Shown: positions 1 to 64,000 of the stretch, one piece after another
Layout: every line of letters starts with the position of its first letter
Position numbering within the stretch: position 1 is the stretch's first letter
From: an uncultured virus (IMG/VR IMGVR_UViG_3300008107_000123)
Lineage: Duplodnaviria; Heunggongvirae; Uroviricota; Caudoviricetes
Direction: 5' to 3' (one strand)
Length of the DNA: 64,000 nucleotides
Virus record (IMG/VR): IMGVR_UViG_3300008107_000123
Span: 1 to 64,000 of that record
Position numbers and translations under genes: made by a program
Notes under the pieces: model-generated
Told to the model about the DNA's origin: nothing
Database searches by the model: none
The model's input: only the letters and a program-made list of their open reading frames with translations

Positions 1-729
1 TCGAACGCTCGTCTTGCGATTTCTGGGACCAACTACCGGTTTGGCGACTTGGCGGCTGCCGGTCCTTTCCGTCAGTCGTTTGTCATTACACCATCTGCCG
101 GGTCTGTTACCGTCGCTGTCGAGTTCTTTTCTGCCGGAGGCGCGACCATCAACGGGAGCGGCGGCACTTACGGCGCAGGTAGCGCCTTCCTCCGCGTTTC
201 CAAGATCGTGCAGGCGACCCAATGGCCCGCCGTCACGACCGGGACCATCATCTGCACCTCAACCACGCGGCCAGCGAGTCCGTTTGTCGGGCAGAAGATT
301 TATGAGACTGACACTAAGAAAGAACTGACATACGACGGTGCTTCGTGGACGCAGCCGTGGAACCAGCCGTGGGGGGTTGTTGGTATTGGCACGCATGACA
401 CAGGCTTGCAGGTTGCGGCAAACACATCATTCTGTTCCGTGACCTTTAACCCCGTGCTCAACCGTTATTACCAAGCGTTTTATACGGAGCGCACCATCTG
501 GGCAACAGCAGGCACTATTGGAATCTTTGACTCTGTTGCAAGTGGAAGGATTGCGGAGCAGTATGGAGCACCTGATCCTGTAACGCTTCAGCGCACTAAG
601 ACGTTCAGCACTACGGCTTCACGCACTCTTTCTATTCGCTCTGATGGAGTGCAAACCCCTATCAGTGGTGCGTATTCTGGTAATGAGCGCCCCGCTCAGT
701 TGGTTGTCATGGACGTTGGCCCGGCTTAA
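1..729 (+). CDS. Tail fibre / receptor-binding protein, 5'-truncated by the window edge
   Basis: Frame is open from position 1; CTSTTRPASPFxGQxIYETDT fibre motif; homologous to 41894..42835. Confidence 0.7.
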   Translation, partial: SNARLAISGTNYRFGDLAAAGPFRQSFVITPSAGSVTVAVEFFSAGGATINGSGGTYGAGSAFLRVSKIVQATQWPAVTTGTIICTSTTRPASPFVGQKIYETDTKKELTYDGASWTQPWNQPWGVVGIGTHDTGLQVAANTSFCSVTFNPVLNRYYQAFYTERTIWATAGTIGIFDSVASGRIAEQYGAPDPVTLQRTKTFSTTASRTLSIRSDGVQTPISGAYSGNERPAQLVVMDVGPA

Positions 730-1263
730 GTGACGCTCCTCCTCCTCCTCACATCGAGTGGGGGTCCGAAGCCGGTAGAGGCAGCGGCGTCGGCCTCCAC
801 AACTCTGACAGCGGAACTACGTAGTCAGACCGTTCGCCCCGTTGCCGAGTGCAACGTGTTCTTCAACTCGTCTGCGGAACTGCGAAAGAGCATTGAAGTT
901 GCGGCAGCCGTCCTTGTTTCTTCTGCTTCTATAGCCGCAGAACTACGCAACGGAACAAAACTTTCTGCGTCAATCGTTCAAGCCAGCGCGTCACTATCTG
1001 CGTCGCTAACTAACGGAACAGAACTCGCTGCGTCACTCGTTGCTCTGTCGTCAGTTATCACCGCTGGGATTACTTCTGCCGGAAGTACGCCTTCTTCCGC
1101 TATCATAAATGCAGTCTCAACTGTTGCCGTAAGGCTTCCGGGTCGTGAGTACGGATCACCAGTAACGGCTGGTTCGTCACGCTCCGGTGCAGGGGGGACT
1201 CCCCCTGTTGGGTCTGGACGCTCTGGCGCAGGCGGAACTCCAACGCCCGGAAATGGGAGATAG
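730..1263 (+). CDS. Ala/Ser-rich putative virion protein
   Basis: N-terminus MTLLLLLTSSGGPKPV shared with 42832..43362; duplicated RSGAGGTP near the C-terminus. Confidence 0.6.
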   Translation: MTLLLLLTSSGGPKPVEAAASASTTLTAELRSQTVRPVAECNVFFNSSAELRKSIEVAAAVLVSSASIAAELRNGTKLSASIVQASASLSASLTNGTELAASLVALSSVITAGITSAGSTPSSAIINAVSTVAVRLPGREYGSPVTAGSSRSGAGGTPPVGSGRSGAGGTPTPGNGR

Positions 1264-1266
1264 TAA

Positions 1267-3498
1267 GTGGCTACCTCGTACAGCAATCTTTATCGCGGCA
1301 AGGGCGATGCTGCGTCCCGCCTTCAGCGTATGGTCGTTCAGGGCAAGGAGATCGCCAAGCAGGAGCGCACCCGCTGGCAGCAGAACCGCATGGTCTACCG
1401 TGGCGACCAGTGGTTCCGCCCCCGCCCCGGCGCTGGTTTTTCCTCTGGTCGGCTTGAAGTTCTTTCCGAGGGGGCTCGCGGACGTCGGCGGGATACGTTC
1501 AACCGACTGCGCCAAATGACGGATGGCCGCGTCTCTGTTCTTACCGCTTCCCGCCCGCCGTACGAAGTCATTCCCAAGACGCGGGATCAGGACGTTCTTG
1601 ACGCTGCTCGTCAGGCACAGAAGTTGATCGCCGCAAAGTGGGACGAGCAGGGGTGGAACGTCGGGGGGAACATCCGCGAACTCGTACTTACTGGCGAGAT
1701 TGACGGCGTTTCTTTCCTCAACGTGACGTTTGATCCGAACTGTGGGGAAGAGACGGTTATCTACGTTGCCCCAGACGGACAGCCGATCGCAACACGCGAG
1801 GCGTACGAAGCGGCGATCCAGCAAGACCCGGACGGTGGGACGCTTTGGATGGAGAAGCGTGTACGCATGGGGGAGATTATCTGGAGAGTTGTACGCCCCG
1901 GCGCGATTGCAACCGATCCATCCGCTACCCACTGGAAGGACACGAACTGGGTAATAGAGTCGAGAGTCCTCCCGAAGGCGAAGATCGAGTCAGATAACAA
2001 CATCCAGATCGACAAACTTCTCAACGATGAGAGGAGCAGGACCGGCGGGGCGAAGAACAACCCCGACCCAACCATCGGTCCTGTTGTAGCCGAGGATGAG
2101 GGGCAACTTACCGATCGGATAATCCCGGGCCGCGAGGAGTACATCGTCCACGAGATGTACATGAAGCCGAGCGCCGAGTGGCCTAAGGGTTGCCACTCTC
2201 GTTGGCTCGACCGCGCACCCGGGCAGCCTCTTCTTGTTGAGGAGTACCCGGACTATGACCTCCCGTATCGTCCGTTCAACCCGAAGCCTGACGGTGGCCA
2301 CTACATGCGCTGCCGCGGGACTGTCGATGAACTGCGCCCGATCCAGCAGCGCTTCAACAGAATCCTCTCGCTGCTCTCTGAATGGATGGAGAAGGTGGCT
2401 CGTCCGCCAGTTCTTGTTCCTGTTGGGGCGCTCCGTGGTCAGGAGTTGTACAACGAGAAGGGGTTTGCGGAAGTCCACCCCCTCGGCGACCCGCACTTCA
2501 TGCCGACTCCGAGCGAGCCTGTTGCGGTGCTGACCCAGCACCTCCAGTGGTGCGTTCAGCAGATGGCCGAGATTGCAAACCAGAGCGACGCTATCCGTGG
2601 AGTCCAGCCCGGAGGCGTGGAGTCTGCAATCGGTATTCAGGCACTAGCGCAGAACTCAGAAACTCAGTTGTCCGGAACAGCGTCTCAGGTCGCCTCGGTT
2701 ATCGAGTGGGGGCTTTCGCGCTCCCTCCGCCTCGTCCGTGACTACTACTCAATCCCCCGCCTTGTGCAGACTTCGGGAGTTGACAACTCGGAGGAACTGT
2801 CTGCGTTTGTCGGGGAGATGGTGCGGGACGCAGAGGATGTCCACATCACCGCGTCCATTCTCCCGAGAAGCCGTGCGCTCCAGTTCCAGACGCTTATGCA
2901 ACTTGCGCCGATCATCGGGAACGACATCCGACCGTATGTCGCTCGTTTCGTCGAGGGTTCTTACGACGAGTTCATTTCGTCTGAAACCGCACAGCGCGAC
3001 AAGCAGAAGCGCGAGAACCGTGCACTTGCTGCGCTTGGCAAGTTGGACGAGCGGGATCAGGTCTGGGCTGACTTCAGCCAGATTCAGGCCCAGTACATGC
3101 AGGCGTTCGCAATGGCATCGTCGCAGGGCGATCCGACCATCGCGCTTTCGATGGCCGGAATCCAGCCGCCCTCGGTTCTTCGCATGCTCCGAGACGCTGG
3201 GGTAAACATCCCAACTGTCGAGGATTACGACGACCACGCGATGCACCTTCGCGCCCTTGACCTGTGGCGGCTTAGCGACGGATACGACGCCATACATCCT
3301 CTTGTCAAGCAAGCCGCACGTGAGCACGCCACTGAACACAAGAAGATGCTTGAACAGCAACTTGTTTCGATGGGGAGCCAAACCCCACCGGATCAGGGTC
3401 CGCAGGGCGGTGGCTCTCCACCGGCACCTAAGGGCCAGCCCTCGCCGCCCAAGGAGAACAAGGGCGGACCACCAGCAACGATAGCGGGGACGATGTGA
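1267..3498 (+). CDS. Portal protein
   Basis: 743 aa, precedes scaffold and MCP, Q/P-rich tail; clear homologue at 43372..45666. Confidence 0.85.
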   Translation: MATSYSNLYRGKGDAASRLQRMVVQGKEIAKQERTRWQQNRMVYRGDQWFRPRPGAGFSSGRLEVLSEGARGRRRDTFNRLRQMTDGRVSVLTASRPPYEVIPKTRDQDVLDAARQAQKLIAAKWDEQGWNVGGNIRELVLTGEIDGVSFLNVTFDPNCGEETVIYVAPDGQPIATREAYEAAIQQDPDGGTLWMEKRVRMGEIIWRVVRPGAIATDPSATHWKDTNWVIESRVLPKAKIESDNNIQIDKLLNDERSRTGGAKNNPDPTIGPVVAEDEGQLTDRIIPGREEYIVHEMYMKPSAEWPKGCHSRWLDRAPGQPLLVEEYPDYDLPYRPFNPKPDGGHYMRCRGTVDELRPIQQRFNRILSLLSEWMEKVARPPVLVPVGALRGQELYNEKGFAEVHPLGDPHFMPTPSEPVAVLTQHLQWCVQQMAEIANQSDAIRGVQPGGVESAIGIQALAQNSETQLSGTASQVASVIEWGLSRSLRLVRDYYSIPRLVQTSGVDNSEELSAFVGEMVRDAEDVHITASILPRSRALQFQTLMQLAPIIGNDIRPYVARFVEGSYDEFISSETAQRDKQKRENRALAALGKLDERDQVWADFSQIQAQYMQAFAMASSQGDPTIALSMAGIQPPSVLRMLRDAGVNIPTVEDYDDHAMHLRALDLWRLSDGYDAIHPLVKQAAREHATEHKKMLEQQLVSMGSQTPPDQGPQGGGSPPAPKGQPSPPKENKGGPPATIAGTM

Positions 3499-3743
3499 GC
3501 GAGACTGAGAGGGGCTTCGGCCCCGGCTTCGAGAAGGACGTGGCAGCGATTCTTGCAACCGCTGACCGGGGACTTCTGTACGCCCGTGAGGTGAGGGAGA
3601 ACCTCGCACGGGCGGGGATGATTATCTACGACTCGGTAGAGATGCCAGACGTGGAGCCACCGCAGTACAACGATGATGTGGACGAACTCCAACTCATCAA
3701 CGACAACTACCCTGCCGACGAGGAGGACGCAGAGGATGAGTGA
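3495..3743 (+). CDS. Small acidic hypothetical protein
   Basis: VAAILxxADRGLLYxRExRENLAxAGMIIY conserved in 45670..45924. Confidence 0.75.
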   Translation: MSETERGFGPGFEKDVAAILATADRGLLYAREVRENLARAGMIIYDSVEMPDVEPPQYNDDVDELQLINDNYPADEEDAEDE

Positions 3744-4497
3744 CGAGCAGCAGGAGCCTCAGGAGGCCCACAACCCGTGGGAGCCGTGGCAGGAGGTGGG
3801 GTTTGACCCCGAGCAGTTCGACCCCGAGGACGTGCGAAACGCCTACGAGGGTTGGAACGCTCTGGGTGACCGCGACCAGCGTCCGTACCTTGTGGAGAGG
3901 ATGCTTCAGGGAAATGAGATTCCCGAGGGCATGAGCCTCAACGAGATGATGGAGGCCGCTAACCTCTACTGGCAGGCGAAGAACGACCCGTTCGGGTCAG
4001 ACGACGACGAGATGTACTACTCAGAACCGGACGGTTCTCAGTATGGGCCGGTTGATCCGTCTGTCGATTACGGCAGCCCCGCGCTTGACCCGAACTACCT
4101 TCGGAATGTCTGGCAGGAGGACATTCAGTCGATCGTAGACACCCGGTTGGAGCAGATGGAACAGCAGTATCACGAGCGCCAGCAGTTCGATGAGTTCAGG
4201 TCTGAAATGGATCGACTTCGTGCCGACCACAACCTTTCCGATACTGATCTTCAGTTCCTTGCTCCCCGCGCTGTCGAGTATGTCCAGCCCGGTCGGCCGA
4301 TGGCAGAGGCGATCGGTCAGGCGTGGAGTGATTTCGACGAGTGGCGTCGTCACTCGCTCGCTAACTACGCTCAGCAGCAGGGTCGTGCGCCTCGCACTTC
4401 CCCGCCGAGCGGTCTTTCTGCCTCTCCCGAGCAGCCGCCTCGTAGCCTTGCAGAGGCGCAGCAGATGATGGAGAGTCGTTACGGCGGCGGATTCTAG
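3736..4497 (+). CDS. Capsid scaffolding protein
   Basis: Acidic, Q/E-rich helical protein between portal and MCP; start moved to MSDEQQ (3736) by comparison with the genome B homologue. Confidence 0.7.
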   Translation: MSDEQQEPQEAHNPWEPWQEVGFDPEQFDPEDVRNAYEGWNALGDRDQRPYLVERMLQGNEIPEGMSLNEMMEAANLYWQAKNDPFGSDDDEMYYSEPDGSQYGPVDPSVDYGSPALDPNYLRNVWQEDIQSIVDTRLEQMEQQYHERQQFDEFRSEMDRLRADHNLSDTDLQFLAPRAVEYVQPGRPMAEAIGQAWSDFDEWRRHSLANYAQQQGRAPRTSPPSGLSASPEQPPRSLAEAQQMMESRYGGGF

Positions 4498-4501
4498 ACT
4501 G

Positions 4502-4544
4502 ACGCCGTGCTTCGTGTGTTAGTGTAACGCACGAAGCACGGCGT
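4502..4544. promoter_or_regulatory. 20-bp inverted repeat with a -10-like TAGTGT at its apex, upstream of MCP
   Basis: acgccgtgcttcgtgtgtta-gtg-taacgcacgaagcacggcgt with one G.T pair; TAGTGT at 4520-4525; genome B has TATAGT at the equivalent place. Confidence 0.6.
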
Positions 4545-4604
4545 TGGCTCCGGCGAGATGAAGTCTCGGGAGGACGGTGCGGAAATAGCGGGCCTGTCCC
4601 GTTC
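4536..4604 (+). promoter_or_regulatory. Structured 5' leader of the major capsid gene
   Basis: Stem with three GG bulges plus a second hairpin; pairing kept with base changes in 46876..46952. Confidence 0.6.
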
Positions 4605-4639
4605 TACCCACTTTTCTCTAAAAGAAAGAGAGACTTCAC

Positions 4640-5944
4640 TTGTCCCTTTATTCCGCGTCCTCCGCTTTTGCGAAGGATGTCTGGCTCCCGGGGCTGAACT
4701 ACGAACTGCTTGCTGAGCCCGGCACCCTGCTGGGCTGGCTCGGTTCGTACGCTGACAGCCGCGTGACCGTTGACATCGAGGGTCGCCGTTCGTACATCAA
4801 GTTGCGGATCGGTGACTCGCTCGGTCAGGGAACCATCGCTCAGGGCGGTAACTACCCCAACCCGGGTGACCCGACCTACGACGAGGCTTCCCTGAACCTC
4901 GCGCACCTTGCGCACGCCATCGACTTCACGATGGAGGAGATGGCACTTCTTGAGTCCACCGAGGCCGCTGCGGTCCCGATCATGGCCGAGAAGATGACCG
5001 CTGCTAAGGAGGCTATGTCCTCCGACATCGAGCGTCAGGCTTGGAGCGACGGTAGTGGTGTTCTTGCGAACGTCGCTTCGTCGTCGGGTTCGACGATCAC
5101 CCTCGACGCCACGACCTCATCGCAGGTGGATCGTGACCGTTACCTGTGGATCGACGACGCTAACCGCGCTCGTTACGACGTTGTGCACGGTACGACTGGC
5201 GCCCAGCAGGTTACGGGCTTCACCGTGTCGGACATCAACGAGTCCACCAACGTGCTTACCTGCTCGGCCTCGATGACCTCGGCCACCTCGGCTGGCGTTG
5301 TTGTGCGCAGCGGCACGTGGGCTTCCGGTGGTGCCTACAACTCTCTGGAGTTCGGCGGCATCAAGGCTGCGGTTGACAACAACAACACCTACATGGGTAT
5401 CGACCGCACCGCTTCGGGCAAGGGCTACTGGCAGGCCGTGGTCGCTGACAACAGCGGCACCCTGCGCCCCCTTACCGAGGAACTGATCCACGGAGTGATG
5501 AACAAGATCGCTCGCCGCGCTGGCCGCCAGCCCACTGGTGACTACGCTGCGTTCGCTTCGTTCGGTACGTACACCGCGTACCACCAGATCATCACCCCGG
5601 GCCTCCGTTACACGCTGGAGTCCACCCCGGACATCGGCTTCGGTCGCCCGCTGGAGATGCTCGGCGTCCCCATGTACCGTGGTGCCCGTTGTCCCCGCAA
5701 CAGCATCTTCGTGCTGAAGAAGGACAGCCTGAAGTTCGTTCGTCCGAAGCACAACAAGCCGGGCGACCTGCTGAACTTCGTCAACCTCGGCGGCTCGGAG
5801 TTCTTCCTGAAGAACGCTTCGAGCGGTCAGGGGCACAGCGCGTCAGTGGTTGCGTACCTCGACGGCTTCCTCGGAATGATGACGACGCGCCCGCGTGACC
5901 ACGCGGTTCTCGGCGACATCTCCGAGGTGGCGAGTACGTACTAG
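4640..5944 (+). CDS. Major capsid protein
   Basis: 434 aa, follows the scaffold gene, strongly biased codons; same length as and very similar to 46985..48289; TTG start. Confidence 0.88.
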   Translation: MSLYSASSAFAKDVWLPGLNYELLAEPGTLLGWLGSYADSRVTVDIEGRRSYIKLRIGDSLGQGTIAQGGNYPNPGDPTYDEASLNLAHLAHAIDFTMEEMALLESTEAAAVPIMAEKMTAAKEAMSSDIERQAWSDGSGVLANVASSSGSTITLDATTSSQVDRDRYLWIDDANRARYDVVHGTTGAQQVTGFTVSDINESTNVLTCSASMTSATSAGVVVRSGTWASGGAYNSLEFGGIKAAVDNNNTYMGIDRTASGKGYWQAVVADNSGTLRPLTEELIHGVMNKIARRAGRQPTGDYAAFASFGTYTAYHQIITPGLRYTLESTPDIGFGRPLEMLGVPMYRGARCPRNSIFVLKKDSLKFVRPKHNKPGDLLNFVNLGGSEFFLKNASSGQGHSASVVAYLDGFLGMMTTRPRDHAVLGDISEVASTY

Positions 5945-5946
5945 CG

Positions 5947-6357
5947 ATGGCTCTTACCGTCACGATCAACAAGACCGACACCGTTGGTCGTTACCTGAAG
6001 GTCAAGACCGGAACGGTGACGTTCGACTCGTCTTACCCCACTGGGGGTGAGTCGCTGTCGGCCACCGACCTCGGCTTCTCGACCAAGGTAGAAACCTTCG
6101 TGGCGTCGCCTAACGGTGGCCTCATCTTCGAGTATGACTTCACTAACTCGAAGTTGGAGGCTTTCTACCCCAGCGGCGGTGCGGCTACCCCGGCGGCTCT
6201 TGCAGCCCCGGCGGTAACTGTTCCGGCAGGGGCGACCACCGTGACGTCAAGCGCGGCACAGCCGAATCTTACTGAGACGGCTGGAATCGCGGCAGAGGTT
6301 GGTAACACCACCGACCTCTCGACCATCGTTACCAACTTCGTCGCCTTCGGGTACTAG
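5947..6357 (+). CDS. Putative capsid decoration / minor head protein
   Basis: Directly after MCP; FDSSYPTGGESL motif; near-identical to 48298..48708. Confidence 0.6.
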   Translation: MALTVTINKTDTVGRYLKVKTGTVTFDSSYPTGGESLSATDLGFSTKVETFVASPNGGLIFEYDFTNSKLEAFYPSGGAATPAALAAPAVTVPAGATTVTSSAAQPNLTETAGIAAEVGNTTDLSTIVTNFVAFGY

Positions 6358-6364
6358 GAGTTAG

Positions 6365-6844
6365 ATGCAACTCGGCGAACCGATCGGCTCCGTTCTCTAC
6401 GATGATTGGCGTTTCGTAGAGGAGGACATGCATAACATCAGTGGGCGTGTCACGGAGTACGACAGCGAGGCCAAGTTGGCCCGTCAGGAAGAGACTGGTC
6501 ATCTTGGCCTCGCTCGCCGAATCAACGCGCCGTTTGACGGCGGCGGTCACATCTGGGTTATCGCACGTCGCCTCCATGATGAGGAGACTGGCGACCCGCT
6601 TACCGGTGAACCCGACAAGCGTGTTCTTGACGAGCAGCGGAGGGCAGATGCTTTCCGCATCGACAACCTAGACCGTTGGCGTAAGGCTCAGGAGCGGATG
6701 TGGGTTCTCGATCAGGAGGTCCGTCACGCACGCGAGATCGAGAGCCAGATGGCAAACGCCGAGGAGTTCGTGTGGACGTTCCGCAAGAAAGACCTCGGGC
6801 GTAAGGACTCAATCCTCGTTCCGTCATCAGTGACAGATGGCTAG
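6365..6844 (+). CDS. Hypothetical protein
   Basis: Conserved with 48709..49185 (DWRFVEED, MANAEEFVWT). Confidence 0.7.
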   Translation: MQLGEPIGSVLYDDWRFVEEDMHNISGRVTEYDSEAKLARQEETGHLGLARRINAPFDGGGHIWVIARRLHDEETGDPLTGEPDKRVLDEQRRADAFRIDNLDRWRKAQERMWVLDQEVRHAREIESQMANAEEFVWTFRKKDLGRKDSILVPSSVTDG

Positions 6845-7544
6845 CGGGGACTTCCAAGACCTCTACTCAAAGGCGATCTACGGATCGCGGAGAGACACGA
6901 GCGACACATTCGATGTCGCTCGGGCGAAGGAGGCAATCAACGAGGCGTACCTGTACGTAGCGTCAACTGGTGACCCGTGGGACTGGCTTGAAAAGGAAGG
7001 CCAGTTCGATGTCCAGATCGGGCAGGGTGTCTATACCTACGACGCAATCGGCTCAGCCCTATCGACAAGCATCGAAGAAATCCACACACTCACTATGGAC
7101 TCCGGCGACGGAGGGTGGACTCTTGACTCGATGTCTTGGCCTGCGCTTGAACGAGTCGCGTACAGCACTCAGGACGACGAGCAGAACGGGGAACCGATTA
7201 TGTTCTCCAAGTGGGATAGGCGAATCCGCTTGTTCCCTGCCCCAGACGAGGCGTACACCATCGGAATGTTCTACAGGGTGCAGGCGTCGGAGTTGGTGAA
7301 CAACTCAGACGTTCCCCTTCTACCACTGGCGTGGCGCACGCGACTCCTCGTCCCCTTCGCGTGCGCCCGCCTCCTTCGTCAGGAGGGGGGGCAGGAGGCG
7401 GCTGCCGAAGCAGACAGGTACATGCGCGACTTCGAGCGGTCATTCATCGAGGCACGTACTGCAATGGCTACCGCCAAGTACCCGTCCTTCAGGCTCACCT
7501 CCCCCGGATGGGCCGAGAGGTCGTACTGGTACCCGGGGCCGTAG
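6837..7544 (+). CDS. Head-tail adaptor (tail tubular A-like)
   Basis: WDWLE, IRLFPAPD..Y and PLLPxxW motifs; size and position typical of podovirus adaptors. Confidence 0.7.
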   Translation: MASGDFQDLYSKAIYGSRRDTSDTFDVARAKEAINEAYLYVASTGDPWDWLEKEGQFDVQIGQGVYTYDAIGSALSTSIEEIHTLTMDSGDGGWTLDSMSWPALERVAYSTQDDEQNGEPIMFSKWDRRIRLFPAPDEAYTIGMFYRVQASELVNNSDVPLLPLAWRTRLLVPFACARLLRQEGGQEAAAEADRYMRDFERSFIEARTAMATAKYPSFRLTSPGWAERSYWYPGP

Positions 7545-9737
7545 TTGCGGCGCTTTTCGATTGCAAACCCGTTTTCCTCTGGGTACGTAAGCGAAGTACC
7601 TGACTACGTTGTTCCCGTTGAGAAGGCGTCGTTCGCTCAGGACTCCTTCGCACCGAACGGTGTTGTAAGGCAGCGGAGAGGTCTTAGTTACGCAACGTCG
7701 GTTCTGTCTCCGACGACTATCAACATCTACTCAACCGCGAAAACGAAGTTCGCCCGAAACGGGAACACCCGGGTTGTGGGCGTGACTCAGGCAAACGACT
7801 TCTACGTTTGCAGCACACCAGATCAGGGGACGCTCAACTCGTTTATGACGACTCCGGGCATAACCGGTTCGTACCTCCCGCGTTGCGTGTATGAGGGGGA
7901 ACTCATCTTCTGCCACACCAGCGGACAAGTCCCGCTTCTTCGTTACGCCGGTGCTGTTCCCCGCGGCTTCTCTGCCGGTAGTTCCGCAGCGACGATCAGC
8001 ATGCCCGCTGGTTCGTTTCAGGTTTCCACTACGAGCATCGGCGGCGTTGGGACGAGGACCGGTGAGTACCTGCACTTCACTGCACCGGACGGCGCTGGCA
8101 ACTTTCAGTACCAGCCGCCGCTCTGTGACCTGATCGTTCAGGACACGAGCACCGCCAATGTCTACATCACTGAGGTGATGAGGAACACGAACGGCGGGTC
8201 AACTGCCACGACAAACTCGACAGTCTCTCAGGCCACGCTCGGGACAACTTGGCCCGCCGTTCCTGTCCACGAGGGATTCGTGTCAAGCATTAGCGGGCTC
8301 ACCGTTACACCGGCAGGCATCGCCCCGGCCACTGACGTGTTCACTGGAGGGGGAAGTTACAACTCGACCAAAGACGCGATTGCCATCGGCGGACCCAGCA
8401 CCACATTTCCCCACATTATTGCTGGAGTTACCGTGACGACATCGACAACCCTCGATACCCACTACGCGATTATTCCGGGTTACGCTGGGAACAAGTACTT
8501 CATTCTGAGAAGGTGCCCGTTTAGGGACGCGGAGGTTCACAAGGAATCACTGTGGGGTGTTGGCGTGAAGGAGTTCCCGAGCACCGTCTACGTCTGGCCC
8601 CAGACGAGCAACATAGGTATACCCCCCATGAGCGTTGCCCCATACGCAGCGACCAGCCGCGCTGGCTACTCAAACTCGACCGTCACCGGCTTTCTCACAG
8701 AGAACGACTACACCCTCTTCTCGCTTGACGTACCCAGCAAGTACGATACAACGCCGATTGAGGCGATCCTCTCTACCGATGGACCGCTTCTTGTTCTCAA
8801 GACCGACTCTGTTTACGGTATCTACGGGGCGTTCGACTCGACTTCCAGAGACACAGGCGGCGGTCTTGAAGTAAACAAGATCGCGGACTGGGGCGGGTGC
8901 CTTGACCTAAGGTCTGCGATCAGTGGGGAAAACGGCGTCTACTGGGCGGGCGGAGACGGCATCTACACGTGGAGGGGCGGTCAGGTCGTTGACCTTACTG
9001 CCGGTGTCGTGCAGCGGGAGTGGCGTGCTCTGATGCTCGGCTACCAGCGTGGGACATCAACCGTGTCGTGTGGTATCGCCGCGAACAGGTACCTTGTTGT
9101 CGCCGCCGCTGGGCTTGACAACACCAAGACATCTGGCGCAATGATCGGACCAGACACTTCTGCGCCTAGCAGCAGAACACTCGTCTACGACATCGCCACG
9201 TCATCTTGGCTTGGCCGCATGACGAACTTCTCGCCGACTCACATGTGGACATCAGCAGAAGAGGACGGCGGTGCCGCGTGTCTTGCTGCGAGTAACAACG
9301 ACAGCCGGATTATCGACTGCGGTGTTGCGTACGAGCCCGAGTCTGCGCTCGCCACTGACGCAACCAATGCGTCGTTTCCTTCGATGAAGTTGTGGAGCAC
9401 CGCGTCTTTGGCTCAGGCAGAAGGTATCGAGGGAGAGGCTCGGTTCTGCGACGCCGTTATCCACTCGAACCTCTACGACGTATCGACTCCGACTACATCC
9501 ATTACCGCAACCGTCGCATCTGGGGGGAGTCTTTACACCGACCCGACGTCTAGCAAGACCATCGGTTCGATTTCAGCCACGACAACCGACCGAGTTGACA
9601 GGGACAAGTTCAGCGTAAACCGATCCGGACGCCTCCACCAGATCAGGCTGGAAGTATCTGCCACCGATTCAAGCAACGCTAAGTCGGAAATCTCAGAGAT
9701 CGTTATGTCGTTCCGCGACTCGCGTAGGGGTACGTAA
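7545..9737 (+). CDS. Tail nozzle / stabilisation protein (tubular B or P22 gp10-like)
   Basis: 730 aa, beta-rich, LLVLKxxSVYGIYG and GVYWAGxDGIY motifs; follows the adaptor. Confidence 0.7.
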   Translation: MRRFSIANPFSSGYVSEVPDYVVPVEKASFAQDSFAPNGVVRQRRGLSYATSVLSPTTINIYSTAKTKFARNGNTRVVGVTQANDFYVCSTPDQGTLNSFMTTPGITGSYLPRCVYEGELIFCHTSGQVPLLRYAGAVPRGFSAGSSAATISMPAGSFQVSTTSIGGVGTRTGEYLHFTAPDGAGNFQYQPPLCDLIVQDTSTANVYITEVMRNTNGGSTATTNSTVSQATLGTTWPAVPVHEGFVSSISGLTVTPAGIAPATDVFTGGGSYNSTKDAIAIGGPSTTFPHIIAGVTVTTSTTLDTHYAIIPGYAGNKYFILRRCPFRDAEVHKESLWGVGVKEFPSTVYVWPQTSNIGIPPMSVAPYAATSRAGYSNSTVTGFLTENDYTLFSLDVPSKYDTTPIEAILSTDGPLLVLKTDSVYGIYGAFDSTSRDTGGGLEVNKIADWGGCLDLRSAISGENGVYWAGGDGIYTWRGGQVVDLTAGVVQREWRALMLGYQRGTSTVSCGIAANRYLVVAAAGLDNTKTSGAMIGPDTSAPSSRTLVYDIATSSWLGRMTNFSPTHMWTSAEEDGGAACLAASNNDSRIIDCGVAYEPESALATDATNASFPSMKLWSTASLAQAEGIEGEARFCDAVIHSNLYDVSTPTTSITATVASGGSLYTDPTSSKTIGSISATTTDRVDRDKFSVNRSGRLHQIRLEVSATDSSNAKSEISEIVMSFRDSRRGT

Positions 9738-10291
9738 TGGACATCACTATGGACGACGTGCGGCGTGAGGTGGTCAACTACGTCAAGAGCGGCGAGTTCA
9801 AGAGCGTGGTCCAGAACCAATACCGTGATCTGCTCACTCCGACTATTCGTGGCTGCTCGATCTCGTACGACATGAGCGCGGTAAACACTGGTAAATCAAC
9901 CGCGTGGTCAAATGTTTACGTCACATACGACAACGGCGGCTATCGAGTAGCAGGCGACCAGAACTCGATCGTTATTCCCAACGGTCTTTCCGGTGTCTAC
10001 CTTGTGCTTGCTGACGTAACTATTACTCCTGCCGGTGCTTCACCAGCAACATCTATGGACATGAGCATAAACGGGTACTCCACCAACGAGATCACCGGGC
10101 TTGGGGGTTCGTCGATTGCGCTTGACTCCAACAAGAAGGCATTTCTGCAATGGTCGTCGAACAACTTCCTTCCCCTGAACGAAGGCGACGTCATCTATTT
10201 GAGCGGTGGCTCGTCCAGCACAACGGAACAGTGGACGTGCCCCGTCCTCCAGAACCACATCTCAGTTATCAAGTTCCCGTTCGGTTCATAG
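9737..10291 (+). CDS. Putative tail accessory protein (beta-sandwich, C1q-like pattern)
   Basis: IVIP...GVYLV and LNEGDVIYL pattern; position after the nozzle gene. Confidence 0.45.
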   Translation: MDITMDDVRREVVNYVKSGEFKSVVQNQYRDLLTPTIRGCSISYDMSAVNTGKSTAWSNVYVTYDNGGYRVAGDQNSIVIPNGLSGVYLVLADVTITPAGASPATSMDMSINGYSTNEITGLGGSSIALDSNKKAFLQWSSNNFLPLNEGDVIYLSGGSSSTTEQWTCPVLQNHISVIKFPFGS

Positions 10292-10306
10292 GTAAGATAG
10301 GCATAC

Positions 10307-11170
10307 ATGAGCACTAACTACTTCAAGCCTCCGAAGTATTCGACACCGAGTGTCATCAGCAATCCCGCTGCGGACGTCCCAATGCCGTCGCTTCTTTCCG
10401 TTGACACCAGCAGCCCCGACTACCAGAAGTACGGCGCTCTCACTGGGGGGACTAACTACGCGGCCCGCCAGAACATCACCGACCAGTTGGCCAACGAGGG
10501 CGACAAGTCTCTTTACCAGACCTTCCTGAGGAACATGGGGGCAAAGAGGACTGACTACTCGGGGAGGCTCGCTGGGTATGGTGGTATCTCGTTCAAGTCC
10601 GACGACCCAACGACGACAAAGCGCGAGGACTTCGAGATTGAGCAGCGCACTGGTCAGACTGGGCAGCGAGAGGCCGCTGGTGTGCAGGGCGCCACTTCGG
10701 CCGCAGCGTCCCGCGGTATCCGTGGGCAGGCACGCAACCTTATGATCGGCGCTGCGCTACAGCGGGTCAGCGAGGAGGCCCGCACGATCATCAACCAGTA
10801 CGCGGCAGAGATCAGCCCCACGCAGCCGGGCGGTCTGGCGTACGAACTTCAGCAAGAGCAGCAACGTCTCGTCAATAGTTGGGGGGAGTTGTACGGCAAG
10901 GACGTAAACGAAGCCTTGACCGAGCAGTTGCGTCAGGAGGCAGTGAATACTGCCGCCGCTCAGGCTTCTGCCCGTCAGGCCGCTCAGGCTGCGTTTGACG
11001 CCGCCAACCCCATTGGGCGCGTGACGGGACAGTGGGCCAACAAGACCTTCGCCGAGAACGCGATCAAGAAGTTGCGTGCCGAGGGCAGGTACCCCGCCGA
11101 TAAGTTTGATCTGAAGATCGGTAAGCCGGGCGGGAAGAACTACTACGTTATTATGGCGAGCAAGAAGTAA
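10307..11170 (+). CDS. Putative internal virion / ejection protein
   Basis: Helical, A/Q-rich; GGxSFxxDDPxT and GxALQRVxExARxIxNQY shared with 52694..53599. Confidence 0.55.
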   Translation: MSTNYFKPPKYSTPSVISNPAADVPMPSLLSVDTSSPDYQKYGALTGGTNYAARQNITDQLANEGDKSLYQTFLRNMGAKRTDYSGRLAGYGGISFKSDDPTTTKREDFEIEQRTGQTGQREAAGVQGATSAAASRGIRGQARNLMIGAALQRVSEEARTIINQYAAEISPTQPGGLAYELQQEQQRLVNSWGELYGKDVNEALTEQLRQEAVNTAAAQASARQAAQAAFDAANPIGRVTGQWANKTFAENAIKKLRAEGRYPADKFDLKIGKPGGKNYYVIMASKK

Positions 11171-12708
11171 TGGCCGTCGATTACACCAACTACCGACCAG
11201 ACCTTTCGGGCATCTACCCGAACGCGGGGACTGGTGACGATGTAACTACCGGTCGTTATGGCGGGACGTCTCCGGACTACAACCGCCGCATTTCCCGAGT
11301 AAGGACGTACTTCAAGAAGCCGCGCAACTACTCCAAGTTGGCTGGCCTTGGTTACGTTCTCCCCAACATCGGTGGCCTGCGCCTGAAGGACATCAACACG
11401 GCGCAGGGAAGGCGCACCGCCATCATGGGCGGACCCGGGAACCTCGTCTATGGGCTCGCTGGCCCCAACGCCCGTAAGGGGATGATGATCGGGCGCGACG
11501 CGAAGGGGCGTATTGCGCTCGTTCGCAGAACGCCTAAGCCCCCCTCGCCGGGCGCTGGCGCACCCGGGGCTGGAACTCCGAGCGGCCCCCAGTTGCCAAA
11601 GACCGACGAGTACACCCAGTACGAGAAGGACTACCCGTGGGTTGCGAACTACCTCCGCAGCCTGAGGGACGAGGGCGCTGCCTTCGAGACGAAGTACAAG
11701 AACGATTTCCTCCCCAACGTAACCAACGCTCTAAACGCCTACGCAAACCTTGGCACCCAGACCTCCGATAGGTACGCGAGGGCGGCGGCTGCATCTGTCG
11801 CAGCAAATCAGGCAGCGGCAAACGTCGCTCCGACCGAGGCTGCTGGCGCAACCGGTGCGTTCGATCCGATCGCCCTTGCTGCGTCTCAGGCAGCGTCGCG
11901 GGCGATGGGAGAAGCATCCGCTGAGAACGCACGCTTCGCTGCTACCCAGTCCGCACTCGCGCCTGCCAGTGCTGCGCAAGGTCTGCTCGCTGGTATCCAG
12001 CGCGGCTACTCATCTATCTCGGCCGAGTACTCGCGCAAGCGCCTAGAGGATCAGATGAAGATCGAGCAGTGGATCGACGAGCAGAAGTCGTCCGCGCTGG
12101 ACCGTCAGGTGCAGCAGCAGTACAACCTCGGGATGCTCAACCTTCAGCAGGGCGAACTCGACCTTGACATTCTGAAGGAGAAGAACGACGCTGCACGTGC
12201 GGGCAAGTTCTCTGACTCCGAACTCTCCGACAAGGGTTTCGTGAGGGTTCCGACCGGTAAGAAGTTGGGTCCGAAGAGTATCGCTGCCGTCAACCGTACT
12301 GTGGTCACCTCTACCGAGGGGACACGTTGGTACAAGCCCGGCGACAGCGGAAGCGGCGGCAAGGGCGGCAGCGGTAACGGGCTCACCGCCAACCAGCAGC
12401 AGCAACTCGGCAAGCAACTCCTAGAGGTGTATCAGGGGACTACGAGGGACGTCGCCGGTAACGTCACTGGTCAGGGTCCGGGTTACCGCGACCTTCCGAT
12501 CCAGCAGCAGATCGCCAAGATTGAGACGTGGGTTCGGCAGGAGGTCGAGCGGGGCAACATCCCGCGTAACCGCGCCGCCATCGCGTCGTTTATCGCTGCC
12601 GCTATCCCGTTCCTTCAGACCAACAACGGCGGCATTTACAAGACTGCCCCGCAGGGAAACACGACTACGTGGGGCAACCGGATCGCAGCACGGATCGTCG
12701 GCGGGTAG
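11170..12708 (+). CDS. Putative internal virion / ejection protein
   Basis: A/G/Q-rich; LPNxGGLR and DYPxxxNYLR shared with 53602..55233. Confidence 0.55.
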   Translation: MAVDYTNYRPDLSGIYPNAGTGDDVTTGRYGGTSPDYNRRISRVRTYFKKPRNYSKLAGLGYVLPNIGGLRLKDINTAQGRRTAIMGGPGNLVYGLAGPNARKGMMIGRDAKGRIALVRRTPKPPSPGAGAPGAGTPSGPQLPKTDEYTQYEKDYPWVANYLRSLRDEGAAFETKYKNDFLPNVTNALNAYANLGTQTSDRYARAAAASVAANQAAANVAPTEAAGATGAFDPIALAASQAASRAMGEASAENARFAATQSALAPASAAQGLLAGIQRGYSSISAEYSRKRLEDQMKIEQWIDEQKSSALDRQVQQQYNLGMLNLQQGELDLDILKEKNDAARAGKFSDSELSDKGFVRVPTGKKLGPKSIAAVNRTVVTSTEGTRWYKPGDSGSGGKGGSGNGLTANQQQQLGKQLLEVYQGTTRDVAGNVTGQGPGYRDLPIQQQIAKIETWVRQEVERGNIPRNRAAIASFIAAAIPFLQTNNGGIYKTAPQGNTTTWGNRIAARIVGG

Positions 12709-12711
12709 CCA

Positions 12712-15700
12712 GTGGCCCCGGAGACGTGGCTCGACAAGTACTTCCCCAAGGATAAGAAGCGGAAGCAGAGCGGAAGTAAGCGGCCAGCGCGGTTTGCCAA
12801 CGCCCCGGAACGCAGGGCGATGGACAAGCGGGTTCGGCGGGCGATCGAGTTGCGCCTGTCGCAGAAGGTCAAGGCCGCTATCGAGTCGGCGGAACCGAAG
12901 GAACCTGACCGCGGCGGTGTTCTCGGGGCAATAGGTGACTTCACTGGGGGTGCGCTTGGTCTAGGCGTGAACCTTCTGCGGGACGCCTCTCAGGTCATCC
13001 CGGGCCTATCGCGTCAGGTGTACGAGGGCGCTAAGGCGACAACGGGGATGGCGGCAGGATCGTCACCCAGCCTCCTTACCGAGGCGCTTGGTTATCGTCC
13101 TTCGTTTGTGAAGTCCGCACAGAAGCAGGGCGAACTCGTAACCGACGCCTTGATCTCCCCCTACGATCAGGCCAAGTATTTCGGTGGGCCTCTCCTTGAA
13201 GGCGACTTCGGGGAAACTGGTCGTCGTATCTACGACAACCCTCTCGGCGCTATCGGGGTTGCGTCCATCGTGTACCCGGGAGTCGGAGGTGCTGTCGGGG
13301 CAGGGTTGCGTGGTGTAGGTAGGGCGACACGGGGCACACGAGCCGGTGCTGCCGCCGAGAGGTTCGGGTCAAAGCAGACCGTACGACGTGAGGGTTCCCT
13401 GTTCCCAGAAGAGGGTCCGCGTCCTAGGCGTGAGCGGCCCGACGAAGTAATCACTGACCCCATAACTGGGGACTCCGTTGTTAGGCAGCGGCGCGAGCGG
13501 TCGGCGAACATCCTTACCCGCGAGTTCCAGAAGTACGTTGCGGACCCCGCAGTTGGCGGGATAAAGAAGGCTGTCGGGAAAATCCCCGGTAGCCGCAACC
13601 CTCTTTCCCCAGCCAAGCGAGCGCAGCGGGTGTCAAGGAAGGGCACCCGGGAACTCACGTACTCGATGGCGACGCAGTTGGATCAAAGCGTTCTTCTTGG
13701 CGCAGAGCCGTGGATGCGTTCAGTCCGCCAGATTCCCAAGACGCTCGGACGTGGGAAGAAGGCAAAGGTCGCGTACGCCACTGCCGCGATTCGGGCTATG
13801 GGTCTGAACAACACAAGCCGGACGCAGACCAACAGGAGGTGGGGGATTGACGGGCTTACCGAGCAGTGGACAGAGTGGCTCGGGAAGGTAGACGACTCAA
13901 CCCCGAAGGACGCAATCAAGGCCACGGAGGAGAACATCGAACTCCTTCGTCAGATTCCTGACGAGTGGCTCGATCCTGCGACTGCCCCTCGCCCGCTGAA
14001 CGAACTTGTCCGTGCGACAGAGCGCATACTTAGCGACGCAACTACTCTCAAGGTTTCAGCCGGTGCGGTCACCGCAAAGACTGCCGCCCTCTCCGGACGA
14101 AGGGCTCAGTACATCGCGGCTGGCGTCTACGGTAACTACCTGAAGGCTCGCAAGTCCAGCGAGAAGGCGGACAAGCGTGCGGCTCAACTCGTGACTATCG
14201 CTGGCGACATCGCAAATCTCCGCCAGTCAATCGCAACCTCTAAGGCCGCTGGGCGCAAGGCGACAAAGAAGCAGGAGCGCCTCGCCGAACTCCAGCGCAA
14301 GGAGAAGGAGGTGCGCCGTCAGGAGAACTCCAACCGCAAGAAGGCCGACGAAAATACTCGCGTCCTGAACTCTACGGTTGACCCAGAGATGAAGCCGGGT
14401 CAGTACTTCCCCATGAAGCCAGCCGCCAAGAAGTTGAAGGGCACCCGGCAGGGGCTCGGTATTACTGCGCAGTTGCGCGTTGCGAAGGAGAAGCAGAACA
14501 AGGGGAAGGTTCTCCGTTCGGGTAGTGCGTCGTTCGCCCCCGATGTTGTACTCAGTGCGCTGAAGGACGCAACCGACGTGAGGCTGCGTAGCGACACCCT
14601 CTCGATGATCTTCGCTCGTTATGCGGTGAAGGACGGAGACGGCATCCCGATCTCCGAGGACGCAGCGGTAAACCTTGTGAGGGCTCACCCCGAACTCTAC
14701 GTTGCCATGTCTAAGCGTGACCTTGTTGAACTGATCCCGTCGCAGGAGGGCCGCGTTGCCCAGAAGGGGCTCACCGAACTCGCTGACGACATCGACGGGA
14801 CGAGGTACCTGCTTCCGAAGAGTGTCGTCAACGAGTGGCAGGGGATACTCGGGGCGCGTAGCGGTGCAGGGAAGGCGATCGACGACATAAACGCCATGTG
14901 GAAGGCTGGCGTCCTCGCGCTTTCCCCACGCTGGTACACGCAGAACATCTTCGGTAACAGCCTCATGTTCGCTCTCGGGGCGGGCATAGACATACAGGCG
15001 ATCAGGATGGCGTTCAACCCGAAGTACCGCGACTCGGTGCTAGCCGACCTCGCCGCGCACGGGAACTCTTCTGACCTCGGTGAGTTGGCGAGGAAGTACG
15101 GTATGAAGCCGGATAGGAACCTGATAAAGCGCGTTGTTGTCGCTGGCTACCAGATAAACAACCGCTTCGAGTCCCTGTTCCGCCGTGCCATCTTCCACCA
15201 CGTTGCGAAGAAGAAGTTGAAGGAAGAGGGGATGGTGAAGAACTGGGGCAACAACTCCGCAGTTCTCGCAGACGCTTGGCTCACCGTCGCTACCGCAGCG
15301 AAGAACGGAGAGCCGTGGGCTATGAAACTCGCCGATCAGGTGCGCATCGAAAGCACGCGCTTCCTCGGCGAGTACGTCAGGTACAACAGTTTCGAGCGGG
15401 CAATCCTTCGTCGTGCGTACCCGTTCTATGGATGGATGCGGACTGTCATGCGCCTCGCGTTCGCGCTGCCTGTCAAGCACCCGAAGCGTGCTGGACTGAT
15501 CGTCGTCTCGTCTCAGATGGCGTACCACATGTACAACGACGAAGAGTCAGAGGCGCTCAACCCGTACTCCGGTCTGGTCGATGAGGACATGTTCATCCAG
15601 ACCAGCATCCTTATGCCGCAGGAGACGGCTACCCCCATTATCGGTGGACTTGGCAGGCTGCTCGGTATGGCTCAGCGTGGTGACTACGCTGCTATGCCTG

Positions 15701-16257
15701 TCGCCTTCGCTCAGGAAGCGTTGAAGCAGGCTGGCCCCCTCGTGTCCCTCCCGTCCGTCCTTCTAACTGGACGCTCTGCGCTGAACGTCGCCCCGCAGTT
15801 GAGCGGCGATCCCGAGTACGGGACCGACCCTGCATCTGGACGCACTTACGAGATGGACCCGATCAGTGGGCGACCAGTCGATGTTGTCCGTCCGCTTCCT
15901 CTAGACGCGATGGCAGAGAGTTACTTCCCGTTCCTTACGCCGCTAAAGAACCTTGCTGCTGGAACCAGAGGCAACGAGCGACTTGCTGCCGATGCGTCGT
16001 TCCTCGACATCGCTGCGAACCGTCTTGGCGGAGGCGACAGGGAGGACATCTTCCTGCCGAGGGGTCTTTACGGCCAGCCGATTGAGCGTTCGTGGGTCAC
16101 CGAACTAACCGGGTCGTTGTTGGGCGGGCCGGTCTATAAGTACAATCCTGAAAGCGCAGCAGCGCAGAAAATCCTCACGGACCAGAGGGCAGCGGACGCT
16201 TACGTTGCTTCGTTCAAGCGTCGCCTTCGTAACCGGGCTCTGCTGACAAGAGACTAA
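12712..16257 (+). CDS. Large internal virion / ejection protein
   Basis: 1181 aa; WKxxVLALxPRWY and RRxxPFYGWMR shared with 55226..59212. Confidence 0.6.
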   Translation: MAPETWLDKYFPKDKKRKQSGSKRPARFANAPERRAMDKRVRRAIELRLSQKVKAAIESAEPKEPDRGGVLGAIGDFTGGALGLGVNLLRDASQVIPGLSRQVYEGAKATTGMAAGSSPSLLTEALGYRPSFVKSAQKQGELVTDALISPYDQAKYFGGPLLEGDFGETGRRIYDNPLGAIGVASIVYPGVGGAVGAGLRGVGRATRGTRAGAAAERFGSKQTVRREGSLFPEEGPRPRRERPDEVITDPITGDSVVRQRRERSANILTREFQKYVADPAVGGIKKAVGKIPGSRNPLSPAKRAQRVSRKGTRELTYSMATQLDQSVLLGAEPWMRSVRQIPKTLGRGKKAKVAYATAAIRAMGLNNTSRTQTNRRWGIDGLTEQWTEWLGKVDDSTPKDAIKATEENIELLRQIPDEWLDPATAPRPLNELVRATERILSDATTLKVSAGAVTAKTAALSGRRAQYIAAGVYGNYLKARKSSEKADKRAAQLVTIAGDIANLRQSIATSKAAGRKATKKQERLAELQRKEKEVRRQENSNRKKADENTRVLNSTVDPEMKPGQYFPMKPAAKKLKGTRQGLGITAQLRVAKEKQNKGKVLRSGSASFAPDVVLSALKDATDVRLRSDTLSMIFARYAVKDGDGIPISEDAAVNLVRAHPELYVAMSKRDLVELIPSQEGRVAQKGLTELADDIDGTRYLLPKSVVNEWQGILGARSGAGKAIDDINAMWKAGVLALSPRWYTQNIFGNSLMFALGAGIDIQAIRMAFNPKYRDSVLADLAAHGNSSDLGELARKYGMKPDRNLIKRVVVAGYQINNRFESLFRRAIFHHVAKKKLKEEGMVKNWGNNSAVLADAWLTVATAAKNGEPWAMKLADQVRIESTRFLGEYVRYNSFERAILRRAYPFYGWMRTVMRLAFALPVKHPKRAGLIVVSSQMAYHMYNDEESEALNPYSGLVDEDMFIQTSILMPQETATPIIGGLGRLLGMAQRGDYAAMPVAFAQEALKQAGPLVSLPSVLLTGRSALNVAPQLSGDPEYGTDPASGRTYEMDPISGRPVDVVRPLPLDAMAESYFPFLTPLKNLAAGTRGNERLAADASFLDIAANRLGGGDREDIFLPRGLYGQPIERSWVTELTGSLLGGPVYKYNPESAAAQKILTDQRAADAYVASFKRRLRNRALLTRD

Positions 16258-17432
16258 TGGCAACGGGCATCCCGACATACGAGCAGTTCCGCCGCTCACT
16301 CGCTGGCACACCGATGGTGGGCGAGGCGAAGGGCATCTACAACGCTGCGATCGGAAGCGGCATCAACCCCGCTTTCGTTGCCGGGCTTGCTTCAGCGGAG
16401 TCGAGTTACGGGACAAAGGGTTACGCGAGGGGGACGAACAACCCGTACGGTCTTGGCGTTCACCTCGGGTGGACTTTCAAGAACTACAGCGAGGCTACGA
16501 GGCGGCTCGGAAAGACTCTGAACTCGCTTGGGTATCCCGGCCTTTACCGCGACCGGGGTCTTGCCGGGATCATCAGTAGGTACACGCCTGCGTCAGACGG
16601 TAACGACGAGGGCGCCCACTTCAGGAACATCATGTCTGGCGGGCGGAGGACCGGCGGCAACCCCGGGCAGGTTTATGTGCGCGGCGGAGTTGTCCCATCC
16701 ACCTCTGGCGCAGAGCCGAGCGTTGGGTCACCCCCCCCGTCAATGGGGGTAACCCGGCCGATGGCCGGGCAGGGAGGCGGAGCGGGTAGCGCGACGTTGC
16801 TAAAGCAACTCGTGAACCAGTACGTTCTGTCTAAGGCGGGCACGCTCACTCCAGAAGTCGCTAGGAAAACGACGTTGCAGATGGCGCGTGCCGCGGGAAG
16901 CGCCTTCGGGAAGTCCATGATGCCGCAGGCGTCAATGCCGGGCATCACGCCTGATTATGGTGGCGGAGGGTCTATCGACGAACGCAGCCCGTCGCCCGCT
17001 GAGTCTACGTCTACGCCGATACTCCGTATCCCGGGGCAGCCGAGGCTTAGGGCTAGCGGAGGACCCGGTGGAGGAACCCACAGTTTCAAGGAACGTGGGT
17101 ACAGTTGGTTCGACGACATGGCGTACGATCTTTTCGCTGGCTCGGGGACGCCGATCACCACACCCCTGACGGGACGAGTGAAGAACATCAGCGGCCAGCC
17201 CGGGGGGGACGCGAGGTTCGCCGGGTATGGCGTGACCGTCGATTACGGCGGTGGAAGGCAAGCGTTCTTCAAGCATCTCGGCGCACTGGGGCCGAAGATC
17301 AAGATCGGCGCCACCATCCCGCGCGGGACTCTTATCGGCGGGCTCGACAGGGCGACGGCGGGTGGACCCCACCTCCACCTCGGAGCGACTAACCGTGGTT
17401 TTCTCGAACAGATTTTGAGTTACTACAAGTGA
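16257..17432 (+). CDS. Peptidoglycan hydrolase: lysozyme/glucosaminidase-like N-domain plus M23 peptidase C-domain
   Basis: GINPAFVAGLASAESSYG...NNPYG; AYDLFAGSGTPI...HL...GPHLHLG. Confidence 0.75.
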   Translation: MATGIPTYEQFRRSLAGTPMVGEAKGIYNAAIGSGINPAFVAGLASAESSYGTKGYARGTNNPYGLGVHLGWTFKNYSEATRRLGKTLNSLGYPGLYRDRGLAGIISRYTPASDGNDEGAHFRNIMSGGRRTGGNPGQVYVRGGVVPSTSGAEPSVGSPPPSMGVTRPMAGQGGGAGSATLLKQLVNQYVLSKAGTLTPEVARKTTLQMARAAGSAFGKSMMPQASMPGITPDYGGGGSIDERSPSPAESTSTPILRIPGQPRLRASGGPGGGTHSFKERGYSWFDDMAYDLFAGSGTPITTPLTGRVKNISGQPGGDARFAGYGVTVDYGGGRQAFFKHLGALGPKIKIGATIPRGTLIGGLDRATAGGPHLHLGATNRGFLEQILSYYK

Positions 17433-17656
17433 GTCCGGAGAACATCATCGGGATCATGCGTCGCCTTGACGAGATCAAGGGGGACGTCGATGAGGTCAAG
17501 GCGCTCGCCAAGGAAACGAACGGGCGCATCAGGGAACTCGAACTCTGGCGGGCGAGGATGCAGGGGGCTGCGTCTAGCGCAAGGATTTTCTGGGTAGTCG
17601 TCGGTGGTGTCGTCACCGCCATTACGATAAGACTGTTTACTAACTTCACCTTTTAG
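17429..17656 (+). CDS. Coiled-coil plus single-TM lysis-region protein
   Basis: ETNGRIRELE followed by a hydrophobic C-terminal helix; upstream of the endolysin. Confidence 0.55.
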   Translation: MSPENIIGIMRRLDEIKGDVDEVKALAKETNGRIRELELWRARMQGAASSARIFWVVVGGVVTAITIRLFTNFTF

Positions 17657-17665
17657 GGGGCGGCA

Positions 17666-18352
17666 ATGAAAGTGAACCCTGCATGGGTTGTGCGCAAGAA
17701 GCGCATGAAGGTGTGGGCAGAGGCTAACGGCGTCATCGTTCCGAGGGGGCTCCGCATGACCCCCTACTGCGGGACTGCCTGCCGCGACCTCATCCGGCGC
17801 ATCCAGATCAAGGGTGGCCTGACGTACAAGGATGGCAAGTGGCGGAACGACATCAAGCGTCTCGTCGCACCGCGCCCAACCATCCAGTCAAAGGCCGTCC
17901 GCATCGCCTTTACGCAGGAGGGGGTGAAGGAGCACCCGGCAGGTTCCAACTCTGGGCCGAGGGTCAGGGAGTATCAGGCTTCGACATCGCTCGGCGGGAC
18001 GGGGTGGCCGTGGTGCGCAGCATTTTGTTGCTGGGTGTATCGCGGTGCAGGAAAGCGGTTTGTCGGGTGGAACACGGCTTACGTGCCTGAGTACGTGAGC
18101 ACGGCTAAGTCTCGCAAGCACGGGCTTTCCGTGGTTAGCGCGGCGAACGTGATACCGGGTGACCTTGCCTGCTTCGATTGGCAGGGTGATGGAGAGTGCG
18201 ACCACATCGGCATCGTGGTTACGAAGGTACGCAGCGGTGGTTTCCAGTGCATCGAGGGCAACACCTCGTATAGCAATGACAGCAACGGCGGACAGGTGAT
18301 GCTGCGCGACCGGAACATCAACTCGGTCGGCTGCTTCATTCGCGTCAGTTAG
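17666..18352 (+). CDS. Endolysin, CHAP amidase/peptidase domain
   Basis: PWCAAF (Cys), DHIGIV (His) and IEGNT motifs. Confidence 0.85.
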   Translation: MKVNPAWVVRKKRMKVWAEANGVIVPRGLRMTPYCGTACRDLIRRIQIKGGLTYKDGKWRNDIKRLVAPRPTIQSKAVRIAFTQEGVKEHPAGSNSGPRVREYQASTSLGGTGWPWCAAFCCWVYRGAGKRFVGWNTAYVPEYVSTAKSRKHGLSVVSAANVIPGDLACFDWQGDGECDHIGIVVTKVRSGGFQCIEGNTSYSNDSNGGQVMLRDRNINSVGCFIRVS

Positions 18353-18360
18353 GGGATGAC

Positions 18361-18588
18361 ATGAAGGTTTCTTTTGGCTGGGCGTCGTGGATCGGCGTCA
18401 TCAGCGCAGCGGTGGCAGCGGTGATCCCAATCATCGGTGAACTCTCCGACACGGTTGAGCCGCTCGGCGTATCGCCGTCAGTGTTCGTGTACGTGAGTAC
18501 GGTCCTCACTGCCGTCACTGTCATCGGGCGCATGGCGCAGGCTGCGGTTATCGCAGCGAAGGAAGCGTCTACTACAAGCGACCAGTAG
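18361..18588 (+). CDS. Holin
   Basis: 75 aa with two hydrophobic segments, directly after the endolysin. Confidence 0.65.
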   Translation: MKVSFGWASWIGVISAAVAAVIPIIGELSDTVEPLGVSPSVFVYVSTVLTAVTVIGRMAQAAVIAAKEASTTSDQ

Positions 18589-19479
18589 ATGAGGGTCGTC
18601 CATGTAGAGGAGGAGTACTCGCCCGGTGACGAGTTCATCCTCGTGCCTACCGGTGACTGGCACCTCGGCGCTATGGACAGCGTTGAGCAGAAAATCCGTG
18701 ACGACGTAAAGTCGTGGGCGAAGAACCCCAAGACCCGGGTCATCCTGATGGGTGACCTGATGGAGTGCATCGACTACCGGGACAAGAGGTTCTTCCCTCA
18801 CGGTTTGCCAGAGCGATACGCAGACGCCATGCTCAACTCGGACGGAGGAATCCCAACCGAGTCTGTCGCGCACGCTCTAGAGATTCTCGACCCCCTCGTT
18901 GGTAAGCAGAAAATCTGGGGCATCGCAACGGGTAACCACGAAAGAAAGTTGGAGGTAACCCAGTCTCGTAACCTCACGGCGGAGGTTGCTCGCGGGCTGA
19001 ACATCTCCCACCGACAGTTGGGTTACTCGGGCTATATCCACGTTTCGTTCAGGGACCGAGAGACTCGCAAGACGAACGGTTCCGTGGTTATCTCCGTGCA
19101 TCACGGGTGGCAGACAGCAGGACGCGCCGGTTCCGGCAACCTGCTCAACGGGATGGAGCGCGAGTGCGGGTACTCGAACGCCGACATCATCCTGCGCGGT
19201 CACTCTCACGCGCCGCGTGTCGGTCAGGTAATCCCCAGTGTCGCTGTCACCAAGAGCATGGTGCGCGAGTGGCCCCGAGTGGTTGCTTCGACCGGTACCT
19301 ATAAGCGCGGTTCCGTAGAGCAGCGTGCAGGTGATCCTCCGCACGACACGTACGAGACATTCAAGGGCTTTCGCGGAAGGCTTGACGGATCGCTTGGTCC
19401 GCCGCGTATAGTCATCCGTCCTATGCGTACCGATGGCACGCGAGGACAGGCAAACTTTGAATACGAGGTAATCATCTAG
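18589..19479 (+). CDS. Calcineurin-like metallophosphoesterase
   Basis: GDWH, MGDL, GNHE, HHG and GHSH motifs. Confidence 0.85.
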   Translation: MRVVHVEEEYSPGDEFILVPTGDWHLGAMDSVEQKIRDDVKSWAKNPKTRVILMGDLMECIDYRDKRFFPHGLPERYADAMLNSDGGIPTESVAHALEILDPLVGKQKIWGIATGNHERKLEVTQSRNLTAEVARGLNISHRQLGYSGYIHVSFRDRETRKTNGSVVISVHHGWQTAGRAGSGNLLNGMERECGYSNADIILRGHSHAPRVGQVIPSVAVTKSMVREWPRVVASTGTYKRGSVEQRAGDPPHDTYETFKGFRGRLDGSLGPPRIVIRPMRTDGTRGQANFEYEVII

Positions 19480-19751
19480 TGGATGCCAGAGTGAAAGACG
19501 ACCCGTGGCCCTTCATCCTCATGGAACTGGACGCGGCATGGCGGGAGATCAGGGCGGAGATGGAGACGCTTGCAGTCCGAGGGTTCCTCAACGCAGCAGA
19601 GGCGAGGTACCGCAACGGAGAGCGCCTTTACAACAAGGAGTGGCTCGACTGGCCGCTCGATCGCTTCGAGGACGAGGCGATGCAGGAACTCGTTGACCTC
19701 GTGCTGTACAAGGCCATGAGGCGCGTCAAGTTCCCGCTCCCGGTAGCCTGA
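19479..19751 (+). CDS. Small helical protein, possibly all-alpha NTP pyrophosphatase-like
   Basis: AEARYxxGExxY...W...QELxDLVLY conserved in 62506..62775. Confidence 0.45.
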   Translation: MDARVKDDPWPFILMELDAAWREIRAEMETLAVRGFLNAAEARYRNGERLYNKEWLDWPLDRFEDEAMQELVDLVLYKAMRRVKFPLPVA

Positions 19752-19756
19752 TCGCC

Positions 19757-20011
19757 GTGGACATACGAGACTTCATCGACGGGACGCCCGAGCAGAAGAA
19801 CCAGTTCGGTGCGATGGTTCTCCAAGCATCATTTGCTTTTTCGGCGCAACTCATTATGCTGTGCCACCACCACGCGGACGGGATGAGCGACGAGATGAAG
19901 AGCGACCTGACCCGGTTGCTCGACTCGTTCCACATGTACGTCAGTGAGTTCATCGACTTCGAGGAACTCCAGAACGCGATGGAAGCAGAAGCGGAGGAAA
20001 GGGACACATGA
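19757..20011 (+). CDS. Hypothetical protein
   Basis: Fills the operon gap; weak similarity (TPEQ; acidic C-terminus) to 63551..63787. Confidence 0.6.
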   Translation: MDIRDFIDGTPEQKNQFGAMVLQASFAFSAQLIMLCHHHADGMSDEMKSDLTRLLDSFHMYVSEFIDFEELQNAMEAEAEERDT

Positions 20012-20033
20012 CACTTTGTATGAGGGGTGACGG

Positions 20034-20864
20034 ATGACACCGCCCCGTAACGCAGTCCAGCGCAGGGGAGGGGGCAGGTTCTACCCGTACCCACTCCATG
20101 CAAGCGAGGACGAGCAGAAGCAGTACCCGTCATCGACGTCGGCGACGAGCATGTGGCCGAAGCCGTGGGCTATGCCGTGGGCGTCCAAGATGGCAGCAGA
20201 ACGTGCCATTGAACTCCACAAGAGCGGTGGCCTTGAAGCCCTGCTTCAGCAGGACGACAAGGTTGCGCTTGACGCGATCAAGGGTGCGTTCCGCCACGCC
20301 CGTGACGACGCCGCAATACAGGGGTCGAAGGTTCACGAGGCGTGGGAGGAGTACCTGAAGGACCGGAGCGGGCTCGACGCCATCCGTAAGGGGCTTCCGG
20401 AACTGGCGCTTCTCATGTTCGACGGCATCATGGAACTGACGCTGAAGTACAACGTGGAGTGGGAGCGGTCGGAGCAGACCGCGTACAACCATGACCACGA
20501 GTACGCTGGCACGTTCGACGGCATCGTGACTATGGACACGCCGAACGGCAGGCGTCGCCTGCTCGTTGACATAAAGACTTCAAAGGGTGCAACGCGGGAC
20601 GAGTATGCCGCGCAGTTGTCGTCATACCGCCACGCGACGCACATCATCCATGACGACGGCACCGAAGAGCCTATGCCTTCGGTCGATGGATGCGTAATCT
20701 TTCACGTGCGACCGGACGAGGCGCACGTGATTCCCGTGAACACCGACGAAGAGGTGTTCGCTGGGTTCCTCGTCTGCTTGCAAATGCTCCGAGTGAGCAA
20801 GAGCGACAGGCAACTTTTCTGGCCTCCACTTCCGGAGCCAGAGGCAGAAACAGGAGACAGGTAG
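20034..20864 (+). CDS. PD-(D/E)XK exonuclease (Cas4/RecE-like)
   Basis: GSKVH, YAGTFDG, LVDIKTS and QLSSY motifs. Confidence 0.85.
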   Translation: MTPPRNAVQRRGGGRFYPYPLHASEDEQKQYPSSTSATSMWPKPWAMPWASKMAAERAIELHKSGGLEALLQQDDKVALDAIKGAFRHARDDAAIQGSKVHEAWEEYLKDRSGLDAIRKGLPELALLMFDGIMELTLKYNVEWERSEQTAYNHDHEYAGTFDGIVTMDTPNGRRRLLVDIKTSKGATRDEYAAQLSSYRHATHIIHDDGTEEPMPSVDGCVIFHVRPDEAHVIPVNTDEEVFAGFLVCLQMLRVSKSDRQLFWPPLPEPEAETGDR

Positions 20865-20865
20865 A

Positions 20866-21330
20866 ATGGGTATCAGTGATGAGCAGTTGGCCGCTATGCA
20901 GGCAGAGGCGCGTGCCTCGTCTGGCGGCGGCACCTACGTCATCCTTGACGATGAGGGTGACTTCGTGGCAGGCACCGTGACCGGCATCTTCGAGGAGGAG
21001 ACTTCCTTCGGAGAGGTGGAGGAGGTCGGGCTCACCGACATCCGCACCCGGTACGGTGCGCTTGACGGAGAGCGCAGGCTTCGCCTGTCCCGCTCCGTGC
21101 TGAAGCGCGAACTCGGTTCCGAGTGCGAGAACGGCGCAGTCAAGGCAGGGCAGTCGGTCTACGTGGAGTACCACGGAGAGGCCACGTCCAAGCAGGGGCG
21201 TCAGTTCCACCGGTACACGGTCAAGAGGTTCGACGCAATCCCCGAGGCAGCAAGCGTTCCCTCCCCGACGCCTGATGACGTCAAGGAGAAGATCAAGGCT
21301 GAACTCGGCGGAGAGGAAATCCCTTTCTAG
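20866..21330 (+). CDS. Single-stranded DNA-binding protein (putative)
   Basis: Follows the nuclease; acidic tail ending EEIPF. Confidence 0.65.
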   Translation: MGISDEQLAAMQAEARASSGGGTYVILDDEGDFVAGTVTGIFEEETSFGEVEEVGLTDIRTRYGALDGERRLRLSRSVLKRELGSECENGAVKAGQSVYVEYHGEATSKQGRQFHRYTVKRFDAIPEAASVPSPTPDDVKEKIKAELGGEEIPF

Positions 21331-21331
21331 G

Positions 21332-21553
21332 GTGACCCCGTTCGGGTGGACACCCGAGGGGACGGCTACGTGGCAGGTAGCGAACCAAGCGCTGCGTGAC
21401 TACATAGCCAGTACTGCAAACCCCCCCTGTCCGTGGTGCTACGGGCAGGGGGGGTTCTTTCGTAGGAGCGAGATAACTTCCGGGCACCTGTTCGTACTGT
21501 GCGAGGGATGCTTCGGGAAGGGGACGTGGGTGAGCGGAGATGCCGCACCTTGA
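21332..21553 (+). CDS. Small zinc-finger protein
   Basis: CPWCYGQG and CEGCFGKG (CxxCxGxG twice); GTG start at 21332. Confidence 0.6.
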   Translation: MTPFGWTPEGTATWQVANQALRDYIASTANPPCPWCYGQGGFFRRSEITSGHLFVLCEGCFGKGTWVSGDAAP

Positions 21554-21773
21554 TGTAATCGACGAACTGAACCGTGTCAGAGACGCTCTTCTGAAGCAGA
21601 TCACGAGCCACGCCGGAAAGCGCGGCTCGTCTCTTCTTACAGACTTCGTGTCAAGAGAGTTCGCAGAACTCATCGCGCACGTTGACGAAGAGCGGCGCGA
21701 ATGGGAGAGTGTCCTGAACTTTCTCATGGAGCGTGAAAACGAGGAGGACGACAAGCGTGAACGACCAGCATGA
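21540..21773 (+). CDS. Hypothetical protein
   Basis: Overlap-coupled ORF in the replication operon. Confidence 0.5.
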   Translation: MPHLDVIDELNRVRDALLKQITSHAGKRGSSLLTDFVSREFAELIAHVDEERREWESVLNFLMERENEEDDKRERPA

Positions 21774-22221
21774 GACTTGGGGCATAGATGTATCGCCGAC
21801 GCGCATCGCAATCGCCGTCTATTCGGAGAGCGGTAAGCGTTGGGCCAAGACGTATCCGCTGAACAAGAGCGACGACCAGTACGGCGCGATACGCGACGCA
21901 CTACTTGACGCCCGCAACCACAACGAAGAGCCAACCGATGTGTGCATCGAGCAGCCAGCGCTTCCGTTCGTACGCGCTGCGTACATGGCCGGTGCTGTAT
22001 GCGCACGGACGCAGGACGCAGTGTTCGGTCGCTGGCCCCACGTGATTATCCGCTGGATGCAGCCGTCGGAGTGGCGCAAGATCGCGGGTATCGGAGGGCG
22101 TGCGACGAAGGACGAAGTGATGGCGTGGTCTTTCGACGAGGGGTTCACGCCAGACGACCAAGACCAAGCAGACGCATCGGCAATCGCATACGCGAGGCAC
22201 GTAGAGATACATGAGGTGTAG
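21757..22221 (+). CDS. RuvC-like Holliday junction resolvase
   Basis: WGID, CIEQP, ATKDEV and DQADAxAIA catalytic pattern. Confidence 0.8.
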   Translation: MNDQHETWGIDVSPTRIAIAVYSESGKRWAKTYPLNKSDDQYGAIRDALLDARNHNEEPTDVCIEQPALPFVRAAYMAGAVCARTQDAVFGRWPHVIIRWMQPSEWRKIAGIGGRATKDEVMAWSFDEGFTPDDQDQADASAIAYARHVEIHEV

Positions 22222-22223
22222 AG

Positions 22224-22700
22224 GTGGACGACGTAAGAGAATGGGCCTTGCGCTACGCAGGGCGGGGATGGAAGGTCATCCCGCTTCATGGGATAGATGA
22301 CGACAACAACTGCACGTGCAGGCTGAAGGGCGAGTGTGACAGCCCGGGTAAGCACCCGTACTGGCGCGACTGGCCGAACAAGGCGAGCGACGACCCAGAG
22401 CAGATTGCTATGTGGTTCGACGGGACTACGCCGAGGAACATCGGCATCGTGTGCGGAGCGTCGAACCTCGTGGTGATCGACATCGACGACGAGGGCGGCG
22501 AGGCGATGGTTCTCCCGCTTATGGAGGTCGGGATAATCCCCGCCTGCCCGCAGGTTCGTACTCGCAGGGGCGTTCACCTGTACCTGACAGGGAGCGTGCC
22601 CGCTGCGAAGTTGCGTGGCATCGACATCAAGAGCGGTAACGGTTTCGTGGTGGCACCGCCGTCACGACGTGTGGATGGCGGGTACTACGAATGGGTGTGA
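22224..22700 (+). CDS. Bifunctional primase-polymerase (Prim-Pol) domain
   Basis: ALRYAGRGWKVIPL, PGKHP, NIGI, LVVIDID, GVHLY and GFVVAPPS motifs. Confidence 0.88.
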   Translation: MDDVREWALRYAGRGWKVIPLHGIDDDNNCTCRLKGECDSPGKHPYWRDWPNKASDDPEQIAMWFDGTTPRNIGIVCGASNLVVIDIDDEGGEAMVLPLMEVGIIPACPQVRTRRGVHLYLTGSVPAAKLRGIDIKSGNGFVVAPPSRRVDGGYYEWV

Positions 22701-24145
22701 CCGACCACGCTGTTCCGTGGGACAGCGGAACACCAGACGTGACAGACGAACTCGCCCGTTGGATTTGGGCAGAGTCGGGGACAGAGAGGCAGACACGCGA
22801 CCGCGTTGACGGGGCGACCATCACGTACCCCGGGAGGAACAACGCGCTCGCATCGCTCGGCGGCTCGATGCGTAGGCGTGGCATGAGCCAGCCGGAGATT
22901 GAGGCTGCGTTGATAACTGTCAACGCCACACGTGTTGAGCCGCCGCTTGACGAGTCAGACGTTCGGCGCATCGCAAAGTCGGTGTCCCGCTATCAGGCTG
23001 GCGATGACGTCCTGAAGATGGTTGAGCGTGGGCAACACGACCCCGTGTTCGACGACGGAGAGACGGGCGGAACGTCGCTCAGGACGGTGACGCTGAAGGA
23101 GATAGCGGACCTGCCCGACCCGGGATACAAGGAGATACTCGGGCCGCTTGTCTACCGTGGGCTACGCACGCTGGTCGGAGCAGCGACGGGAGAAGGAAAG
23201 ACAACGCTCGTCATGTGGATGATCCGCGCAATCGTGAAGGGCGAGGTTTTCCTTGACTGGCAAGGGCTCGGGCCTGACGAGGAGGGCAAGCCGCCAAGCA
23301 TCCTCATCGTCGATGCGGAGCAGTCGATACCTGACATCCAGCGCCTTGCCGACGAGACGGGGCTGGAGGACTGCGAGGACATCCACTACCTGCACGTGCC
23401 CGATGGGCTCCACCTCGGAGACTCGTCAGACGATGCTCTCCAACTGGAGCGCATCATTGAGCAGATGCGACCGGACGTTGTTGTCGTTGACCCCGCCTAT
23501 AAGGTCGCTTCGATCGACAGCAACAACGAGCGTGAGGTCGTGGACTTGATGCGCCTCTTCGACAGGTGGAGGGACGAGTACGGGTTCGCGTTCATCATGC
23601 CCGTGCATACGCGCAAGGGTGACAAGAAGAACCCGAGCGGACAGCCCACGCTTGACGACATCTTCGGGAGCGGCGCGTTCAGCCGTGGCGCGGAGGTTAT
23701 CCTCGGACTAAGGATGGGTGACCCCGGCTACTCGCGTATGTACGTATGGAAGCACAGGCCCGGCGGGTTGCAGAAGAACACGTTTGTGGACATGGCTTTC
23801 GACAGGGATGTGGGCTTCACTCGCATCATGCGAGAGGAAGCATCGACGACACTCGGTGTTGTCGAGGCGTTCCTTCAGCGGCAACACGGGCAGGGTCTAC
23901 CCGGAGTCACGTATCAGACTGTCGCCGACGCAACTGGCTACGCAATCGGGAACCTCCGCAAGGTTGTCTCGCAGAGCGGTGGCCGCGTAAGGGCAGACAA
24001 GGTTCCCGGTTTCGGGAACAAGAAGTTGGTGATGCTACGCGAGGACTTGCGCGTTGCGGACGACGAGTACGATAGGTACCAATCTCTCGTATTGGAGGTG
24101 AACGAGACAGATGCCACGGAAACGAACGAGCCCGAGCAAGACTGA
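22691..24145 (+). CDS. PriCT-1 domain plus RecA-family (AAA_25/RepA-like) helicase
   Basis: GRNNALASLGGSMRRRG...PPLDESDV; Walker A GEGKTT; VVVVDP; HTRK. Confidence 0.85.
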   Translation: MGVTDHAVPWDSGTPDVTDELARWIWAESGTERQTRDRVDGATITYPGRNNALASLGGSMRRRGMSQPEIEAALITVNATRVEPPLDESDVRRIAKSVSRYQAGDDVLKMVERGQHDPVFDDGETGGTSLRTVTLKEIADLPDPGYKEILGPLVYRGLRTLVGAATGEGKTTLVMWMIRAIVKGEVFLDWQGLGPDEEGKPPSILIVDAEQSIPDIQRLADETGLEDCEDIHYLHVPDGLHLGDSSDDALQLERIIEQMRPDVVVVDPAYKVASIDSNNEREVVDLMRLFDRWRDEYGFAFIMPVHTRKGDKKNPSGQPTLDDIFGSGAFSRGAEVILGLRMGDPGYSRMYVWKHRPGGLQKNTFVDMAFDRDVGFTRIMREEASTTLGVVEAFLQRQHGQGLPGVTYQTVADATGYAIGNLRKVVSQSGGRVRADKVPGFGNKKLVMLREDLRVADDEYDRYQSLVLEVNETDATETNEPEQD

Positions 24146-24563
24146 CCTTCCCGCCGAGAGGGCGGTGAAGGCGATGACCGTGAGCGAGGCGTACCGGATG
24201 CGCTGCGAAGGTCAGGACTACGTTGAGATCGCAAAGGCGCTGAAGATACGCGGCGGCTGGGTCGAGGCTCATCGCCTTGTGATGGAGCATTACGGTGAAC
24301 TCGTCGCCAACACGGACAAGCAGGCGCTACGTGAGCGTGAGGCAGGTCGCATGATGGAGTTACGCGCAGCGATCGAGGCTGACGTTCGCAGGGGTGAGAA
24401 GTGGGCTATCGAGACTGACCTGAAACTGACCGAGCAGATAGGGAAGTTCATGGGGCTGTCAGAGGGAAGCGGCGGCGGCGGTGCCACTGCTGCGATACAG
24501 GTGAACATCACCCCGCCGTGGGGGCAGGAACCCCACGTTGACGTCGAGATAGACGAAACGTAA
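24111..24563 (+). CDS. Putative terminase small subunit
   Basis: N-terminal HTH (YVEIAKAL) followed by helices ending GEKWAI..LKL.EQIGKFMGL, a layout resembling actinophage TerS. Confidence 0.55.
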   Translation: MPRKRTSPSKTDLPAERAVKAMTVSEAYRMRCEGQDYVEIAKALKIRGGWVEAHRLVMEHYGELVANTDKQALREREAGRMMELRAAIEADVRRGEKWAIETDLKLTEQIGKFMGLSEGSGGGGATAAIQVNITPPWGQEPHVDVEIDET

Positions 24564-24590
24564 CCCGCGTTCCCGCGTAGGGAAAAGGGC

Positions 24591-24642
24591 AAAAAAAGGG
24601 CAAAAAAAGGGGCGACGCCGGAGTGGTATCGGCGTCGCCCCT
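24591..24642 (-). terminator. Intrinsic terminator ending the minus-strand early region
   Basis: 13-bp stem aggggcgacgccg/cggcgtcgcccct followed on the minus strand by two T7 runs. Confidence 0.85.
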
Positions 24643-24798
24643 ATGTGTGTCAGGTCCGTCGATGCCCGGCCACCCTGACTGCGGCCGGAAGTACCGTATG
24701 TACCCGCCGGGCTATGTAACCGGCGGACGGCTAGGCGTTGGGAGTCGAACGGCTGCTCCCGGCACTCGGGGCACTACTGCCCGGTGCCAACTGCGAGG
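24643..24798 (-). ncRNA. Candidate structured RNA (multi-stem junction plus pseudoknot)
   Basis: Non-coding; several nested GC stems; loop GUCAGG complementary to downstream CCUGAC. Confidence 0.4.
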
Positions 24799-25020
24799 CT
24801 AGGTGGAACCGCCACCGTTGTCAAGCGACTGCCGTTCCTCCACGATGAAGGCGTCGTCCCTGCGCTCACGCCTCCACTCGGGCTCGGGGTTGTACACCTC
24901 GCGCCTGAACTTCGACCGCTCCTTCACGGTCATGGAAGCCCAGCACGGGTTGCAGAACTCGCCCCGGTTGAAGCGTGACATCGGGCCACGGCACCGCCAG
25001 CACTTACGACTTTCGCTCAC
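24799..25020 (-). CDS. Small zinc-finger protein
   Basis: CWRC...CNPC. Confidence 0.55.
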   Translation of the reverse strand: MSESRKCWRCRGPMSRFNRGEFCNPCWASMTVKERSKFRREVYNPEPEWRRERRDDAFIVEERQSLDNGGGST

Positions 25021-25216
25021 GTAGATCCTCTATGCGTACACGTGTAGTCCACGTCGGGAGGTCACCGCCCCCCGTCTCTACCGTTGCCCACTTCGCGGCA
25101 ACACCGATGAGGCGAGCATAACGCCAGCGTGAGTGCTTGTCACGCCAGCGAACGACGGGATCATCCGATCCCATCGCAGCGATAGCCTCATCACGGGTCA
25201 CGGCGATACCGGCCAT
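25004..25216 (-). CDS. Hypothetical protein
   Basis: Overlap-coupled to both neighbours. Confidence 0.5.
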   Translation of the reverse strand: MAGIAVTRDEAIAAMGSDDPVVRWRDKHSRWRYARLIGVAAKWATVETGGGDLPTWTTRVRIEDLRERKS

Positions 25217-25614
25217 ACGTACGGGAGGTTGTCCGGTACGTCAGGAAACTTGGGTCCGTAATACGTGGGGTCTTTGCGGATGAGGTTCGACTGGTGCGAA
25301 CGGTGGAACTCGGGGTTGCCGATCCACGGGGGCACGACAGCCGGACCATCGGGCAAAGCCTCCACGAATCGGTCAAGCATCGTGTCGTTGTACCCACGCT
25401 GCATCCATGCCACGCAGCATGTGACCCCGTAAAGAATGAGCGCATGGTCGTACCCCCTCCACATGTTGACTGCCGGATGGTGCTGCCACCCGTAACTCGG
25501 GTCGCTTATCGCACGCATAATCTGGAAAGCCTCGACTCGCTGCTTGCCCAGTCGCTTGTTGTCCAGTGACGTAACGCTGCTAGTGAAGTCGTCGAACGGG
25601 AGAAACGTCTGCAT
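25198..25614 (-). CDS. Pyrimidine-dimer DNA glycosylase / endonuclease V-like protein (MSMEG_6728-like)
   Basis: Start MQTFLP after an AGGAGG RBS; LDNKRLGKQRVEAFQI, HHPAVNMWRGY, HRSHQSNLIRKD and LPYVWP motifs. Confidence 0.85.
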   Translation of the reverse strand: MQTFLPFDDFTSSVTSLDNKRLGKQRVEAFQIMRAISDPSYGWQHHPAVNMWRGYDHALILYGVTCCVAWMQRGYNDTMLDRFVEALPDGPAVVPPWIGNPEFHRSHQSNLIRKDPTYYGPKFPDVPDNLPYVWPVSP

Positions 25615-25622
25615 CTCTCCTC

Positions 25623-26093
25623 CTAACCGTTGATGTAGCACGAGGCTGCGCCCCATGCGTGGATACCGTAACGAAGCCGAACTCTCTCCGCAACAAGGGT
25701 CTGCTCCTGCCACGTCATGCTCCCGGCGTCGCCCCCGTAGGGGTGGCCGACGCTCTGGTGCGTCGTGTAGTAGAGGCCGTACGCACCCTGCCACTTCCAT
25801 CCGCTCGGGGTGCTGAAGCGCACCCCCGCATACCCCCCGCCGTATCCTGCCTCGCACCTACCGAGGGCGAGGAACTTGCGGATGTTGACTCCACGCACAC
25901 GGAGGTCACGCGCTGTCGGGTTGGTCGGCCACGCCTGCGCGTCCCTCCTCCCCCTTTCTTTGTGCGCCCTTAGGCATTGCGCCTTAGACACTGACGTTGC
26001 CGATGTGTGGTTCTCGCACGGCTTCGCATCTGCGAATCCATACGACACGAAACCCGACGCGCATACCGCTGCGACTGCGATGAACTTCTTCAC
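25623..26093 (-). CDS. Secreted resuscitation-promoting-factor (Rpf)-like transglycosylase
   Basis: Signal peptide MKKFIAVAAV...ADA; LGRCEAG; QEQTLVAERVRLRYGIHAW...C matches the Rpf domain pattern. Confidence 0.7.
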   Translation of the reverse strand: MKKFIAVAAVCASGFVSYGFADAKPCENHTSATSVSKAQCLRAHKERGRRDAQAWPTNPTARDLRVRGVNIRKFLALGRCEAGYGGGYAGVRFSTPSGWKWQGAYGLYYTTHQSVGHPYGGDAGSMTWQEQTLVAERVRLRYGIHAWGAASCYING

Positions 26094-26368
26094 GACTTGC
26101 CCTCCTCGCTCTTGACCGGGAACCCTGACAGCACCAGCACCCCTACGTAGGGAAGGCAGGCTTCGTGCGCCACCTGATCTGGCGTCATCCCGCTTTCGAT
26201 TGCGTCACGGACTGCACGAATCAACTCTCCTCTCGCCGACATAACCGCTCCGTGCACCACGTACGGGTCGCCCCCCTCGTGCGTGTTGGCCAGCGTGCCC
26301 CACATCTCGTTAGCCGCGCTCGCCTTACGGAGTCGCGCAATGTGCTCGTTGTTCATCGTTATCTCCAA
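26090..26368 (-). CDS. Hypothetical protein with C-terminal HTH-like segment
   Basis: AVRDAIESGMTPDQVAHEA. Confidence 0.5.
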   Translation of the reverse strand: MEITMNNEHIARLRKASAANEMWGTLANTHEGGDPYVVHGAVMSARGELIRAVRDAIESGMTPDQVAHEACLPYVGVLVLSGFPVKSEEGKS

Positions 26369-26382
26369 TCGTTCGTCGATAC

Positions 26383-26417
26383 CGGGGCTCGGGACGGGTG
26401 TCCCGAGCCCCGCTTTT
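26383..26417. terminator. Perfect 13-bp intergenic hairpin
   Basis: cggggctcgggac-gggt-gtcccgagccccg; a T run follows only on the plus strand. Confidence 0.5.
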
Positions 26418-26429
26418 CCGTTGCTATCC

Positions 26430-28433
26430 CTAATGAGCCCGCATCATCGAGCGAATCAGGTCGCCGAGGACGCGCGGGATTGCGGCGAGGTCACGCGCCG
26501 TCGAGTAGAACTCGTGGTAGTCAGGGACGACGGGCTGAAGCCCGACCTTCCGTGAGATACCGATCCCGCCCGTGATGATGCCGTTCTTACGGGCGATGTC
26601 GATCTCCTCGGCCACCGTGTGCCTGTTGTTCGGGTGCCCGTCCGTGAGTACCACGATGAGAGGCTGCTCCGCACCACGGTTGAGCGATGCGTTGCGTGCC
26701 CAGATGATGCCGCTCGTCTCGTCCGTGCCACCCCCCGAACCCATCGACACGTGGTCGAGCAGCCGGTAGAAGGAACCGTGCTGACGCGCTGTCGCGTCGA
26801 ACGGGATAGCGGCGATCGGGCCGTGCCCCCCATACGCCGCAACCGCAACGTCCAGCCCGTGTATGCCCTCGCTCGCTCGCTTGATCGAAAGACCGGCGTT
26901 GGCAATCGCGTTACCGCATGCGCCACGTACGGAACTTGACGCATCGAGCAGAAGCACGAGAGAGAAGTCTCGTGCGCCACGTGGACCCTGCTTGGTGCGG
27001 AACACACGTGTGTCGCCGAGCGCAAGCCTGCTCGAACTCTTGACGTCGAACGAACCGCGCCGCCTGCGACCAGCGTACGAACCGTCTGCGTTGTGCTGAA
27101 GCACACGGTTCAGTTGCGATCGGACAACGCGAGACGTCGTTACGACAGCGTTCTCACGCCCGTTGACGTCGTATGACTGCCCCTCATGGCCGATGAAAGA
27201 ACCGTCCATGAAGGCGTCGTGCGTGTCGCGCGGTGCACGCTCGATGTCCTGCCGCTCCTTATCCCACTCACCACGTGGACGGTCGGGGCGCATGGGCTCG
27301 TCGTCATCGTCGTCCAACACGCCGTCGCCACCCTCAACGCCGCCGTGGCTGGTGCCGCTCTCCGTTGAGTCGCCGCCACCCTCGCCGCCGCCACCGTCGT
27401 CGCCACCGTTGCCACCCTCCTGCTCGCTGTCGCCTTCCTCCTGCTGCTCCTCTCCGTCCTCTCCGTCGCTCTCCTCGTCGTCGTTACCCTCCTGCTCGTC
27501 GCCGCCGACGCCAGCCTGCTCGTCGCCGTCGTCGTCCTGCTCCTGCTCACCCCCGTTACCGCCCTGCTCGCCACCCTCCTGCTCGCCACCCTCCTGCTCG
27601 CCACCCTCCTGCTCGTCGCCGTCCTCCTTGCGCTCGTCGTCATCCGGCTCGCCGCCACCGCCACCGCCGCCACCAACGGGCGGGAAGAGCGGCTGCATCG
27701 CTACGTAGACGGGCTCCAGCGCATCGAGCAACGCCTGAGTAGACGGCGTGTCGCACGCTGCGAGGAAGTGCGGGAGAGCGTCGTTGAAAGCGGCACGCTC
27801 CAGCCCCGAGAGGCGGGATACGAACTCGTTCGCACGGCTAGGGATGCAGCGTGTCGAGTAGAGAGCGAGCCCCACGTGACGGAGCGCATCCATCTGGTCG
27901 TACTGGTGGACGTTGCCCATAAGCAGGCGCTCGTTCTCAATCGAGCGCAGCGCAGCGAACACGGGAACCTCCTGCTCACCAGCGTCCTCGATACGAACGT
28001 CCTCCGTCATGTTGAGGATGCCGAAGAAGTCCTGCCAATGCGCACGTTCGCACCAGTCGGGGCGCTCAACCCACCCGGTGAAGAGAACGTGGAACAACTC
28101 GTGCAGCAACGTGGTAAGCGCCTCACCACGCATGATCGCTGACATCCCGCCGTGCGACGCCGAGACGGTAAGCGACGACCAATGCACGTGGTACACCTTC
28201 GTGCCCTGCGCACGCTCGATGTCAACGGCCCACGTTCCGCCGACGTTGTGGTGAAGGACGATCCTTGCGTGGTTGCCCAACACCGCGCTTGCGGTGGAGG
28301 CAATCTCACGCTCCGCTGCTGTACGTGCAGCGACAACGGAACCGTACGAGTGACCGAGAAGCGGCTCGCCCCACCGTGCGGGGTCGCTTGCGAGCGTACC
28401 GCCGATGGTCGGTGCCTGTGCCTGTGTAGTCAT
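26430..28433 (-). CDS. vWA-domain protein with N-terminal HExxH domain and acidic linker (CobT-like MoxR partner)
   Basis: Start MTTQAQ; LLHELFH, NxxEDVRIE, D/E/G-rich linker, MIDAS LLLDASSS, GGGT and VVLTDGxP. Confidence 0.85.
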   Translation of the reverse strand: MTTQAQAPTIGGTLASDPARWGEPLLGHSYGSVVAARTAAEREIASTASAVLGNHARIVLHHNVGGTWAVDIERAQGTKVYHVHWSSLTVSASHGGMSAIMRGEALTTLLHELFHVLFTGWVERPDWCERAHWQDFFGILNMTEDVRIEDAGEQEVPVFAALRSIENERLLMGNVHQYDQMDALRHVGLALYSTRCIPSRANEFVSRLSGLERAAFNDALPHFLAACDTPSTQALLDALEPVYVAMQPLFPPVGGGGGGGGEPDDDERKEDGDEQEGGEQEGGEQEGGEQGGNGGEQEQDDDGDEQAGVGGDEQEGNDDEESDGEDGEEQQEEGDSEQEGGNGGDDGGGGEGGGDSTESGTSHGGVEGGDGVLDDDDDEPMRPDRPRGEWDKERQDIERAPRDTHDAFMDGSFIGHEGQSYDVNGRENAVVTTSRVVRSQLNRVLQHNADGSYAGRRRRGSFDVKSSSRLALGDTRVFRTKQGPRGARDFSLVLLLDASSSVRGACGNAIANAGLSIKRASEGIHGLDVAVAAYGGHGPIAAIPFDATARQHGSFYRLLDHVSMGSGGGTDETSGIIWARNASLNRGAEQPLIVVLTDGHPNNRHTVAEEIDIARKNGIITGGIGISRKVGLQPVVPDYHEFYSTARDLAAIPRVLGDLIRSMMRAH
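27563..27615. repeat. 15-bp tandem repeat, 3 copies (encodes EQEGG)
   Basis: gccaccctcctgctc at 27570, 27585 and 27600. Confidence 0.85.
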
Positions 28434-28455
28434 AACTACCTCGCTCTCTGCCTGT

Positions 28456-29307
28456 CTAGGCGTTGTCGTCGTCGTTAGACGGCTTGGTGTAGAGGAACTC
28501 CGTGAAGTCCGAAAGCCTGTAGCGCGTGCTCTTCCCGCACTTGCCGTTCTCGTGCAGGAAACCGGACTCATGGAGGCGTGCAACTGACGCACGAACCTGT
28601 GCCCGGGTGAGCGTCACGCCGAACTCCGACTGGATGAGTTCGACGATCCCCCACCCGGTCGTCCCGTAGTTACCGGCGTCGTGCATGGGGGTGTACTTAC
28701 GGACGTTCTCGATGGTGAACCCGATGTACATCTGCTCGCTGTCCGCGAGGTTGCGTGCCTCGGCGTCGGCGTGACCGGCCTCCGTCCTCGTCTTGTATAC
28801 GAAGTCGCGGGTAGCGGAGTGCTTCTTACGCACGGCTATCTGCACGGCGAGGTCAACGAGCCCGGGGTCGATACGAGGCGGGCGCTTGCGGTCGGGGTCT
28901 TGCGCCGCAGCGTCGGCTGCGACACGGTACTCATCGAGGTGCGACTGCAACTCGTTCGCCTGCTCATTCATGCGCAGTGCTGACACGTCACCGTAGATGC
29001 CGCCCTCCTGCGCCACGACCACCATGCTCACGGTCGGGATGTCCGTGCCCGTGTTGGGAACAGACGAGAACGAGCGGTCGGGGTCATGCTCACCGTCGCT
29101 AGGCGCAGGGTCGGGAGCATCGTCCTCCTGTGGCGCCGTGTACGGGGCCACGTACTCCTGCTCTGCCTCCTGCTCGGGCGCCTCCGCTACCTGCTGCGGC
29201 TGCTCCGCTGCTGCCTCTGCCGCCTTACGTGCGGCCTCGAACGCACCGATGATGGCCTGCGCGTCGGCGACGCTGACGCCATCGGGAATCTCGAACGTAA
29301 CTTCCAT
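28456..29307 (-). CDS. Hypothetical protein with acidic N-terminus and possible C-terminal winged helix
   Basis: LTRAQVRASVARLHESGFL...RYRL; lies between the MoxR and vWA genes. Confidence 0.6.
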   Translation of the reverse strand: MEVTFEIPDGVSVADAQAIIGAFEAARKAAEAAAEQPQQVAEAPEQEAEQEYVAPYTAPQEDDAPDPAPSDGEHDPDRSFSSVPNTGTDIPTVSMVVVAQEGGIYGDVSALRMNEQANELQSHLDEYRVAADAAAQDPDRKRPPRIDPGLVDLAVQIAVRKKHSATRDFVYKTRTEAGHADAEARNLADSEQMYIGFTIENVRKYTPMHDAGNYGTTGWGIVELIQSEFGVTLTRAQVRASVARLHESGFLHENGKCGKSTRYRLSDFTEFLYTKPSNDDDNA

Positions 29308-29333
29308 GTCCGTACCTCGCTTTCTGTCGTTAT

Positions 29334-30455
29334 CTACGAGAGGGGCAGGCCGTCATCGCCGACGGCGAACATCGCCATCACGTTGCGGACGGGCTGCCGC
29401 TCGTCGGGAGGGAACTTGGCGATGAGCGCACGCTCGGCTGCCTCGCTCCACGTGTAGCAACCGGAGTCCATCGCCTCTGCCCACGTTGCGAGTGAGCGGA
29501 AGCCGATCGGGTGCATGATGTCCTGCGCATCGCGGATGCGCTTGGCGACCTCGCACATTGTCTTAGCAACGGACGGGTCGAGCGTGGGGATGAGCGACTG
29601 CAACGCAAGCGCCTCGTCGATCGGGTCCGGGTAGTCGATCGTCGGCGTCCACTGAAGCCGGTTCTCGAACGCCGGGTCCAACTCGTTCGTACCTACGTAC
29701 TCGTGCGGCGGGTTCGCCGTCGCCACCAGCACAAGGTCGCCACGGTCGATCGTCTCGCCCGTGGGCAGGGTGAGCCGTGCCGTGCCGTCAAGCAGCGGCA
29801 TGAGCGCGGCGTACTCGTTGACGTCACGGATACGGTTGATCTCGTCGATGAGCAGGACAGTCGGACGGTCGTGCGAGATACGCGCAGCCGTTGCGATCTG
29901 CCTGTCATGCCACTTGATCGTGGGCGCACCCGTCTGGTCGTGAGCAGCGGGCAACTGCGTGCCAACCATCGTGTCCTCGTTAGCGCCCGGGGTAACGGAC
30001 ACGATCACGAGGTTCCACCCGAGCATGGACGTAAGCCATTCGATGCTGGCCGTCTTGCCGCACCCCGTGGGGCCGAACACGATCGTGTTCGTGCGGCTAC
30101 GGAGGGCGTACATGATGTCGTAGAGGTACGAATCCTGCCCCACGAGGGGGCGTGCGCCCGGTGACGGGGACGCAGGCGTTCCCGGCTCCTTCGCAATGGT
30201 GATGCGGGGCTTGTTCGGGAGGTCGGAGTGGACGCTGGCGGCGTCGTCGCTGATACCCGAGCCCGTGCCCTGCTGCGGGGTTGCGCTGTCACGGGTGAAG
30301 TAGACGGGGGTGGTCGTGTTGCTCAACGTGCTGGGCAGGTCGATCAACACGTTGCCATTCACGCCGACCGTCACTGCGAGAACGTCACCCCCGTCCACGG
30401 ACAGCACCCCACGGTCGGGGTTGCTCGTGTCGGGCATGAGAGTGATGCTAGGCAT
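29334..30455 (-). CDS. MoxR/CbbQ/CobS-type AAA+ ATPase
   Basis: GPTGCGKT, LLIDEINR, VATANP and LDPAFENR; start MPSITL after AAGGAG. Confidence 0.88.
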   Translation of the reverse strand: MPSITLMPDTSNPDRGVLSVDGGDVLAVTVGVNGNVLIDLPSTLSNTTTPVYFTRDSATPQQGTGSGISDDAASVHSDLPNKPRITIAKEPGTPASPSPGARPLVGQDSYLYDIMYALRSRTNTIVFGPTGCGKTASIEWLTSMLGWNLVIVSVTPGANEDTMVGTQLPAAHDQTGAPTIKWHDRQIATAARISHDRPTVLLIDEINRIRDVNEYAALMPLLDGTARLTLPTGETIDRGDLVLVATANPPHEYVGTNELDPAFENRLQWTPTIDYPDPIDEALALQSLIPTLDPSVAKTMCEVAKRIRDAQDIMHPIGFRSLATWAEAMDSGCYTWSEAAERALIAKFPPDERQPVRNVMAMFAVGDDGLPLS

Positions 30456-30507
30456 AGTGGTGGTACTCCTTGCTCGTGGTTTCCCGGCTGGTTGCCGGAC
30501 TGAAAAC

Positions 30508-30547
30508 ACCGTAGCAGTCCAAGAATCCCCTGCTAATCGGCACTTTT
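30508..30547 (-). promoter_or_regulatory. Early promoter P1
   Basis: AAAAGTGCCGA-TTAGCA-17 nt-TACGGT. Confidence 0.75.
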
Positions 30548-30560
30548 CCTGCCGCTCCCA

Positions 30561-30746
30561 CTAACGTGAGATACAGGCAGGCGATACCGCACGTGCGCCT
30601 TCCGTGCGGCACGGGTCAGTCATGTGGTCGAACGCACGCCCGATGATCCAGAGCGACACGGTGACGCACGCAACTGCGAACAGGATGGCGACCGCGTATG
30701 CGATGCGGTCGTTGCGACGCTGCTCCTCACGTGTGTAGGTACGCAT
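30561..30746 (-). CDS. Small single-TM protein
   Basis: Start MRTYT after GGAGG; hydrophobic IAYAVAILFAVACVTVSLWII. Confidence 0.6.
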   Translation of the reverse strand: MRTYTREEQRRNDRIAYAVAILFAVACVTVSLWIIGRAFDHMTDPCRTEGARAVSPACISR

Positions 30747-30748
30747 GG

Positions 30749-31099
30749 TTAGACCTCCTCCGGGGTGTCGATCTTGCGCGATTCGACCACGTGCACGTCG
30801 TCCGTGCAGTCGATCATGTTCACCCACGACCACGTTTCGGGGGCGTCCTCGCCCGGGTAGACCGGGACATCCAGCACCACCCGGTAGTACGTAGGTGCGG
30901 TCACCGTAAAGAGCGCCTCCGCAATCTCGTCCTCGTACATGTAGACGGTACGCAGCACGCCGTCAGCGTCGTCCAGTATGCGCAGACGGTGGGCCTGCTC
31001 GGCGTCGCCGTCTGCAGCCGCCTCCTCACGTGCGGCGTAGTCGGTACGGATGGCATCACGCAGGGCGCGTGCCTCGCTGTCGGTGAGGGAGATTCCCAT
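30749..31099 (-). CDS. Acidic hypothetical early protein
   Basis: AAGGAGG RBS, tight operon packing. Confidence 0.65.
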   Translation of the reverse strand: MGISLTDSEARALRDAIRTDYAAREEAAADGDAEQAHRLRILDDADGVLRTVYMYEDEIAEALFTVTAPTYYRVVLDVPVYPGEDAPETWSWVNMIDCTDDVHVVESRKIDTPEEV

Positions 31100-31101
31100 G
31101 C

Positions 31102-31335
31102 CTAAGCCTCCTTGCTCGTAATGGTGTCGATCAGTCCTGCGAGGGCGTGGAAGTCGCTAACGCCCCAGATGTCACCGCTCCACGTGTGCCCGGTGTCGTT
31201 GCCGTCCTCGTCGAGCACCGCGTAGCGGGTTTCGTCCTCGAACCTCACGAGGTAGATGCAATCGCTACCTCGTGTTACGCACACCTCCTCGCGGTGGATG
31301 GGATCGCTTACGTGGATTCCGGTGTCGCTACTCAT
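31102..31335 (-). CDS. Acidic hypothetical early protein
   Basis: AAGGAGG RBS, ATGA overlap. Confidence 0.65.
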   Translation of the reverse strand: MSSDTGIHVSDPIHREEVCVTRGSDCIYLVRFEDETRYAVLDEDGNDTGHTWSGDIWGVSDFHALAGLIDTITSKEA

Positions 31336-31754
31336 GCGTGTGCCTCCTTCCTGCCCACGTGGATGCGGGCAAACTCGGACAACAGGTGGATGACTGCCTC
31401 CTCTGCGGGCAGCACGTCAGACGGGGGCCAGCACGGGGGCCGGTCGTCCATCCAACACGTGCGCAGGGCTCCGTACAGGTGAGCGGGGCCAGCCCACGCA
31501 TGTGCGGAGACGCACGAGCGGGCCTGATCGACGGTCCACTGGTACGGGCCAGCGGGGTAGTCCTGCTTGCGCTCGCGCGGTGCCTTGATCGGCCTCACGT
31601 CAAGCGGGAGAACCAACTGCCCGTTGGCGAGGGCGGGTATCGCCCTCACGGGTGCGGAGATGATGCGACCGAGGCGGATGTTCGTCATCCGGTCCAGCCC
31701 CCCCGGGCGGACGTTGGTGAAGCGGTCGCCTGCGTAGCCGAGGAACCGTGTCAC
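31332..31754 (-). CDS. Hypothetical early protein
   Basis: GTG start overlapping the upstream stop, after GGAGG. Confidence 0.55.
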   Translation of the reverse strand: MTRFLGYAGDRFTNVRPGGLDRMTNIRLGRIISAPVRAIPALANGQLVLPLDVRPIKAPRERKQDYPAGPYQWTVDQARSCVSAHAWAGPAHLYGALRTCWMDDRPPCWPPSDVLPAEEAVIHLLSEFARIHVGRKEAHA

Positions 31755-32179
31755 GCGGCCACCTCCGTGCCGTAGTCGGCGTCGTAACGGTCGTACACGT
31801 ACAGGTCGTCCGTGATGCAGTGGCAACGGAACGCATCGGGCGGTGCGGGCCACTGGTCGGCGGTGCCACGCGCCCAGTCGTAGTCGCGCAGCACCTTCAT
31901 CATCGCCGAGCCGAACATCTGCTCGTGCGTCCGGTAGGGGTCGTACACGACGACCTCGTGATCGCCGTCGTCGTCAACGTGCATGAACACGTCGTCGAAC
32001 CGGGAGATCAGTTCCGCGTACTGGCCCTCGTTGGCCTCGTCCTGACAGTCGGGGCAGAAGGCAACGTGGTCGCGGACACGTGCCAACTCCTGCGTGATGC
32101 GCCTTGCCATGTGCACGTTGCAGGCGACGGTGAGGAAGTCGCCCTCGCGCACTACGTACACGGGTGTAAGAGTGTCCAT
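31751..32179 (-). CDS. Acidic hypothetical early protein with Cys pairs
   Basis: CPDC and CHC; AAGGAGG RBS. Confidence 0.65.
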   Translation of the reverse strand: MDTLTPVYVVREGDFLTVACNVHMARRITQELARVRDHVAFCPDCQDEANEGQYAELISRFDDVFMHVDDDGDHEVVVYDPYRTHEQMFGSAMMKVLRDYDWARGTADQWPAPPDAFRCHCITDDLYVYDRYDADYGTEVAA

Positions 32180-32388
32180 CAGTCCTCCTTCTCATCGAAC
32201 GAACGCATGAGCAGCGCGTCCTGCAACTCGTCGTACGACTCGATCGCCTCCAACTCGGCGACGCTCATGCGCTTGTACCGCTGCACGTCTGCGAGGAACG
32301 AGGCGAACCTCTCCTTACGTGCGAGCGCCTTCTTGGTGCGGTTCCGCCGCTCTGCGCGGGCGGGTACTTCCGGGTAATCGTGGGACAT
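32179..32388 (-). CDS. Hypothetical early protein
   Basis: Start MSHDYP, first ORF after promoter P2. Confidence 0.6.
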   Translation of the reverse strand: MSHDYPEVPARAERRNRTKKALARKERFASFLADVQRYKRMSVAELEAIESYDELQDALLMRSFDEKED

Positions 32389-32444
32389 TGCCTTCCTCTC
32401 TCGTGATCGCACGCCGGGCCAGTCCCGGCCTGCTGTCTACAAAC

Positions 32445-32485
32445 AGCATAAACATCGACGTTTTCCCTGCTAATCAGCACCTTTC
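32445..32485 (-). promoter_or_regulatory. Early promoter P2
   Basis: AAAGGTGCTGA-TTAGCA-17 nt-TATGCT. Confidence 0.75.
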
Positions 32486-32499
32486 TGGCCCCTCCCGTG

Positions 32500-32680
32500 T
32501 TCTCGTACCGGGTAGCGTGTTCGTGTACCGGGTAGCGCGTAGTGCGTAGCGTGTAGCGCGTTGCGTGTAGCGCGTATCGGGTAGCGCGTTACGCGACCAT
32601 TACGCTGCGCGTTACGGGTGGGAGACGTTACGCATACGCGTTACCCCCTATAGGGGAATAACGTGTAACGCACCCGTGCG
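32500..32680. repeat. Non-coding short-repeat array around palindrome CCCCTATAGGGG (candidate replication origin)
   Basis: Repeated GTAGCG(C/T)GT, then four CGTTAC, palindrome at 32645-32656, then inverted TAACG/GTAACG. Confidence 0.6.
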
Positions 32681-32852
32681 TATGACCAATCCATTACCAA
32701 CACGTGACGCGCAAGGGCGTGAAGCGCCTGAGGTGGCGCTTACACGCCCTCGCGTTAGCCGTCACGCGCACCCTCGCGTAAGGATTCCTTACTCGGGCAC
32801 AAAAAAAGCCCCGACACGGGGGTGCGCGTTACGCGCGCCCGCGTATCGGGGC

Positions 32853-32894
32853 AAAAAAAAAGGGGGGACAGGCGCGTTATGCGCCTGCCCCCCC
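32853..32894 (-). terminator. Intrinsic terminator after the first early gene
   Basis: gggggg(a)caggcgc/gcgcctgcccccc stem plus T9 on the minus strand. Confidence 0.85.
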
Positions 32895-32914
32895 GTGTTA
32901 CGTGCGCCTGCGTG

Positions 32915-33292
32915 TTAGCCGATCGTGATGGTCATCTCCTTCTTCGCGCCGCCGCGCTTACGCGAGGTGCGCTTCGGGGCCTCCTCGCCCGCCTCACGCG
33001 CCTCGCGCAGGGCCAGCGCCTTCGCCGACTGCTCGTCACCCGCCGCCGCAAGGAGCGCGAGGCGCTTGACGCGCCCGCCCTCGCCTGCGTACTCCTCGCG
33101 GGGCACGTTCGGGCACGTGGTGCCGATCCAGAACGTCCAGTTGCCCTTGCCCGCCTCACGCGCCTTCGCCTTACGCATGCCGCGTGAGAGCACGCCCGCG
33201 TCGCGGACGGCCTTCACCAGCGCCTTCATGTGCTTACGCCCGCCCGCGCTGTCGAGCGTGTCCCCCGTGAAAATGTCAATCTCCGTAGCCAT
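32915..33292 (-). CDS. Basic hypothetical protein, monocistronic early gene
   Basis: Start MATEID after GGGAG; has its own promoter and terminator; K/R-rich tail. Confidence 0.7.
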   Translation of the reverse strand: MATEIDIFTGDTLDSAGGRKHMKALVKAVRDAGVLSRGMRKAKAREAGKGNWTFWIGTTCPNVPREEYAGEGGRVKRLALLAAAGDEQSAKALALREAREAGEEAPKRTSRKRGGAKKEMTITIG

Positions 33293-33346
33293 CGTGCGTA
33301 CTCCCGTGTGTGGGCCGCGGGCCGTGTGCCCTGCGGCATTGGAAAT

Positions 33347-33387
33347 ACAATAACAAGCCACGTTTTGCCTGCTAATCGCCACCTTTT
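33347..33387 (-). promoter_or_regulatory. Early promoter P3
   Basis: AAAAGGTGGCGA-TTAGCA-17 nt-TATTGT. Confidence 0.75.
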
Positions 33388-33411
33388 CGATTCGTGGTGC
33401 TGGGCCTCGCA

Positions 33412-33544
33412 GGGGCATGGGTAGGGGGGCAGGGGGGGGTGCGTACCCGCGTTTTCACGGGCACGCGCGTGTATGGATTCCCTTAGGCACATAAACCCGG
33501 GCCGATTTTTGCGGTTATGCAAATAAAAAACCCGGGTTTTGCAG
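33412..33544. other. G-tract cluster and AAAACCCGGGTTTT palindrome (candidate packaging/terminus region)
   Basis: G4-cat-G3-ta-G6-ca-G8 at 33412-33439; aaacccggg twice; 14-bp palindrome at 33527-33540. Confidence 0.4.
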
Positions 33545-33580
33545 GGGAAACGCCTTCCAGACGCAAGACTTATTGCGTCG

Positions 33581-35038
33581 TTACGCCCTCATGCGCTGCA
33601 AATCCGCAGTTCCCGGTGCAACGAGCCCAGAATCCATGTATTCCCGCCACTTCCCGGTGTCCGCGTACTCCCGTGGCGGCGGAGAAACCATCAGCGCGTA
33701 CTCCAAAGCGTCGAGTCGGTGGTCGTCCTTCTTGATTCGCTCGTCCGGACGGTCACGATCGACCCTCGAAGCCGGTCGGTAACGCGCTGAAGTGATCGAG
33801 TCGATGAGTCCAGCGCACCTACGGCAGATAACGAGGGCAGGGTGCGCCCCGTCCCGCCTGATGAGACGCGAAGCGAGCAACTGCGCAAGCCGCTGGTCGC
33901 GGATTCCCTGCCTCTTGCCCTTATCGCACGGAGAGATGAAGATTCCCTGCCGCGCGTACTCCTCCATGTATGACCCTGACGCCCCTCGTGCGCGTCCCGC
34001 GGGGTCGCCGACCGCCATAATCTCCTTCAGGCCGTACCGAGCGCGTATCTGGCGGACATTCTTTGCGTGTTCCGATGGTTCCAACTCCGCGACGCCGTAA
34101 TCGGCGAACACAACGATGGGATCTTCGCCTTCTTCGTCCACCGCCATCCAGATGACCGCAGTTTCGACCGCGCGTCCGAAGTCCCACCCCTCGATAATCA
34201 ACTTCCCCTTCAGCGATTCGGGCGGAACATCGTCGATGATGTGGATGTTCTCGTCGAACTCGGTGAAAACCTGCCCCTCGAAGGCTCCCCAGTCGCCACG
34301 TACGTAGGCAGCGTGCCTTGCCCCCGTAAATCGCTTCTTGATTTCTTCCACATACTCCGGTGGAAGGTATGGATTTTCGTCGGTCCTCGCCGCGAACACC
34401 TCGAACCCCTCAGAGCGCTTACCACGAACACCCGGAGGAACGAAGTTCTTGCGGATGAAGTTGGAAGGGCCGGGGTTACACGTAACCCAGATGCGGAGGG
34501 GGCCGGAAACGCGGACTTCGACGGGCTTGCCGCCGATGATCTGCGTAGAGACGGTCTTGCCATTGGGATTCGGCGTGCCACGCAGACGGCCAGCGCCGAG
34601 CATCTCATAGACTTCATCAGAGATTTCGGAGCCCTCGTCTAGGTAAACCCAGTCAGGCTCGACACCGAGGAAGTTCTGCTCGCTTTTAGCGTTTCGGAAC
34701 ATAATCTCGGAACCGTTCCAAAACTTGACATGAGGCGGAGCAGATGCGGCCTTACCGCCCGTAACTTTCACGAGCCCAGCCTCGACGAGCCCGGTCATGT
34801 CCAACTCGCGGAGAAAAGTCCTCCACGTTGAGTCCATCAGCGGGCGGTATTCCTTACGCCCGATGATCCCCAGCGAGTTCGGGTACTCGATTGCGGTGCG
34901 GATGGCCTCACGCGAACCCGCCTTCGTCTTACCTGCGCCCACCGCGCCCGCGTACAGACGCCACTTACTCGTTGACTTGTGAAAAGCCTCCTGCGCTGGC
35001 AGCGGGTTATACCCGGACCAGATGTCTACTTCTGACAA
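33581..35038 (-). CDS. terL: Terminase large subunit
   Basis: YAGAVGAGKT Walker A, VYLDEG Walker B, VTCNP, ENPYLP, GWDFG, VGDPAG and DDHRLDALEYA nuclease motifs. Confidence 0.93.
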   Translation of the reverse strand: MSEVDIWSGYNPLPAQEAFHKSTSKWRLYAGAVGAGKTKAGSREAIRTAIEYPNSLGIIGRKEYRPLMDSTWRTFLRELDMTGLVEAGLVKVTGGKAASAPPHVKFWNGSEIMFRNAKSEQNFLGVEPDWVYLDEGSEISDEVYEMLGAGRLRGTPNPNGKTVSTQIIGGKPVEVRVSGPLRIWVTCNPGPSNFIRKNFVPPGVRGKRSEGFEVFAARTDENPYLPPEYVEEIKKRFTGARHAAYVRGDWGAFEGQVFTEFDENIHIIDDVPPESLKGKLIIEGWDFGRAVETAVIWMAVDEEGEDPIVVFADYGVAELEPSEHAKNVRQIRARYGLKEIMAVGDPAGRARGASGSYMEEYARQGIFISPCDKGKRQGIRDQRLAQLLASRLIRRDGAHPALVICRRCAGLIDSITSARYRPASRVDRDRPDERIKKDDHRLDALEYALMVSPPPREYADTGKWREYMDSGLVAPGTADLQRMRA

Positions 35039-35045
35039 AGCGCCC

Positions 35046-35088
35046 CCTCCGGTTCTTGATGTACTCTACTTGCATCAACGACCGGAGG
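35046..35088. promoter_or_regulatory. Symmetric divergent promoter/RBS element between terL and the late plus-strand operon
   Basis: cctccggt..ttgatgta / tgcatcaa..accggagg inverted repeat; TACTCTA gives a -10-like hexamer on each strand. Confidence 0.6.
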
Positions 35089-35096
35089 TAACTCCC

Positions 35097-35528
35097 TTGT
35101 CTGACCGCTGGGTTCATTCACCAACTCACATTCCTCGTAAGTGCCACCGAACTGGCAACTCTTCGGAGGAGGCTGGACCCTATTTCGAGAGTAACTGGTC
35201 GTACTACGACGCTGACCCGAACGCTGCTGCAACCGGGGAACTCCGTAGCAACGTCCTGTACGTCAGCCGCGAGTGGATGAAGCACATTCTTTCTCAGCCG
35301 GGATCGCCGTTCGCAGCGGTCACAGCCGACGAGTGGATGGATAACATCATGGAGCGACGTGAACTGGCGCAGAAGGTGGAGGAACTGGAGGAGAAGGTTG
35401 AATCCCTTCAGGCGGACCTACTCATCGCTCTGGAGCAGGAGCAGTTTGTACTCCGCAACGAGGACATCGAGCGTCTTGCAGATGCGCTGAAGCCGACTCC
35501 TAAGCCGAGGGCGAAGAAGGCCGCGTAG
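35097..35528 (+). CDS. Hypothetical coiled-coil protein
   Basis: TTG start 8 nt after GGAGG is preferred over 35022, which would overlap terL head-to-head. Confidence 0.6.
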   Translation: MSDRWVHSPTHIPRKCHRTGNSSEEAGPYFESNWSYYDADPNAAATGELRSNVLYVSREWMKHILSQPGSPFAAVTADEWMDNIMERRELAQKVEELEEKVESLQADLLIALEQEQFVLRNEDIERLADALKPTPKPRAKKAA

Positions 35529-35923
35529 TGGCGTACACCAACCCCGGGCTTCGTAAGAGGCTCCTCGCCCGCATTAGGGCCGGGTCAAAGGGCGGTCGCC
35601 CCGGACAGTGGAGCGCACGCAAGGCCCAACTCCTGTCTCAGGCGTACGAGAAGGCAGGCGGCGGGTACTCGGGGGCAAAGACTAAGAGTCAGCAGTCACT
35701 CTCCAAGTGGACGAAAGAAGAGTGGGGAACAAAGTCCGGCAAGCCTTCGACTCAGGGGAAGAGCGCAACTGGTGAGCGTTACCTCCCGAAGAAGGCGATC
35801 CAGAATATGAGCGCCTCTGAGTACGCCGCGTCTACCGCAGCAAAGCGTAAGGGCACAAAGCAGGGCAAGCAGTTTGTACCTCAGCCTCCCAGCGCACGAA
35901 AGATTGCGTCGAGGTATAGGTAA
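35528..35923 (+). CDS. Basic protein, DUF5872-like
   Basis: GGRPGQWSARKAQLL..YEKAGGGY, LSKWTKEEW and GERYLPKKA. Confidence 0.7.
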   Translation: MAYTNPGLRKRLLARIRAGSKGGRPGQWSARKAQLLSQAYEKAGGGYSGAKTKSQQSLSKWTKEEWGTKSGKPSTQGKSATGERYLPKKAIQNMSASEYAASTAAKRKGTKQGKQFVPQPPSARKIASRYR

Positions 35924-35943
35924 GGTCTGTTAGACTTTCCGCC

Positions 35944-36156
35944 ATGCCTATTCTTATGCCTGACAAGTACAAGAACGGTCCTAAGAGTAAGTTCTCTAAG
36001 GACACTTACGCCGGGGGAAGCAAGAAGGAAGGCTCCCGCCGCATGCCCGACGATTCCAAAGAGGGTAATAAGGGCAAGAAGAAGGTAAAGGGCAAGAAGA
36101 TGTCACGCGCCGAGTTTCTCAAGATGGTGCGGGAGAAGAAGTACAAGAAGAAGTAG
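35944..36156 (+). CDS. Lys-rich small protein
   Basis: 70 aa, very basic; TGtTAGACT 7 nt before ATG suggests a leaderless transcript. Confidence 0.6.
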   Translation: MPILMPDKYKNGPKSKFSKDTYAGGSKKEGSRRMPDDSKEGNKGKKKVKGKKMSRAEFLKMVREKKYKKK

Positions 36157-36486
36157 ATGCCGATCCGTGACCCGAAGGGCGGTCTGACCGCCGCAGGACG
36201 TGCGCACTTCCAGCGGAAAGAGGGCGCAAACCTGAAGCCCGGAGTGAAGAGTTATTCATCTTCTTCACCGGCAGACAAGAAGCGTTGGATTAGTTGGGCG
36301 TCTCGCTTCTACGGTCAGAAGAACCTCCCCCCGATGAAGAAGCCGAACGGCCAGCCGACCCGTGCTGCTCTGACCGCTGCTGCGTGGGGCGAGCCTGTCC
36401 CGGCTAACGAAGCCGCTGCCCGTCGTATCTACGCAAAGGCGAAGGCTCGTCGGCGCCAGATGGAGGGTCAGGGCCACTATGGCTGA
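36157..36486 (+). CDS. Basic protein, DUF6321-like
   Basis: DPKGGLTAAGR..F..KEGANLKPGV and GQPTRxAL..xAWG. Confidence 0.65.
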   Translation: MPIRDPKGGLTAAGRAHFQRKEGANLKPGVKSYSSSSPADKKRWISWASRFYGQKNLPPMKKPNGQPTRAALTAAAWGEPVPANEAAARRIYAKAKARRRQMEGQGHYG

Positions 36487-38902
36487 GATCACGTGGTCAT
36501 CTCTTGGCGGCTGGATGGATACAGACGGAAACAAGTATCCGACCAAGAAGGCTGCCGAAGAGGCAACCGGGACTACGTACAGGACTCAGAAGCAAGAGCG
36601 TGCTTCTGCGGCATCTGGCAGCCGCAAGAAGGGCAAGAAGGGCACGAGTCCCAGAACCCCGAAGAAAAACCCGCAGAGCCGTCGTCAGACGCTTGCAAAG
36701 CAGGCAGGGTTTGACCTTACGCCCGAGATCGCAAACGAGCCGTGGCCCGACTTCCAAGAGCGTGTGAGGTCCGCTGGCGTCGATCCCGAGAAGCCGAAGC
36801 GTACCCCCCGCAAGAAAAGCGGAGGATCGACTAAGGCAGCGACCGTCACTATCGGACAGCCGGTTGTTCCACCGAACGTAACGCCGCCTTCTCCTAAGGA
36901 CGAGAAGAAGCCAAAGCGAACAAAGAAGAAGCCTAAGAGCGTCAAGCGCCTCACTGTCGTTGTTGACGCCCCTAAGCCGCCGCCTCCTCCTCCTGCACCG
37001 TCAACGGCTCCGCCTCCTCCACCTAAGCCGACTTCCGCTACTCCAAAGACCGCATCAAACCCATTCGCGGGTATCTTTGGAAGTGGCTCTGAGCCAAAGA
37101 AGAAGAAGGCCCCAAGCACGTACTTCGGGAAGAAGGCACCCAAGGGGCAGATGGGGGCAATGGTCGCTCAGCAGCGCCAGTCTCCGTACAATCTCGCTAC
37201 GACCAGCCGCGAGGTTTCCGGCTGGCTTGGCCGCGTTGGATCAAGGATCAAGCGCGAGGCAGCGGCAACCGTTGCCGACGTAAACCGTATTGCTGGTCCG
37301 CGAACTCGCGTTGTCACCGGTCGCCCGTCTGCTGCTGGTCCGCAGATGACAAACGCAAGGACTCCAAGCCGCGCCCCGTCAGCCGCACCTGCGCCTCCCT
37401 CGCCTAGTCGTCCACCGGCAGCGCGTGTTTCTGTTGGTCCGCAGATGACCAACGTCAGGGTCGGGCCTACCTTGCGGGCAGTCCCAAAGAGGCAGGTTCC
37501 GTTCTCTGTGCAGACTGCACCGCGTACGGATTACTTCGGTTCAACAAGGCCGCAGATGATCGGTCCACGCGGGTACCCGATGATGACTGGCGCGGAAAAC
37601 CGTTCCGCTGCACGCGCGGGGGTTGAGGTCGTTCGCAGAGGCCCGGCTCAGGGTGGCGCGGCATCTGCTGTGTCAACTGCAGACTCCCGCCCCCGTCGTC
37701 CTCGCGCCCCTGTCAACCGTGACATCAAGTCTGTAAAGAAGAACCCGATCCGCATTAGCGCTGCGCATGGGTGGTCGCCAAACTCTGCGCGGTTTGCGAG
37801 CGTAACTATGCCCGAGACTATCCCGGGTCTTGGCGACCGTAGGGGGACTTTTGGGTTCCTGCGGGAGAACAGGCGTCAGTTTCTCGGCGGCGGTGACTTC
37901 AAGGACAGGGCACCTGTTGTCCGCGACATCAGCCCCAAGACCACCACGCGGCGCGGCCTGCCGTCGATGTCTGGCTCTGGTATGGGTTCAGGGTCGCCCG
38001 CCCAGCCGACGACTCCGACTGGGCGCCCAAAGAAAACCAGTTACAAGCCACAGACACTTAGCCCCCCCATCAACCCGGAGAAGGCCAAGAGGGGAGCGCC
38101 CGAGCCCGGTGCCTCAAACCTGCGACCGGCCACTCCTCCGTCGTCTGTCCCGCCGTCGTCGGCCACCACCCCGACTCGTTCTTCGGACGCGGCTGGCAGG
38201 ACTAAGGGACCGGCAAAGGTCGTGTTCCGCAGCGACACTGGGAACTACGTAACTCGTTCGGGGCGTGAACTTTCCTTCTTCGGCCCCAACGACCGCACTC
38301 CGCGTATCATTACTCCCGTATCTCCAAAGGGCTCCAAGAGCCCTACGCGGCTTCCTAGCAAGAGCATCGACTGGACTAGCGTCGCAAGGGACATGCTTTC
38401 GGACATGGAGTCCGACTGGACGCCAGATGACCTGAAGAAGGCGGTCACCGATAGGCAGGTCGGCAAGGTCGCAAAGGCTGTTGGGATAAGCGAGCCAAAG
38501 GCCCGTGAGTACGTCGAGGGTAAGCAGATCGCCAAGATGCGTGCCAAGTACCCGAACCCCTTCCTTACTCGGTCGGGCTGGCTCGGTGACAACCGCCAAA
38601 ACGTGAACATGCCGCGAACGTCTCTCCTACCTGAGGGGGAGAGGAAAAAGACTGGATTTGTCAAGTTGCTCCAGAAGCGCGGACTTCTTGGCCTCGCTGG
38701 AGGCGCTGTCGGGACAGGTGTTGGCGTGGCCGTAGATGTTCTTGCAAGCCCCGACAAGGCGTACGCACCGATGTCACCGAAGGCAAGGGCGGAGCAGACT
38801 GTTTTCCTGAGGGAGCGTGCGGCGTCGAGGAAGCGTGCGCTCACCGCAACAAAGAAGGTTTTCCCCACGTTCACACAGCCCGGATACCGTAGGAGCAAGT
38901 AG
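36479..38902 (+). CDS. Large Pro/Lys/Arg-rich, probably disordered protein
   Basis: 807 aa, low complexity, polyproline tracts. Confidence 0.65.
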   Translation: MAEITWSSLGGWMDTDGNKYPTKKAAEEATGTTYRTQKQERASAASGSRKKGKKGTSPRTPKKNPQSRRQTLAKQAGFDLTPEIANEPWPDFQERVRSAGVDPEKPKRTPRKKSGGSTKAATVTIGQPVVPPNVTPPSPKDEKKPKRTKKKPKSVKRLTVVVDAPKPPPPPPAPSTAPPPPPKPTSATPKTASNPFAGIFGSGSEPKKKKAPSTYFGKKAPKGQMGAMVAQQRQSPYNLATTSREVSGWLGRVGSRIKREAAATVADVNRIAGPRTRVVTGRPSAAGPQMTNARTPSRAPSAAPAPPSPSRPPAARVSVGPQMTNVRVGPTLRAVPKRQVPFSVQTAPRTDYFGSTRPQMIGPRGYPMMTGAENRSAARAGVEVVRRGPAQGGAASAVSTADSRPRRPRAPVNRDIKSVKKNPIRISAAHGWSPNSARFASVTMPETIPGLGDRRGTFGFLRENRRQFLGGGDFKDRAPVVRDISPKTTTRRGLPSMSGSGMGSGSPAQPTTPTGRPKKTSYKPQTLSPPINPEKAKRGAPEPGASNLRPATPPSSVPPSSATTPTRSSDAAGRTKGPAKVVFRSDTGNYVTRSGRELSFFGPNDRTPRIITPVSPKGSKSPTRLPSKSIDWTSVARDMLSDMESDWTPDDLKKAVTDRQVGKVAKAVGISEPKAREYVEGKQIAKMRAKYPNPFLTRSGWLGDNRQNVNMPRTSLLPEGERKKTGFVKLLQKRGLLGLAGGAVGTGVGVAVDVLASPDKAYAPMSPKARAEQTVFLRERAASRKRALTATKKVFPTFTQPGYRRSK

Positions 38903-39591
38903 TGGCACAGATGAACCCAATCGCGCGTTACGCTGTCCCGCAGGGGAACCCGCTTGACGACGTAATGGCTATAAAGAGGCGCGAAGCCACTAAGCGTACG
39001 CAGCAGACTGCACGCCGCGCAGTTGCGGACGCGCCTGCGCGTATCAGCGAAATGCTGAGAGGCGCTATCAGCGAGAGGTTGGGGTTTGGTCGTGGAAGCG
39101 GAGCGCCCGCTCCCCGTCGATCGGAAGTACCAGCAGGGCGCAACTACGGTGGTATGACCATGGTCGCCACAGAAGGCGTTCCGATGAACGAGCAGGATGT
39201 CATGCTCCGTGACCGTCAAGAGAAGATGCGCAGCGCGTTCCTACAGCGTCTCCGCGACGACCGTTCTCAGAACCCTGAGGCGTACGCTCTGGCAGAGCAG
39301 GAGTACGCTACACGTGCTTCGCGCCGCGGGAAGTTCCTGAAGCGTGCGTACGATGCCGTTGGTACCCCAGAGGGGTACAGCGACTTCGACGTTGGAATCA
39401 TGCGTGATCAGGGGCTGGTCAACCCGATGCTCGACGAGTACAACCCAGTGACTAGGGAACGAGTTGCAAAGGAGTTCCAGAGGACGCACAAGTGGGCGAG
39501 AAAGAAGGAGAACCTCGCAGACCTCGACATCGCTGTGAAGTACCTAATGTCTCGTCCCAACTTCGAGCAGTCGTTCTACTACAACCCATGA
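38902..39591 (+). CDS. Hypothetical protein
   Basis: Overlap-coupled ORF of 229 aa. Confidence 0.6.
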   Translation: MAQMNPIARYAVPQGNPLDDVMAIKRREATKRTQQTARRAVADAPARISEMLRGAISERLGFGRGSGAPAPRRSEVPAGRNYGGMTMVATEGVPMNEQDVMLRDRQEKMRSAFLQRLRDDRSQNPEAYALAEQEYATRASRRGKFLKRAYDAVGTPEGYSDFDVGIMRDQGLVNPMLDEYNPVTRERVAKEFQRTHKWARKKENLADLDIAVKYLMSRPNFEQSFYYNP

Positions 39592-39842
39592 TCGCTGCAA
39601 TCGTAATCCTCGGCGTCACTACCGTCGTCAACGGCGGGCTTGCCGCGTTCATCTTCTTTATGGGCCAGCGCGAGCGCGTCTCGCTGCTTGACCGTATTCA
39701 GGCGCCCGAGGCGGCGCGGATGGCGTCTGTCGTTCAGACGCTCGACTCTGTTCCGACCGCTGAGGAAGCGGAGACTCTGGTCGGAATCAACGTCCCGTGG
39801 GACGACGACCTCCGCATGATCCTGTCCGAGGAGGACAACTAA
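39588..39842 (+). CDS. Small membrane-anchored protein
   Basis: Start MIAAIVILG in an ATGA overlap; N-terminal TM segment. Confidence 0.6.
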   Translation: MIAAIVILGVTTVVNGGLAAFIFFMGQRERVSLLDRIQAPEAARMASVVQTLDSVPTAEEAETLVGINVPWDDDLRMILSEEDN

Positions 39843-40121
39843 ATGTCTGTCACCACATCCAACGTCACCGTTGGAACGACGGCGACGCTGCTTTGTGGGA
39901 CTGACCCGAAGCGTCGTCGCCTGTACATCAAGAATGTCCATTCCAGTAAGGCGTACATCGGACCCCTCGGAGTCACGACGGCCAACGGTTTCCACGTTGG
40001 CGTTGACGAAACCATCGTGATCGAGAACTCGCACCCCGCCGACGGATCTGCGAAGAACGCCTACTACGCCGTTCTCGGCTCTGGCTCCGGCACGGTATCG
40101 GTCATGGAGATCACTGACTGA
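39843..40121 (+). CDS. Small beta-rich virion protein (putative)
   Basis: VTVGTTATLL..RRRLYIKN..YIG..GVTTANGF pattern. Confidence 0.55.
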   Translation: MSVTTSNVTVGTTATLLCGTDPKRRRLYIKNVHSSKAYIGPLGVTTANGFHVGVDETIVIENSHPADGSAKNAYYAVLGSGSGTVSVMEITD

Positions 40122-40534
40122 TGGCTTCCGGACTTAGCGACTACTTCGAGAACCAAGTTCTTGGAAAGATTTTCGGAAACCAGACGCTCACCGTTCCGGG
40201 CACGTACTACATCGGACTCTGGACGGCCACGCTCTCGGACTCGTCAACTGGATCGACCGCAGGCGAGCCATCTGGCGGTTCCTACGCTCGTGTCTCAGTT
40301 ACGAACAGCGGGTCAAACTGGGACGCTGTATCGGGTGGCGCGACCGCTAACACGAACCTGATCGCGTTCCCCCTTGCGACTACCTCGTGGGGCACGGTCA
40401 CTTATGTCGGAATCTGCGACGCGCTCACGGCGGGCAACATGATTGCTTACGCACAGTTGACTACCCCGGTCAGCGTTGCACAGTACGACACCGTGCTGTT
40501 CCAGCCCGGTGACCTTGACATCACGCTTACCTAA
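40121..40534 (+). CDS. Conserved tail/fibre-associated protein
   Basis: LSDYFEN, YIGLWT, GGSYARV, IAFPxATxSWGTVT and DALTAGN motifs. Confidence 0.65.
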   Translation: MASGLSDYFENQVLGKIFGNQTLTVPGTYYIGLWTATLSDSSTGSTAGEPSGGSYARVSVTNSGSNWDAVSGGATANTNLIAFPLATTSWGTVTYVGICDALTAGNMIAYAQLTTPVSVAQYDTVLFQPGDLDITLT

Positions 40535-40545
40535 GGCGGTCAGCG

Positions 40546-41894
40546 ATGGCAGATGACGTAACCCTCAACTCAATGAGCGGCGGCGCTGTCGTCGCCACCG
40601 ACGACTCGGGCACTGGTCACGTACAGATCGTCAAACTGGCGTACTCCGCTGACGGTGATCGCACGCACATCCCGGCTACTGCGGCCGGTCTTGCGGTCAT
40701 CGAGCGCGGAACAACGATTGACAGCACCTCCGCATCTGTGACCACGACCTCGGGCCAGATCGTCGCTTCGTCGGCCACTCGCCGCACCATCGTATCCCCG
40801 AACCCGGTCGGTTCGCTACAGGCATACGCAGGTGCGTCGGCCCCGTCTGGCTGGCTGCTGTGCGACGGAACCTCGTACTCAACCTCCGTGTACCCCGAGT
40901 TGTATTCGGTACTGGGCTACACCTACGGCGGGTCGGGCGCGAACTTCAACGTGCCCGACCTTCGTGGTCGCGCCCCGATTGGCGCGGGAACAGGAGCGCA
41001 GAACGGCGGCAGCGGGTCCGGCGCTATCAGCGGCGGGACCGCGCTTACCGCAAGGGCGCGAGGCGCGTTCGGTGGCGACGAGCGGCTTCAGTCGCACACC
41101 CATATTTCACCGGGGCAGAACCTTGCGACACTTTATAACTCGGGTGGTTCTCCACTACAGGGTTGGAACGCTCCCGGTGTAGACGGATTGTCTAACTCAA
41201 CTACCGACCATTCGCGCACTGGCAAGGGTTCCGGCGAGAATATGCCCCCCTTCCTCGTCACCAACTACATCATCAAGGCGATCCCCGACGCCCCGCGCTC
41301 CGGTCTTGCCTACGGGTCCACTCCCCCGATTGTCACGGCGCTGCCCGCGAACCCGCAGTTCGGTGATGTCGTCACTTACATCGCAGACGCCACGAACGGC
41401 GTTGCGTGGAACCTTCAGTACGACGCGAGCGGAACGTACCCGTGGAAGTTCATTGGGGGTGCGCCGCTGCTGAATACGGTCGCTGCCAGTGAGTCAACGG
41501 CCAATCCGAGTTACGTCGCACTTACAACTGCCGGTCCACAAATCACGGTACCTGTAGCGGGCGACTACGACGTTCTCATCGGCTGCAACTTCAACGGCGG
41601 CGCNNNNNNNNNNNNNNNNNNNNNNNNNNCGGCTGCAACTTCAACGGCGGCGCAGGCAACGACATTCCGGGAGTGATGTCGTTCCTCGTTGGCGGAACCG
41701 CAGCGTCGGATAGTGACGCCGTGTGGATTTCGACGCGAGGACCAGGCTACGACTCAACGATAAGCAAGCCAAGCCGTAAGACAGGCATCGCTGCCTCGAC
41801 CGCGCTAGTGGCTCGGTACAAGTCACCTGCCTCTGCGGGGATGATCTTTGGCCAACGCTTTATGCGTGTAACCCCAATCCGAGTGAGCGCCTAA
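40546..41894 (+). CDS. Tail fibre protein with tail-collar domain (one ORF once the gap artefact is removed)
   Basis: PVGSLQAYAG..APSGWLLCDG..YPELYSVLG..FNVPDLRGR..NMPPFLVTNYIIK; collapsing the 24-bp duplication joins it in frame to 41673..41894. Confidence 0.75.
41580..41653. other. Scaffold gap (26 N) flanked by an exact 24-bp duplication
   Basis: cggctgcaacttcaacggcggcgc at 41580-41603 and again at 41630-41653. Confidence 0.95.
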
Positions 41895-42835
41895 TGACCA
41901 CCCTCACTGACACCCAAGTAGTGACCGCGAGCGGCGGGCTGGTGGAGTTGGGGTACACGGCTCTCACTACCAGCCCAGCGGTCGGCGGGAGTTGGACGAC
42001 CATCGCCTCCACCACGGTTGTCGCTGATGGCAGCAAGTTGCTTGTGGAGTTTCAGTCACCGTATGTGTCTGCCGCAGCAAACGCTCGTCTTGTAATCGCC
42101 GGGACCAACTACCGGTTCGGTGACTTGGCGGCTGCCGGTCCTTTCCGTCAGTCGCTTGTGGTTACCCCAGCGGCTGGCTCCGTTTCCATTTCTGTTGAGT
42201 TCATCACCGCTGGGGGTGGCGCGACCATCAACGGGAGCGGCGGTACATACGGCGCGGGCAGCGCCTTCCTCCGCGTCTCCAAGATCGTCCAGGCGACCCA
42301 GTGGCCCGCCGTCACGACCGGCACGATCATCTGCACTTCGACCACGCGGCCCGCGAGTCCGTTTGAGGGGCAGACGATTTATGAGACTGACACTGACTTG
42401 GAGCAGCGGTGGACGGGTAGCGCGTGGGTTGTTTCGGGTAGCAACGGCGGTAGTTTTCTAAGCGCGTCCAGCACGACAACCGTTTCTGCTGCTTCAACGA
42501 TTACCTACACGCAGGCAAGCATCACCCTCACTCCGGGCGTGTGGGAAGTGACGTCCGCGATGACGCTTATCAACGGCACGACGACCGACAGCGCAGCGGT
42601 CGCCATCTACAACCAGACCGCCGCTGCGGTCGTGTCAGGCTCATATGGGACGCCTGGCTACACCAGCACAACGTGGGCGGCGGCACTTCAGTCAATGCCG
42701 ACGAAGATGACCGTTACCTCGAATACCCAGGTCTGTCCTTACGGGAATCGAAACGGTGGATCAACTATCGCTCCCGCTAGTGGCGTCGGCGCGCCTGTGG
42801 GGCTTATCACCGCACGAAGGCTTTACGGAGGATGA
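41894..42835 (+). CDS. Tail fibre / receptor-binding protein
   Basis: Shares its middle with 1..315 up to IYETDT; different C-terminal domain. Confidence 0.7.
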   Translation: MTTLTDTQVVTASGGLVELGYTALTTSPAVGGSWTTIASTTVVADGSKLLVEFQSPYVSAAANARLVIAGTNYRFGDLAAAGPFRQSLVVTPAAGSVSISVEFITAGGGATINGSGGTYGAGSAFLRVSKIVQATQWPAVTTGTIICTSTTRPASPFEGQTIYETDTDLEQRWTGSAWVVSGSNGGSFLSASSTTTVSAASTITYTQASITLTPGVWEVTSAMTLINGTTTDSAAVAIYNQTAAAVVSGSYGTPGYTSTTWAAALQSMPTKMTVTSNTQVCPYGNRNGGSTIAPASGVGAPVGLITARRLYGG

Positions 42836-43362
42836 CTCTCCTCCTCCTCCTCACCAGCTCCGGCGGACCCAAGCCCGTATATGCGGCGATCCCGGCGACC
42901 TCCGACCTCACCGCAACTGCAGACGACCGCTCCGCCGTCTCCCCCGTCGCGGAGATCAACGTCTTCTCCGGTGGTGCTGCGACGTTCGAGTCCCGCGCGG
43001 CCGACCAGGCGGCAGCGGTCATCGCCGCAACGGCGGACCTTGCCGCACTGCTCAGGAACGCTACTGACCGCGCCGCCGAGCAGATCACCGTCCTGTCAGA
43101 TGTCGTCGCGACGCTCCGCAGCCCGACGCTCCGGATCGACGCGCAGGCAATGGCCGTCGCGAACCTCTCCGCATACGCAACGGTAAAGGTTCCCGTAACC
43201 GCATCCGCATTGGTACCTGGCTTCTCCGCCTTCTATATCCGCATCCCGCCCCGCTCGATTGGCGGCGTCGCCACCGCCGCCGCCGGCCGCGCCACCGCCG
43301 GTTCCCTCACCGGCTCCGGCCGCGGCGTCACCGGTACCGCAACGTCAGCCTCAGGAAGGTAA
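42832..43362 (+). CDS. Ala-rich putative virion protein
   Basis: Homologue of 730..1263. Confidence 0.6.
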   Translation: MTLLLLLTSSGGPKPVYAAIPATSDLTATADDRSAVSPVAEINVFSGGAATFESRAADQAAAVIAATADLAALLRNATDRAAEQITVLSDVVATLRSPTLRIDAQAMAVANLSAYATVKVPVTASALVPGFSAFYIRIPPRSIGGVATAAAGRATAGSLTGSGRGVTGTATSASGR

Positions 43363-43371
43363 CCCGAAACC

Positions 43372-45666
43372 ATGTCGACCGACATCGCAGCCCCCAAGCC
43401 GCAGGCGTCTCCGCTGGGCCGTCTCTACCGCGGCAAGGGCGAAGCCTCGGGCAACCTCATGAACATGGTCACCCAGGGCCGCGAGCTTGCGAAGACCGAG
43501 CGCAGCCGCTGGCAGATGAACCGCTACATGTACCGGGGCGAGCAGTGGATGCGCGCCCGTCCCGGCACTGGCTTCTCCTCCGGCCGCCTCGAGCTGCTTA
43601 TGGACACCCCGCGGGCCCGCAGGCGCGACACGTTCAACCGCCTGCGGCAGATGACCGACGGCCGCGTCTCGCTACTGACCGCGCAGCGCCCGCCGTATGA
43701 GGTCGTCCCGCGTAGCCGCGAGCAGAACTCCATCGACGCCGCCCGCCAGGCCAGCAAGCTCATCGCCGCCAAGTGGGACGACTCCGGCTGGGCCGTCGGC
43801 TCCGCGATCCGCGACATGGTGCTGAACGGCGAGATCGACGGCATCTCGTACCTCCACTGCTACTTCGACCCGACGGCCGGCGATGTCACCTACATCCCGT
43901 TCTCGGCCGAGACGGGCAAGCCGGTTGAGTCCCGCGAGCAGTTTGAGGCGCTCTCCGAGGAGGACCCCGAGGGCCAGACGCTCTGGCAGTACCGCCCGAT
44001 GAAGTTGGGCGAGATCGTCTGGCGCGTCGTGCGCCCGGGCGCCATCAGTGTCGACCCTTCGGTCACCAAGTGGAGCGACTGCCGCTGGGTCGTGGAGAGC
44101 CGCGTCTTCCCGCGCTCGGTGATCGAGCAGCAGATCGGCAAGAAGATCGATGACATCCTCGAGGAGTCGGCCCAGATGGGCCAGTCGGGCTCCTCCGGCG
44201 GATCGTTCAACCGCGCCGATGTCGCCTCCCCGATCAACGTGGAGGACGAAGGTGGCGGTTCCTCGGGACGCATGGTCCCGGGGCGCGATGAGTTCCTGGT
44301 GCATGAGGCGTACATCAAGCCGGGCGGCGACTGGCCGCAGGGCGCGCACATCCGCTGGCTGGACCGCGCTCCGAACCTGCCGCTGGTCACCGAGCCGTAC
44401 ATGGAGTACGACCTCCCCTACAAGCCGTTCAACCCGAAGCCCGACGGCGGCCATTGGGTCCGCTGCCGCGGCACGGTCGATGAGCTTCGCCCGATCCAGC
44501 AGCGGTTCAACCGCATCCTCTCGCTGCTCCATGAGTGGCTCGAGCGCGTGGCCCGCCCGCCGATGATCGTTCCCATCGGGGCCGTGCGGAACCAGGAAAT
44601 CTTCAACGACAAGGGCATCATCGAAGTCCACCCCATCGGGGATCCGCACTTCATGCCTGTGTCATCGGAGCCGACCGCGGTCCTTACGCAGCACCTCCAG
44701 TGGTGCGTGCAGCAGATGGCCGAGATCGCCAACCAGTCGGATGCGATCCGAGGCTTCAGCCCCGGGCAGGGCGTGGAGTCGGCCATCGGCATCCAGACCC
44801 TCGCCCAGAACTCTGAGACGCAGCTTTCCGGTACCGCCGCTCAGGTGGCGAACATCGTGGAGTGGGGGCTCTCGCGCTCGCTCACCCTCGTCGCCAAGCA
44901 CTACGTCATGCCGCGCCTGGTGTCCTCTGCCGGCGTCGATGACACCTCAGAGCTTCGCGCCTTCGTCGGCTCCCAGATCAAGGGTGCGGAGGACGTCAAG
45001 ATCACCGCGTCCATCCTCCCGAAGAGCCGCGCGCTTCAGTTCCAGACGCTGATGCAGCTCGCACCTCTGGTCGGGCAGGACATTCGCCCGCATGTGGCCC
45101 GGTTCGTGGAGGGCTCCTACGACGAGTTCATCACCGCCGAGACGGCGCAGCGCAACCGCCAGAAGCGGGAGAACTCCGCCCTCGCGGCGCTTGCCACCTT
45201 CCCCCAGCGCGATCAGGTCTACAAGGACTTCCTCGGCCTCCAGGCCAAGTACATGGAGGCCGTCCAGATCGCCGCCTCGCAGGGGCAGGATCCGATGCAG
45301 GCGCTCGCCGCTGCAGGCATCCAGCCGCCGTCGGTGCTGAACATGCTCCGCGATGCGGGCGTGCAGATCCCGATGGTGGAGGACTACGACGAACACGCCC
45401 AGCATCTTCGGACGCTGGACGACTGGCGTCTGTCCGACGGCTACGACGCCGTCCACCCGCTGGTCAAGCAGGCCGCGCGTGAGCATGCCGAGCAGCACAA
45501 GAAGCAGATGACCCAGACCCTCATGGGCATCGGCGCGCAGATGCCGATGCCGCAGCCCGGGCAGCAGCAGGGATCGCAGCCCGCACCCAAGGGCCAGCCG
45601 TCACCGCCCAAGCAGCAGGGCCAGCCGGCCGGCCAGTCAACGATGCCTATCTCAGGAGCGAACTAG
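43372..45666 (+). CDS. Portal protein (genome B)
   Basis: Homologue of 1267..3498. Confidence 0.85.
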   Translation: MSTDIAAPKPQASPLGRLYRGKGEASGNLMNMVTQGRELAKTERSRWQMNRYMYRGEQWMRARPGTGFSSGRLELLMDTPRARRRDTFNRLRQMTDGRVSLLTAQRPPYEVVPRSREQNSIDAARQASKLIAAKWDDSGWAVGSAIRDMVLNGEIDGISYLHCYFDPTAGDVTYIPFSAETGKPVESREQFEALSEEDPEGQTLWQYRPMKLGEIVWRVVRPGAISVDPSVTKWSDCRWVVESRVFPRSVIEQQIGKKIDDILEESAQMGQSGSSGGSFNRADVASPINVEDEGGGSSGRMVPGRDEFLVHEAYIKPGGDWPQGAHIRWLDRAPNLPLVTEPYMEYDLPYKPFNPKPDGGHWVRCRGTVDELRPIQQRFNRILSLLHEWLERVARPPMIVPIGAVRNQEIFNDKGIIEVHPIGDPHFMPVSSEPTAVLTQHLQWCVQQMAEIANQSDAIRGFSPGQGVESAIGIQTLAQNSETQLSGTAAQVANIVEWGLSRSLTLVAKHYVMPRLVSSAGVDDTSELRAFVGSQIKGAEDVKITASILPKSRALQFQTLMQLAPLVGQDIRPHVARFVEGSYDEFITAETAQRNRQKRENSALAALATFPQRDQVYKDFLGLQAKYMEAVQIAASQGQDPMQALAAAGIQPPSVLNMLRDAGVQIPMVEDYDEHAQHLRTLDDWRLSDGYDAVHPLVKQAAREHAEQHKKQMTQTLMGIGAQMPMPQPGQQQGSQPAPKGQPSPPKQQGQPAGQSTMPISGAN

Positions 45667-45669
45667 GCG

Positions 45670-45924
45670 ATGTCAAACGAGATCGAAGTGATCACAGGCT
45701 TCGAGCAGGGCTTCTCCAAGGAAGTCGCGGCAATCCTTGAGGTCGCTGACCGTGGCCTCCTCTACCCGCGTGAGATCAGGGAGAACCTCGCCAAGGCGGG
45801 GATGATCATCTACGAGGAGATCCCCCTTCCCGACGTCGATCCTCCCCGCATGGAGGACGCACCGCACACCGTGAATCCCGACGAGTTCGTGGACTCCGAT
45901 GACGACAACGAGGAGACGTACTAG
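45670..45924 (+). CDS. Small acidic hypothetical protein
   Basis: Homologue of 3495..3743. Confidence 0.75.
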   Translation: MSNEIEVITGFEQGFSKEVAAILEVADRGLLYPREIRENLAKAGMIIYEEIPLPDVDPPRMEDAPHTVNPDEFVDSDDDNEETY

Positions 45925-46733
45925 TGAGTACCGATTATCACCCGGGATTCGAGGGCGGAGAGCCCGTCCCGCCGCAGCCTGAGGCCGAGGCACAGCCTCA
46001 GAACAACCCGTGGGAGCCGTGGCAGCAGGCCGGCTGGCAGCCGGATGAGGTGAACCCGTATGACGTCCGCCAGGCATACGACGGCTGGCAGGCGCTGGGC
46101 AACCGCGACACCCGCGACTACATGATGGAGCGCATGCTGCAGGGGAATGAACTCCCCGATGGCATGACCTGGCAGGATGCCAAGGAGGCGATCCAGCAGG
46201 CATGGCAGATGCGTCAGGACCCGTTCATGCAGCCGGGGATGGATCCCTACGGTCAGGAGCCCTACGGTCAGCCCGACCAGTACGGCTACACCGAGCAGGA
46301 CTACGCGCAGGCGGCCGCGCAGGGCGTCGACCCGTACCAACTGCGTAACGCATGGCAGCAGGACATCCGCGGTGAGCTTCAGCAGTTCCAGCAGCAGCTT
46401 GAGCAGCAGTACGAGGAGCGCGCTCAGGTTGAGGAGTTCACGCGCTCGATGGACGCGATCAAGGGCCAGTACAACTTGAACGACTCCGATATGTCGTTCA
46501 TCGCGCCTCGCGCCGCTGAGTACGTCCAGCCGGGCGTTCCGATGTCGCAGGCCATCGACCAGGCGTACAAGGACTTCGATGAGTGGCGCCGCAACGCCCT
46601 CGCGTCCATGGCGAGCCAGCAGCAGCAGGTTCCCCAGACCTTCTCGCCCGGGGGCATGGCCGCGTCGCCGGATCAGCCTCCCCGGTCGCTGGCCGAGGCC
46701 GCCAACATGATGGAGAATCGCTTCGGTCAGTAG
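45924..46733 (+). CDS. Capsid scaffolding protein (genome B)
   Basis: Homologue of 3736..4497 (NPWEPWQ, APRAxEYVQPG, PPRSLAEA). Confidence 0.7.
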   Translation: MSTDYHPGFEGGEPVPPQPEAEAQPQNNPWEPWQQAGWQPDEVNPYDVRQAYDGWQALGNRDTRDYMMERMLQGNELPDGMTWQDAKEAIQQAWQMRQDPFMQPGMDPYGQEPYGQPDQYGYTEQDYAQAAAQGVDPYQLRNAWQQDIRGELQQFQQQLEQQYEERAQVEEFTRSMDAIKGQYNLNDSDMSFIAPRAAEYVQPGVPMSQAIDQAYKDFDEWRRNALASMASQQQQVPQTFSPGGMAASPDQPPRSLAEAANMMENRFGQ

Positions 46734-46815
46734 GGTTGCGCTTACGCAGCCCTATCCGTAATATCGCGGGCGAGGCGCTTGCGTCTCACCTCCGGTCAAG
46801 GGGTTGGTTGGTGGG

Positions 46816-46850
46816 GGAAGGGCTCCTTCGGGAGCCCTTCCTATTTTCCC
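46816..46850 (+). terminator. Terminator-like hairpin between scaffold and MCP
   Basis: ggaagggctcc-ttcg-ggagcccttcc followed by tatttt. Confidence 0.7.
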
Positions 46851-46864
46851 CCGGCGCAATTAGG

Positions 46865-46952
46865 TATAGTTAAAGCGCACGGCGGTCGGCTCCGGCGGGT
46901 GGGCAAAGTTCCCCGGGAGGACGGTGCGGAATACGCGGGACACAAGTCTCGC
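46865..46952 (+). promoter_or_regulatory. MCP promoter (-10 TATAGT) and structured leader
   Basis: Leader homologous to 4536..4604 with pairing preserved. Confidence 0.6.
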
Positions 46953-46984
46953 TTCCCCGTCCTTTCGTTCAAGGAGATACCTAG

Positions 46985-48289
46985 ATGTCGCTTTATTCGG
47001 CATCCAGCGCATTCGCCAAGGACATCTGGCTCCCGGGGCTCAACTACGAGCTTCTGAGTGAGCCGGGCACCCTTCTGGGGTGGCTTGGTTCGTACACCGA
47101 CAGTCGCGTGACTGTCGATGTCGAGGGCCGTCGGTCCTACATCAAGCTCCGCATCGGTGATTCGCTGGGTCAGGCCACCATCGCACAGGGTGGCAACTAC
47201 CCCGACCCCGGGGACCCGACGTATGACGAGGCCCAGCTCAACCTGGCGCACCTGTCGCACGCTCTGTCGTTCACCATGGAGGAGCTGGCGCTCCTCGAGT
47301 CTGCTCAGGCCGCTGCCGTCCCGGTGATGGCTGAGAAGATGACCGCCGCCAAGGAGGCCATGTCCTCCGACATCGAGCGGCAGGCGTGGGGCGATGGCTC
47401 CGGCAAGCTCGCCAACGTGGCTTCGGACTCGGGCAGCACTATCACGCTCGACGCCACGACCTCGTCGCAGATCGACCGCGACCGCTTCATCTGGATCGAT
47501 GACGCGAACCGCGCTCGCTACGACGTCGTCCACGGCACGACTGGCGCCCAGCAGGTGACGGGCTTCACCGTGTCGGACATCAACGAGTCGACCAACGTCC
47601 TCACCTGCTCGGCCACGATGACCGCCTCCACCTCGGATGGCGTCGTCGTTCGTAGCGGGACCTGGGCGTCGGGCGGTGCCTTCTACAGCCTGGAGTTCCC
47701 GGGCGTGAAGTCGCTGGTCGCGACCGACAACACCTACATGGGCATCGACCGTACCGCTTCCGGTAAGGGGTACTGGCAGGCCATCGTGAACGGCAACTCG
47801 GGGACGCTCCGTCCGCTGACCGAGGAGCTGATTCACCAGACCATGAACAAGGTCGCGCGTCGCAGCGGTCGCCACCCGCAGGGTGACTACGCCGCGTTCG
47901 CCTCGCCGGGTTCGTGGACCGCTTACCACCAGATCATGACGCCGGGCCTCCGTTACACGGTGGACGGTGCGGCGGACATCGGCTTCGGCCGTCCGCTGGA
48001 GATGCTGGGCGTGCCGCTTTACCGCGGCGTCCGTTGCCCGCGCAACTCGATCTACCTGCTGAAGAAGTCGTCGCTGAAGTTCGTGCGCCCCAAGCACACG
48101 AAGCCGGGCGACCTCCTCAACTTCGTCAACCTGGGCGGTTCGGAGTTCTTCCTCCAGAACGCGTCCAGCGGTCAGGGCCACGCGGCTGCCGTTGTGGCTT
48201 ACCTCGACGGGTTCCTCGGCATGATGTCGACCAAGCCTCGCGATCACGCGCTGCTGGGTGACATCTCCGAGGTGGCTTCGGCCTACTAG
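46985..48289 (+). CDS. Major capsid protein (genome B)
   Basis: Homologue of 4640..5944; AAGGAG RBS. Confidence 0.88.
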   Translation: MSLYSASSAFAKDIWLPGLNYELLSEPGTLLGWLGSYTDSRVTVDVEGRRSYIKLRIGDSLGQATIAQGGNYPDPGDPTYDEAQLNLAHLSHALSFTMEELALLESAQAAAVPVMAEKMTAAKEAMSSDIERQAWGDGSGKLANVASDSGSTITLDATTSSQIDRDRFIWIDDANRARYDVVHGTTGAQQVTGFTVSDINESTNVLTCSATMTASTSDGVVVRSGTWASGGAFYSLEFPGVKSLVATDNTYMGIDRTASGKGYWQAIVNGNSGTLRPLTEELIHQTMNKVARRSGRHPQGDYAAFASPGSWTAYHQIMTPGLRYTVDGAADIGFGRPLEMLGVPLYRGVRCPRNSIYLLKKSSLKFVRPKHTKPGDLLNFVNLGGSEFFLQNASSGQGHAAAVVAYLDGFLGMMSTKPRDHALLGDISEVASAY

Positions 48290-48297
48290 GAGTCCTG

Positions 48298-48708
48298 ATG
48301 GCACTCACCGTCACGATCAACAAGACCGACACCGTCGGTCGCTACCTCAAGGTCAAGACCGGAACGATCACGTTCGACTCCTCGTACCCCACGGGGGGCG
48401 AGTCCCTGTCGAAGAGTGACCTCGGCTTCTCGTCCTCGGTGGAGACGTTCGTGGCGTCGCCCAACGGCGGCCTCATCTTCGAGTACGACTTCACCAACTC
48501 GAAGCTCGAGGCGTTTTACCCCACTGGTGGTTCGGCCACCCCGGCGTCGCTTGCGGCGCCGGCGGTGACCGTCCCCGCGGGGGCCACGGGCGTGACGTCC
48601 AGCGCCGCCCAGCCGAATCTCACCGAGACGGCCGGGATCGCGGCAGAGGTTGGTAACACCACCGACCTCTCGACCATCACCACCTACTTCATCGCTTTCG
48701 GTTACTAG
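48298..48708 (+). CDS. Putative capsid decoration protein
   Basis: Near-identical to 5947..6357. Confidence 0.6.
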   Translation: MALTVTINKTDTVGRYLKVKTGTITFDSSYPTGGESLSKSDLGFSSSVETFVASPNGGLIFEYDFTNSKLEAFYPTGGSATPASLAAPAVTVPAGATGVTSSAAQPNLTETAGIAAEVGNTTDLSTITTYFIAFGY

Positions 48709-49185
48709 ATGAAGCTCGCCAGCACTCCCGTCAATGAACTGCTGTTCCCCGACTGGCGTTTCGTGGAGGAGGATCTCCACAACGTGTCCACTCGGGTGCA
48801 GGAGTACGACGCGGAGGCCCGACTGGCCCGGGACGATGTCTCGGGCCAGTTGGGTCTGGCGAGGCGTATCTCCAACCCCGACCCGACCGGTACCGGTTCC
48901 ATCTGGGTGATCGCCAAGCGCCTGATGGACTCTGAAGACGAGCCCCTTGTGGGCGAGCCCGATGCGCGTGTGCTGGAGCAGCAGCGGGCCTCGGATGCGT
49001 TCCGCATCCAGAACATGGCGGCGTGGCACCGCACCCAGGAGAAAGTCTGGGAGGCGAATGAGCGCCGCCGCATCCAGCGCGAGATCGAGAAGAACATGGC
49101 GAACGCCGAGGAGTTCGTCTGGACGGCACGCCGGAAGGACTTGCACCAGGCGGCCCCCATCACCGTTGCTAAGGACGTCGCGTAG
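48709..49185 (+). CDS. Hypothetical protein
   Basis: Homologue of 6365..6844. Confidence 0.7.
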   Translation: MKLASTPVNELLFPDWRFVEEDLHNVSTRVQEYDAEARLARDDVSGQLGLARRISNPDPTGTGSIWVIAKRLMDSEDEPLVGEPDARVLEQQRASDAFRIQNMAAWHRTQEKVWEANERRRIQREIEKNMANAEEFVWTARRKDLHQAAPITVAKDVA

Positions 49186-49883
49186 TGGCAAGCGGCGACT
49201 TCGCTGACCTCTACACCAAGGCGATCTACGGATCGCGCCGCGACCCCTCTGACTCCTTCGACGTCGCCCGCGCGAAGGACGCCGTCAACGAGGCACTGCA
49301 GGCCGTCTCCTTCACGGGCGACCCGTGGAACTGGCTTGAGCGCGAAGGCGAGATCACGCTGCAGGTCGGCGCTGACGTCTACTCCTACGCGACCATTTCG
49401 ACCGCCCTCGGCGTGACCATGGCGGAGATCCTGTCTCTGGTCATGGACAACCAGGACGGCGGATACCGCCTTGAGTCGATGTCGTGGGACGCCCTCGAGA
49501 ACGTGACCTACGGAACGCAGGACGACGAGCAGGCGGGCGAGCCGATCTTCTGGGCTGATTGGGATTCCAAGATCCGCCTCTACCCGAAGCCCGACGAGGC
49601 GTACACCCTCGGCGTCTTCTACCGGGCGTACCAGTCCGAGCTGGTCAACGACTCCGACACGCCGCTCATGCCCCTTGAGTGGCGCACCCGCCTTGTCGTT
49701 CCCTACGCCTGCATGCGTCTGCTCCGACAGGAGGGCGGCGGCGAGGCTGCGTCTGAGGCCGACCGCTACGCGGGCGAGTACCAGAAGGCGTTCAACGACT
49801 GCCGCGCGGTTTGCGCGACGATGCACTCGCCTGAGATGCGCCTCGCCTCTCCGTCTTGGCGCAGTCAGATGTGGATGGGTTGA
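49185..49883 (+). CDS. Head-tail adaptor
   Basis: Homologue of 6837..7544. Confidence 0.7.
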   Translation: MASGDFADLYTKAIYGSRRDPSDSFDVARAKDAVNEALQAVSFTGDPWNWLEREGEITLQVGADVYSYATISTALGVTMAEILSLVMDNQDGGYRLESMSWDALENVTYGTQDDEQAGEPIFWADWDSKIRLYPKPDEAYTLGVFYRAYQSELVNDSDTPLMPLEWRTRLVVPYACMRLLRQEGGGEAASEADRYAGEYQKAFNDCRAVCATMHSPEMRLASPSWRSQMWMG

Positions 49884-49884
49884 C

Positions 49885-52113
49885 ATGAGGCAGATGGTCG
49901 TCGCACGACCCTTTGCCGGCGGCTACCGGACCGACGTTCCCGACTACGCGCTCAACCCCAACGAGTGTGCGTACTCGCAGGATCTGATCTACCCCTTCGG
50001 CATCGCCCAGCAGAGGTGGGGCTGGTCGTATGACGGGACCACGGCCGACGTCGCGGCGAACCTCGTTGGCGTCAATAGGTCGCGGTACCCAATCCCCGGT
50101 CGCACAGTGACAATCACCGCAGACGCCGACGGTGACTTCTGGACCCACAATGCGTCCGCCGCCGGGACACTTGCCTTTAGGGATCGCGCCCCTTCCAGCG
50201 CCGTGTGGATTCCGCGCTGCATGTACAACGGTGACGTCATTTTCTGCGCCCAAGACGGCGAGACACCGCTCCTTCGTTACTCGGGATCGCAGATGTCCGC
50301 CAGTAGCTACATGGGCTCAGGGAGCTGGACTTTCAGCATCCCCAACGGTTCCTCGACTATCAAAGTCAACACATCGGTTTCGTGGCCTGCTGGCCCAGAT
50401 CCGGATCCTTTCCCGCCAACGACAGACGTTCCGGCATTCGTGTATGTCGACCGTTGGAACGCGACGACGTTCGGTGCATTTGCTCCCATCCCGAAAGTGA
50501 GTTTGCGCGCTCTTGCGACCGCCAACTCCACCATCTCTGGCAACACCTTCATATCCCAACTGACTCTTGAGGCGGTGAGAAACAACCAAGGTTCCGCGAC
50601 TTATGGGACTCTCGTTTCCTCACTGAAGGTGCTTCCGGTGGGTTTCGCGTGGCCCGGGGTATCCATCAACGACACAGGTTCTGTCGTGAGCCGTGCGAGC
50701 GCGGTCTACACCCTTGAGGGCGTGAACCTTTCGGGTATTCCCCTCATCGACAGCAGCAAGGACTACCTGGACGCGCTACTTGTGATCAACCCGACTAACG
50801 GGGGCGATCACTACATCACGAACGTCAACTCTTACACGGCGACGACAATCAACGGCGACTACTTCCCGTCGTGGTCGGTGAACAACACCCAGTACCGAAT
50901 CCTGCGCCGCTTGCCGTTCAAGGACGCGACCGTCCACAAGAACTCGTTGTGGGGTACGGGCGTCAAGCAGTACCCCAACCGTGTCTACGTTGCCCCACCG
51001 CTCTGGAACATGGGCATACCGCCGGGTGCAGTTGAGCCGTGGGATCCCATGGACGGGTTCCAAGACATTGACGAGTTCACCCTTACTCCCATCGATGTCC
51101 CATCGCGTTACGACACCGACCCGGTTGTCGCCCTCCTTCCCACCCCGGGACCGCTGCTCGTCCTCAAGGGGGCGTCGGTGTACGGGATCTACGGAACCTA
51201 TCCCAGCTATGAGCAGACGATCCTCACGACGGGCGCCGGGTGTATTGACCTCCGCTCTGCAATATCGGTCGACGGCATCGCCTACTGGGCAGGCCGTGAC
51301 GGCGTCTTCATGTACACGGGCGGACAGATCGTTCCGATTAGCCGCGGTCGGATCGAGCGCGAGTGGCAGGCGCTCATGCGTGGCTATGTGCAGGGGACCT
51401 CGTATGTGTCTGCCGCTGTGGTCGCAGGCCACCTGATCATCTCTGCTGGCGGACTGACCAGCACCGCCACCAGTGAAGCCAAGATCGGGCCCGACTCTTC
51501 CAATCCGACGGAGCGCACCTTCATCTACGACCTCGAGGCGAGGCAGTGGACGTCGCGGATGAGCAACGCCCGCATCCGCAACATGGCGTCGGTGCGCGTG
51601 CCGGGTGAGGTCGACTCGATCTTCGCCGTGAGCGACGACCGGCAGGGTCGGGTCATCGACCTCACGCCGACGATCACCGGCACCAAGTGTACGAACCGCG
51701 CGTCGCAGACACTGGCTGACGCCGACTCCACCGACGCGGCCGGCACGGGCCCGCGCCTGCGGGCGTGGTCGTCGGCATCCCTTGCTCAGGCAAGCGGGAT
51801 CGAGGGCGAGGCCCGCATGATGGACATGTCGATCCACACGAACCTCTACGACTCCGGCACGCCGGCCACCGCGTCTCTTGCGATCAGCACCGCGCATGGC
51901 GAATCGCTGAACCAGGACGCGACGGCGGTCGTGGTTCATTCACCGGTTGCAGGAGACAACACAGACCGCGTCGACCGCAGCAAGCGCCGCATCAACCGGA
52001 CCGGCCGCCTGCATCAGCTTCGCGTCGACCTTGCGACGACATCCGCAACGACCAAGAAGACGCAGATCCCCGAAGTCACGGCGACTTTCCGTGACAACCG
52101 GAGGATGACATGA
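49885..52113 (+). CDS. Tail nozzle / stabilisation protein
   Basis: Start MRQMVVA (49885); homologue of 7545..9737 with a divergent central part. Confidence 0.7.
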   Translation: MRQMVVARPFAGGYRTDVPDYALNPNECAYSQDLIYPFGIAQQRWGWSYDGTTADVAANLVGVNRSRYPIPGRTVTITADADGDFWTHNASAAGTLAFRDRAPSSAVWIPRCMYNGDVIFCAQDGETPLLRYSGSQMSASSYMGSGSWTFSIPNGSSTIKVNTSVSWPAGPDPDPFPPTTDVPAFVYVDRWNATTFGAFAPIPKVSLRALATANSTISGNTFISQLTLEAVRNNQGSATYGTLVSSLKVLPVGFAWPGVSINDTGSVVSRASAVYTLEGVNLSGIPLIDSSKDYLDALLVINPTNGGDHYITNVNSYTATTINGDYFPSWSVNNTQYRILRRLPFKDATVHKNSLWGTGVKQYPNRVYVAPPLWNMGIPPGAVEPWDPMDGFQDIDEFTLTPIDVPSRYDTDPVVALLPTPGPLLVLKGASVYGIYGTYPSYEQTILTTGAGCIDLRSAISVDGIAYWAGRDGVFMYTGGQIVPISRGRIEREWQALMRGYVQGTSYVSAAVVAGHLIISAGGLTSTATSEAKIGPDSSNPTERTFIYDLEARQWTSRMSNARIRNMASVRVPGEVDSIFAVSDDRQGRVIDLTPTITGTKCTNRASQTLADADSTDAAGTGPRLRAWSSASLAQASGIEGEARMMDMSIHTNLYDSGTPATASLAISTAHGESLNQDATAVVVHSPVAGDNTDRVDRSKRRINRTGRLHQLRVDLATTSATTKKTQIPEVTATFRDNRRMT

Positions 52114-52697
52114 GTACGCAGTTCTCATGGGGCTTCCCCGAGGACGGTGCGGGCGTCGACGTCATGGCTCCGCAGCCCGAGGCCATGATCCGCGAAGCCT
52201 TGCGCGTCGGCGTCAACGCATCGACGTTTCCCCCGATGGAAGCCTCGCCAAACGGTCAAGGTTCCTCGGGGCTTGGCATCCAGAACGTCAAGCGCGGGTA
52301 CCTCAACCTGGTCGTCCCCTACGACAGCTCCGTCGTCGGGGTGGACTTCCAGACCTCATCCAAGAGTTTCGTTGATGTCAGCGCGGAGCTGACCGGGTCG
52401 CTTCTGACCTCGGGACGGCCGGTCATGATCATGATCCGCTGCGGTGAGAATGGGTCACTCGGCGCTAGCGACACCGTCTACTTCAGCGTGCGTATCGACG
52501 GTGCCGAGGTAACCGGGAGCCTCGGGCTCGTCTACAAGAAGGCCGGTCCCGTCCCGATGACGACGGGAGTGTGGTTCGCGCAGCCGAGCGCCGGGACCCA
52601 CACCTACTCCATGGTCTGGAAGGTCGACGCGCTTGCCACGACGACGCCGCTCATGACCCGCTCCTCCCGTCCCTTCCTGACAGTGGTGGAACTGTGA
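52110..52697 (+). CDS. Putative tail accessory protein
   Basis: Same slot as 9737..10291 but no visible similarity; beta-rich, SAGTHTY motif. Confidence 0.5.
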   Translation: MSTQFSWGFPEDGAGVDVMAPQPEAMIREALRVGVNASTFPPMEASPNGQGSSGLGIQNVKRGYLNLVVPYDSSVVGVDFQTSSKSFVDVSAELTGSLLTSGRPVMIMIRCGENGSLGASDTVYFSVRIDGAEVTGSLGLVYKKAGPVPMTTGVWFAQPSAGTHTYSMVWKVDALATTTPLMTRSSRPFLTVVEL

Positions 52698-53599
52698 GTA
52701 CCAACTACTTCAACCCGATCACCTACATACCGCGCGCCCCGACGCAGACGCCGGTTCGGCTGCCGAACCAGACGTCGGTTACGTTGCCAACAGCGAACCC
52801 CAACTGGACGACCGTAACGGGCTACTCGCCCATTGGTCCGAACAATCAGGCTGCCGCGCCGAACCAAGGGAACATCGCGTCATTGGCTGCTGGCCTCTAC
52901 GGATCGGGCACGCCTGGGCAGCCGGGGTACGTCCCGGGCTTGAACGAGCGCGTTGCGACGCAACTCGGTCAGGCGCGCAACAACGCACGCGACGCCCTTC
53001 GAGGCTTCGGCGGCGTCTCGTTCCGCGCCGACGACCCGTCGACGCCGAACGTCGATGAGTCACTGATGATGGACTACAGGCCCGACCAGCTCGGCAGGAA
53101 CGAGCGTCAGGCTGTTCTCAGCGCCCGCGCTCAGGCGAACGCTCGAGGGATGCTTAGTTCTGGGTTCGCTGATCAGATGGTCGGGTCCGCCCTCCAGCGC
53201 GTTGGCGAGCAGGCCCGCGCCATCGTGAACCAGTACTCGAACCAGATCAACGAGATCGCCAACCGGAACTTCGATCCGTTGACCGGCCTTGCCGTTCAGA
53301 CGCTCGGCCAGATCCAGAGCCTGTATGGCGCTGACACGCAGTGGGCTGCAACTCAGGAACTTCAGCGGCCAGCGCCGACGCCGGCTGCTACGCCGCCTGC
53401 GTCGGAGCCCGTGTCTGCAACTCCTCCTCCCCCGTCAACTCCCGCCCGCGCATCAGGGTCGACCCTCTGGTCGGGTAGGTCGCAGCCGACGACAACGTGG
53501 GCCGATAGCCAGTTCGGCCCCGGCAACTACCGGATCGTGCAGGAGTCGCAAATCGTCAATGGACGTCGCGTCCCCAAGTGGGTAGTGAGGGCTAGGTAG
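52694..53599 (+). CDS. Putative internal virion protein
   Basis: GTG start giving MSTNYF, matching 10307. Confidence 0.55.
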   Translation: MSTNYFNPITYIPRAPTQTPVRLPNQTSVTLPTANPNWTTVTGYSPIGPNNQAAAPNQGNIASLAAGLYGSGTPGQPGYVPGLNERVATQLGQARNNARDALRGFGGVSFRADDPSTPNVDESLMMDYRPDQLGRNERQAVLSARAQANARGMLSSGFADQMVGSALQRVGEQARAIVNQYSNQINEIANRNFDPLTGLAVQTLGQIQSLYGADTQWAATQELQRPAPTPAATPPASEPVSATPPPPSTPARASGSTLWSGRSQPTTTWADSQFGPGNYRIVQESQIVNGRRVPKWVVRAR

Positions 53600-53601
53600 A
53601 C

Positions 53602-55233
53602 ATGGCACGCCGACGCAGGTACCCCCAGTTCCGCCTTCCCACCGACAACGGGTTCATCCCGCAGGCGAACTTCGACGCCCCTGGTGGCCCGCGCTTGGTG
53701 ACCCAGCCGCGCCCGGGGCGCGTCGTGCGCGAGCGTATGGACACGCCGGAGTTCGCCCTCCCGAACGTCGGTGGCCTGCGCGTCGTGCGCCGCCGCGTCG
53801 GCAACGGGGTCCGTGACCTGGTCATGGATCAGCAGGGGAACGTCCTCCTCAACATTGCGGGCACCGGAGCGCGCCCGACGATCCAGCGGTCCAACACCGG
53901 ACCCGATGGCCGCGGGCGCCTTGTCGTCAGGCGTCCCGGGGCTGCCCCCGGGGCCGGTGCCGCTCCCACCGGCCCCGGCGCGGGCGGCGACGTCGTTTGG
54001 ACGGGGCGCGTCAACCCGAACACCACGACCCTCAACACTCGCTTTGGCGAAGGCAACTACGTCGTCGCACAGGAGAACGGTCGTTACGTCGTGCGCCGCA
54101 AGCCCGTCACTGCGCCGGGCCCGCCCGACCCCTACGCGGACTACAACGACTACCCCTTCATCAAGAACTACTTGAGGGGGATGGACGACACTTACACGGG
54201 CTTCCAGAACTACCTCACCAATACCTACAACCCGCAGATCACCGCAGCGTCGCAGGCGCTGACCGCGCAGCGGCTGGCGGCCGGCGGGTCGTACAACAAC
54301 GCGATCCAGAACTACGCGGGCTCGGCCGGCAACGTCGCCGCTGCGATGACCACGCCGCAGGTGGCGGGCATGACCGGCGGCACGGTCCAGGCTCCGAACC
54401 AGAACGCGCTCGGCGCCGCGCAGTCGATGGCAGCGACGGCCGCCGCCGCCCGCAATATCGACGCCGGAGCGCGCACCGCGCTCGGCGGGCTCGAGGCCGA
54501 GAAGATGGGTCAGTCGTTTCTCGGATCGGCCATGGGCTACGGAGCCGGGCTCCTCAACCAGTACGGCCAGAAGCGCCAGTCCGAGCGGCTGAAGATGGAT
54601 CAGTGGATCGCGGAGCAGAAGGCCGCCGAGAAGGCCGCGAAGGACAAGATGGATCTGGAGATGCTGAAGCTTGATCAGTCGATGATCAACTCGCTGATCG
54701 TCTCTGGTGACCGGGCTGCGGCACGCGCTGTGACCCAGCGCGGTCAGGACATCGCTGCTGCGGATGACGCCGCAGACAACGCCCGCGCCGGCCAGTTGCA
54801 GCCAAGCGACCTCTTGCGCGGTTACAGCAAGCTGCCAAAGGGCGCAGGCGCTAAGTGGCGTAAGCCGGGTGCGGTGCAGGATGCGAACGGCGACTGGTGG
54901 AACCCGAAGCCGGGCGGTTCGGGTGGCGGTTCTGGCGGCGCTCCGTCTGACTCTGCTCGGGCTGCTCGCATCAATGACTTCAAGAACAAGTGGTCACCGG
55001 GTGAGACTGACCCAGCGACGGGTCAGGCGAAGCCCTCTACTTGGGGTAAGACGCCACAGCAAAGGATTTCTGCTGCTGCGGTCTTCATCAAGACGAACAT
55101 CAGCCTCTTCCCCACCCTCAAGAAGGGTAAGCGCGGCGAGGTCGACAGTTTCTTGATCTTGGCTGGAGTCACTAACAAGAACGTCAGGAACGCGATCATC
55201 GACCAGGCGATCCAGTTGGTCGGCCGTGGCTAG
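53602..55233 (+). CDS. Putative internal virion protein
   Basis: Distant homologue of 11170..12708. Confidence 0.55.
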   Translation: MARRRRYPQFRLPTDNGFIPQANFDAPGGPRLVTQPRPGRVVRERMDTPEFALPNVGGLRVVRRRVGNGVRDLVMDQQGNVLLNIAGTGARPTIQRSNTGPDGRGRLVVRRPGAAPGAGAAPTGPGAGGDVVWTGRVNPNTTTLNTRFGEGNYVVAQENGRYVVRRKPVTAPGPPDPYADYNDYPFIKNYLRGMDDTYTGFQNYLTNTYNPQITAASQALTAQRLAAGGSYNNAIQNYAGSAGNVAAAMTTPQVAGMTGGTVQAPNQNALGAAQSMAATAAAARNIDAGARTALGGLEAEKMGQSFLGSAMGYGAGLLNQYGQKRQSERLKMDQWIAEQKAAEKAAKDKMDLEMLKLDQSMINSLIVSGDRAAARAVTQRGQDIAAADDAADNARAGQLQPSDLLRGYSKLPKGAGAKWRKPGAVQDANGDWWNPKPGGSGGGSGGAPSDSARAARINDFKNKWSPGETDPATGQAKPSTWGKTPQQRISAAAVFIKTNISLFPTLKKGKRGEVDSFLILAGVTNKNVRNAIIDQAIQLVGRG

Positions 55234-58200
55234 CAACCCGCTTGTCGGAGTACTCCAGCGTTCGGGGATTAGCCGACCCGCGCCAAAGGCGCCGCAGAAG
55301 CGCAGCCCGCAGAAGCGCACTGACGGCGGTCGCATACTCCTTGTCGATAAGAAGGGCCGCTCTGTTCGCGTTGCTGGACCGCCGGCGCCGGTAAAGCTTC
55401 CCGGCGGTGGCTATGCGCGTATCGGGACTCAGGTTATCCGCGTTGACCAGTTGCCGAAGAGACGTACACCGGCACCGAAGAAGACTGTTGCTCCTCGCGT
55501 GGAGCGCGGGTCCGTCATCCCATTCGTGTCAGTCGGCGGGCGCCGCATCCCCCTTTGGCAGCCTATCGACGACAGCGGTCGCGAACTCCCGAGGAACATC
55601 ACTGAGTCAGAGCGCCGCGCAGTCCAGTACGCGCGCATTCGCGCTGGCAATCAGCGTGCTGCGCTCCGTGACCAAGGCAACGTCGTCACCAACTACATCG
55701 GTGAGACGGCCAGCAACCTTGCGGGGCAAACGGCCAAGTTCATCGCTGGCGCTCCGGTCGCCATTGCCGCACCGATCATCGGGACCGCCCGTGACCTGTT
55801 CACGGCCACGAACCCGGTATCGCTCACCTACGCCAACAAGCAGGAAGGCCGCCAGGCAACCAAGCGACTTGTGACCCGCCCTGCCGACTTCGCGGAGAAC
55901 GTCGGCCGGCAGACCGTTGACCTTGCGACCAACTTCGTCAAGGACCCGCTCGGGACATTCCGCGAGCGCCCGCTCGAAGTCATCCTTACCTTTATGGGCG
56001 GGAAGTCGGTGGTGGGGTCCGCGACGGGTGCCACTTCCCGCACTGTTGGCCGTACCGGACGCCTTGCCCGTGACATCAAGCAGGGCGGCGGCGTCCGTGG
56101 CGCCCGCCAGATCAGGCGGAGCCGCCCGACCAAGTTGCCGCCCGGTGCGGAGAAGCGGTTCCGTAGCGCGCTTGAGAGCATTGACGACGACCTGCAGGCG
56201 TTCGGTTCGGTATTCGGCAAGCGTGCGTACCGCGCCAGCCAGCGTGCCGCTGACTTCGGCAGCAAGTCAACGCTGCCCGGCGCCCCTCGCTCCCGGGGCA
56301 CGCGCACCGTAACCCCTGAGGCCATTGAGGTTGACGGCCGCATCGTCCGACCTGCAAAGGACATCGAAGTCCCACTGCGCCCGCGGTCCGCTGACCCGAT
56401 CACTCGCGCAACCCAGCGCCGGGTCTACGAGCCGATCCGCCGCACCCTTGGCCTTCAGCCCTCCTACCAGTCACTTTCCCGCAAGGACGCTTTGGGCGCG
56501 GGATACCAAGTTCTTGAGGACCGCTCCAAGATCGTTGGTGCCGTCGCAGCTCCCTACATCTCCTCGCTTCGCGCGATCAAGGGCACGGGGAAGAAGGACG
56601 GCCTGCCAGCGTCTGAGGTTGAACTGGTCAGCGAACTGCGCGACCTTGTCCTTTCTGGCAAGGCGCAGCCTATCCGTGGCAGCCGCCGCTTCGGTCTTGA
56701 TCGCGAGATTGAGAACGTCAAGCGCACCCTCGCAACCGACGGTTTGTCGCCCAAGGAACGCACGCGCTACGAAGGACGCCTTGAGCGCCTAGAGGCGATC
56801 CCCGAAGAGTGGCTTGACCCAGAGACGCGCCCAGCGCGTGTGCAGCGGGTCATCGACACTGCTCGTCCGCTGTATGAGGGTTCGACCGCCATGAAGTTGA
56901 GGAGCCGCGTCATCAGCCCCTCGGCTGCACAGTTCGCTGGTGAGCGCCCACTCATCCAGGCGCTGGGCGGAACGTCGGTTATGCGCGCCAAGGCGCAGGC
57001 CGCTGGCGACAAGCCCGCCATCAAGGCGATCAATGAGGAGGCGCTCCAGCGGAGTACGCGCTACCAGGCAGCCGCTGCACGCCTTGAGGACATCGACGCC
57101 GAGATCGCCGCACGCAAGGCTGCCGGCGTGAAGGTCGGGAAGGATCTCCAGCGCCAGCGCAAGGCTGCGAAGGGCGAGGAGAGGCGGGCCAAGGACTTTG
57201 CCAAGAGCAAGATGTATGTGGGCTACGACGAGGATGAAGTGGCCCGCCTTGAGCCCGGAACCTACGTCCCGCAGCGCCCCATGTTCGAGGAGCGGCAGGG
57301 TTTTATGCGGACGGTCTTTGGCCGTCGTCCGGTGTCACAGAGCATCGCTGCCCGCGTGTCCTCTGCGCGAATGGCGCCACAGCGGGATAGGTTCAACGCA
57401 GGAACCCTCTACGAGCGCGGTGATGTCGGTGCGACCCCGAACCTCCCTATCACCGCGTTCACGGAGGCCACTGACTCTGTGGTCCGCTCGGAGCAGGCTG
57501 CGGGGATCATCGACCGGAACGCCCTCAAGGACGCGGAGACGGGCCAGCTCATCACCGGGCGGTCCGCTGAGAAGTTGGTGGAACGCAACCCCAAGGACTT
57601 CCAGCTCGTCACTCAGGCCCAGCTCGCCAAGATATCCACCGCGTCGATTGACACCCCCGCGGGTGCGCGCCTAGCTAAGGCAATTGACGAGTCGAACATC
57701 CCGGGCGCTGGTCAGAAGTATGTGATTCCGAAGTCTGTCTATGAAGGCTGGGTCACCGCTCTTGGCCCCTCCCCCACGCGCACCGGTCGCGCCGTCGACT
57801 ACTTGGTGTCTCTTTGGAAGGGCAACGTGCTGGCGCTCAACCCGCGCTGGTACATCATCAACATGGTCGGTATGTGGGGCCAGTTCGCGCTTGGCGCGGG
57901 AGCCGACCTGCAGGCGATCTCCATGGCCCGCAACCCGGCACTCCTCACTGCGCTGCCTGGCCGGATCGCGTGGCGCGGCCTTCCTGAGGAGATGGGTGAG
58001 TACGCCCGTCGCTCGTCTGGCCTGCCCTCGCGCAACGTGTACCAGCGAATCATCTACAAGGGCTTCGAGATCAATGAGATGTTCGAGTCCGTCCCGCGCA
58101 AGGCGATGTTCTGGCACGCGGCAAAGCAGGGGCTGCGCGACGCAAACATCATCGGCCCGGGGCCGGTAAGCGAGGCCCGTCTCGCCGCCGCGTGGCTGGA

Positions 58201-59212
58201 CGTTGCGAAGAGCGCAGCGAAGGGTGACACGGGCGCCAACCAGATCATCGACGAGGCGATACTCGTCACCGAGCGGTTCATGGGCAACTACTCCCGGTAC
58301 AACGGGTTTGAGAAAGCCGTCATGCGGCGCGTGTTCCCGTTCTACGGATGGATGCGCTCAATCCACCGCTTGGCTTTTGCCCTCCCCTTCAAGCACCCTA
58401 AGCGTGCCGCACTCCTCGGGATCGGTTCGATGATGGCTTACGACCTCTATGGACTTGAGGCGAGTGAGTCCGCATACAGCCGTCCCGGTGCGATCATGTG
58501 GGGCGGGAACCTGCTGACCAATGTAGGCCCGGCCAACATCTTCGAGTCGGCTCGAGACAGCTCAGATTTCGTTGTCCGCTTCGGCGAGAGGGTCCAGACG
58601 GCAGGCAACGACCCGCTTGCATTCGTCGGTCGCACGGCAACGGACCTCATTCGCTTCGGCGCGCAGCAGGCGGGTCCGGTGTTCGGTGAGCTTTACACCG
58701 CTGTCAGCGGAGAGACGCCCGCCGGCGTGCCGCTCAGGTTCAGCCCGGGCTCACAGGCGCGCTTTGACACGGGGACCGGGAACGTCATTTCATCCAGTCC
58801 GACAACGGGTGGTAACCGTTTCGACCGTCAGGAGACTGACCTCGCTGACCGCGTGATCCGCGCCTTCACACCGCAGGCGCCAACCCTGCGTCGATTCCTC
58901 GCAGGCGGAGAGCCCTACGAGGATGCGTCGATGCAGCAGTTGTTCTCCTACTGGTACGGAGGCCGGAAGCCGGAAGAGACTGCTCGCCTGGTAGCGCCCG
59001 ACCCACGCATCCCATCGTCTGTGCCGCGCGACGCCATGGCCTTCATCACAGGGCTCGCTGGTTTCCCGACGACGCGCGTCGACCGAACGCGCACCCCCGG
59101 CGCTCAGGCGTACCGATCGCAGGTCCGGACGGTCCGCGCACGAACGCGGAATAGGAACGCGCTCAAGCGCGGAGAGAATCAGGCGCGTGCCGCCAAGAGG
59201 AAGGAAGGGTAG
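55226..59212 (+). CDS. Large internal virion / ejection protein
   Basis: Homologue of 12712..16257 (IPxEWLDP, LAFALPxKHPKRA). Confidence 0.6.
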   Translation: MASNPLVGVLQRSGISRPAPKAPQKRSPQKRTDGGRILLVDKKGRSVRVAGPPAPVKLPGGGYARIGTQVIRVDQLPKRRTPAPKKTVAPRVERGSVIPFVSVGGRRIPLWQPIDDSGRELPRNITESERRAVQYARIRAGNQRAALRDQGNVVTNYIGETASNLAGQTAKFIAGAPVAIAAPIIGTARDLFTATNPVSLTYANKQEGRQATKRLVTRPADFAENVGRQTVDLATNFVKDPLGTFRERPLEVILTFMGGKSVVGSATGATSRTVGRTGRLARDIKQGGGVRGARQIRRSRPTKLPPGAEKRFRSALESIDDDLQAFGSVFGKRAYRASQRAADFGSKSTLPGAPRSRGTRTVTPEAIEVDGRIVRPAKDIEVPLRPRSADPITRATQRRVYEPIRRTLGLQPSYQSLSRKDALGAGYQVLEDRSKIVGAVAAPYISSLRAIKGTGKKDGLPASEVELVSELRDLVLSGKAQPIRGSRRFGLDREIENVKRTLATDGLSPKERTRYEGRLERLEAIPEEWLDPETRPARVQRVIDTARPLYEGSTAMKLRSRVISPSAAQFAGERPLIQALGGTSVMRAKAQAAGDKPAIKAINEEALQRSTRYQAAAARLEDIDAEIAARKAAGVKVGKDLQRQRKAAKGEERRAKDFAKSKMYVGYDEDEVARLEPGTYVPQRPMFEERQGFMRTVFGRRPVSQSIAARVSSARMAPQRDRFNAGTLYERGDVGATPNLPITAFTEATDSVVRSEQAAGIIDRNALKDAETGQLITGRSAEKLVERNPKDFQLVTQAQLAKISTASIDTPAGARLAKAIDESNIPGAGQKYVIPKSVYEGWVTALGPSPTRTGRAVDYLVSLWKGNVLALNPRWYIINMVGMWGQFALGAGADLQAISMARNPALLTALPGRIAWRGLPEEMGEYARRSSGLPSRNVYQRIIYKGFEINEMFESVPRKAMFWHAAKQGLRDANIIGPGPVSEARLAAAWLDVAKSAAKGDTGANQIIDEAILVTERFMGNYSRYNGFEKAVMRRVFPFYGWMRSIHRLAFALPFKHPKRAALLGIGSMMAYDLYGLEASESAYSRPGAIMWGGNLLTNVGPANIFESARDSSDFVVRFGERVQTAGNDPLAFVGRTATDLIRFGAQQAGPVFGELYTAVSGETPAGVPLRFSPGSQARFDTGTGNVISSSPTTGGNRFDRQETDLADRVIRAFTPQAPTLRRFLAGGEPYEDASMQQLFSYWYGGRKPEETARLVAPDPRIPSSVPRDAMAFITGLAGFPTTRVDRTRTPGAQAYRSQVRTVRARTRNRNALKRGENQARAAKRKEG

Positions 59213-60319
59213 ATGTCAGTACCCACACGCGAAGGATTCCGGCGCGCACTGGCCGGCACACCGATGGCACGCGAGGCGGACCGCATCTATGACGTCGCGT
59301 CACGCGGAGGGATCAACCCGGCGCTGGTCGTCGGCATCGCTGGTGCCGAGAGCAACTTCGGTCGTCTCGGCTACGCCGTTGGCAAGAACAACCCCTACGG
59401 CCTCATGGGGTTCCGCTTCGGCAACTACACCCAGGCAACGCAGAAGCTCGTTGAGACGCTGAATAACAAGGGCCTCGGGTACCGGCAGGCGTATGGCAAG
59501 TCGGGGCTCGTAGGGATGATCAACATCTACACCCCTCGAGGCGCGGCCAACGGACCGAACAACGACCCTGACGGCCACACGCGGAACATCATCAACATCG
59601 GCCGCAAGAGCGGTGGTGACGCGTCGAAGGCATACATCAGCCCGGGCGCCGTACCGGCCGCTGCGCCTGGTGCGACACCCAGCGGCACCATCGCCGGCGG
59701 GCTCAACACAACCAACCTGATGAACCTGATGCGCCAGCAGACCGAGCGCATCAAGAGCGGCCAAGGGTACGACCGCGAGCTGGGGCTCAAGATCCGCCAG
59801 TCCGTGATCGACGGCATCGGCACTAGGAACATCGGCGGGGGGAACGTGCCTGCCGCTGGACCGAACCCGCAGCCGCAGGGCGGCGACATTGACGTTGGCT
59901 CGCTCGGCATCCCCTACGGAGGTGTCGACTCGCGCGGCATCACTAGGGGTGGCGCGGGTGGCAATTGGGGCGGCTCCATGCCGAGGGCTCTCCAGTTCCT
60001 GCAGTGGGCGCAGCAGACCGGCTACAAGCCGAACACCGCAGGCCGCTGGCTCTCGCAGAAGCGTTCCCGCCAGAACACAGCATCAGGCGGAGTGTCCGAC
60101 CATTGGCAGGGAAGCAGCACTGCGTATGGCCTTGATCTCGGAGTCCCGAACGTGGCCGAGGGCGACAAGCTCCTCGGCAACTTGATGCGCTACTTCGGGC
60201 AGCCGTCCTACAGGGGCGGCTCCTGGCTCAATATCAACAAGGGCGGCTACCGCTACCAGATCGGATGGCGCACGCCGGGCCACTTCGACCACATCCATGT
60301 GGGCGTCAGGAAGCTGTAG
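59213..60319 (+). CDS. Peptidoglycan hydrolase: lysozyme-like N-domain plus M15/Hedgehog-fold-like Zn peptidase C-domain
   Basis: GINPALVVGIAGAESNFG..NNPYG; SDHW......YGLD and GHFDHIHVG. Confidence 0.7.
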   Translation: MSVPTREGFRRALAGTPMAREADRIYDVASRGGINPALVVGIAGAESNFGRLGYAVGKNNPYGLMGFRFGNYTQATQKLVETLNNKGLGYRQAYGKSGLVGMINIYTPRGAANGPNNDPDGHTRNIINIGRKSGGDASKAYISPGAVPAAAPGATPSGTIAGGLNTTNLMNLMRQQTERIKSGQGYDRELGLKIRQSVIDGIGTRNIGGGNVPAAGPNPQPQGGDIDVGSLGIPYGGVDSRGITRGGAGGNWGGSMPRALQFLQWAQQTGYKPNTAGRWLSQKRSRQNTASGGVSDHWQGSSTAYGLDLGVPNVAEGDKLLGNLMRYFGQPSYRGGSWLNINKGGYRYQIGWRTPGHFDHIHVGVRKL

Positions 60320-60345
60320 TTAGGAATGCGTAACGTCATGCACAA

Positions 60346-60636
60346 GTGCAAGGATATGAAGCAGTGAACCCCGATCCCTCGCCCGTCAACCACGGCCAGA
60401 TCCAGTGGCGCGTCGATCAGTTGGAGAACCGCATGGACCGGCTCGAGCAGTCGGACGCGGCGCGCACCGAGATCCTCGCACGCATGGATGAGAGGCAGAA
60501 CGTCCTGGCAGAGGACGTCAAGCTGCTCGGCCGAGACATGGCTGGGATCAAGCGTTCCCTCTACACACTCCTGTTCGCGCTGGCGCTCGCTGTCGTCAGC
60601 ACCGCCATCGACATCGCAGTGAGGCTGACGACATGA
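60346..60636 (+). CDS. Coiled-coil plus single-TM lysis-region protein
   Basis: Same slot and layout as 17429..17656. Confidence 0.55.
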   Translation: MQGYEAVNPDPSPVNHGQIQWRVDQLENRMDRLEQSDAARTEILARMDERQNVLAEDVKLLGRDMAGIKRSLYTLLFALALAVVSTAIDIAVRLTT

Positions 60637-61322
60637 AGCTTGACCCCCGCTGGATCGGACGCAAGAAGCGGCTGAAGGCGTATGCCCTCTCGAAGGGGAT
60701 CGCCATCCCGAGCGGCTACCGCATCAACCCCTACTGCGGCTCGGCCTGCCGCGAGCTGATCAAGCGCGTTCAGCGCCACCTCTACGGCGAGGCCGGCGTC
60801 ACCGGTAAGTGGAACGGCGGCCTTGACGCCGCCATCGCGCCGAAGCTCACCACTCCGCAGCGCGCTCTGAGGTTCGCGCAGGGCGAGATCGGCATCAAGG
60901 AGCATCCGCCCGGCAGCAACAGTGGGCCAAGGGTCCGCGAGTTCCAGGCGGCATCGTCGCTCGGGGGGACGGGATGGCCATGGTGTGGAGCCCTGATGGC
61001 ATGGGCGTATGGCAAGGCCGGCAGGCCGCTCAAGGGCTTCAACAATGCCTACGTCCCTGACTACGTCGCGACCGCCCGGCGCAATGAGGATGGCCTGCGC
61101 GTCGTCTCCGCCGAGAGGGCCCGCCCCGGGGATCTCGTCTGCTTCGACTGGGGCGGAGACGGGACTTCAGACCACATCGGGATTCTGGAGACGCCGGTTC
61201 GCAGCGGCCGTTTCCAGAGCATCGAGGGCAACACCTCGTTCAGCAACAACTCAAACGGCGGAGAAGTGATGCGCCGGGACCGCAACGTGTCCCAAGTGCA
61301 GTGCTTCATCCGCGTCGTGTAG
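60633..61322 (+). CDS. Endolysin, CHAP domain
   Basis: PWCGA, DHIGIL and IEGNT; homologue of 17666..18352. Confidence 0.85.
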   Translation: MKLDPRWIGRKKRLKAYALSKGIAIPSGYRINPYCGSACRELIKRVQRHLYGEAGVTGKWNGGLDAAIAPKLTTPQRALRFAQGEIGIKEHPPGSNSGPRVREFQAASSLGGTGWPWCGALMAWAYGKAGRPLKGFNNAYVPDYVATARRNEDGLRVVSAERARPGDLVCFDWGGDGTSDHIGILETPVRSGRFQSIEGNTSFSNNSNGGEVMRRDRNVSQVQCFIRVV

Positions 61323-61343
61323 CAACCACCGAAGGAGCGTTAC

Positions 61344-61607
61344 ATGAAGGTCCCTGTTGGTATCTCGACGGTCGTCGCCGTCCTCACCATCGCTGCCGCC
61401 GCCATCGGCGCAGTCATCACCGGGCTTGACGGCGCAGGCACCGCCGTGCCGCTCACGCTTTCGATCATTGCCGGAGTCGTCACCAGTGTTCTCTCGGTGC
61501 TGCGCTCCTGGCAGGCCAACACGCTCGCCATCTGGTCAGACGACGGGCCCGACAACGGCGCGCAGGCGGTCAGCGTTGAGGGCTTCCTCGCCGGGCTTGA
61601 CGACTAG
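61344..61607 (+). CDS. Holin
   Basis: Two TM segments, after the endolysin. Confidence 0.65.
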   Translation: MKVPVGISTVVAVLTIAAAAIGAVITGLDGAGTAVPLTLSIIAGVVTSVLSVLRSWQANTLAIWSDDGPDNGAQAVSVEGFLAGLDD

Positions 61608-61609
61608 CC

Positions 61610-62506
61610 ATGCGCGTCGTCCATATCTCCGAGCAGTTCGACACCGGAGATGAGTTCACGCTGATCCCCACGGGCGACTGGCACCTCGGCGCAGCAGACT
61701 GCGACGAGGCGCAGATCCGTGCGGATCTCAAGAAGCACCAGGACAACCCGAACGCCCGCCTGATCCTCATGGGCGACATCGGGGAACTCATCGGGCCCGG
61801 CGACAAGCGGTGGCACCCACAGGGCTACATGCCCCAGCGGTATGTCGACGCGATGCTTGACCCCGACGGCGGGATCCCGACCGAGACGGTCAAGCACGCC
61901 GCGGAGATCCTCGAGCCGTGGGCCGGGCGCATCTGGGGCGTGGCATCGGGCAACCATGAGATGACCATCTCCAAGCACTGCCAGCGCGATCTGATGACCG
62001 AGCTGGCGAAGGAACTCGGCGGAGGTCTGTTCAACCGACTGATCGGTTACTCCGGCTTCATCCATGTGACCTGGACCCACAAGGTGCAGAAGAAGGTCGT
62101 CGGGTCGATGAAGTTCCACATCCACCACGGCTGGCAGACCGCCGGCCGCGCGGGCTCGGGGAACCTCATCAACGGCATGGAGCGCGAGCTTGGCTACACC
62201 GATGCGGATGTCCTGCTGCGCGGCCACAGCCACGCGCCGCGCATCGCCCAGGTGATCCCGTCGCTTCGGGTCAACCGTACAGGCGTCGCTGAGTGGCCCC
62301 GGCTTGTCGCATCGACCGGCACCTACAAGGTCGGGCACATCGAGCCCAAAGCTGGCGACCACGCGCCGACGACCTACGAGACGTTCAAGAACTACCGACA
62401 CAAGATGCCCGGCGCGCACCTCGGCCCGCCGGTCATCACGATCAAGCCTCGCCGGGTAGGCGAGCAGAAGGAGCGCAGCCCATGGACTCTGGAAGTGACG
62501 CTGTAG
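61610..62506 (+). CDS. Calcineurin-like metallophosphoesterase
   Basis: Homologue of 18589..19479. Confidence 0.85.
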   Translation: MRVVHISEQFDTGDEFTLIPTGDWHLGAADCDEAQIRADLKKHQDNPNARLILMGDIGELIGPGDKRWHPQGYMPQRYVDAMLDPDGGIPTETVKHAAEILEPWAGRIWGVASGNHEMTISKHCQRDLMTELAKELGGGLFNRLIGYSGFIHVTWTHKVQKKVVGSMKFHIHHGWQTAGRAGSGNLINGMERELGYTDADVLLRGHSHAPRIAQVIPSLRVNRTGVAEWPRLVASTGTYKVGHIEPKAGDHAPTTYETFKNYRHKMPGAHLGPPVITIKPRRVGEQKERSPWTLEVTL

Positions 62507-62775
62507 TGAGCGGGGCCGACCCGTGGCCCTTCATCCGTGAGGAGATTCCCCGGGCGTGGGTCGAGGTAAAGGCGATCTTCATGGAGCCCCAGCCGGGCTT
62601 CATGGAGTTGGCCGAGGCGCGCTTCCGCGCAGGAGAGAAGGAATACAAGGGCACCTCAGGCGAGTGGCTCAGAAAGCCGCCCGACTGGTTCGACAACGAG
62701 CGGTACCAGGAACTCTGCGATTTGGTGCTGTACACGGCCATGCGTCGGGTGCTGCACCCCGACACCGGTTTCTGA
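62506..62775 (+). CDS. Small helical protein
   Basis: GTG start overlapping the upstream stop; homologue of 19479..19751. Confidence 0.6.
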   Translation: MSGADPWPFIREEIPRAWVEVKAIFMEPQPGFMELAEARFRAGEKEYKGTSGEWLRKPPDWFDNERYQELCDLVLYTAMRRVLHPDTGF

Positions 62776-62964
62776 TCTAAGGCTTGCGTACTCGCATCGC
62801 GAGGCGTATGACTACTTGTCCTTTCGTACTGCAAGTGGAGGGACATATGTCATTGTCCGAACTGAACCCACCTTCGACTCCCCCCCCTCTCGATTTACAG
62901 GCGGCTGAAGTTCGTCGGGTGATCCGCGAGATGCGACGGTCCGCCCGCAGGCTCGGACCGTGCG

Positions 62965-63297
62965 CTACTTCTTCTTGGCTGACCGCGGCGGCGGAGTCTG
63001 CCGCCCGGGAGCTTTGCCGATGGGAGTCTCAAGAGCTGACTTCATCGCCGCCGCCGACCTAGTTGCCGGCGCGGGGTCATCGGTGATCCCCACCAGGTAG
63101 TCGATGGAGACGTCCAGCACCATCGCAAGGCGCGACAGCGTCTCTACCGATGGGAAGGACTGGCCCTGCTGGATCCGGCACATGGACGCTGATGTCACGT
63201 TGGCGATCTGCGCCAGCGCCTTCTGCTGCGTCGTGCCACTGAGGCCGTAGAGCCTCTCTAAGAACTTGGTCCGGTCGATCAGCGATTCGTCGCTCAT
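62965..63297 (-). CDS. XRE-family HTH transcriptional regulator
   Basis: QKALAQIANVTSASMCRIQQGQSFPSVETLSRLAMVLDVSIDYLVG; exact start uncertain. Confidence 0.85.
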   Translation of the reverse strand: MSDESLIDRTKFLERLYGLSGTTQQKALAQIANVTSASMCRIQQGQSFPSVETLSRLAMVLDVSIDYLVGITDDPAPATRSAAAMKSALETPIGKAPGRQTPPPRSAKKK

Positions 63298-63550
63298 GGT
63301 CGTCACGCTGCTCCGTGTCATTGGTGGTGTGGTGCGACCATACGCACGCGCAACGGCAAACGCAATGCGACGAGTGACCCGATGACGAGAATCTGAGACA
63401 GCCTGTCCCCTTACTAGCCGTAAGTATAGGTTGTCGCTCGTAGCGAGGAAATCTTTCTTGCGCGCCCCCCCGTCCGTATAGGTGCCGTCCGACCCCGTCG
63501 TTAGGTTTACGCAAACGCATACGCAGACACATGGGAACAAGGAGGGCACT

Positions 63551-63787
63551 ATGAGACAGCCGGTGGTTGTGACACCTGAGCAGATGCCGCAGCTAGTGGA
63601 GTGGGTCAGCGACTTCGGCCTGGACATGCTCAAGACCGCGTTCCGGTATCGGGACGAGATGAGTTCGGAGGCTCGCGGGGCCTTCGACAGCAACGTCAAG
63701 AACTTCACGGCGAAGGTCGGTGAGTTCTACCCAATCGAGGATCTCATCGCGGCTGCGATGGAAGAGGGGTCCGACGATGAGTCGTAA
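63551..63787 (+). CDS. Hypothetical protein
   Basis: AAGGAGG RBS; positional counterpart of 19757..20011. Confidence 0.6.
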   Translation: MRQPVVVTPEQMPQLVEWVSDFGLDMLKTAFRYRDEMSSEARGAFDSNVKNFTAKVGEFYPIEDLIAAAMEEGSDDES

Positions 63788-63890
63788 TCGCGTCGACGCC
63801 GCAGCGACGGTGTTCTTCGTCGGGGCATTCCTCGCCGTGATCACCGTCGCCCTGTACTACGCGGTCGACTCCGCGTTTGGTGGCATCTGA
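63777..63890 (+). CDS. 37-aa single-TM protein (not in the ORF track)
   Basis: MSRNRVDAAATVFFVGAFLAVITVALYYAVDSAFGGI; TGATG-coupled to the next gene. Confidence 0.55.
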   Translation: MSRNRVDAAATVFFVGAFLAVITVALYYAVDSAFGGI

Positions 63891-64000
63891 TGCCGCCGCG
63901 TACCGCAGTCCAGAAGAAGGGCGGCAAGCGCCGCTACGTCCGCGTCGTGGACGGGGTCCCGACCGAACACATCAACGTGACCGGTTGCACCCGCTACTGG
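63890..64000 (+). CDS. PD-(D/E)XK exonuclease, N-terminal fragment (window edge)
   Basis: MPPRTAVQKKGGKRRY resembles MTPPRNAVQRRGGGRFY at 20034. Confidence 0.6.
   Translation, partial: MPPRTAVQKKGGKRRYVRVVDGVPTEHINVTGCTRYW

Follow-up and report, generated by a model that had tools for sequence, protein, structure and literature searches.

Synonymous purging of restriction-type words from an uncultured podovirus-like phage genome, and the differing avoided sets of its relatives

Two related phage genomes in one virus record

The window analysed here is a stretch of 64,000 nucleotides, positions 1 to 64,000 of the virus record IMGVR_UViG_3300008107_000123, in which two separate phage contigs are joined by a run of 26 N (41604..41629). 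Genome A (1..41603; 41603 b) is a near-complete podovirus-like phage contig, with a GC content of 61.0% rather than the roughly 63% given in a preliminary description of this DNA. Genome B, a related phage, occupies 41630..64000 of the window and runs on to 68267 in the record; its whole contig measures 26638 b. Because the two sides of the record are syntenic duplicates, at 65–86% nucleotide identity, the record is a composite, and users should be warned that it mixes two genomes. The length of genome A fits that of a whole genome, since relatives with direct terminal repeats measure 41.3–43.9 kb.

Pfam and PHROGs scans of genome A identified a P22-like portal, a PrimPol, a CHAP lysin and the terminase large subunit (33581..35038, minus strand), the last of which served to fetch and orient relatives. 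The major capsid gene of A (4640..5944, plus strand; PHROG major head protein, E = 2e-29) is 79% identical in nucleotide sequence to its copy in B (46985..48289, plus strand). The plus-strand gene at 5947..6357 has an orthologue in B at 48298–48708, with 91% amino-acid identity, and a 5′-truncated gene is found at 1..729 (plus strand). No tRNA genes were found in the window.

Genome B has genes for a CI-like repressor, an integrase and a DNA methyltransferase of the C5 type, none of which was recognised in A. The repressor gene lies in the window (62965..63708, minus strand; Pfam Phage_CI_repr, E = 1e-05, 26.2 bits against a cut-off of 22), while the integrase (record 65643–66662, minus strand; PF00589, E = 1.4e-13) and the methyltransferase (record 67284–68234, plus strand; PF00145) lie beyond it. 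With an integrase and a repressor both present, B is temperate by gene content. No attachment site was found for B, nor any tRNA-like site beside the integrase at E values up to 1. The methyltransferase matched only positions 4–164 of the PF00145 profile (161 bits). Its 3′ portion has lost the reading frame, apparently through a frameshift, and just 33 nt separate it from the end of the contig. A homologue in the relative G008 covers profile positions 4–321, with motifs IX–X present. Motifs I–VIII of the enzyme shared by B and G008 align to M.HhaI, while the target-recognition region of the G008 protein, about 190 residues, matched no solved structure, the matches being limited to the catalytic core.

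For genome A, six-frame searches with PF00145, PF01555 and PF02086 gave 0 matches, and no DNA methyltransferase was found by the Pfam scan (32 ORFs) or the PHROGs scan (52 ORFs), in line with the earlier failure to recognise one. The same two scans gave no match to a restriction-endonuclease family, and neither a tyrosine integrase nor a serine recombinase was recognised. Thirty of the 52 ORFs had no PHROG match, and the ORFs without a family may include an anti-restriction protein or a modification enzyme of a new kind.

Restriction-type words absent from genome A

Four palindromes, AGCT, CCWGG, CTCGAG and GGATCC, had been described as missing from genome A. Each has 0 copies in 1–41603, and their first occurrences in the record (41742 for CCWGG, 42856 for AGCT, 43588 for CTCGAG and 44640 for GGATCC) are exactly those first reported. 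Expected counts were taken from 100 synonymous codon shuffles, none of which reached zero for any of the four words. Shuffling predicted 141.4 ± 8.8 copies of AGCT (lowest shuffle 120), 117.5 ± 8.1 of CCWGG (lowest 99), 13.9 ± 3.3 of CTCGAG (lowest 5) and about 9.4–9.5 (± 2.8) of GGATCC (lowest 3). For AGCT, base composition predicted 147 copies and a maximal-order Markov model 125; for CCWGG the three nulls gave 92–118.

These words belong to a larger set of about 27 motifs present in A at no more than 15% of expectation, so that the four specificities first named are indeed avoided but do not delimit the set. It also includes TTAA, AATT, ATAT, a dozen 6-bp palindromes and the asymmetric words GAAGAC, GAATGC and GAGACC. 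CTCGAG and GGATCC are themselves parts of broader depleted motifs, CTYRAG (5 observed, 43.9 expected) and RGATCY (3 observed, 38.0 expected); the XhoI and BamHI labels used earlier were right about the missing sites but too narrow. Among 280 interrupted palindromes tested, the depleted ones (observed/expected) included GACN3GTC (0/23.1), GACN6GTC (1/17.8), CAGN3CTG (1/15.0), CCAN5TGG (0/12.2), TCCNGGA (0/14.7) and GGGNCCC (0/13.8). For ATAT, we know of no characterised enzyme with such a specificity.

The depletion in A is specific to restriction-type words and is not a property of k-mers generally. Among words for which shuffling gave a mean of 8 or more, 3 of 16 palindromic 4-mers were at or below 10% of expectation, against 0 of 120 non-palindromic ones, and for 6-mers the corresponding numbers were 12 of 31 against 36 of 1624. 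AGCT, CCWGG, TTAA or ATAT is contained in 33 of these 36 non-palindromic 6-mers; the remaining three are GAAGAC, GAATGC and GAGACC, which we take to be type IIS recognition words.

Could these gaps have arisen without restriction, from biased codon or dinucleotide usage, from faulty assembly or because AT-rich nucleoid-protein sites are avoided? TTAA is also scarce in most of the relatives and in Microbacterium phage Shocker, and part of this scarcity may be common to genomes of high GC content. However, codon-shuffled and Markov nulls, which keep such biases, still give 125–147 AGCT, non-palindromic 4-mers are not depleted, and ATAT, AATT, CCCGGG and others switch all-or-none among relatives of equal GC. 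As for assembly, six separate assemblies concur on the absence of AGCT, and the A contig is unbroken wherever sites would be expected. We regard a cause of this kind as extremely improbable.

Sites were removed from A by synonymous codon choice that depends on the neighbouring codon. When a Lys, Gln or Glu codon ending in AG precedes leucine, the leucine codon is CTN in 0 cases and TTR in 48; when the preceding residue is coded NAA, the counts are 61 and 0; in all remaining contexts they are 693 and 57. The serine codon AGC occurs 0 times before a codon starting with T and 225 times before other codons, and CCA or CCT never precedes GGN. Context-dependent choice was seen for Leu, Ser, Ala and Pro. 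At orthologous positions, the peptide was unchanged and A had a synonymous alternative at 12 of 49 AGCT sites of B, 7 of 44 CCWGG sites, 4 of 12 CTCGAG sites and 2 of 8 GGATCC sites; the other sites have a different peptide or codons that do not align. The three codon comparisons in the preliminary description were exact and in frame: AAGTTG at 4799 against AAGCTC at 47144 for Lys-Leu in the major capsid genes, AAGTTGGAG at 6151 against AAGCTCGAG at 48502 in the gene pair 5947..6357 and 48298–48708, and GTGCAGGCG at 208, in the truncated gene, against GTCCAGGCG at 42287. Its proposal of a selective absence brought about by synonymous avoidance is borne out by the codon-shuffle nulls, the recoding and the orthologous positions alike.

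Surviving sites are scattered along genome A. The exceptions are the two surviving copies of TTAA (446 and 726, both in 1..729) and two of the four surviving ATAT, which lie in fibre-region genes at the ends of the contig.

Avoided sets of genome B and of uncultured relatives

Genome B had been said to use the four words freely. Over the whole B contig, this was the case for CTCGAG (17 against 19.8 expected) and GGATCC (11 against 9.8), but AGCT was reduced (61 against 84.7, z −4.9) and CCWGG was at half of its expectation (55 against 111.7, z −7.7). The AGCT deficit is fully explained by two missing hexamers, GAGCTC (0 observed, 12.1 expected) and CAGCTG (0 observed, 9.0 expected). The CCWGG reduction spans all eight flank classes, being slight in two of them. 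Neither near-expectation counts in A nor an equal depletion in B, the findings that the preliminary description had named as contrary to its reading, was seen. B avoids a set of its own of at least 10 motifs (GWGCWC, YACGTR, CGTACG, CGATCG, AGCGCT, AGGCCT, CAGCTG, GAGACC, CACGAG and TTAA) and, given this set and the half-depleted CCWGG, it is not a neutral comparator. Some words rare in B are at or above the shuffled expectation in A: CGTACG has 0 copies in B and 26 in A, CACGTG 0 and 30, and CGATCG 1 and 24.

The words avoided by B include some that contain C (CGATCG, CGTACG and AGCGCT), and its methyltransferase therefore does not shield everything. A role for this enzyme as a CpG- or AGCT-specific shield was rejected, as B avoids CG-containing words as well as GAGCTC and CAGCTG.

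The 13 uncultured relatives are all-or-none mosaics of avoided words, and these track the capsid-gene tree. AGCT is absent from all six A-clade genomes, each from a separate record, and CCWGG has 0–1 copies in these six and in G004. CCCGGG is absent only from G002, G003 and G005, GGCGCC only from G002 and G003, CASTG is depleted only in G001 (5 observed, 99 expected), and ATAT is purged only in A and G001. The B-type set is common to seven further B-type stretches, three MAG-binned contigs among them. Gene order is conserved among relatives whose avoided sets differ. A and G001 can be aligned over 17749 of the 41603 nt, with 77.6% identity. That the avoided sets switch rapidly was considered and dropped as a claim: even in alignable regions the genomes are 22–28% diverged, too far apart for any statement on the speed of switching.

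Chlorella viruses carry their own restriction enzymes, and A might similarly encode one or more site-specific nucleases directed at host DNA, lacking their targets itself and so needing no methyltransferase. The lack of a recognisable methyltransferase in A and the 30 ORFs without a PHROG match would agree with such self-avoidance; against it, to cover about 27 motifs a genome of 41.6 kb would have to encode many nucleases, the 32 (Pfam) or 52 (PHROGs) ORFs scanned gave no match to a restriction-endonuclease family, and relatives with conserved gene order differ in their avoided sets. We consider it highly unlikely.

Among the genomes searched, the C5 methyltransferase occurs only in B-type ones, namely B, G006, G008 and the G011 contig. 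These tolerate GCCGGC, GTCGAC, CTCGAG and CGGCCG, words that all six A-clade genomes and G004 avoid. G004 has none of the three methyltransferase families searched, yet contains 50 AGCT (136 expected), so a methyltransferase cannot generally explain AGCT tolerance. The difference between A and B might then stem mainly from different restriction repertoires of their hosts, and not from the lysogeny or the methyltransferase of B, a proposition to which we give slightly less than even odds. The AGCT tolerance of G004 points this way, as do the lack from B of CGTACG, CACGTG and CGATCG and the sharing of its avoided set with the seven further stretches. On the other side, the methyltransferase is confined to genomes that tolerate words avoided by the A clade and G004, and an effect of lifestyle could act together with one of host.

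Hosts, selection and known systems

The host is probably an actinobacterium. Alignment of the capsid protein against species genomes gave matches in only two MAG contigs, one of 5.5 kb, in a ‘Candidatus Nanopelagicales’ MAG and the other in an unclassified MAG (sampled contigs GC 0.68–0.76), where co-binning is suspected. A third contig, of 27 kb, from the same unclassified MAG has a non-integrated gene order. Among 390 genomes of the order ‘Candidatus Nanopelagicales’, capsid matches were found in two, the MAG of that order already named and one with a 29% match; neither was shown to be a prophage, and the capsid search did not establish a host link. Palindrome depletion matching that of the phages was absent from samples (about 62 kb and 88 kb) of the two MAGs with B-type contigs. 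Since a host protects its own DNA by methylation, this says little in either direction.

We infer that host restriction enzymes were the selective agent. Genome A would represent podovirus-like phages that are uncultured and probably infect actinobacteria, a lineage with no recognisable integrase or DNA methyltransferase, whose DNA would arrive in each new cell unmodified, making each type II target of the host a liability. Selection over time would remove these targets, nearly all of them through synonymous, neighbour-dependent codon choice, leaving some 27 short motifs, mostly palindromes with a few asymmetric or interrupted words, at or near zero. Each related lineage would purge a partly different set, mirroring the restriction specificities it met. 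In the temperate sublineage B, the pressure would be eased both by periods in the prophage state and by the phage's own methylation, and B would for that reason retain many words purged from A, though still missing its own set. We put the probability of this reading as a whole at about 0.85.

The preliminary description had seen in A an adaptation to a host lineage with the four specificities. Selective avoidance holds, but about 27 specificities exceed what a single strain is likely to carry, which suggests pressure summed over strains and time; the set more likely records the pooled repertoire of a host population. It had suggested for B another host or another countermeasure, and the methyltransferase and temperate gene set found there agree with the second of these. 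More tentatively, and with the odds rather against it, the avoided sets could be read as barcodes of the pooled type II repertoire of an uncultured actinobacterial host population, and may include specificities such as ATAT for which we can name no characterised enzyme. If so, matching these barcodes to methylation motifs in co-occurring MAGs would link phage to host without culture. The family is a good test set for such linking by restriction or methylation motif, and also lets one ask about the number of restriction specificities that a single phage lineage encounters in a natural host population. A single record here pairs the apparently virulent A, without a recognisable methyltransferase, and the temperate B, with one, and so contrasts two ways of countering restriction on a common gene backbone.

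In the survey by Rusinov et al. (2018; PMC6286503), elimination of orthodox type II sites is reported to be stronger in non-temperate than in temperate phages. Like the phages described there, A eliminates orthodox type II-like words completely, and the effect is stronger in A, which has no lysogeny genes, than in temperate B. About 27 motifs eliminated from one 41.6-kb genome, asymmetric and interrupted words included, appears to be a large number.

Megablast of both halves of the record against a phage collection found no close cultured relatives. The closest cultured portal matches were Cellulosimicrobium phage DS1, Microbacterium phage Shocker and Arthrobacter phage Jasmine (19–23% amino-acid identity), and the capsid of DS1 was also the closest cultured match (23.7%). 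A literature search on site avoidance in actinobacterial phages, these three included, found nothing on the topic. Like A, all three lack CTCGAG, GGATCC and GCCGGC; AGCT is depleted in DS1 (8 observed, 214 expected) and CCWGG in Jasmine (3 observed, 75 expected), and 17, 13 and 7 six-bp palindromes are at or below 10% of expectation in DS1, Shocker and Jasmine respectively. All three are only very distantly related to A and differ from it in having a DNA polymerase gene, none being found in A; DS1 also has tRNA genes, likewise not found in A.

B and G008 resemble phages with orphan C5 cytosine methyltransferases, which serve self-protection, in carrying a PF00145 enzyme; they differ in the unmatched target-recognition region of G008 and the apparent frameshift in B. 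Set beside these systems, genome A is a case of classical restriction-site avoidance, very clean and unusually broad, with no new mechanism. The mechanism is textbook; of value here is the family itself, in which 15 or more related phage genomes differ in all-or-none fashion in the words they avoid.

Two phages in one record

The record (68267 bases, of which the window covers the first 64000) contains two contigs separated by a run of 26 N at 41604–41629, here called genome A (1–41603, 61.0% GC) and genome B (41630–68267, 65.0% GC). They are syntenic, with 65–86% nucleotide identity within aligning segments and 79% between their capsid genes. It follows that two related but distinct phages have been combined in the record, which is a composite and not a single genome, so that completeness estimates treating it as one genome are misleading. 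Relatives of A measuring 41.3–43.9 kb have direct terminal repeats, so A must be nearly complete. Open reading frames are cut at both ends of its contig (1–729 and 40546–41603); the 5' gene is about 62 codons shorter than its B counterpart, while the one cut at the 3' end encodes a tail-collar fibre. Contig A has no terminal repeat of 11 bases or longer, and its assembly break probably lies inside the variable fibre region.

Genome A encodes a P22-like portal (1267–3498), major capsid protein (4640–5944), M23 peptidase domain (16257–17432), CHAP lysin (17666–18352), PrimPol and primase-helicase (22224–24145), minus-strand terminase large subunit (33581–35038) and fibre proteins (40121–41601). 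In its early region, two paired genes encode a VWA-domain protein and an AAA_5 ATPase (26430–28592 and 29334–30509, both minus strand); the pair is CobT/CobS- or MoxR-like and has the PHROG label 'porphyrin biosynthesis'. A search for tRNA genes in A found none.

Depletion of palindromes in genome A

AGCT, CCWGG, CTCGAG and GGATCC were each counted at 0 copies in A, as the preliminary description had claimed, and it had also located the first copy of each word exactly. Expected numbers were obtained from 100 synonymous codon shuffles over a curated gene set covering 93% of A. For AGCT, said to be expected more than 100 times, three nulls gave 125–147 copies: 147 from composition, 125 from a maximal-order Markov model and 141.4 ± 8.8 (lowest 120) from the shuffles. 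The Markov and shuffled expectations were 92 and 117.5 ± 8.1 (lowest 99) for CCWGG, 14.0 and 13.9 ± 3.3 (lowest 5) for CTCGAG, and 5.3 and 9.4 ± 2.8 (lowest 3) for GGATCC. The Poisson chance of finding no GGATCC given 9.4 is about 8e-5, which holds after correction for 64 six-base palindromes.

The specificity of the depletion was examined over words whose shuffled mean was 8 or more, a word being scored as depleted at 10% of expectation or less. Among 4-mers, 3/16 palindromes and 0/120 non-palindromes were depleted; among 6-mers, 12/31 and 36/1624. All but three of these 36 non-palindromic words (GAAGAC, GAATGC and GAGACC) contain AGCT, CCWGG, TTAA or ATAT. General codon or dinucleotide bias could not give rise to such a pattern.

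The avoidance is visible in codon choice. After Lys, Gln or Glu codons ending in AG, leucine is encoded by TTR 48 times and never by CTN, after the same residues encoded NAA by CTN 61 times and never by TTR, and in other contexts by CTN 693 and TTR 57 times. Serine AGC precedes a T-initial codon 0 times and other codons 225 times; Ala GCT never follows an A-ending codon, and Pro CCA or CCT never directly precedes GGN. Before TGG or AGG there are no NCC codons, versus 95 synonymous NCD codons. All of these combinations occur in B, except Pro CCA before GGN (0). Three codon examples offered earlier, comparing orthologues in A and B, were exact and in frame. Across 5298 aligned codons, 2806 of them with the same residue, sites in B on an unchanged peptide had a synonymous alternative in A in 12/49 cases for AGCT, 7/44 for CCWGG, 4/12 for CTCGAG and 2/8 for GGATCC; at the remaining B sites the peptide differs in A or the codons are unaligned.

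Restriction-site avoidance stands as the kind of explanation proposed, but the four-word list was too narrow. With 200 codon shuffles, a degenerate-pattern search and a cutoff of about 15% of expectation, the depleted short motifs were (observed/expected) AGCT 0/142, CCWGG 0/118, TTAA 2/45, ATAT 4/29 and AATT 0/22. Six-base palindromes comprised GCGCGC 1/32, GCCGGC 0/23, TCGCGA 0/19, GTCGAC 0/19, CTGCAG 2/14.6, ACGCGT 1/14, GGGCCC 0/13, AGGCCT 0/11, CCATGG 1/9.9 and AACGTT 0/9.2, with zero copies at smaller expectations for TTCGAA (0/7.6) and ATCGAT (0/6.9). The sites that the preliminary description named after XhoI (CTCGAG) and BamHI (GGATCC) are better taken as components of CTYRAG (5/43.9; CTCGAG 0/13.3, CTCAAG 4/22.8, CTTAAG 1/7.9) and RGATCY (3/38.0; GGATCC 0/9.5, AGATCT 0/4.9, AGATCC 3/23.6). 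Non-palindromic words were GAAGAC 0/26.6, GAGACC 0/25.9 and GAATGC 0/12.6. From 280 interrupted palindromes tested came GACN3GTC 0/23.1, GACN6GTC 1/17.8, CAGN3CTG 1/15.0, TCCNGGA 0/14.7, GGGNCCC 0/13.8 and CCAN5TGG 0/12.2. Depletion was only partial for CGGCCG (6/24), GGCC (166/255) and GGWCC (56/108).

Both surviving TTAA and two of the four ATAT copies, at 446, 726, 41102 and 41240, lie in the contig-end genes of the tail-fibre region, as would be expected if fibre sequence had recently been acquired from a differently pressured phage. CACGTG (30 vs 16.4, z +4.8) and TACGTA (16 vs 7.6, z +3.5) exceed codon-shuffled expectation in A.

Avoided words in genome B and other relatives

Genome B had been thought to use the four words freely. 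This is true of CTCGAG (17 vs 19.8) and GGATCC (11 vs 9.8), but AGCT (61 vs 84.7) and CCWGG (55 vs 111.7) are lowered. The entire AGCT deficit lies in GAGCTC (0/12.1) and CAGCTG (0/9.0), while CCWGG is reduced across all eight flank classes, slightly in two. Together with CAGCTG, B has eliminated GWGCWC 0/28.4, GAGACC 0/20.7, TTAA 1/18.8, CGTACG 0/17.2, CACGTC 0/16.1, CACGAG 1/14.6, CGATCG 1/13.9, YACGTR 0/13.6, AGCGCT 0/10.6 and AGGCCT 0/9.1. Several words that B avoids reach or exceed their expectation in A (CACGTG 30 vs 16, CGTACG 26, CGATCG 24), and B is not a neutral comparator. GATC (191 vs 158.8, z +3.8) and CATG (115 vs 97.6, z +3.0) exceed codon-shuffled expectation in B.

Two scans of the viral collection, with the capsid protein and with its alignment, gave 13 related loci, and a species-genome scan gave two contigs from metagenome-assembled genomes (MAGs). 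The capsid-gene tree (15 rows) has an A clade (A, G001, L030, G003, G005 and G002; support 100/99), a B clade (B and L027–L029; support 100/100), the pairs L033 with L034 and L008 with L009, and G004 alone. AGCT has no copy in any of the six A-clade genomes and occurs in all others. CCWGG, GCCGGC, GTCGAC, CTCGAG and GGGCCC number 0–1 in G004 and throughout the A clade. Within this clade, other motifs are all-or-none: CCCGGG is at 0 only in G002, G003 and G005 (28 in A), GGCGCC at 0 only in G002 and G003, and CASTG depleted (5/99) only in G001; GACGTC is at 0 in G001 and 2 in G004, TCGCGA at 0 in A, G001, G005 and G002 (18–30 in G003 and G004), and AACGTT at 0 in A (11–17 in G001, G002, G003 and G005). 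CTSAG is at 0–1 only in L008 and L009, and the B-type set is common to L027–L029 and MAG contigs L033, L034 and L035. Purging of ATAT is confined to A and G001 (0/32), G002–G005 being at expectation; ATAT is not known to be the site of a characterised restriction enzyme, so its purge may point to a specificity not yet described. The alignment of A with G001 covers 17749/41603 nt at 77.6% identity, the genomes being too distant for any claim about the rate at which avoided sets switch.

Methyltransferases, host and known phages

Six-frame family searches covered the whole record and relatives G001–G004, three of which have terminal repeats. In these five records a C5 cytosine methyltransferase (PF00145) was found only in the B part (record 67284–68234, L024:5284–6234, beyond the window), and N6/N4 (PF01555) and D12 (PF02086) methyltransferases in 0/5. 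The searches agree with the preliminary description that A has no recognised methyltransferase; for B it had proposed another host or another countermeasure, and B does have the latter. The same C5 methyltransferase gene occurs in G006, a 99.8% twin of B, and as a complete gene in G008, a relative from the B clade (L031:1234–2754). The catalytic core of the enzyme can be aligned to M.HhaI, whereas its target-recognition region, unusually long in G008 (about 190 residues), had no match among solved structures. The 3' part of the B gene lies out of frame, and 33 nt of contig follow its stop. Two similar segments in different reading frames near this contig end suggest that the recognition module is duplicated or that a frameshift has occurred.

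Genome B also encodes a CI-like repressor (62965–63708) and a tyrosine integrase (record 65643–66662); neither a tyrosine integrase nor a serine recombinase was found in A. G001–G004 each encode a small serine recombinase of the resolvase type (open frames 244–268 aa; G001:C1:24340–24786, G002:C1:18271–18714, G003:C1:26523–26966, G004:C1:39974–40423), which may act in inversion, resolution or integration; for this reason only A is described as without recognisable lysogeny genes.

Even the nearest matches among cultured phages are distant, and most of them are phages of actinobacteria. For the capsid, the sole cultured match was Cellulosimicrobium phage DS1 (23.7%). Records from Cellulosimicrobium, Microbacterium or Arthrobacter phages made up 5/6 portal matches, Actinomyces or Bifidobacterium phages 5/7 for the CHAP lysin, and the 247 terminase matches were mixed, Arthrobacter being foremost with 63. 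One B-type contig lies within a 'Candidatus Nanopelagicales' MAG (sampled contigs GC 0.59–0.68; co-binning possible), and among 390 genomes of that order the capsid was found only in the same MAG and as one 29% match. Samples of both MAGs with B-type contigs showed no palindrome depletion. The host is likely actinobacterial, with no finer assignment; to read the avoided words as the fingerprint of a single host was too hopeful.

Restriction-site avoidance is a known and common phenomenon, to which A adds another case. Rusinov et al. 2018 (PMC6286503) found orthodox type II sites to be eliminated more strongly in non-temperate than in temperate phages, a difference that they ascribed to methylation while the phage is a prophage; the contrast between A and B agrees with this difference. 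The distant cultured phages DS1, Shocker (Microbacterium) and Jasmine (Arthrobacter) are likewise purged, with 17, 13 and 7 six-base palindromes at 10% of expectation or less, AGCT at 8/214 in DS1 and CCWGG at 3/75 in Jasmine; no literature on site avoidance in these three was found. All three lack CTCGAG, GGATCC and GCCGGC, as does A. What is distinctive here is how broad the purge of a single small genome is, how cleanly the avoided words form an all-or-none mosaic across the phage family, and the pairing of the methyltransferase-free genome A with a temperate, methyltransferase-bearing relative.
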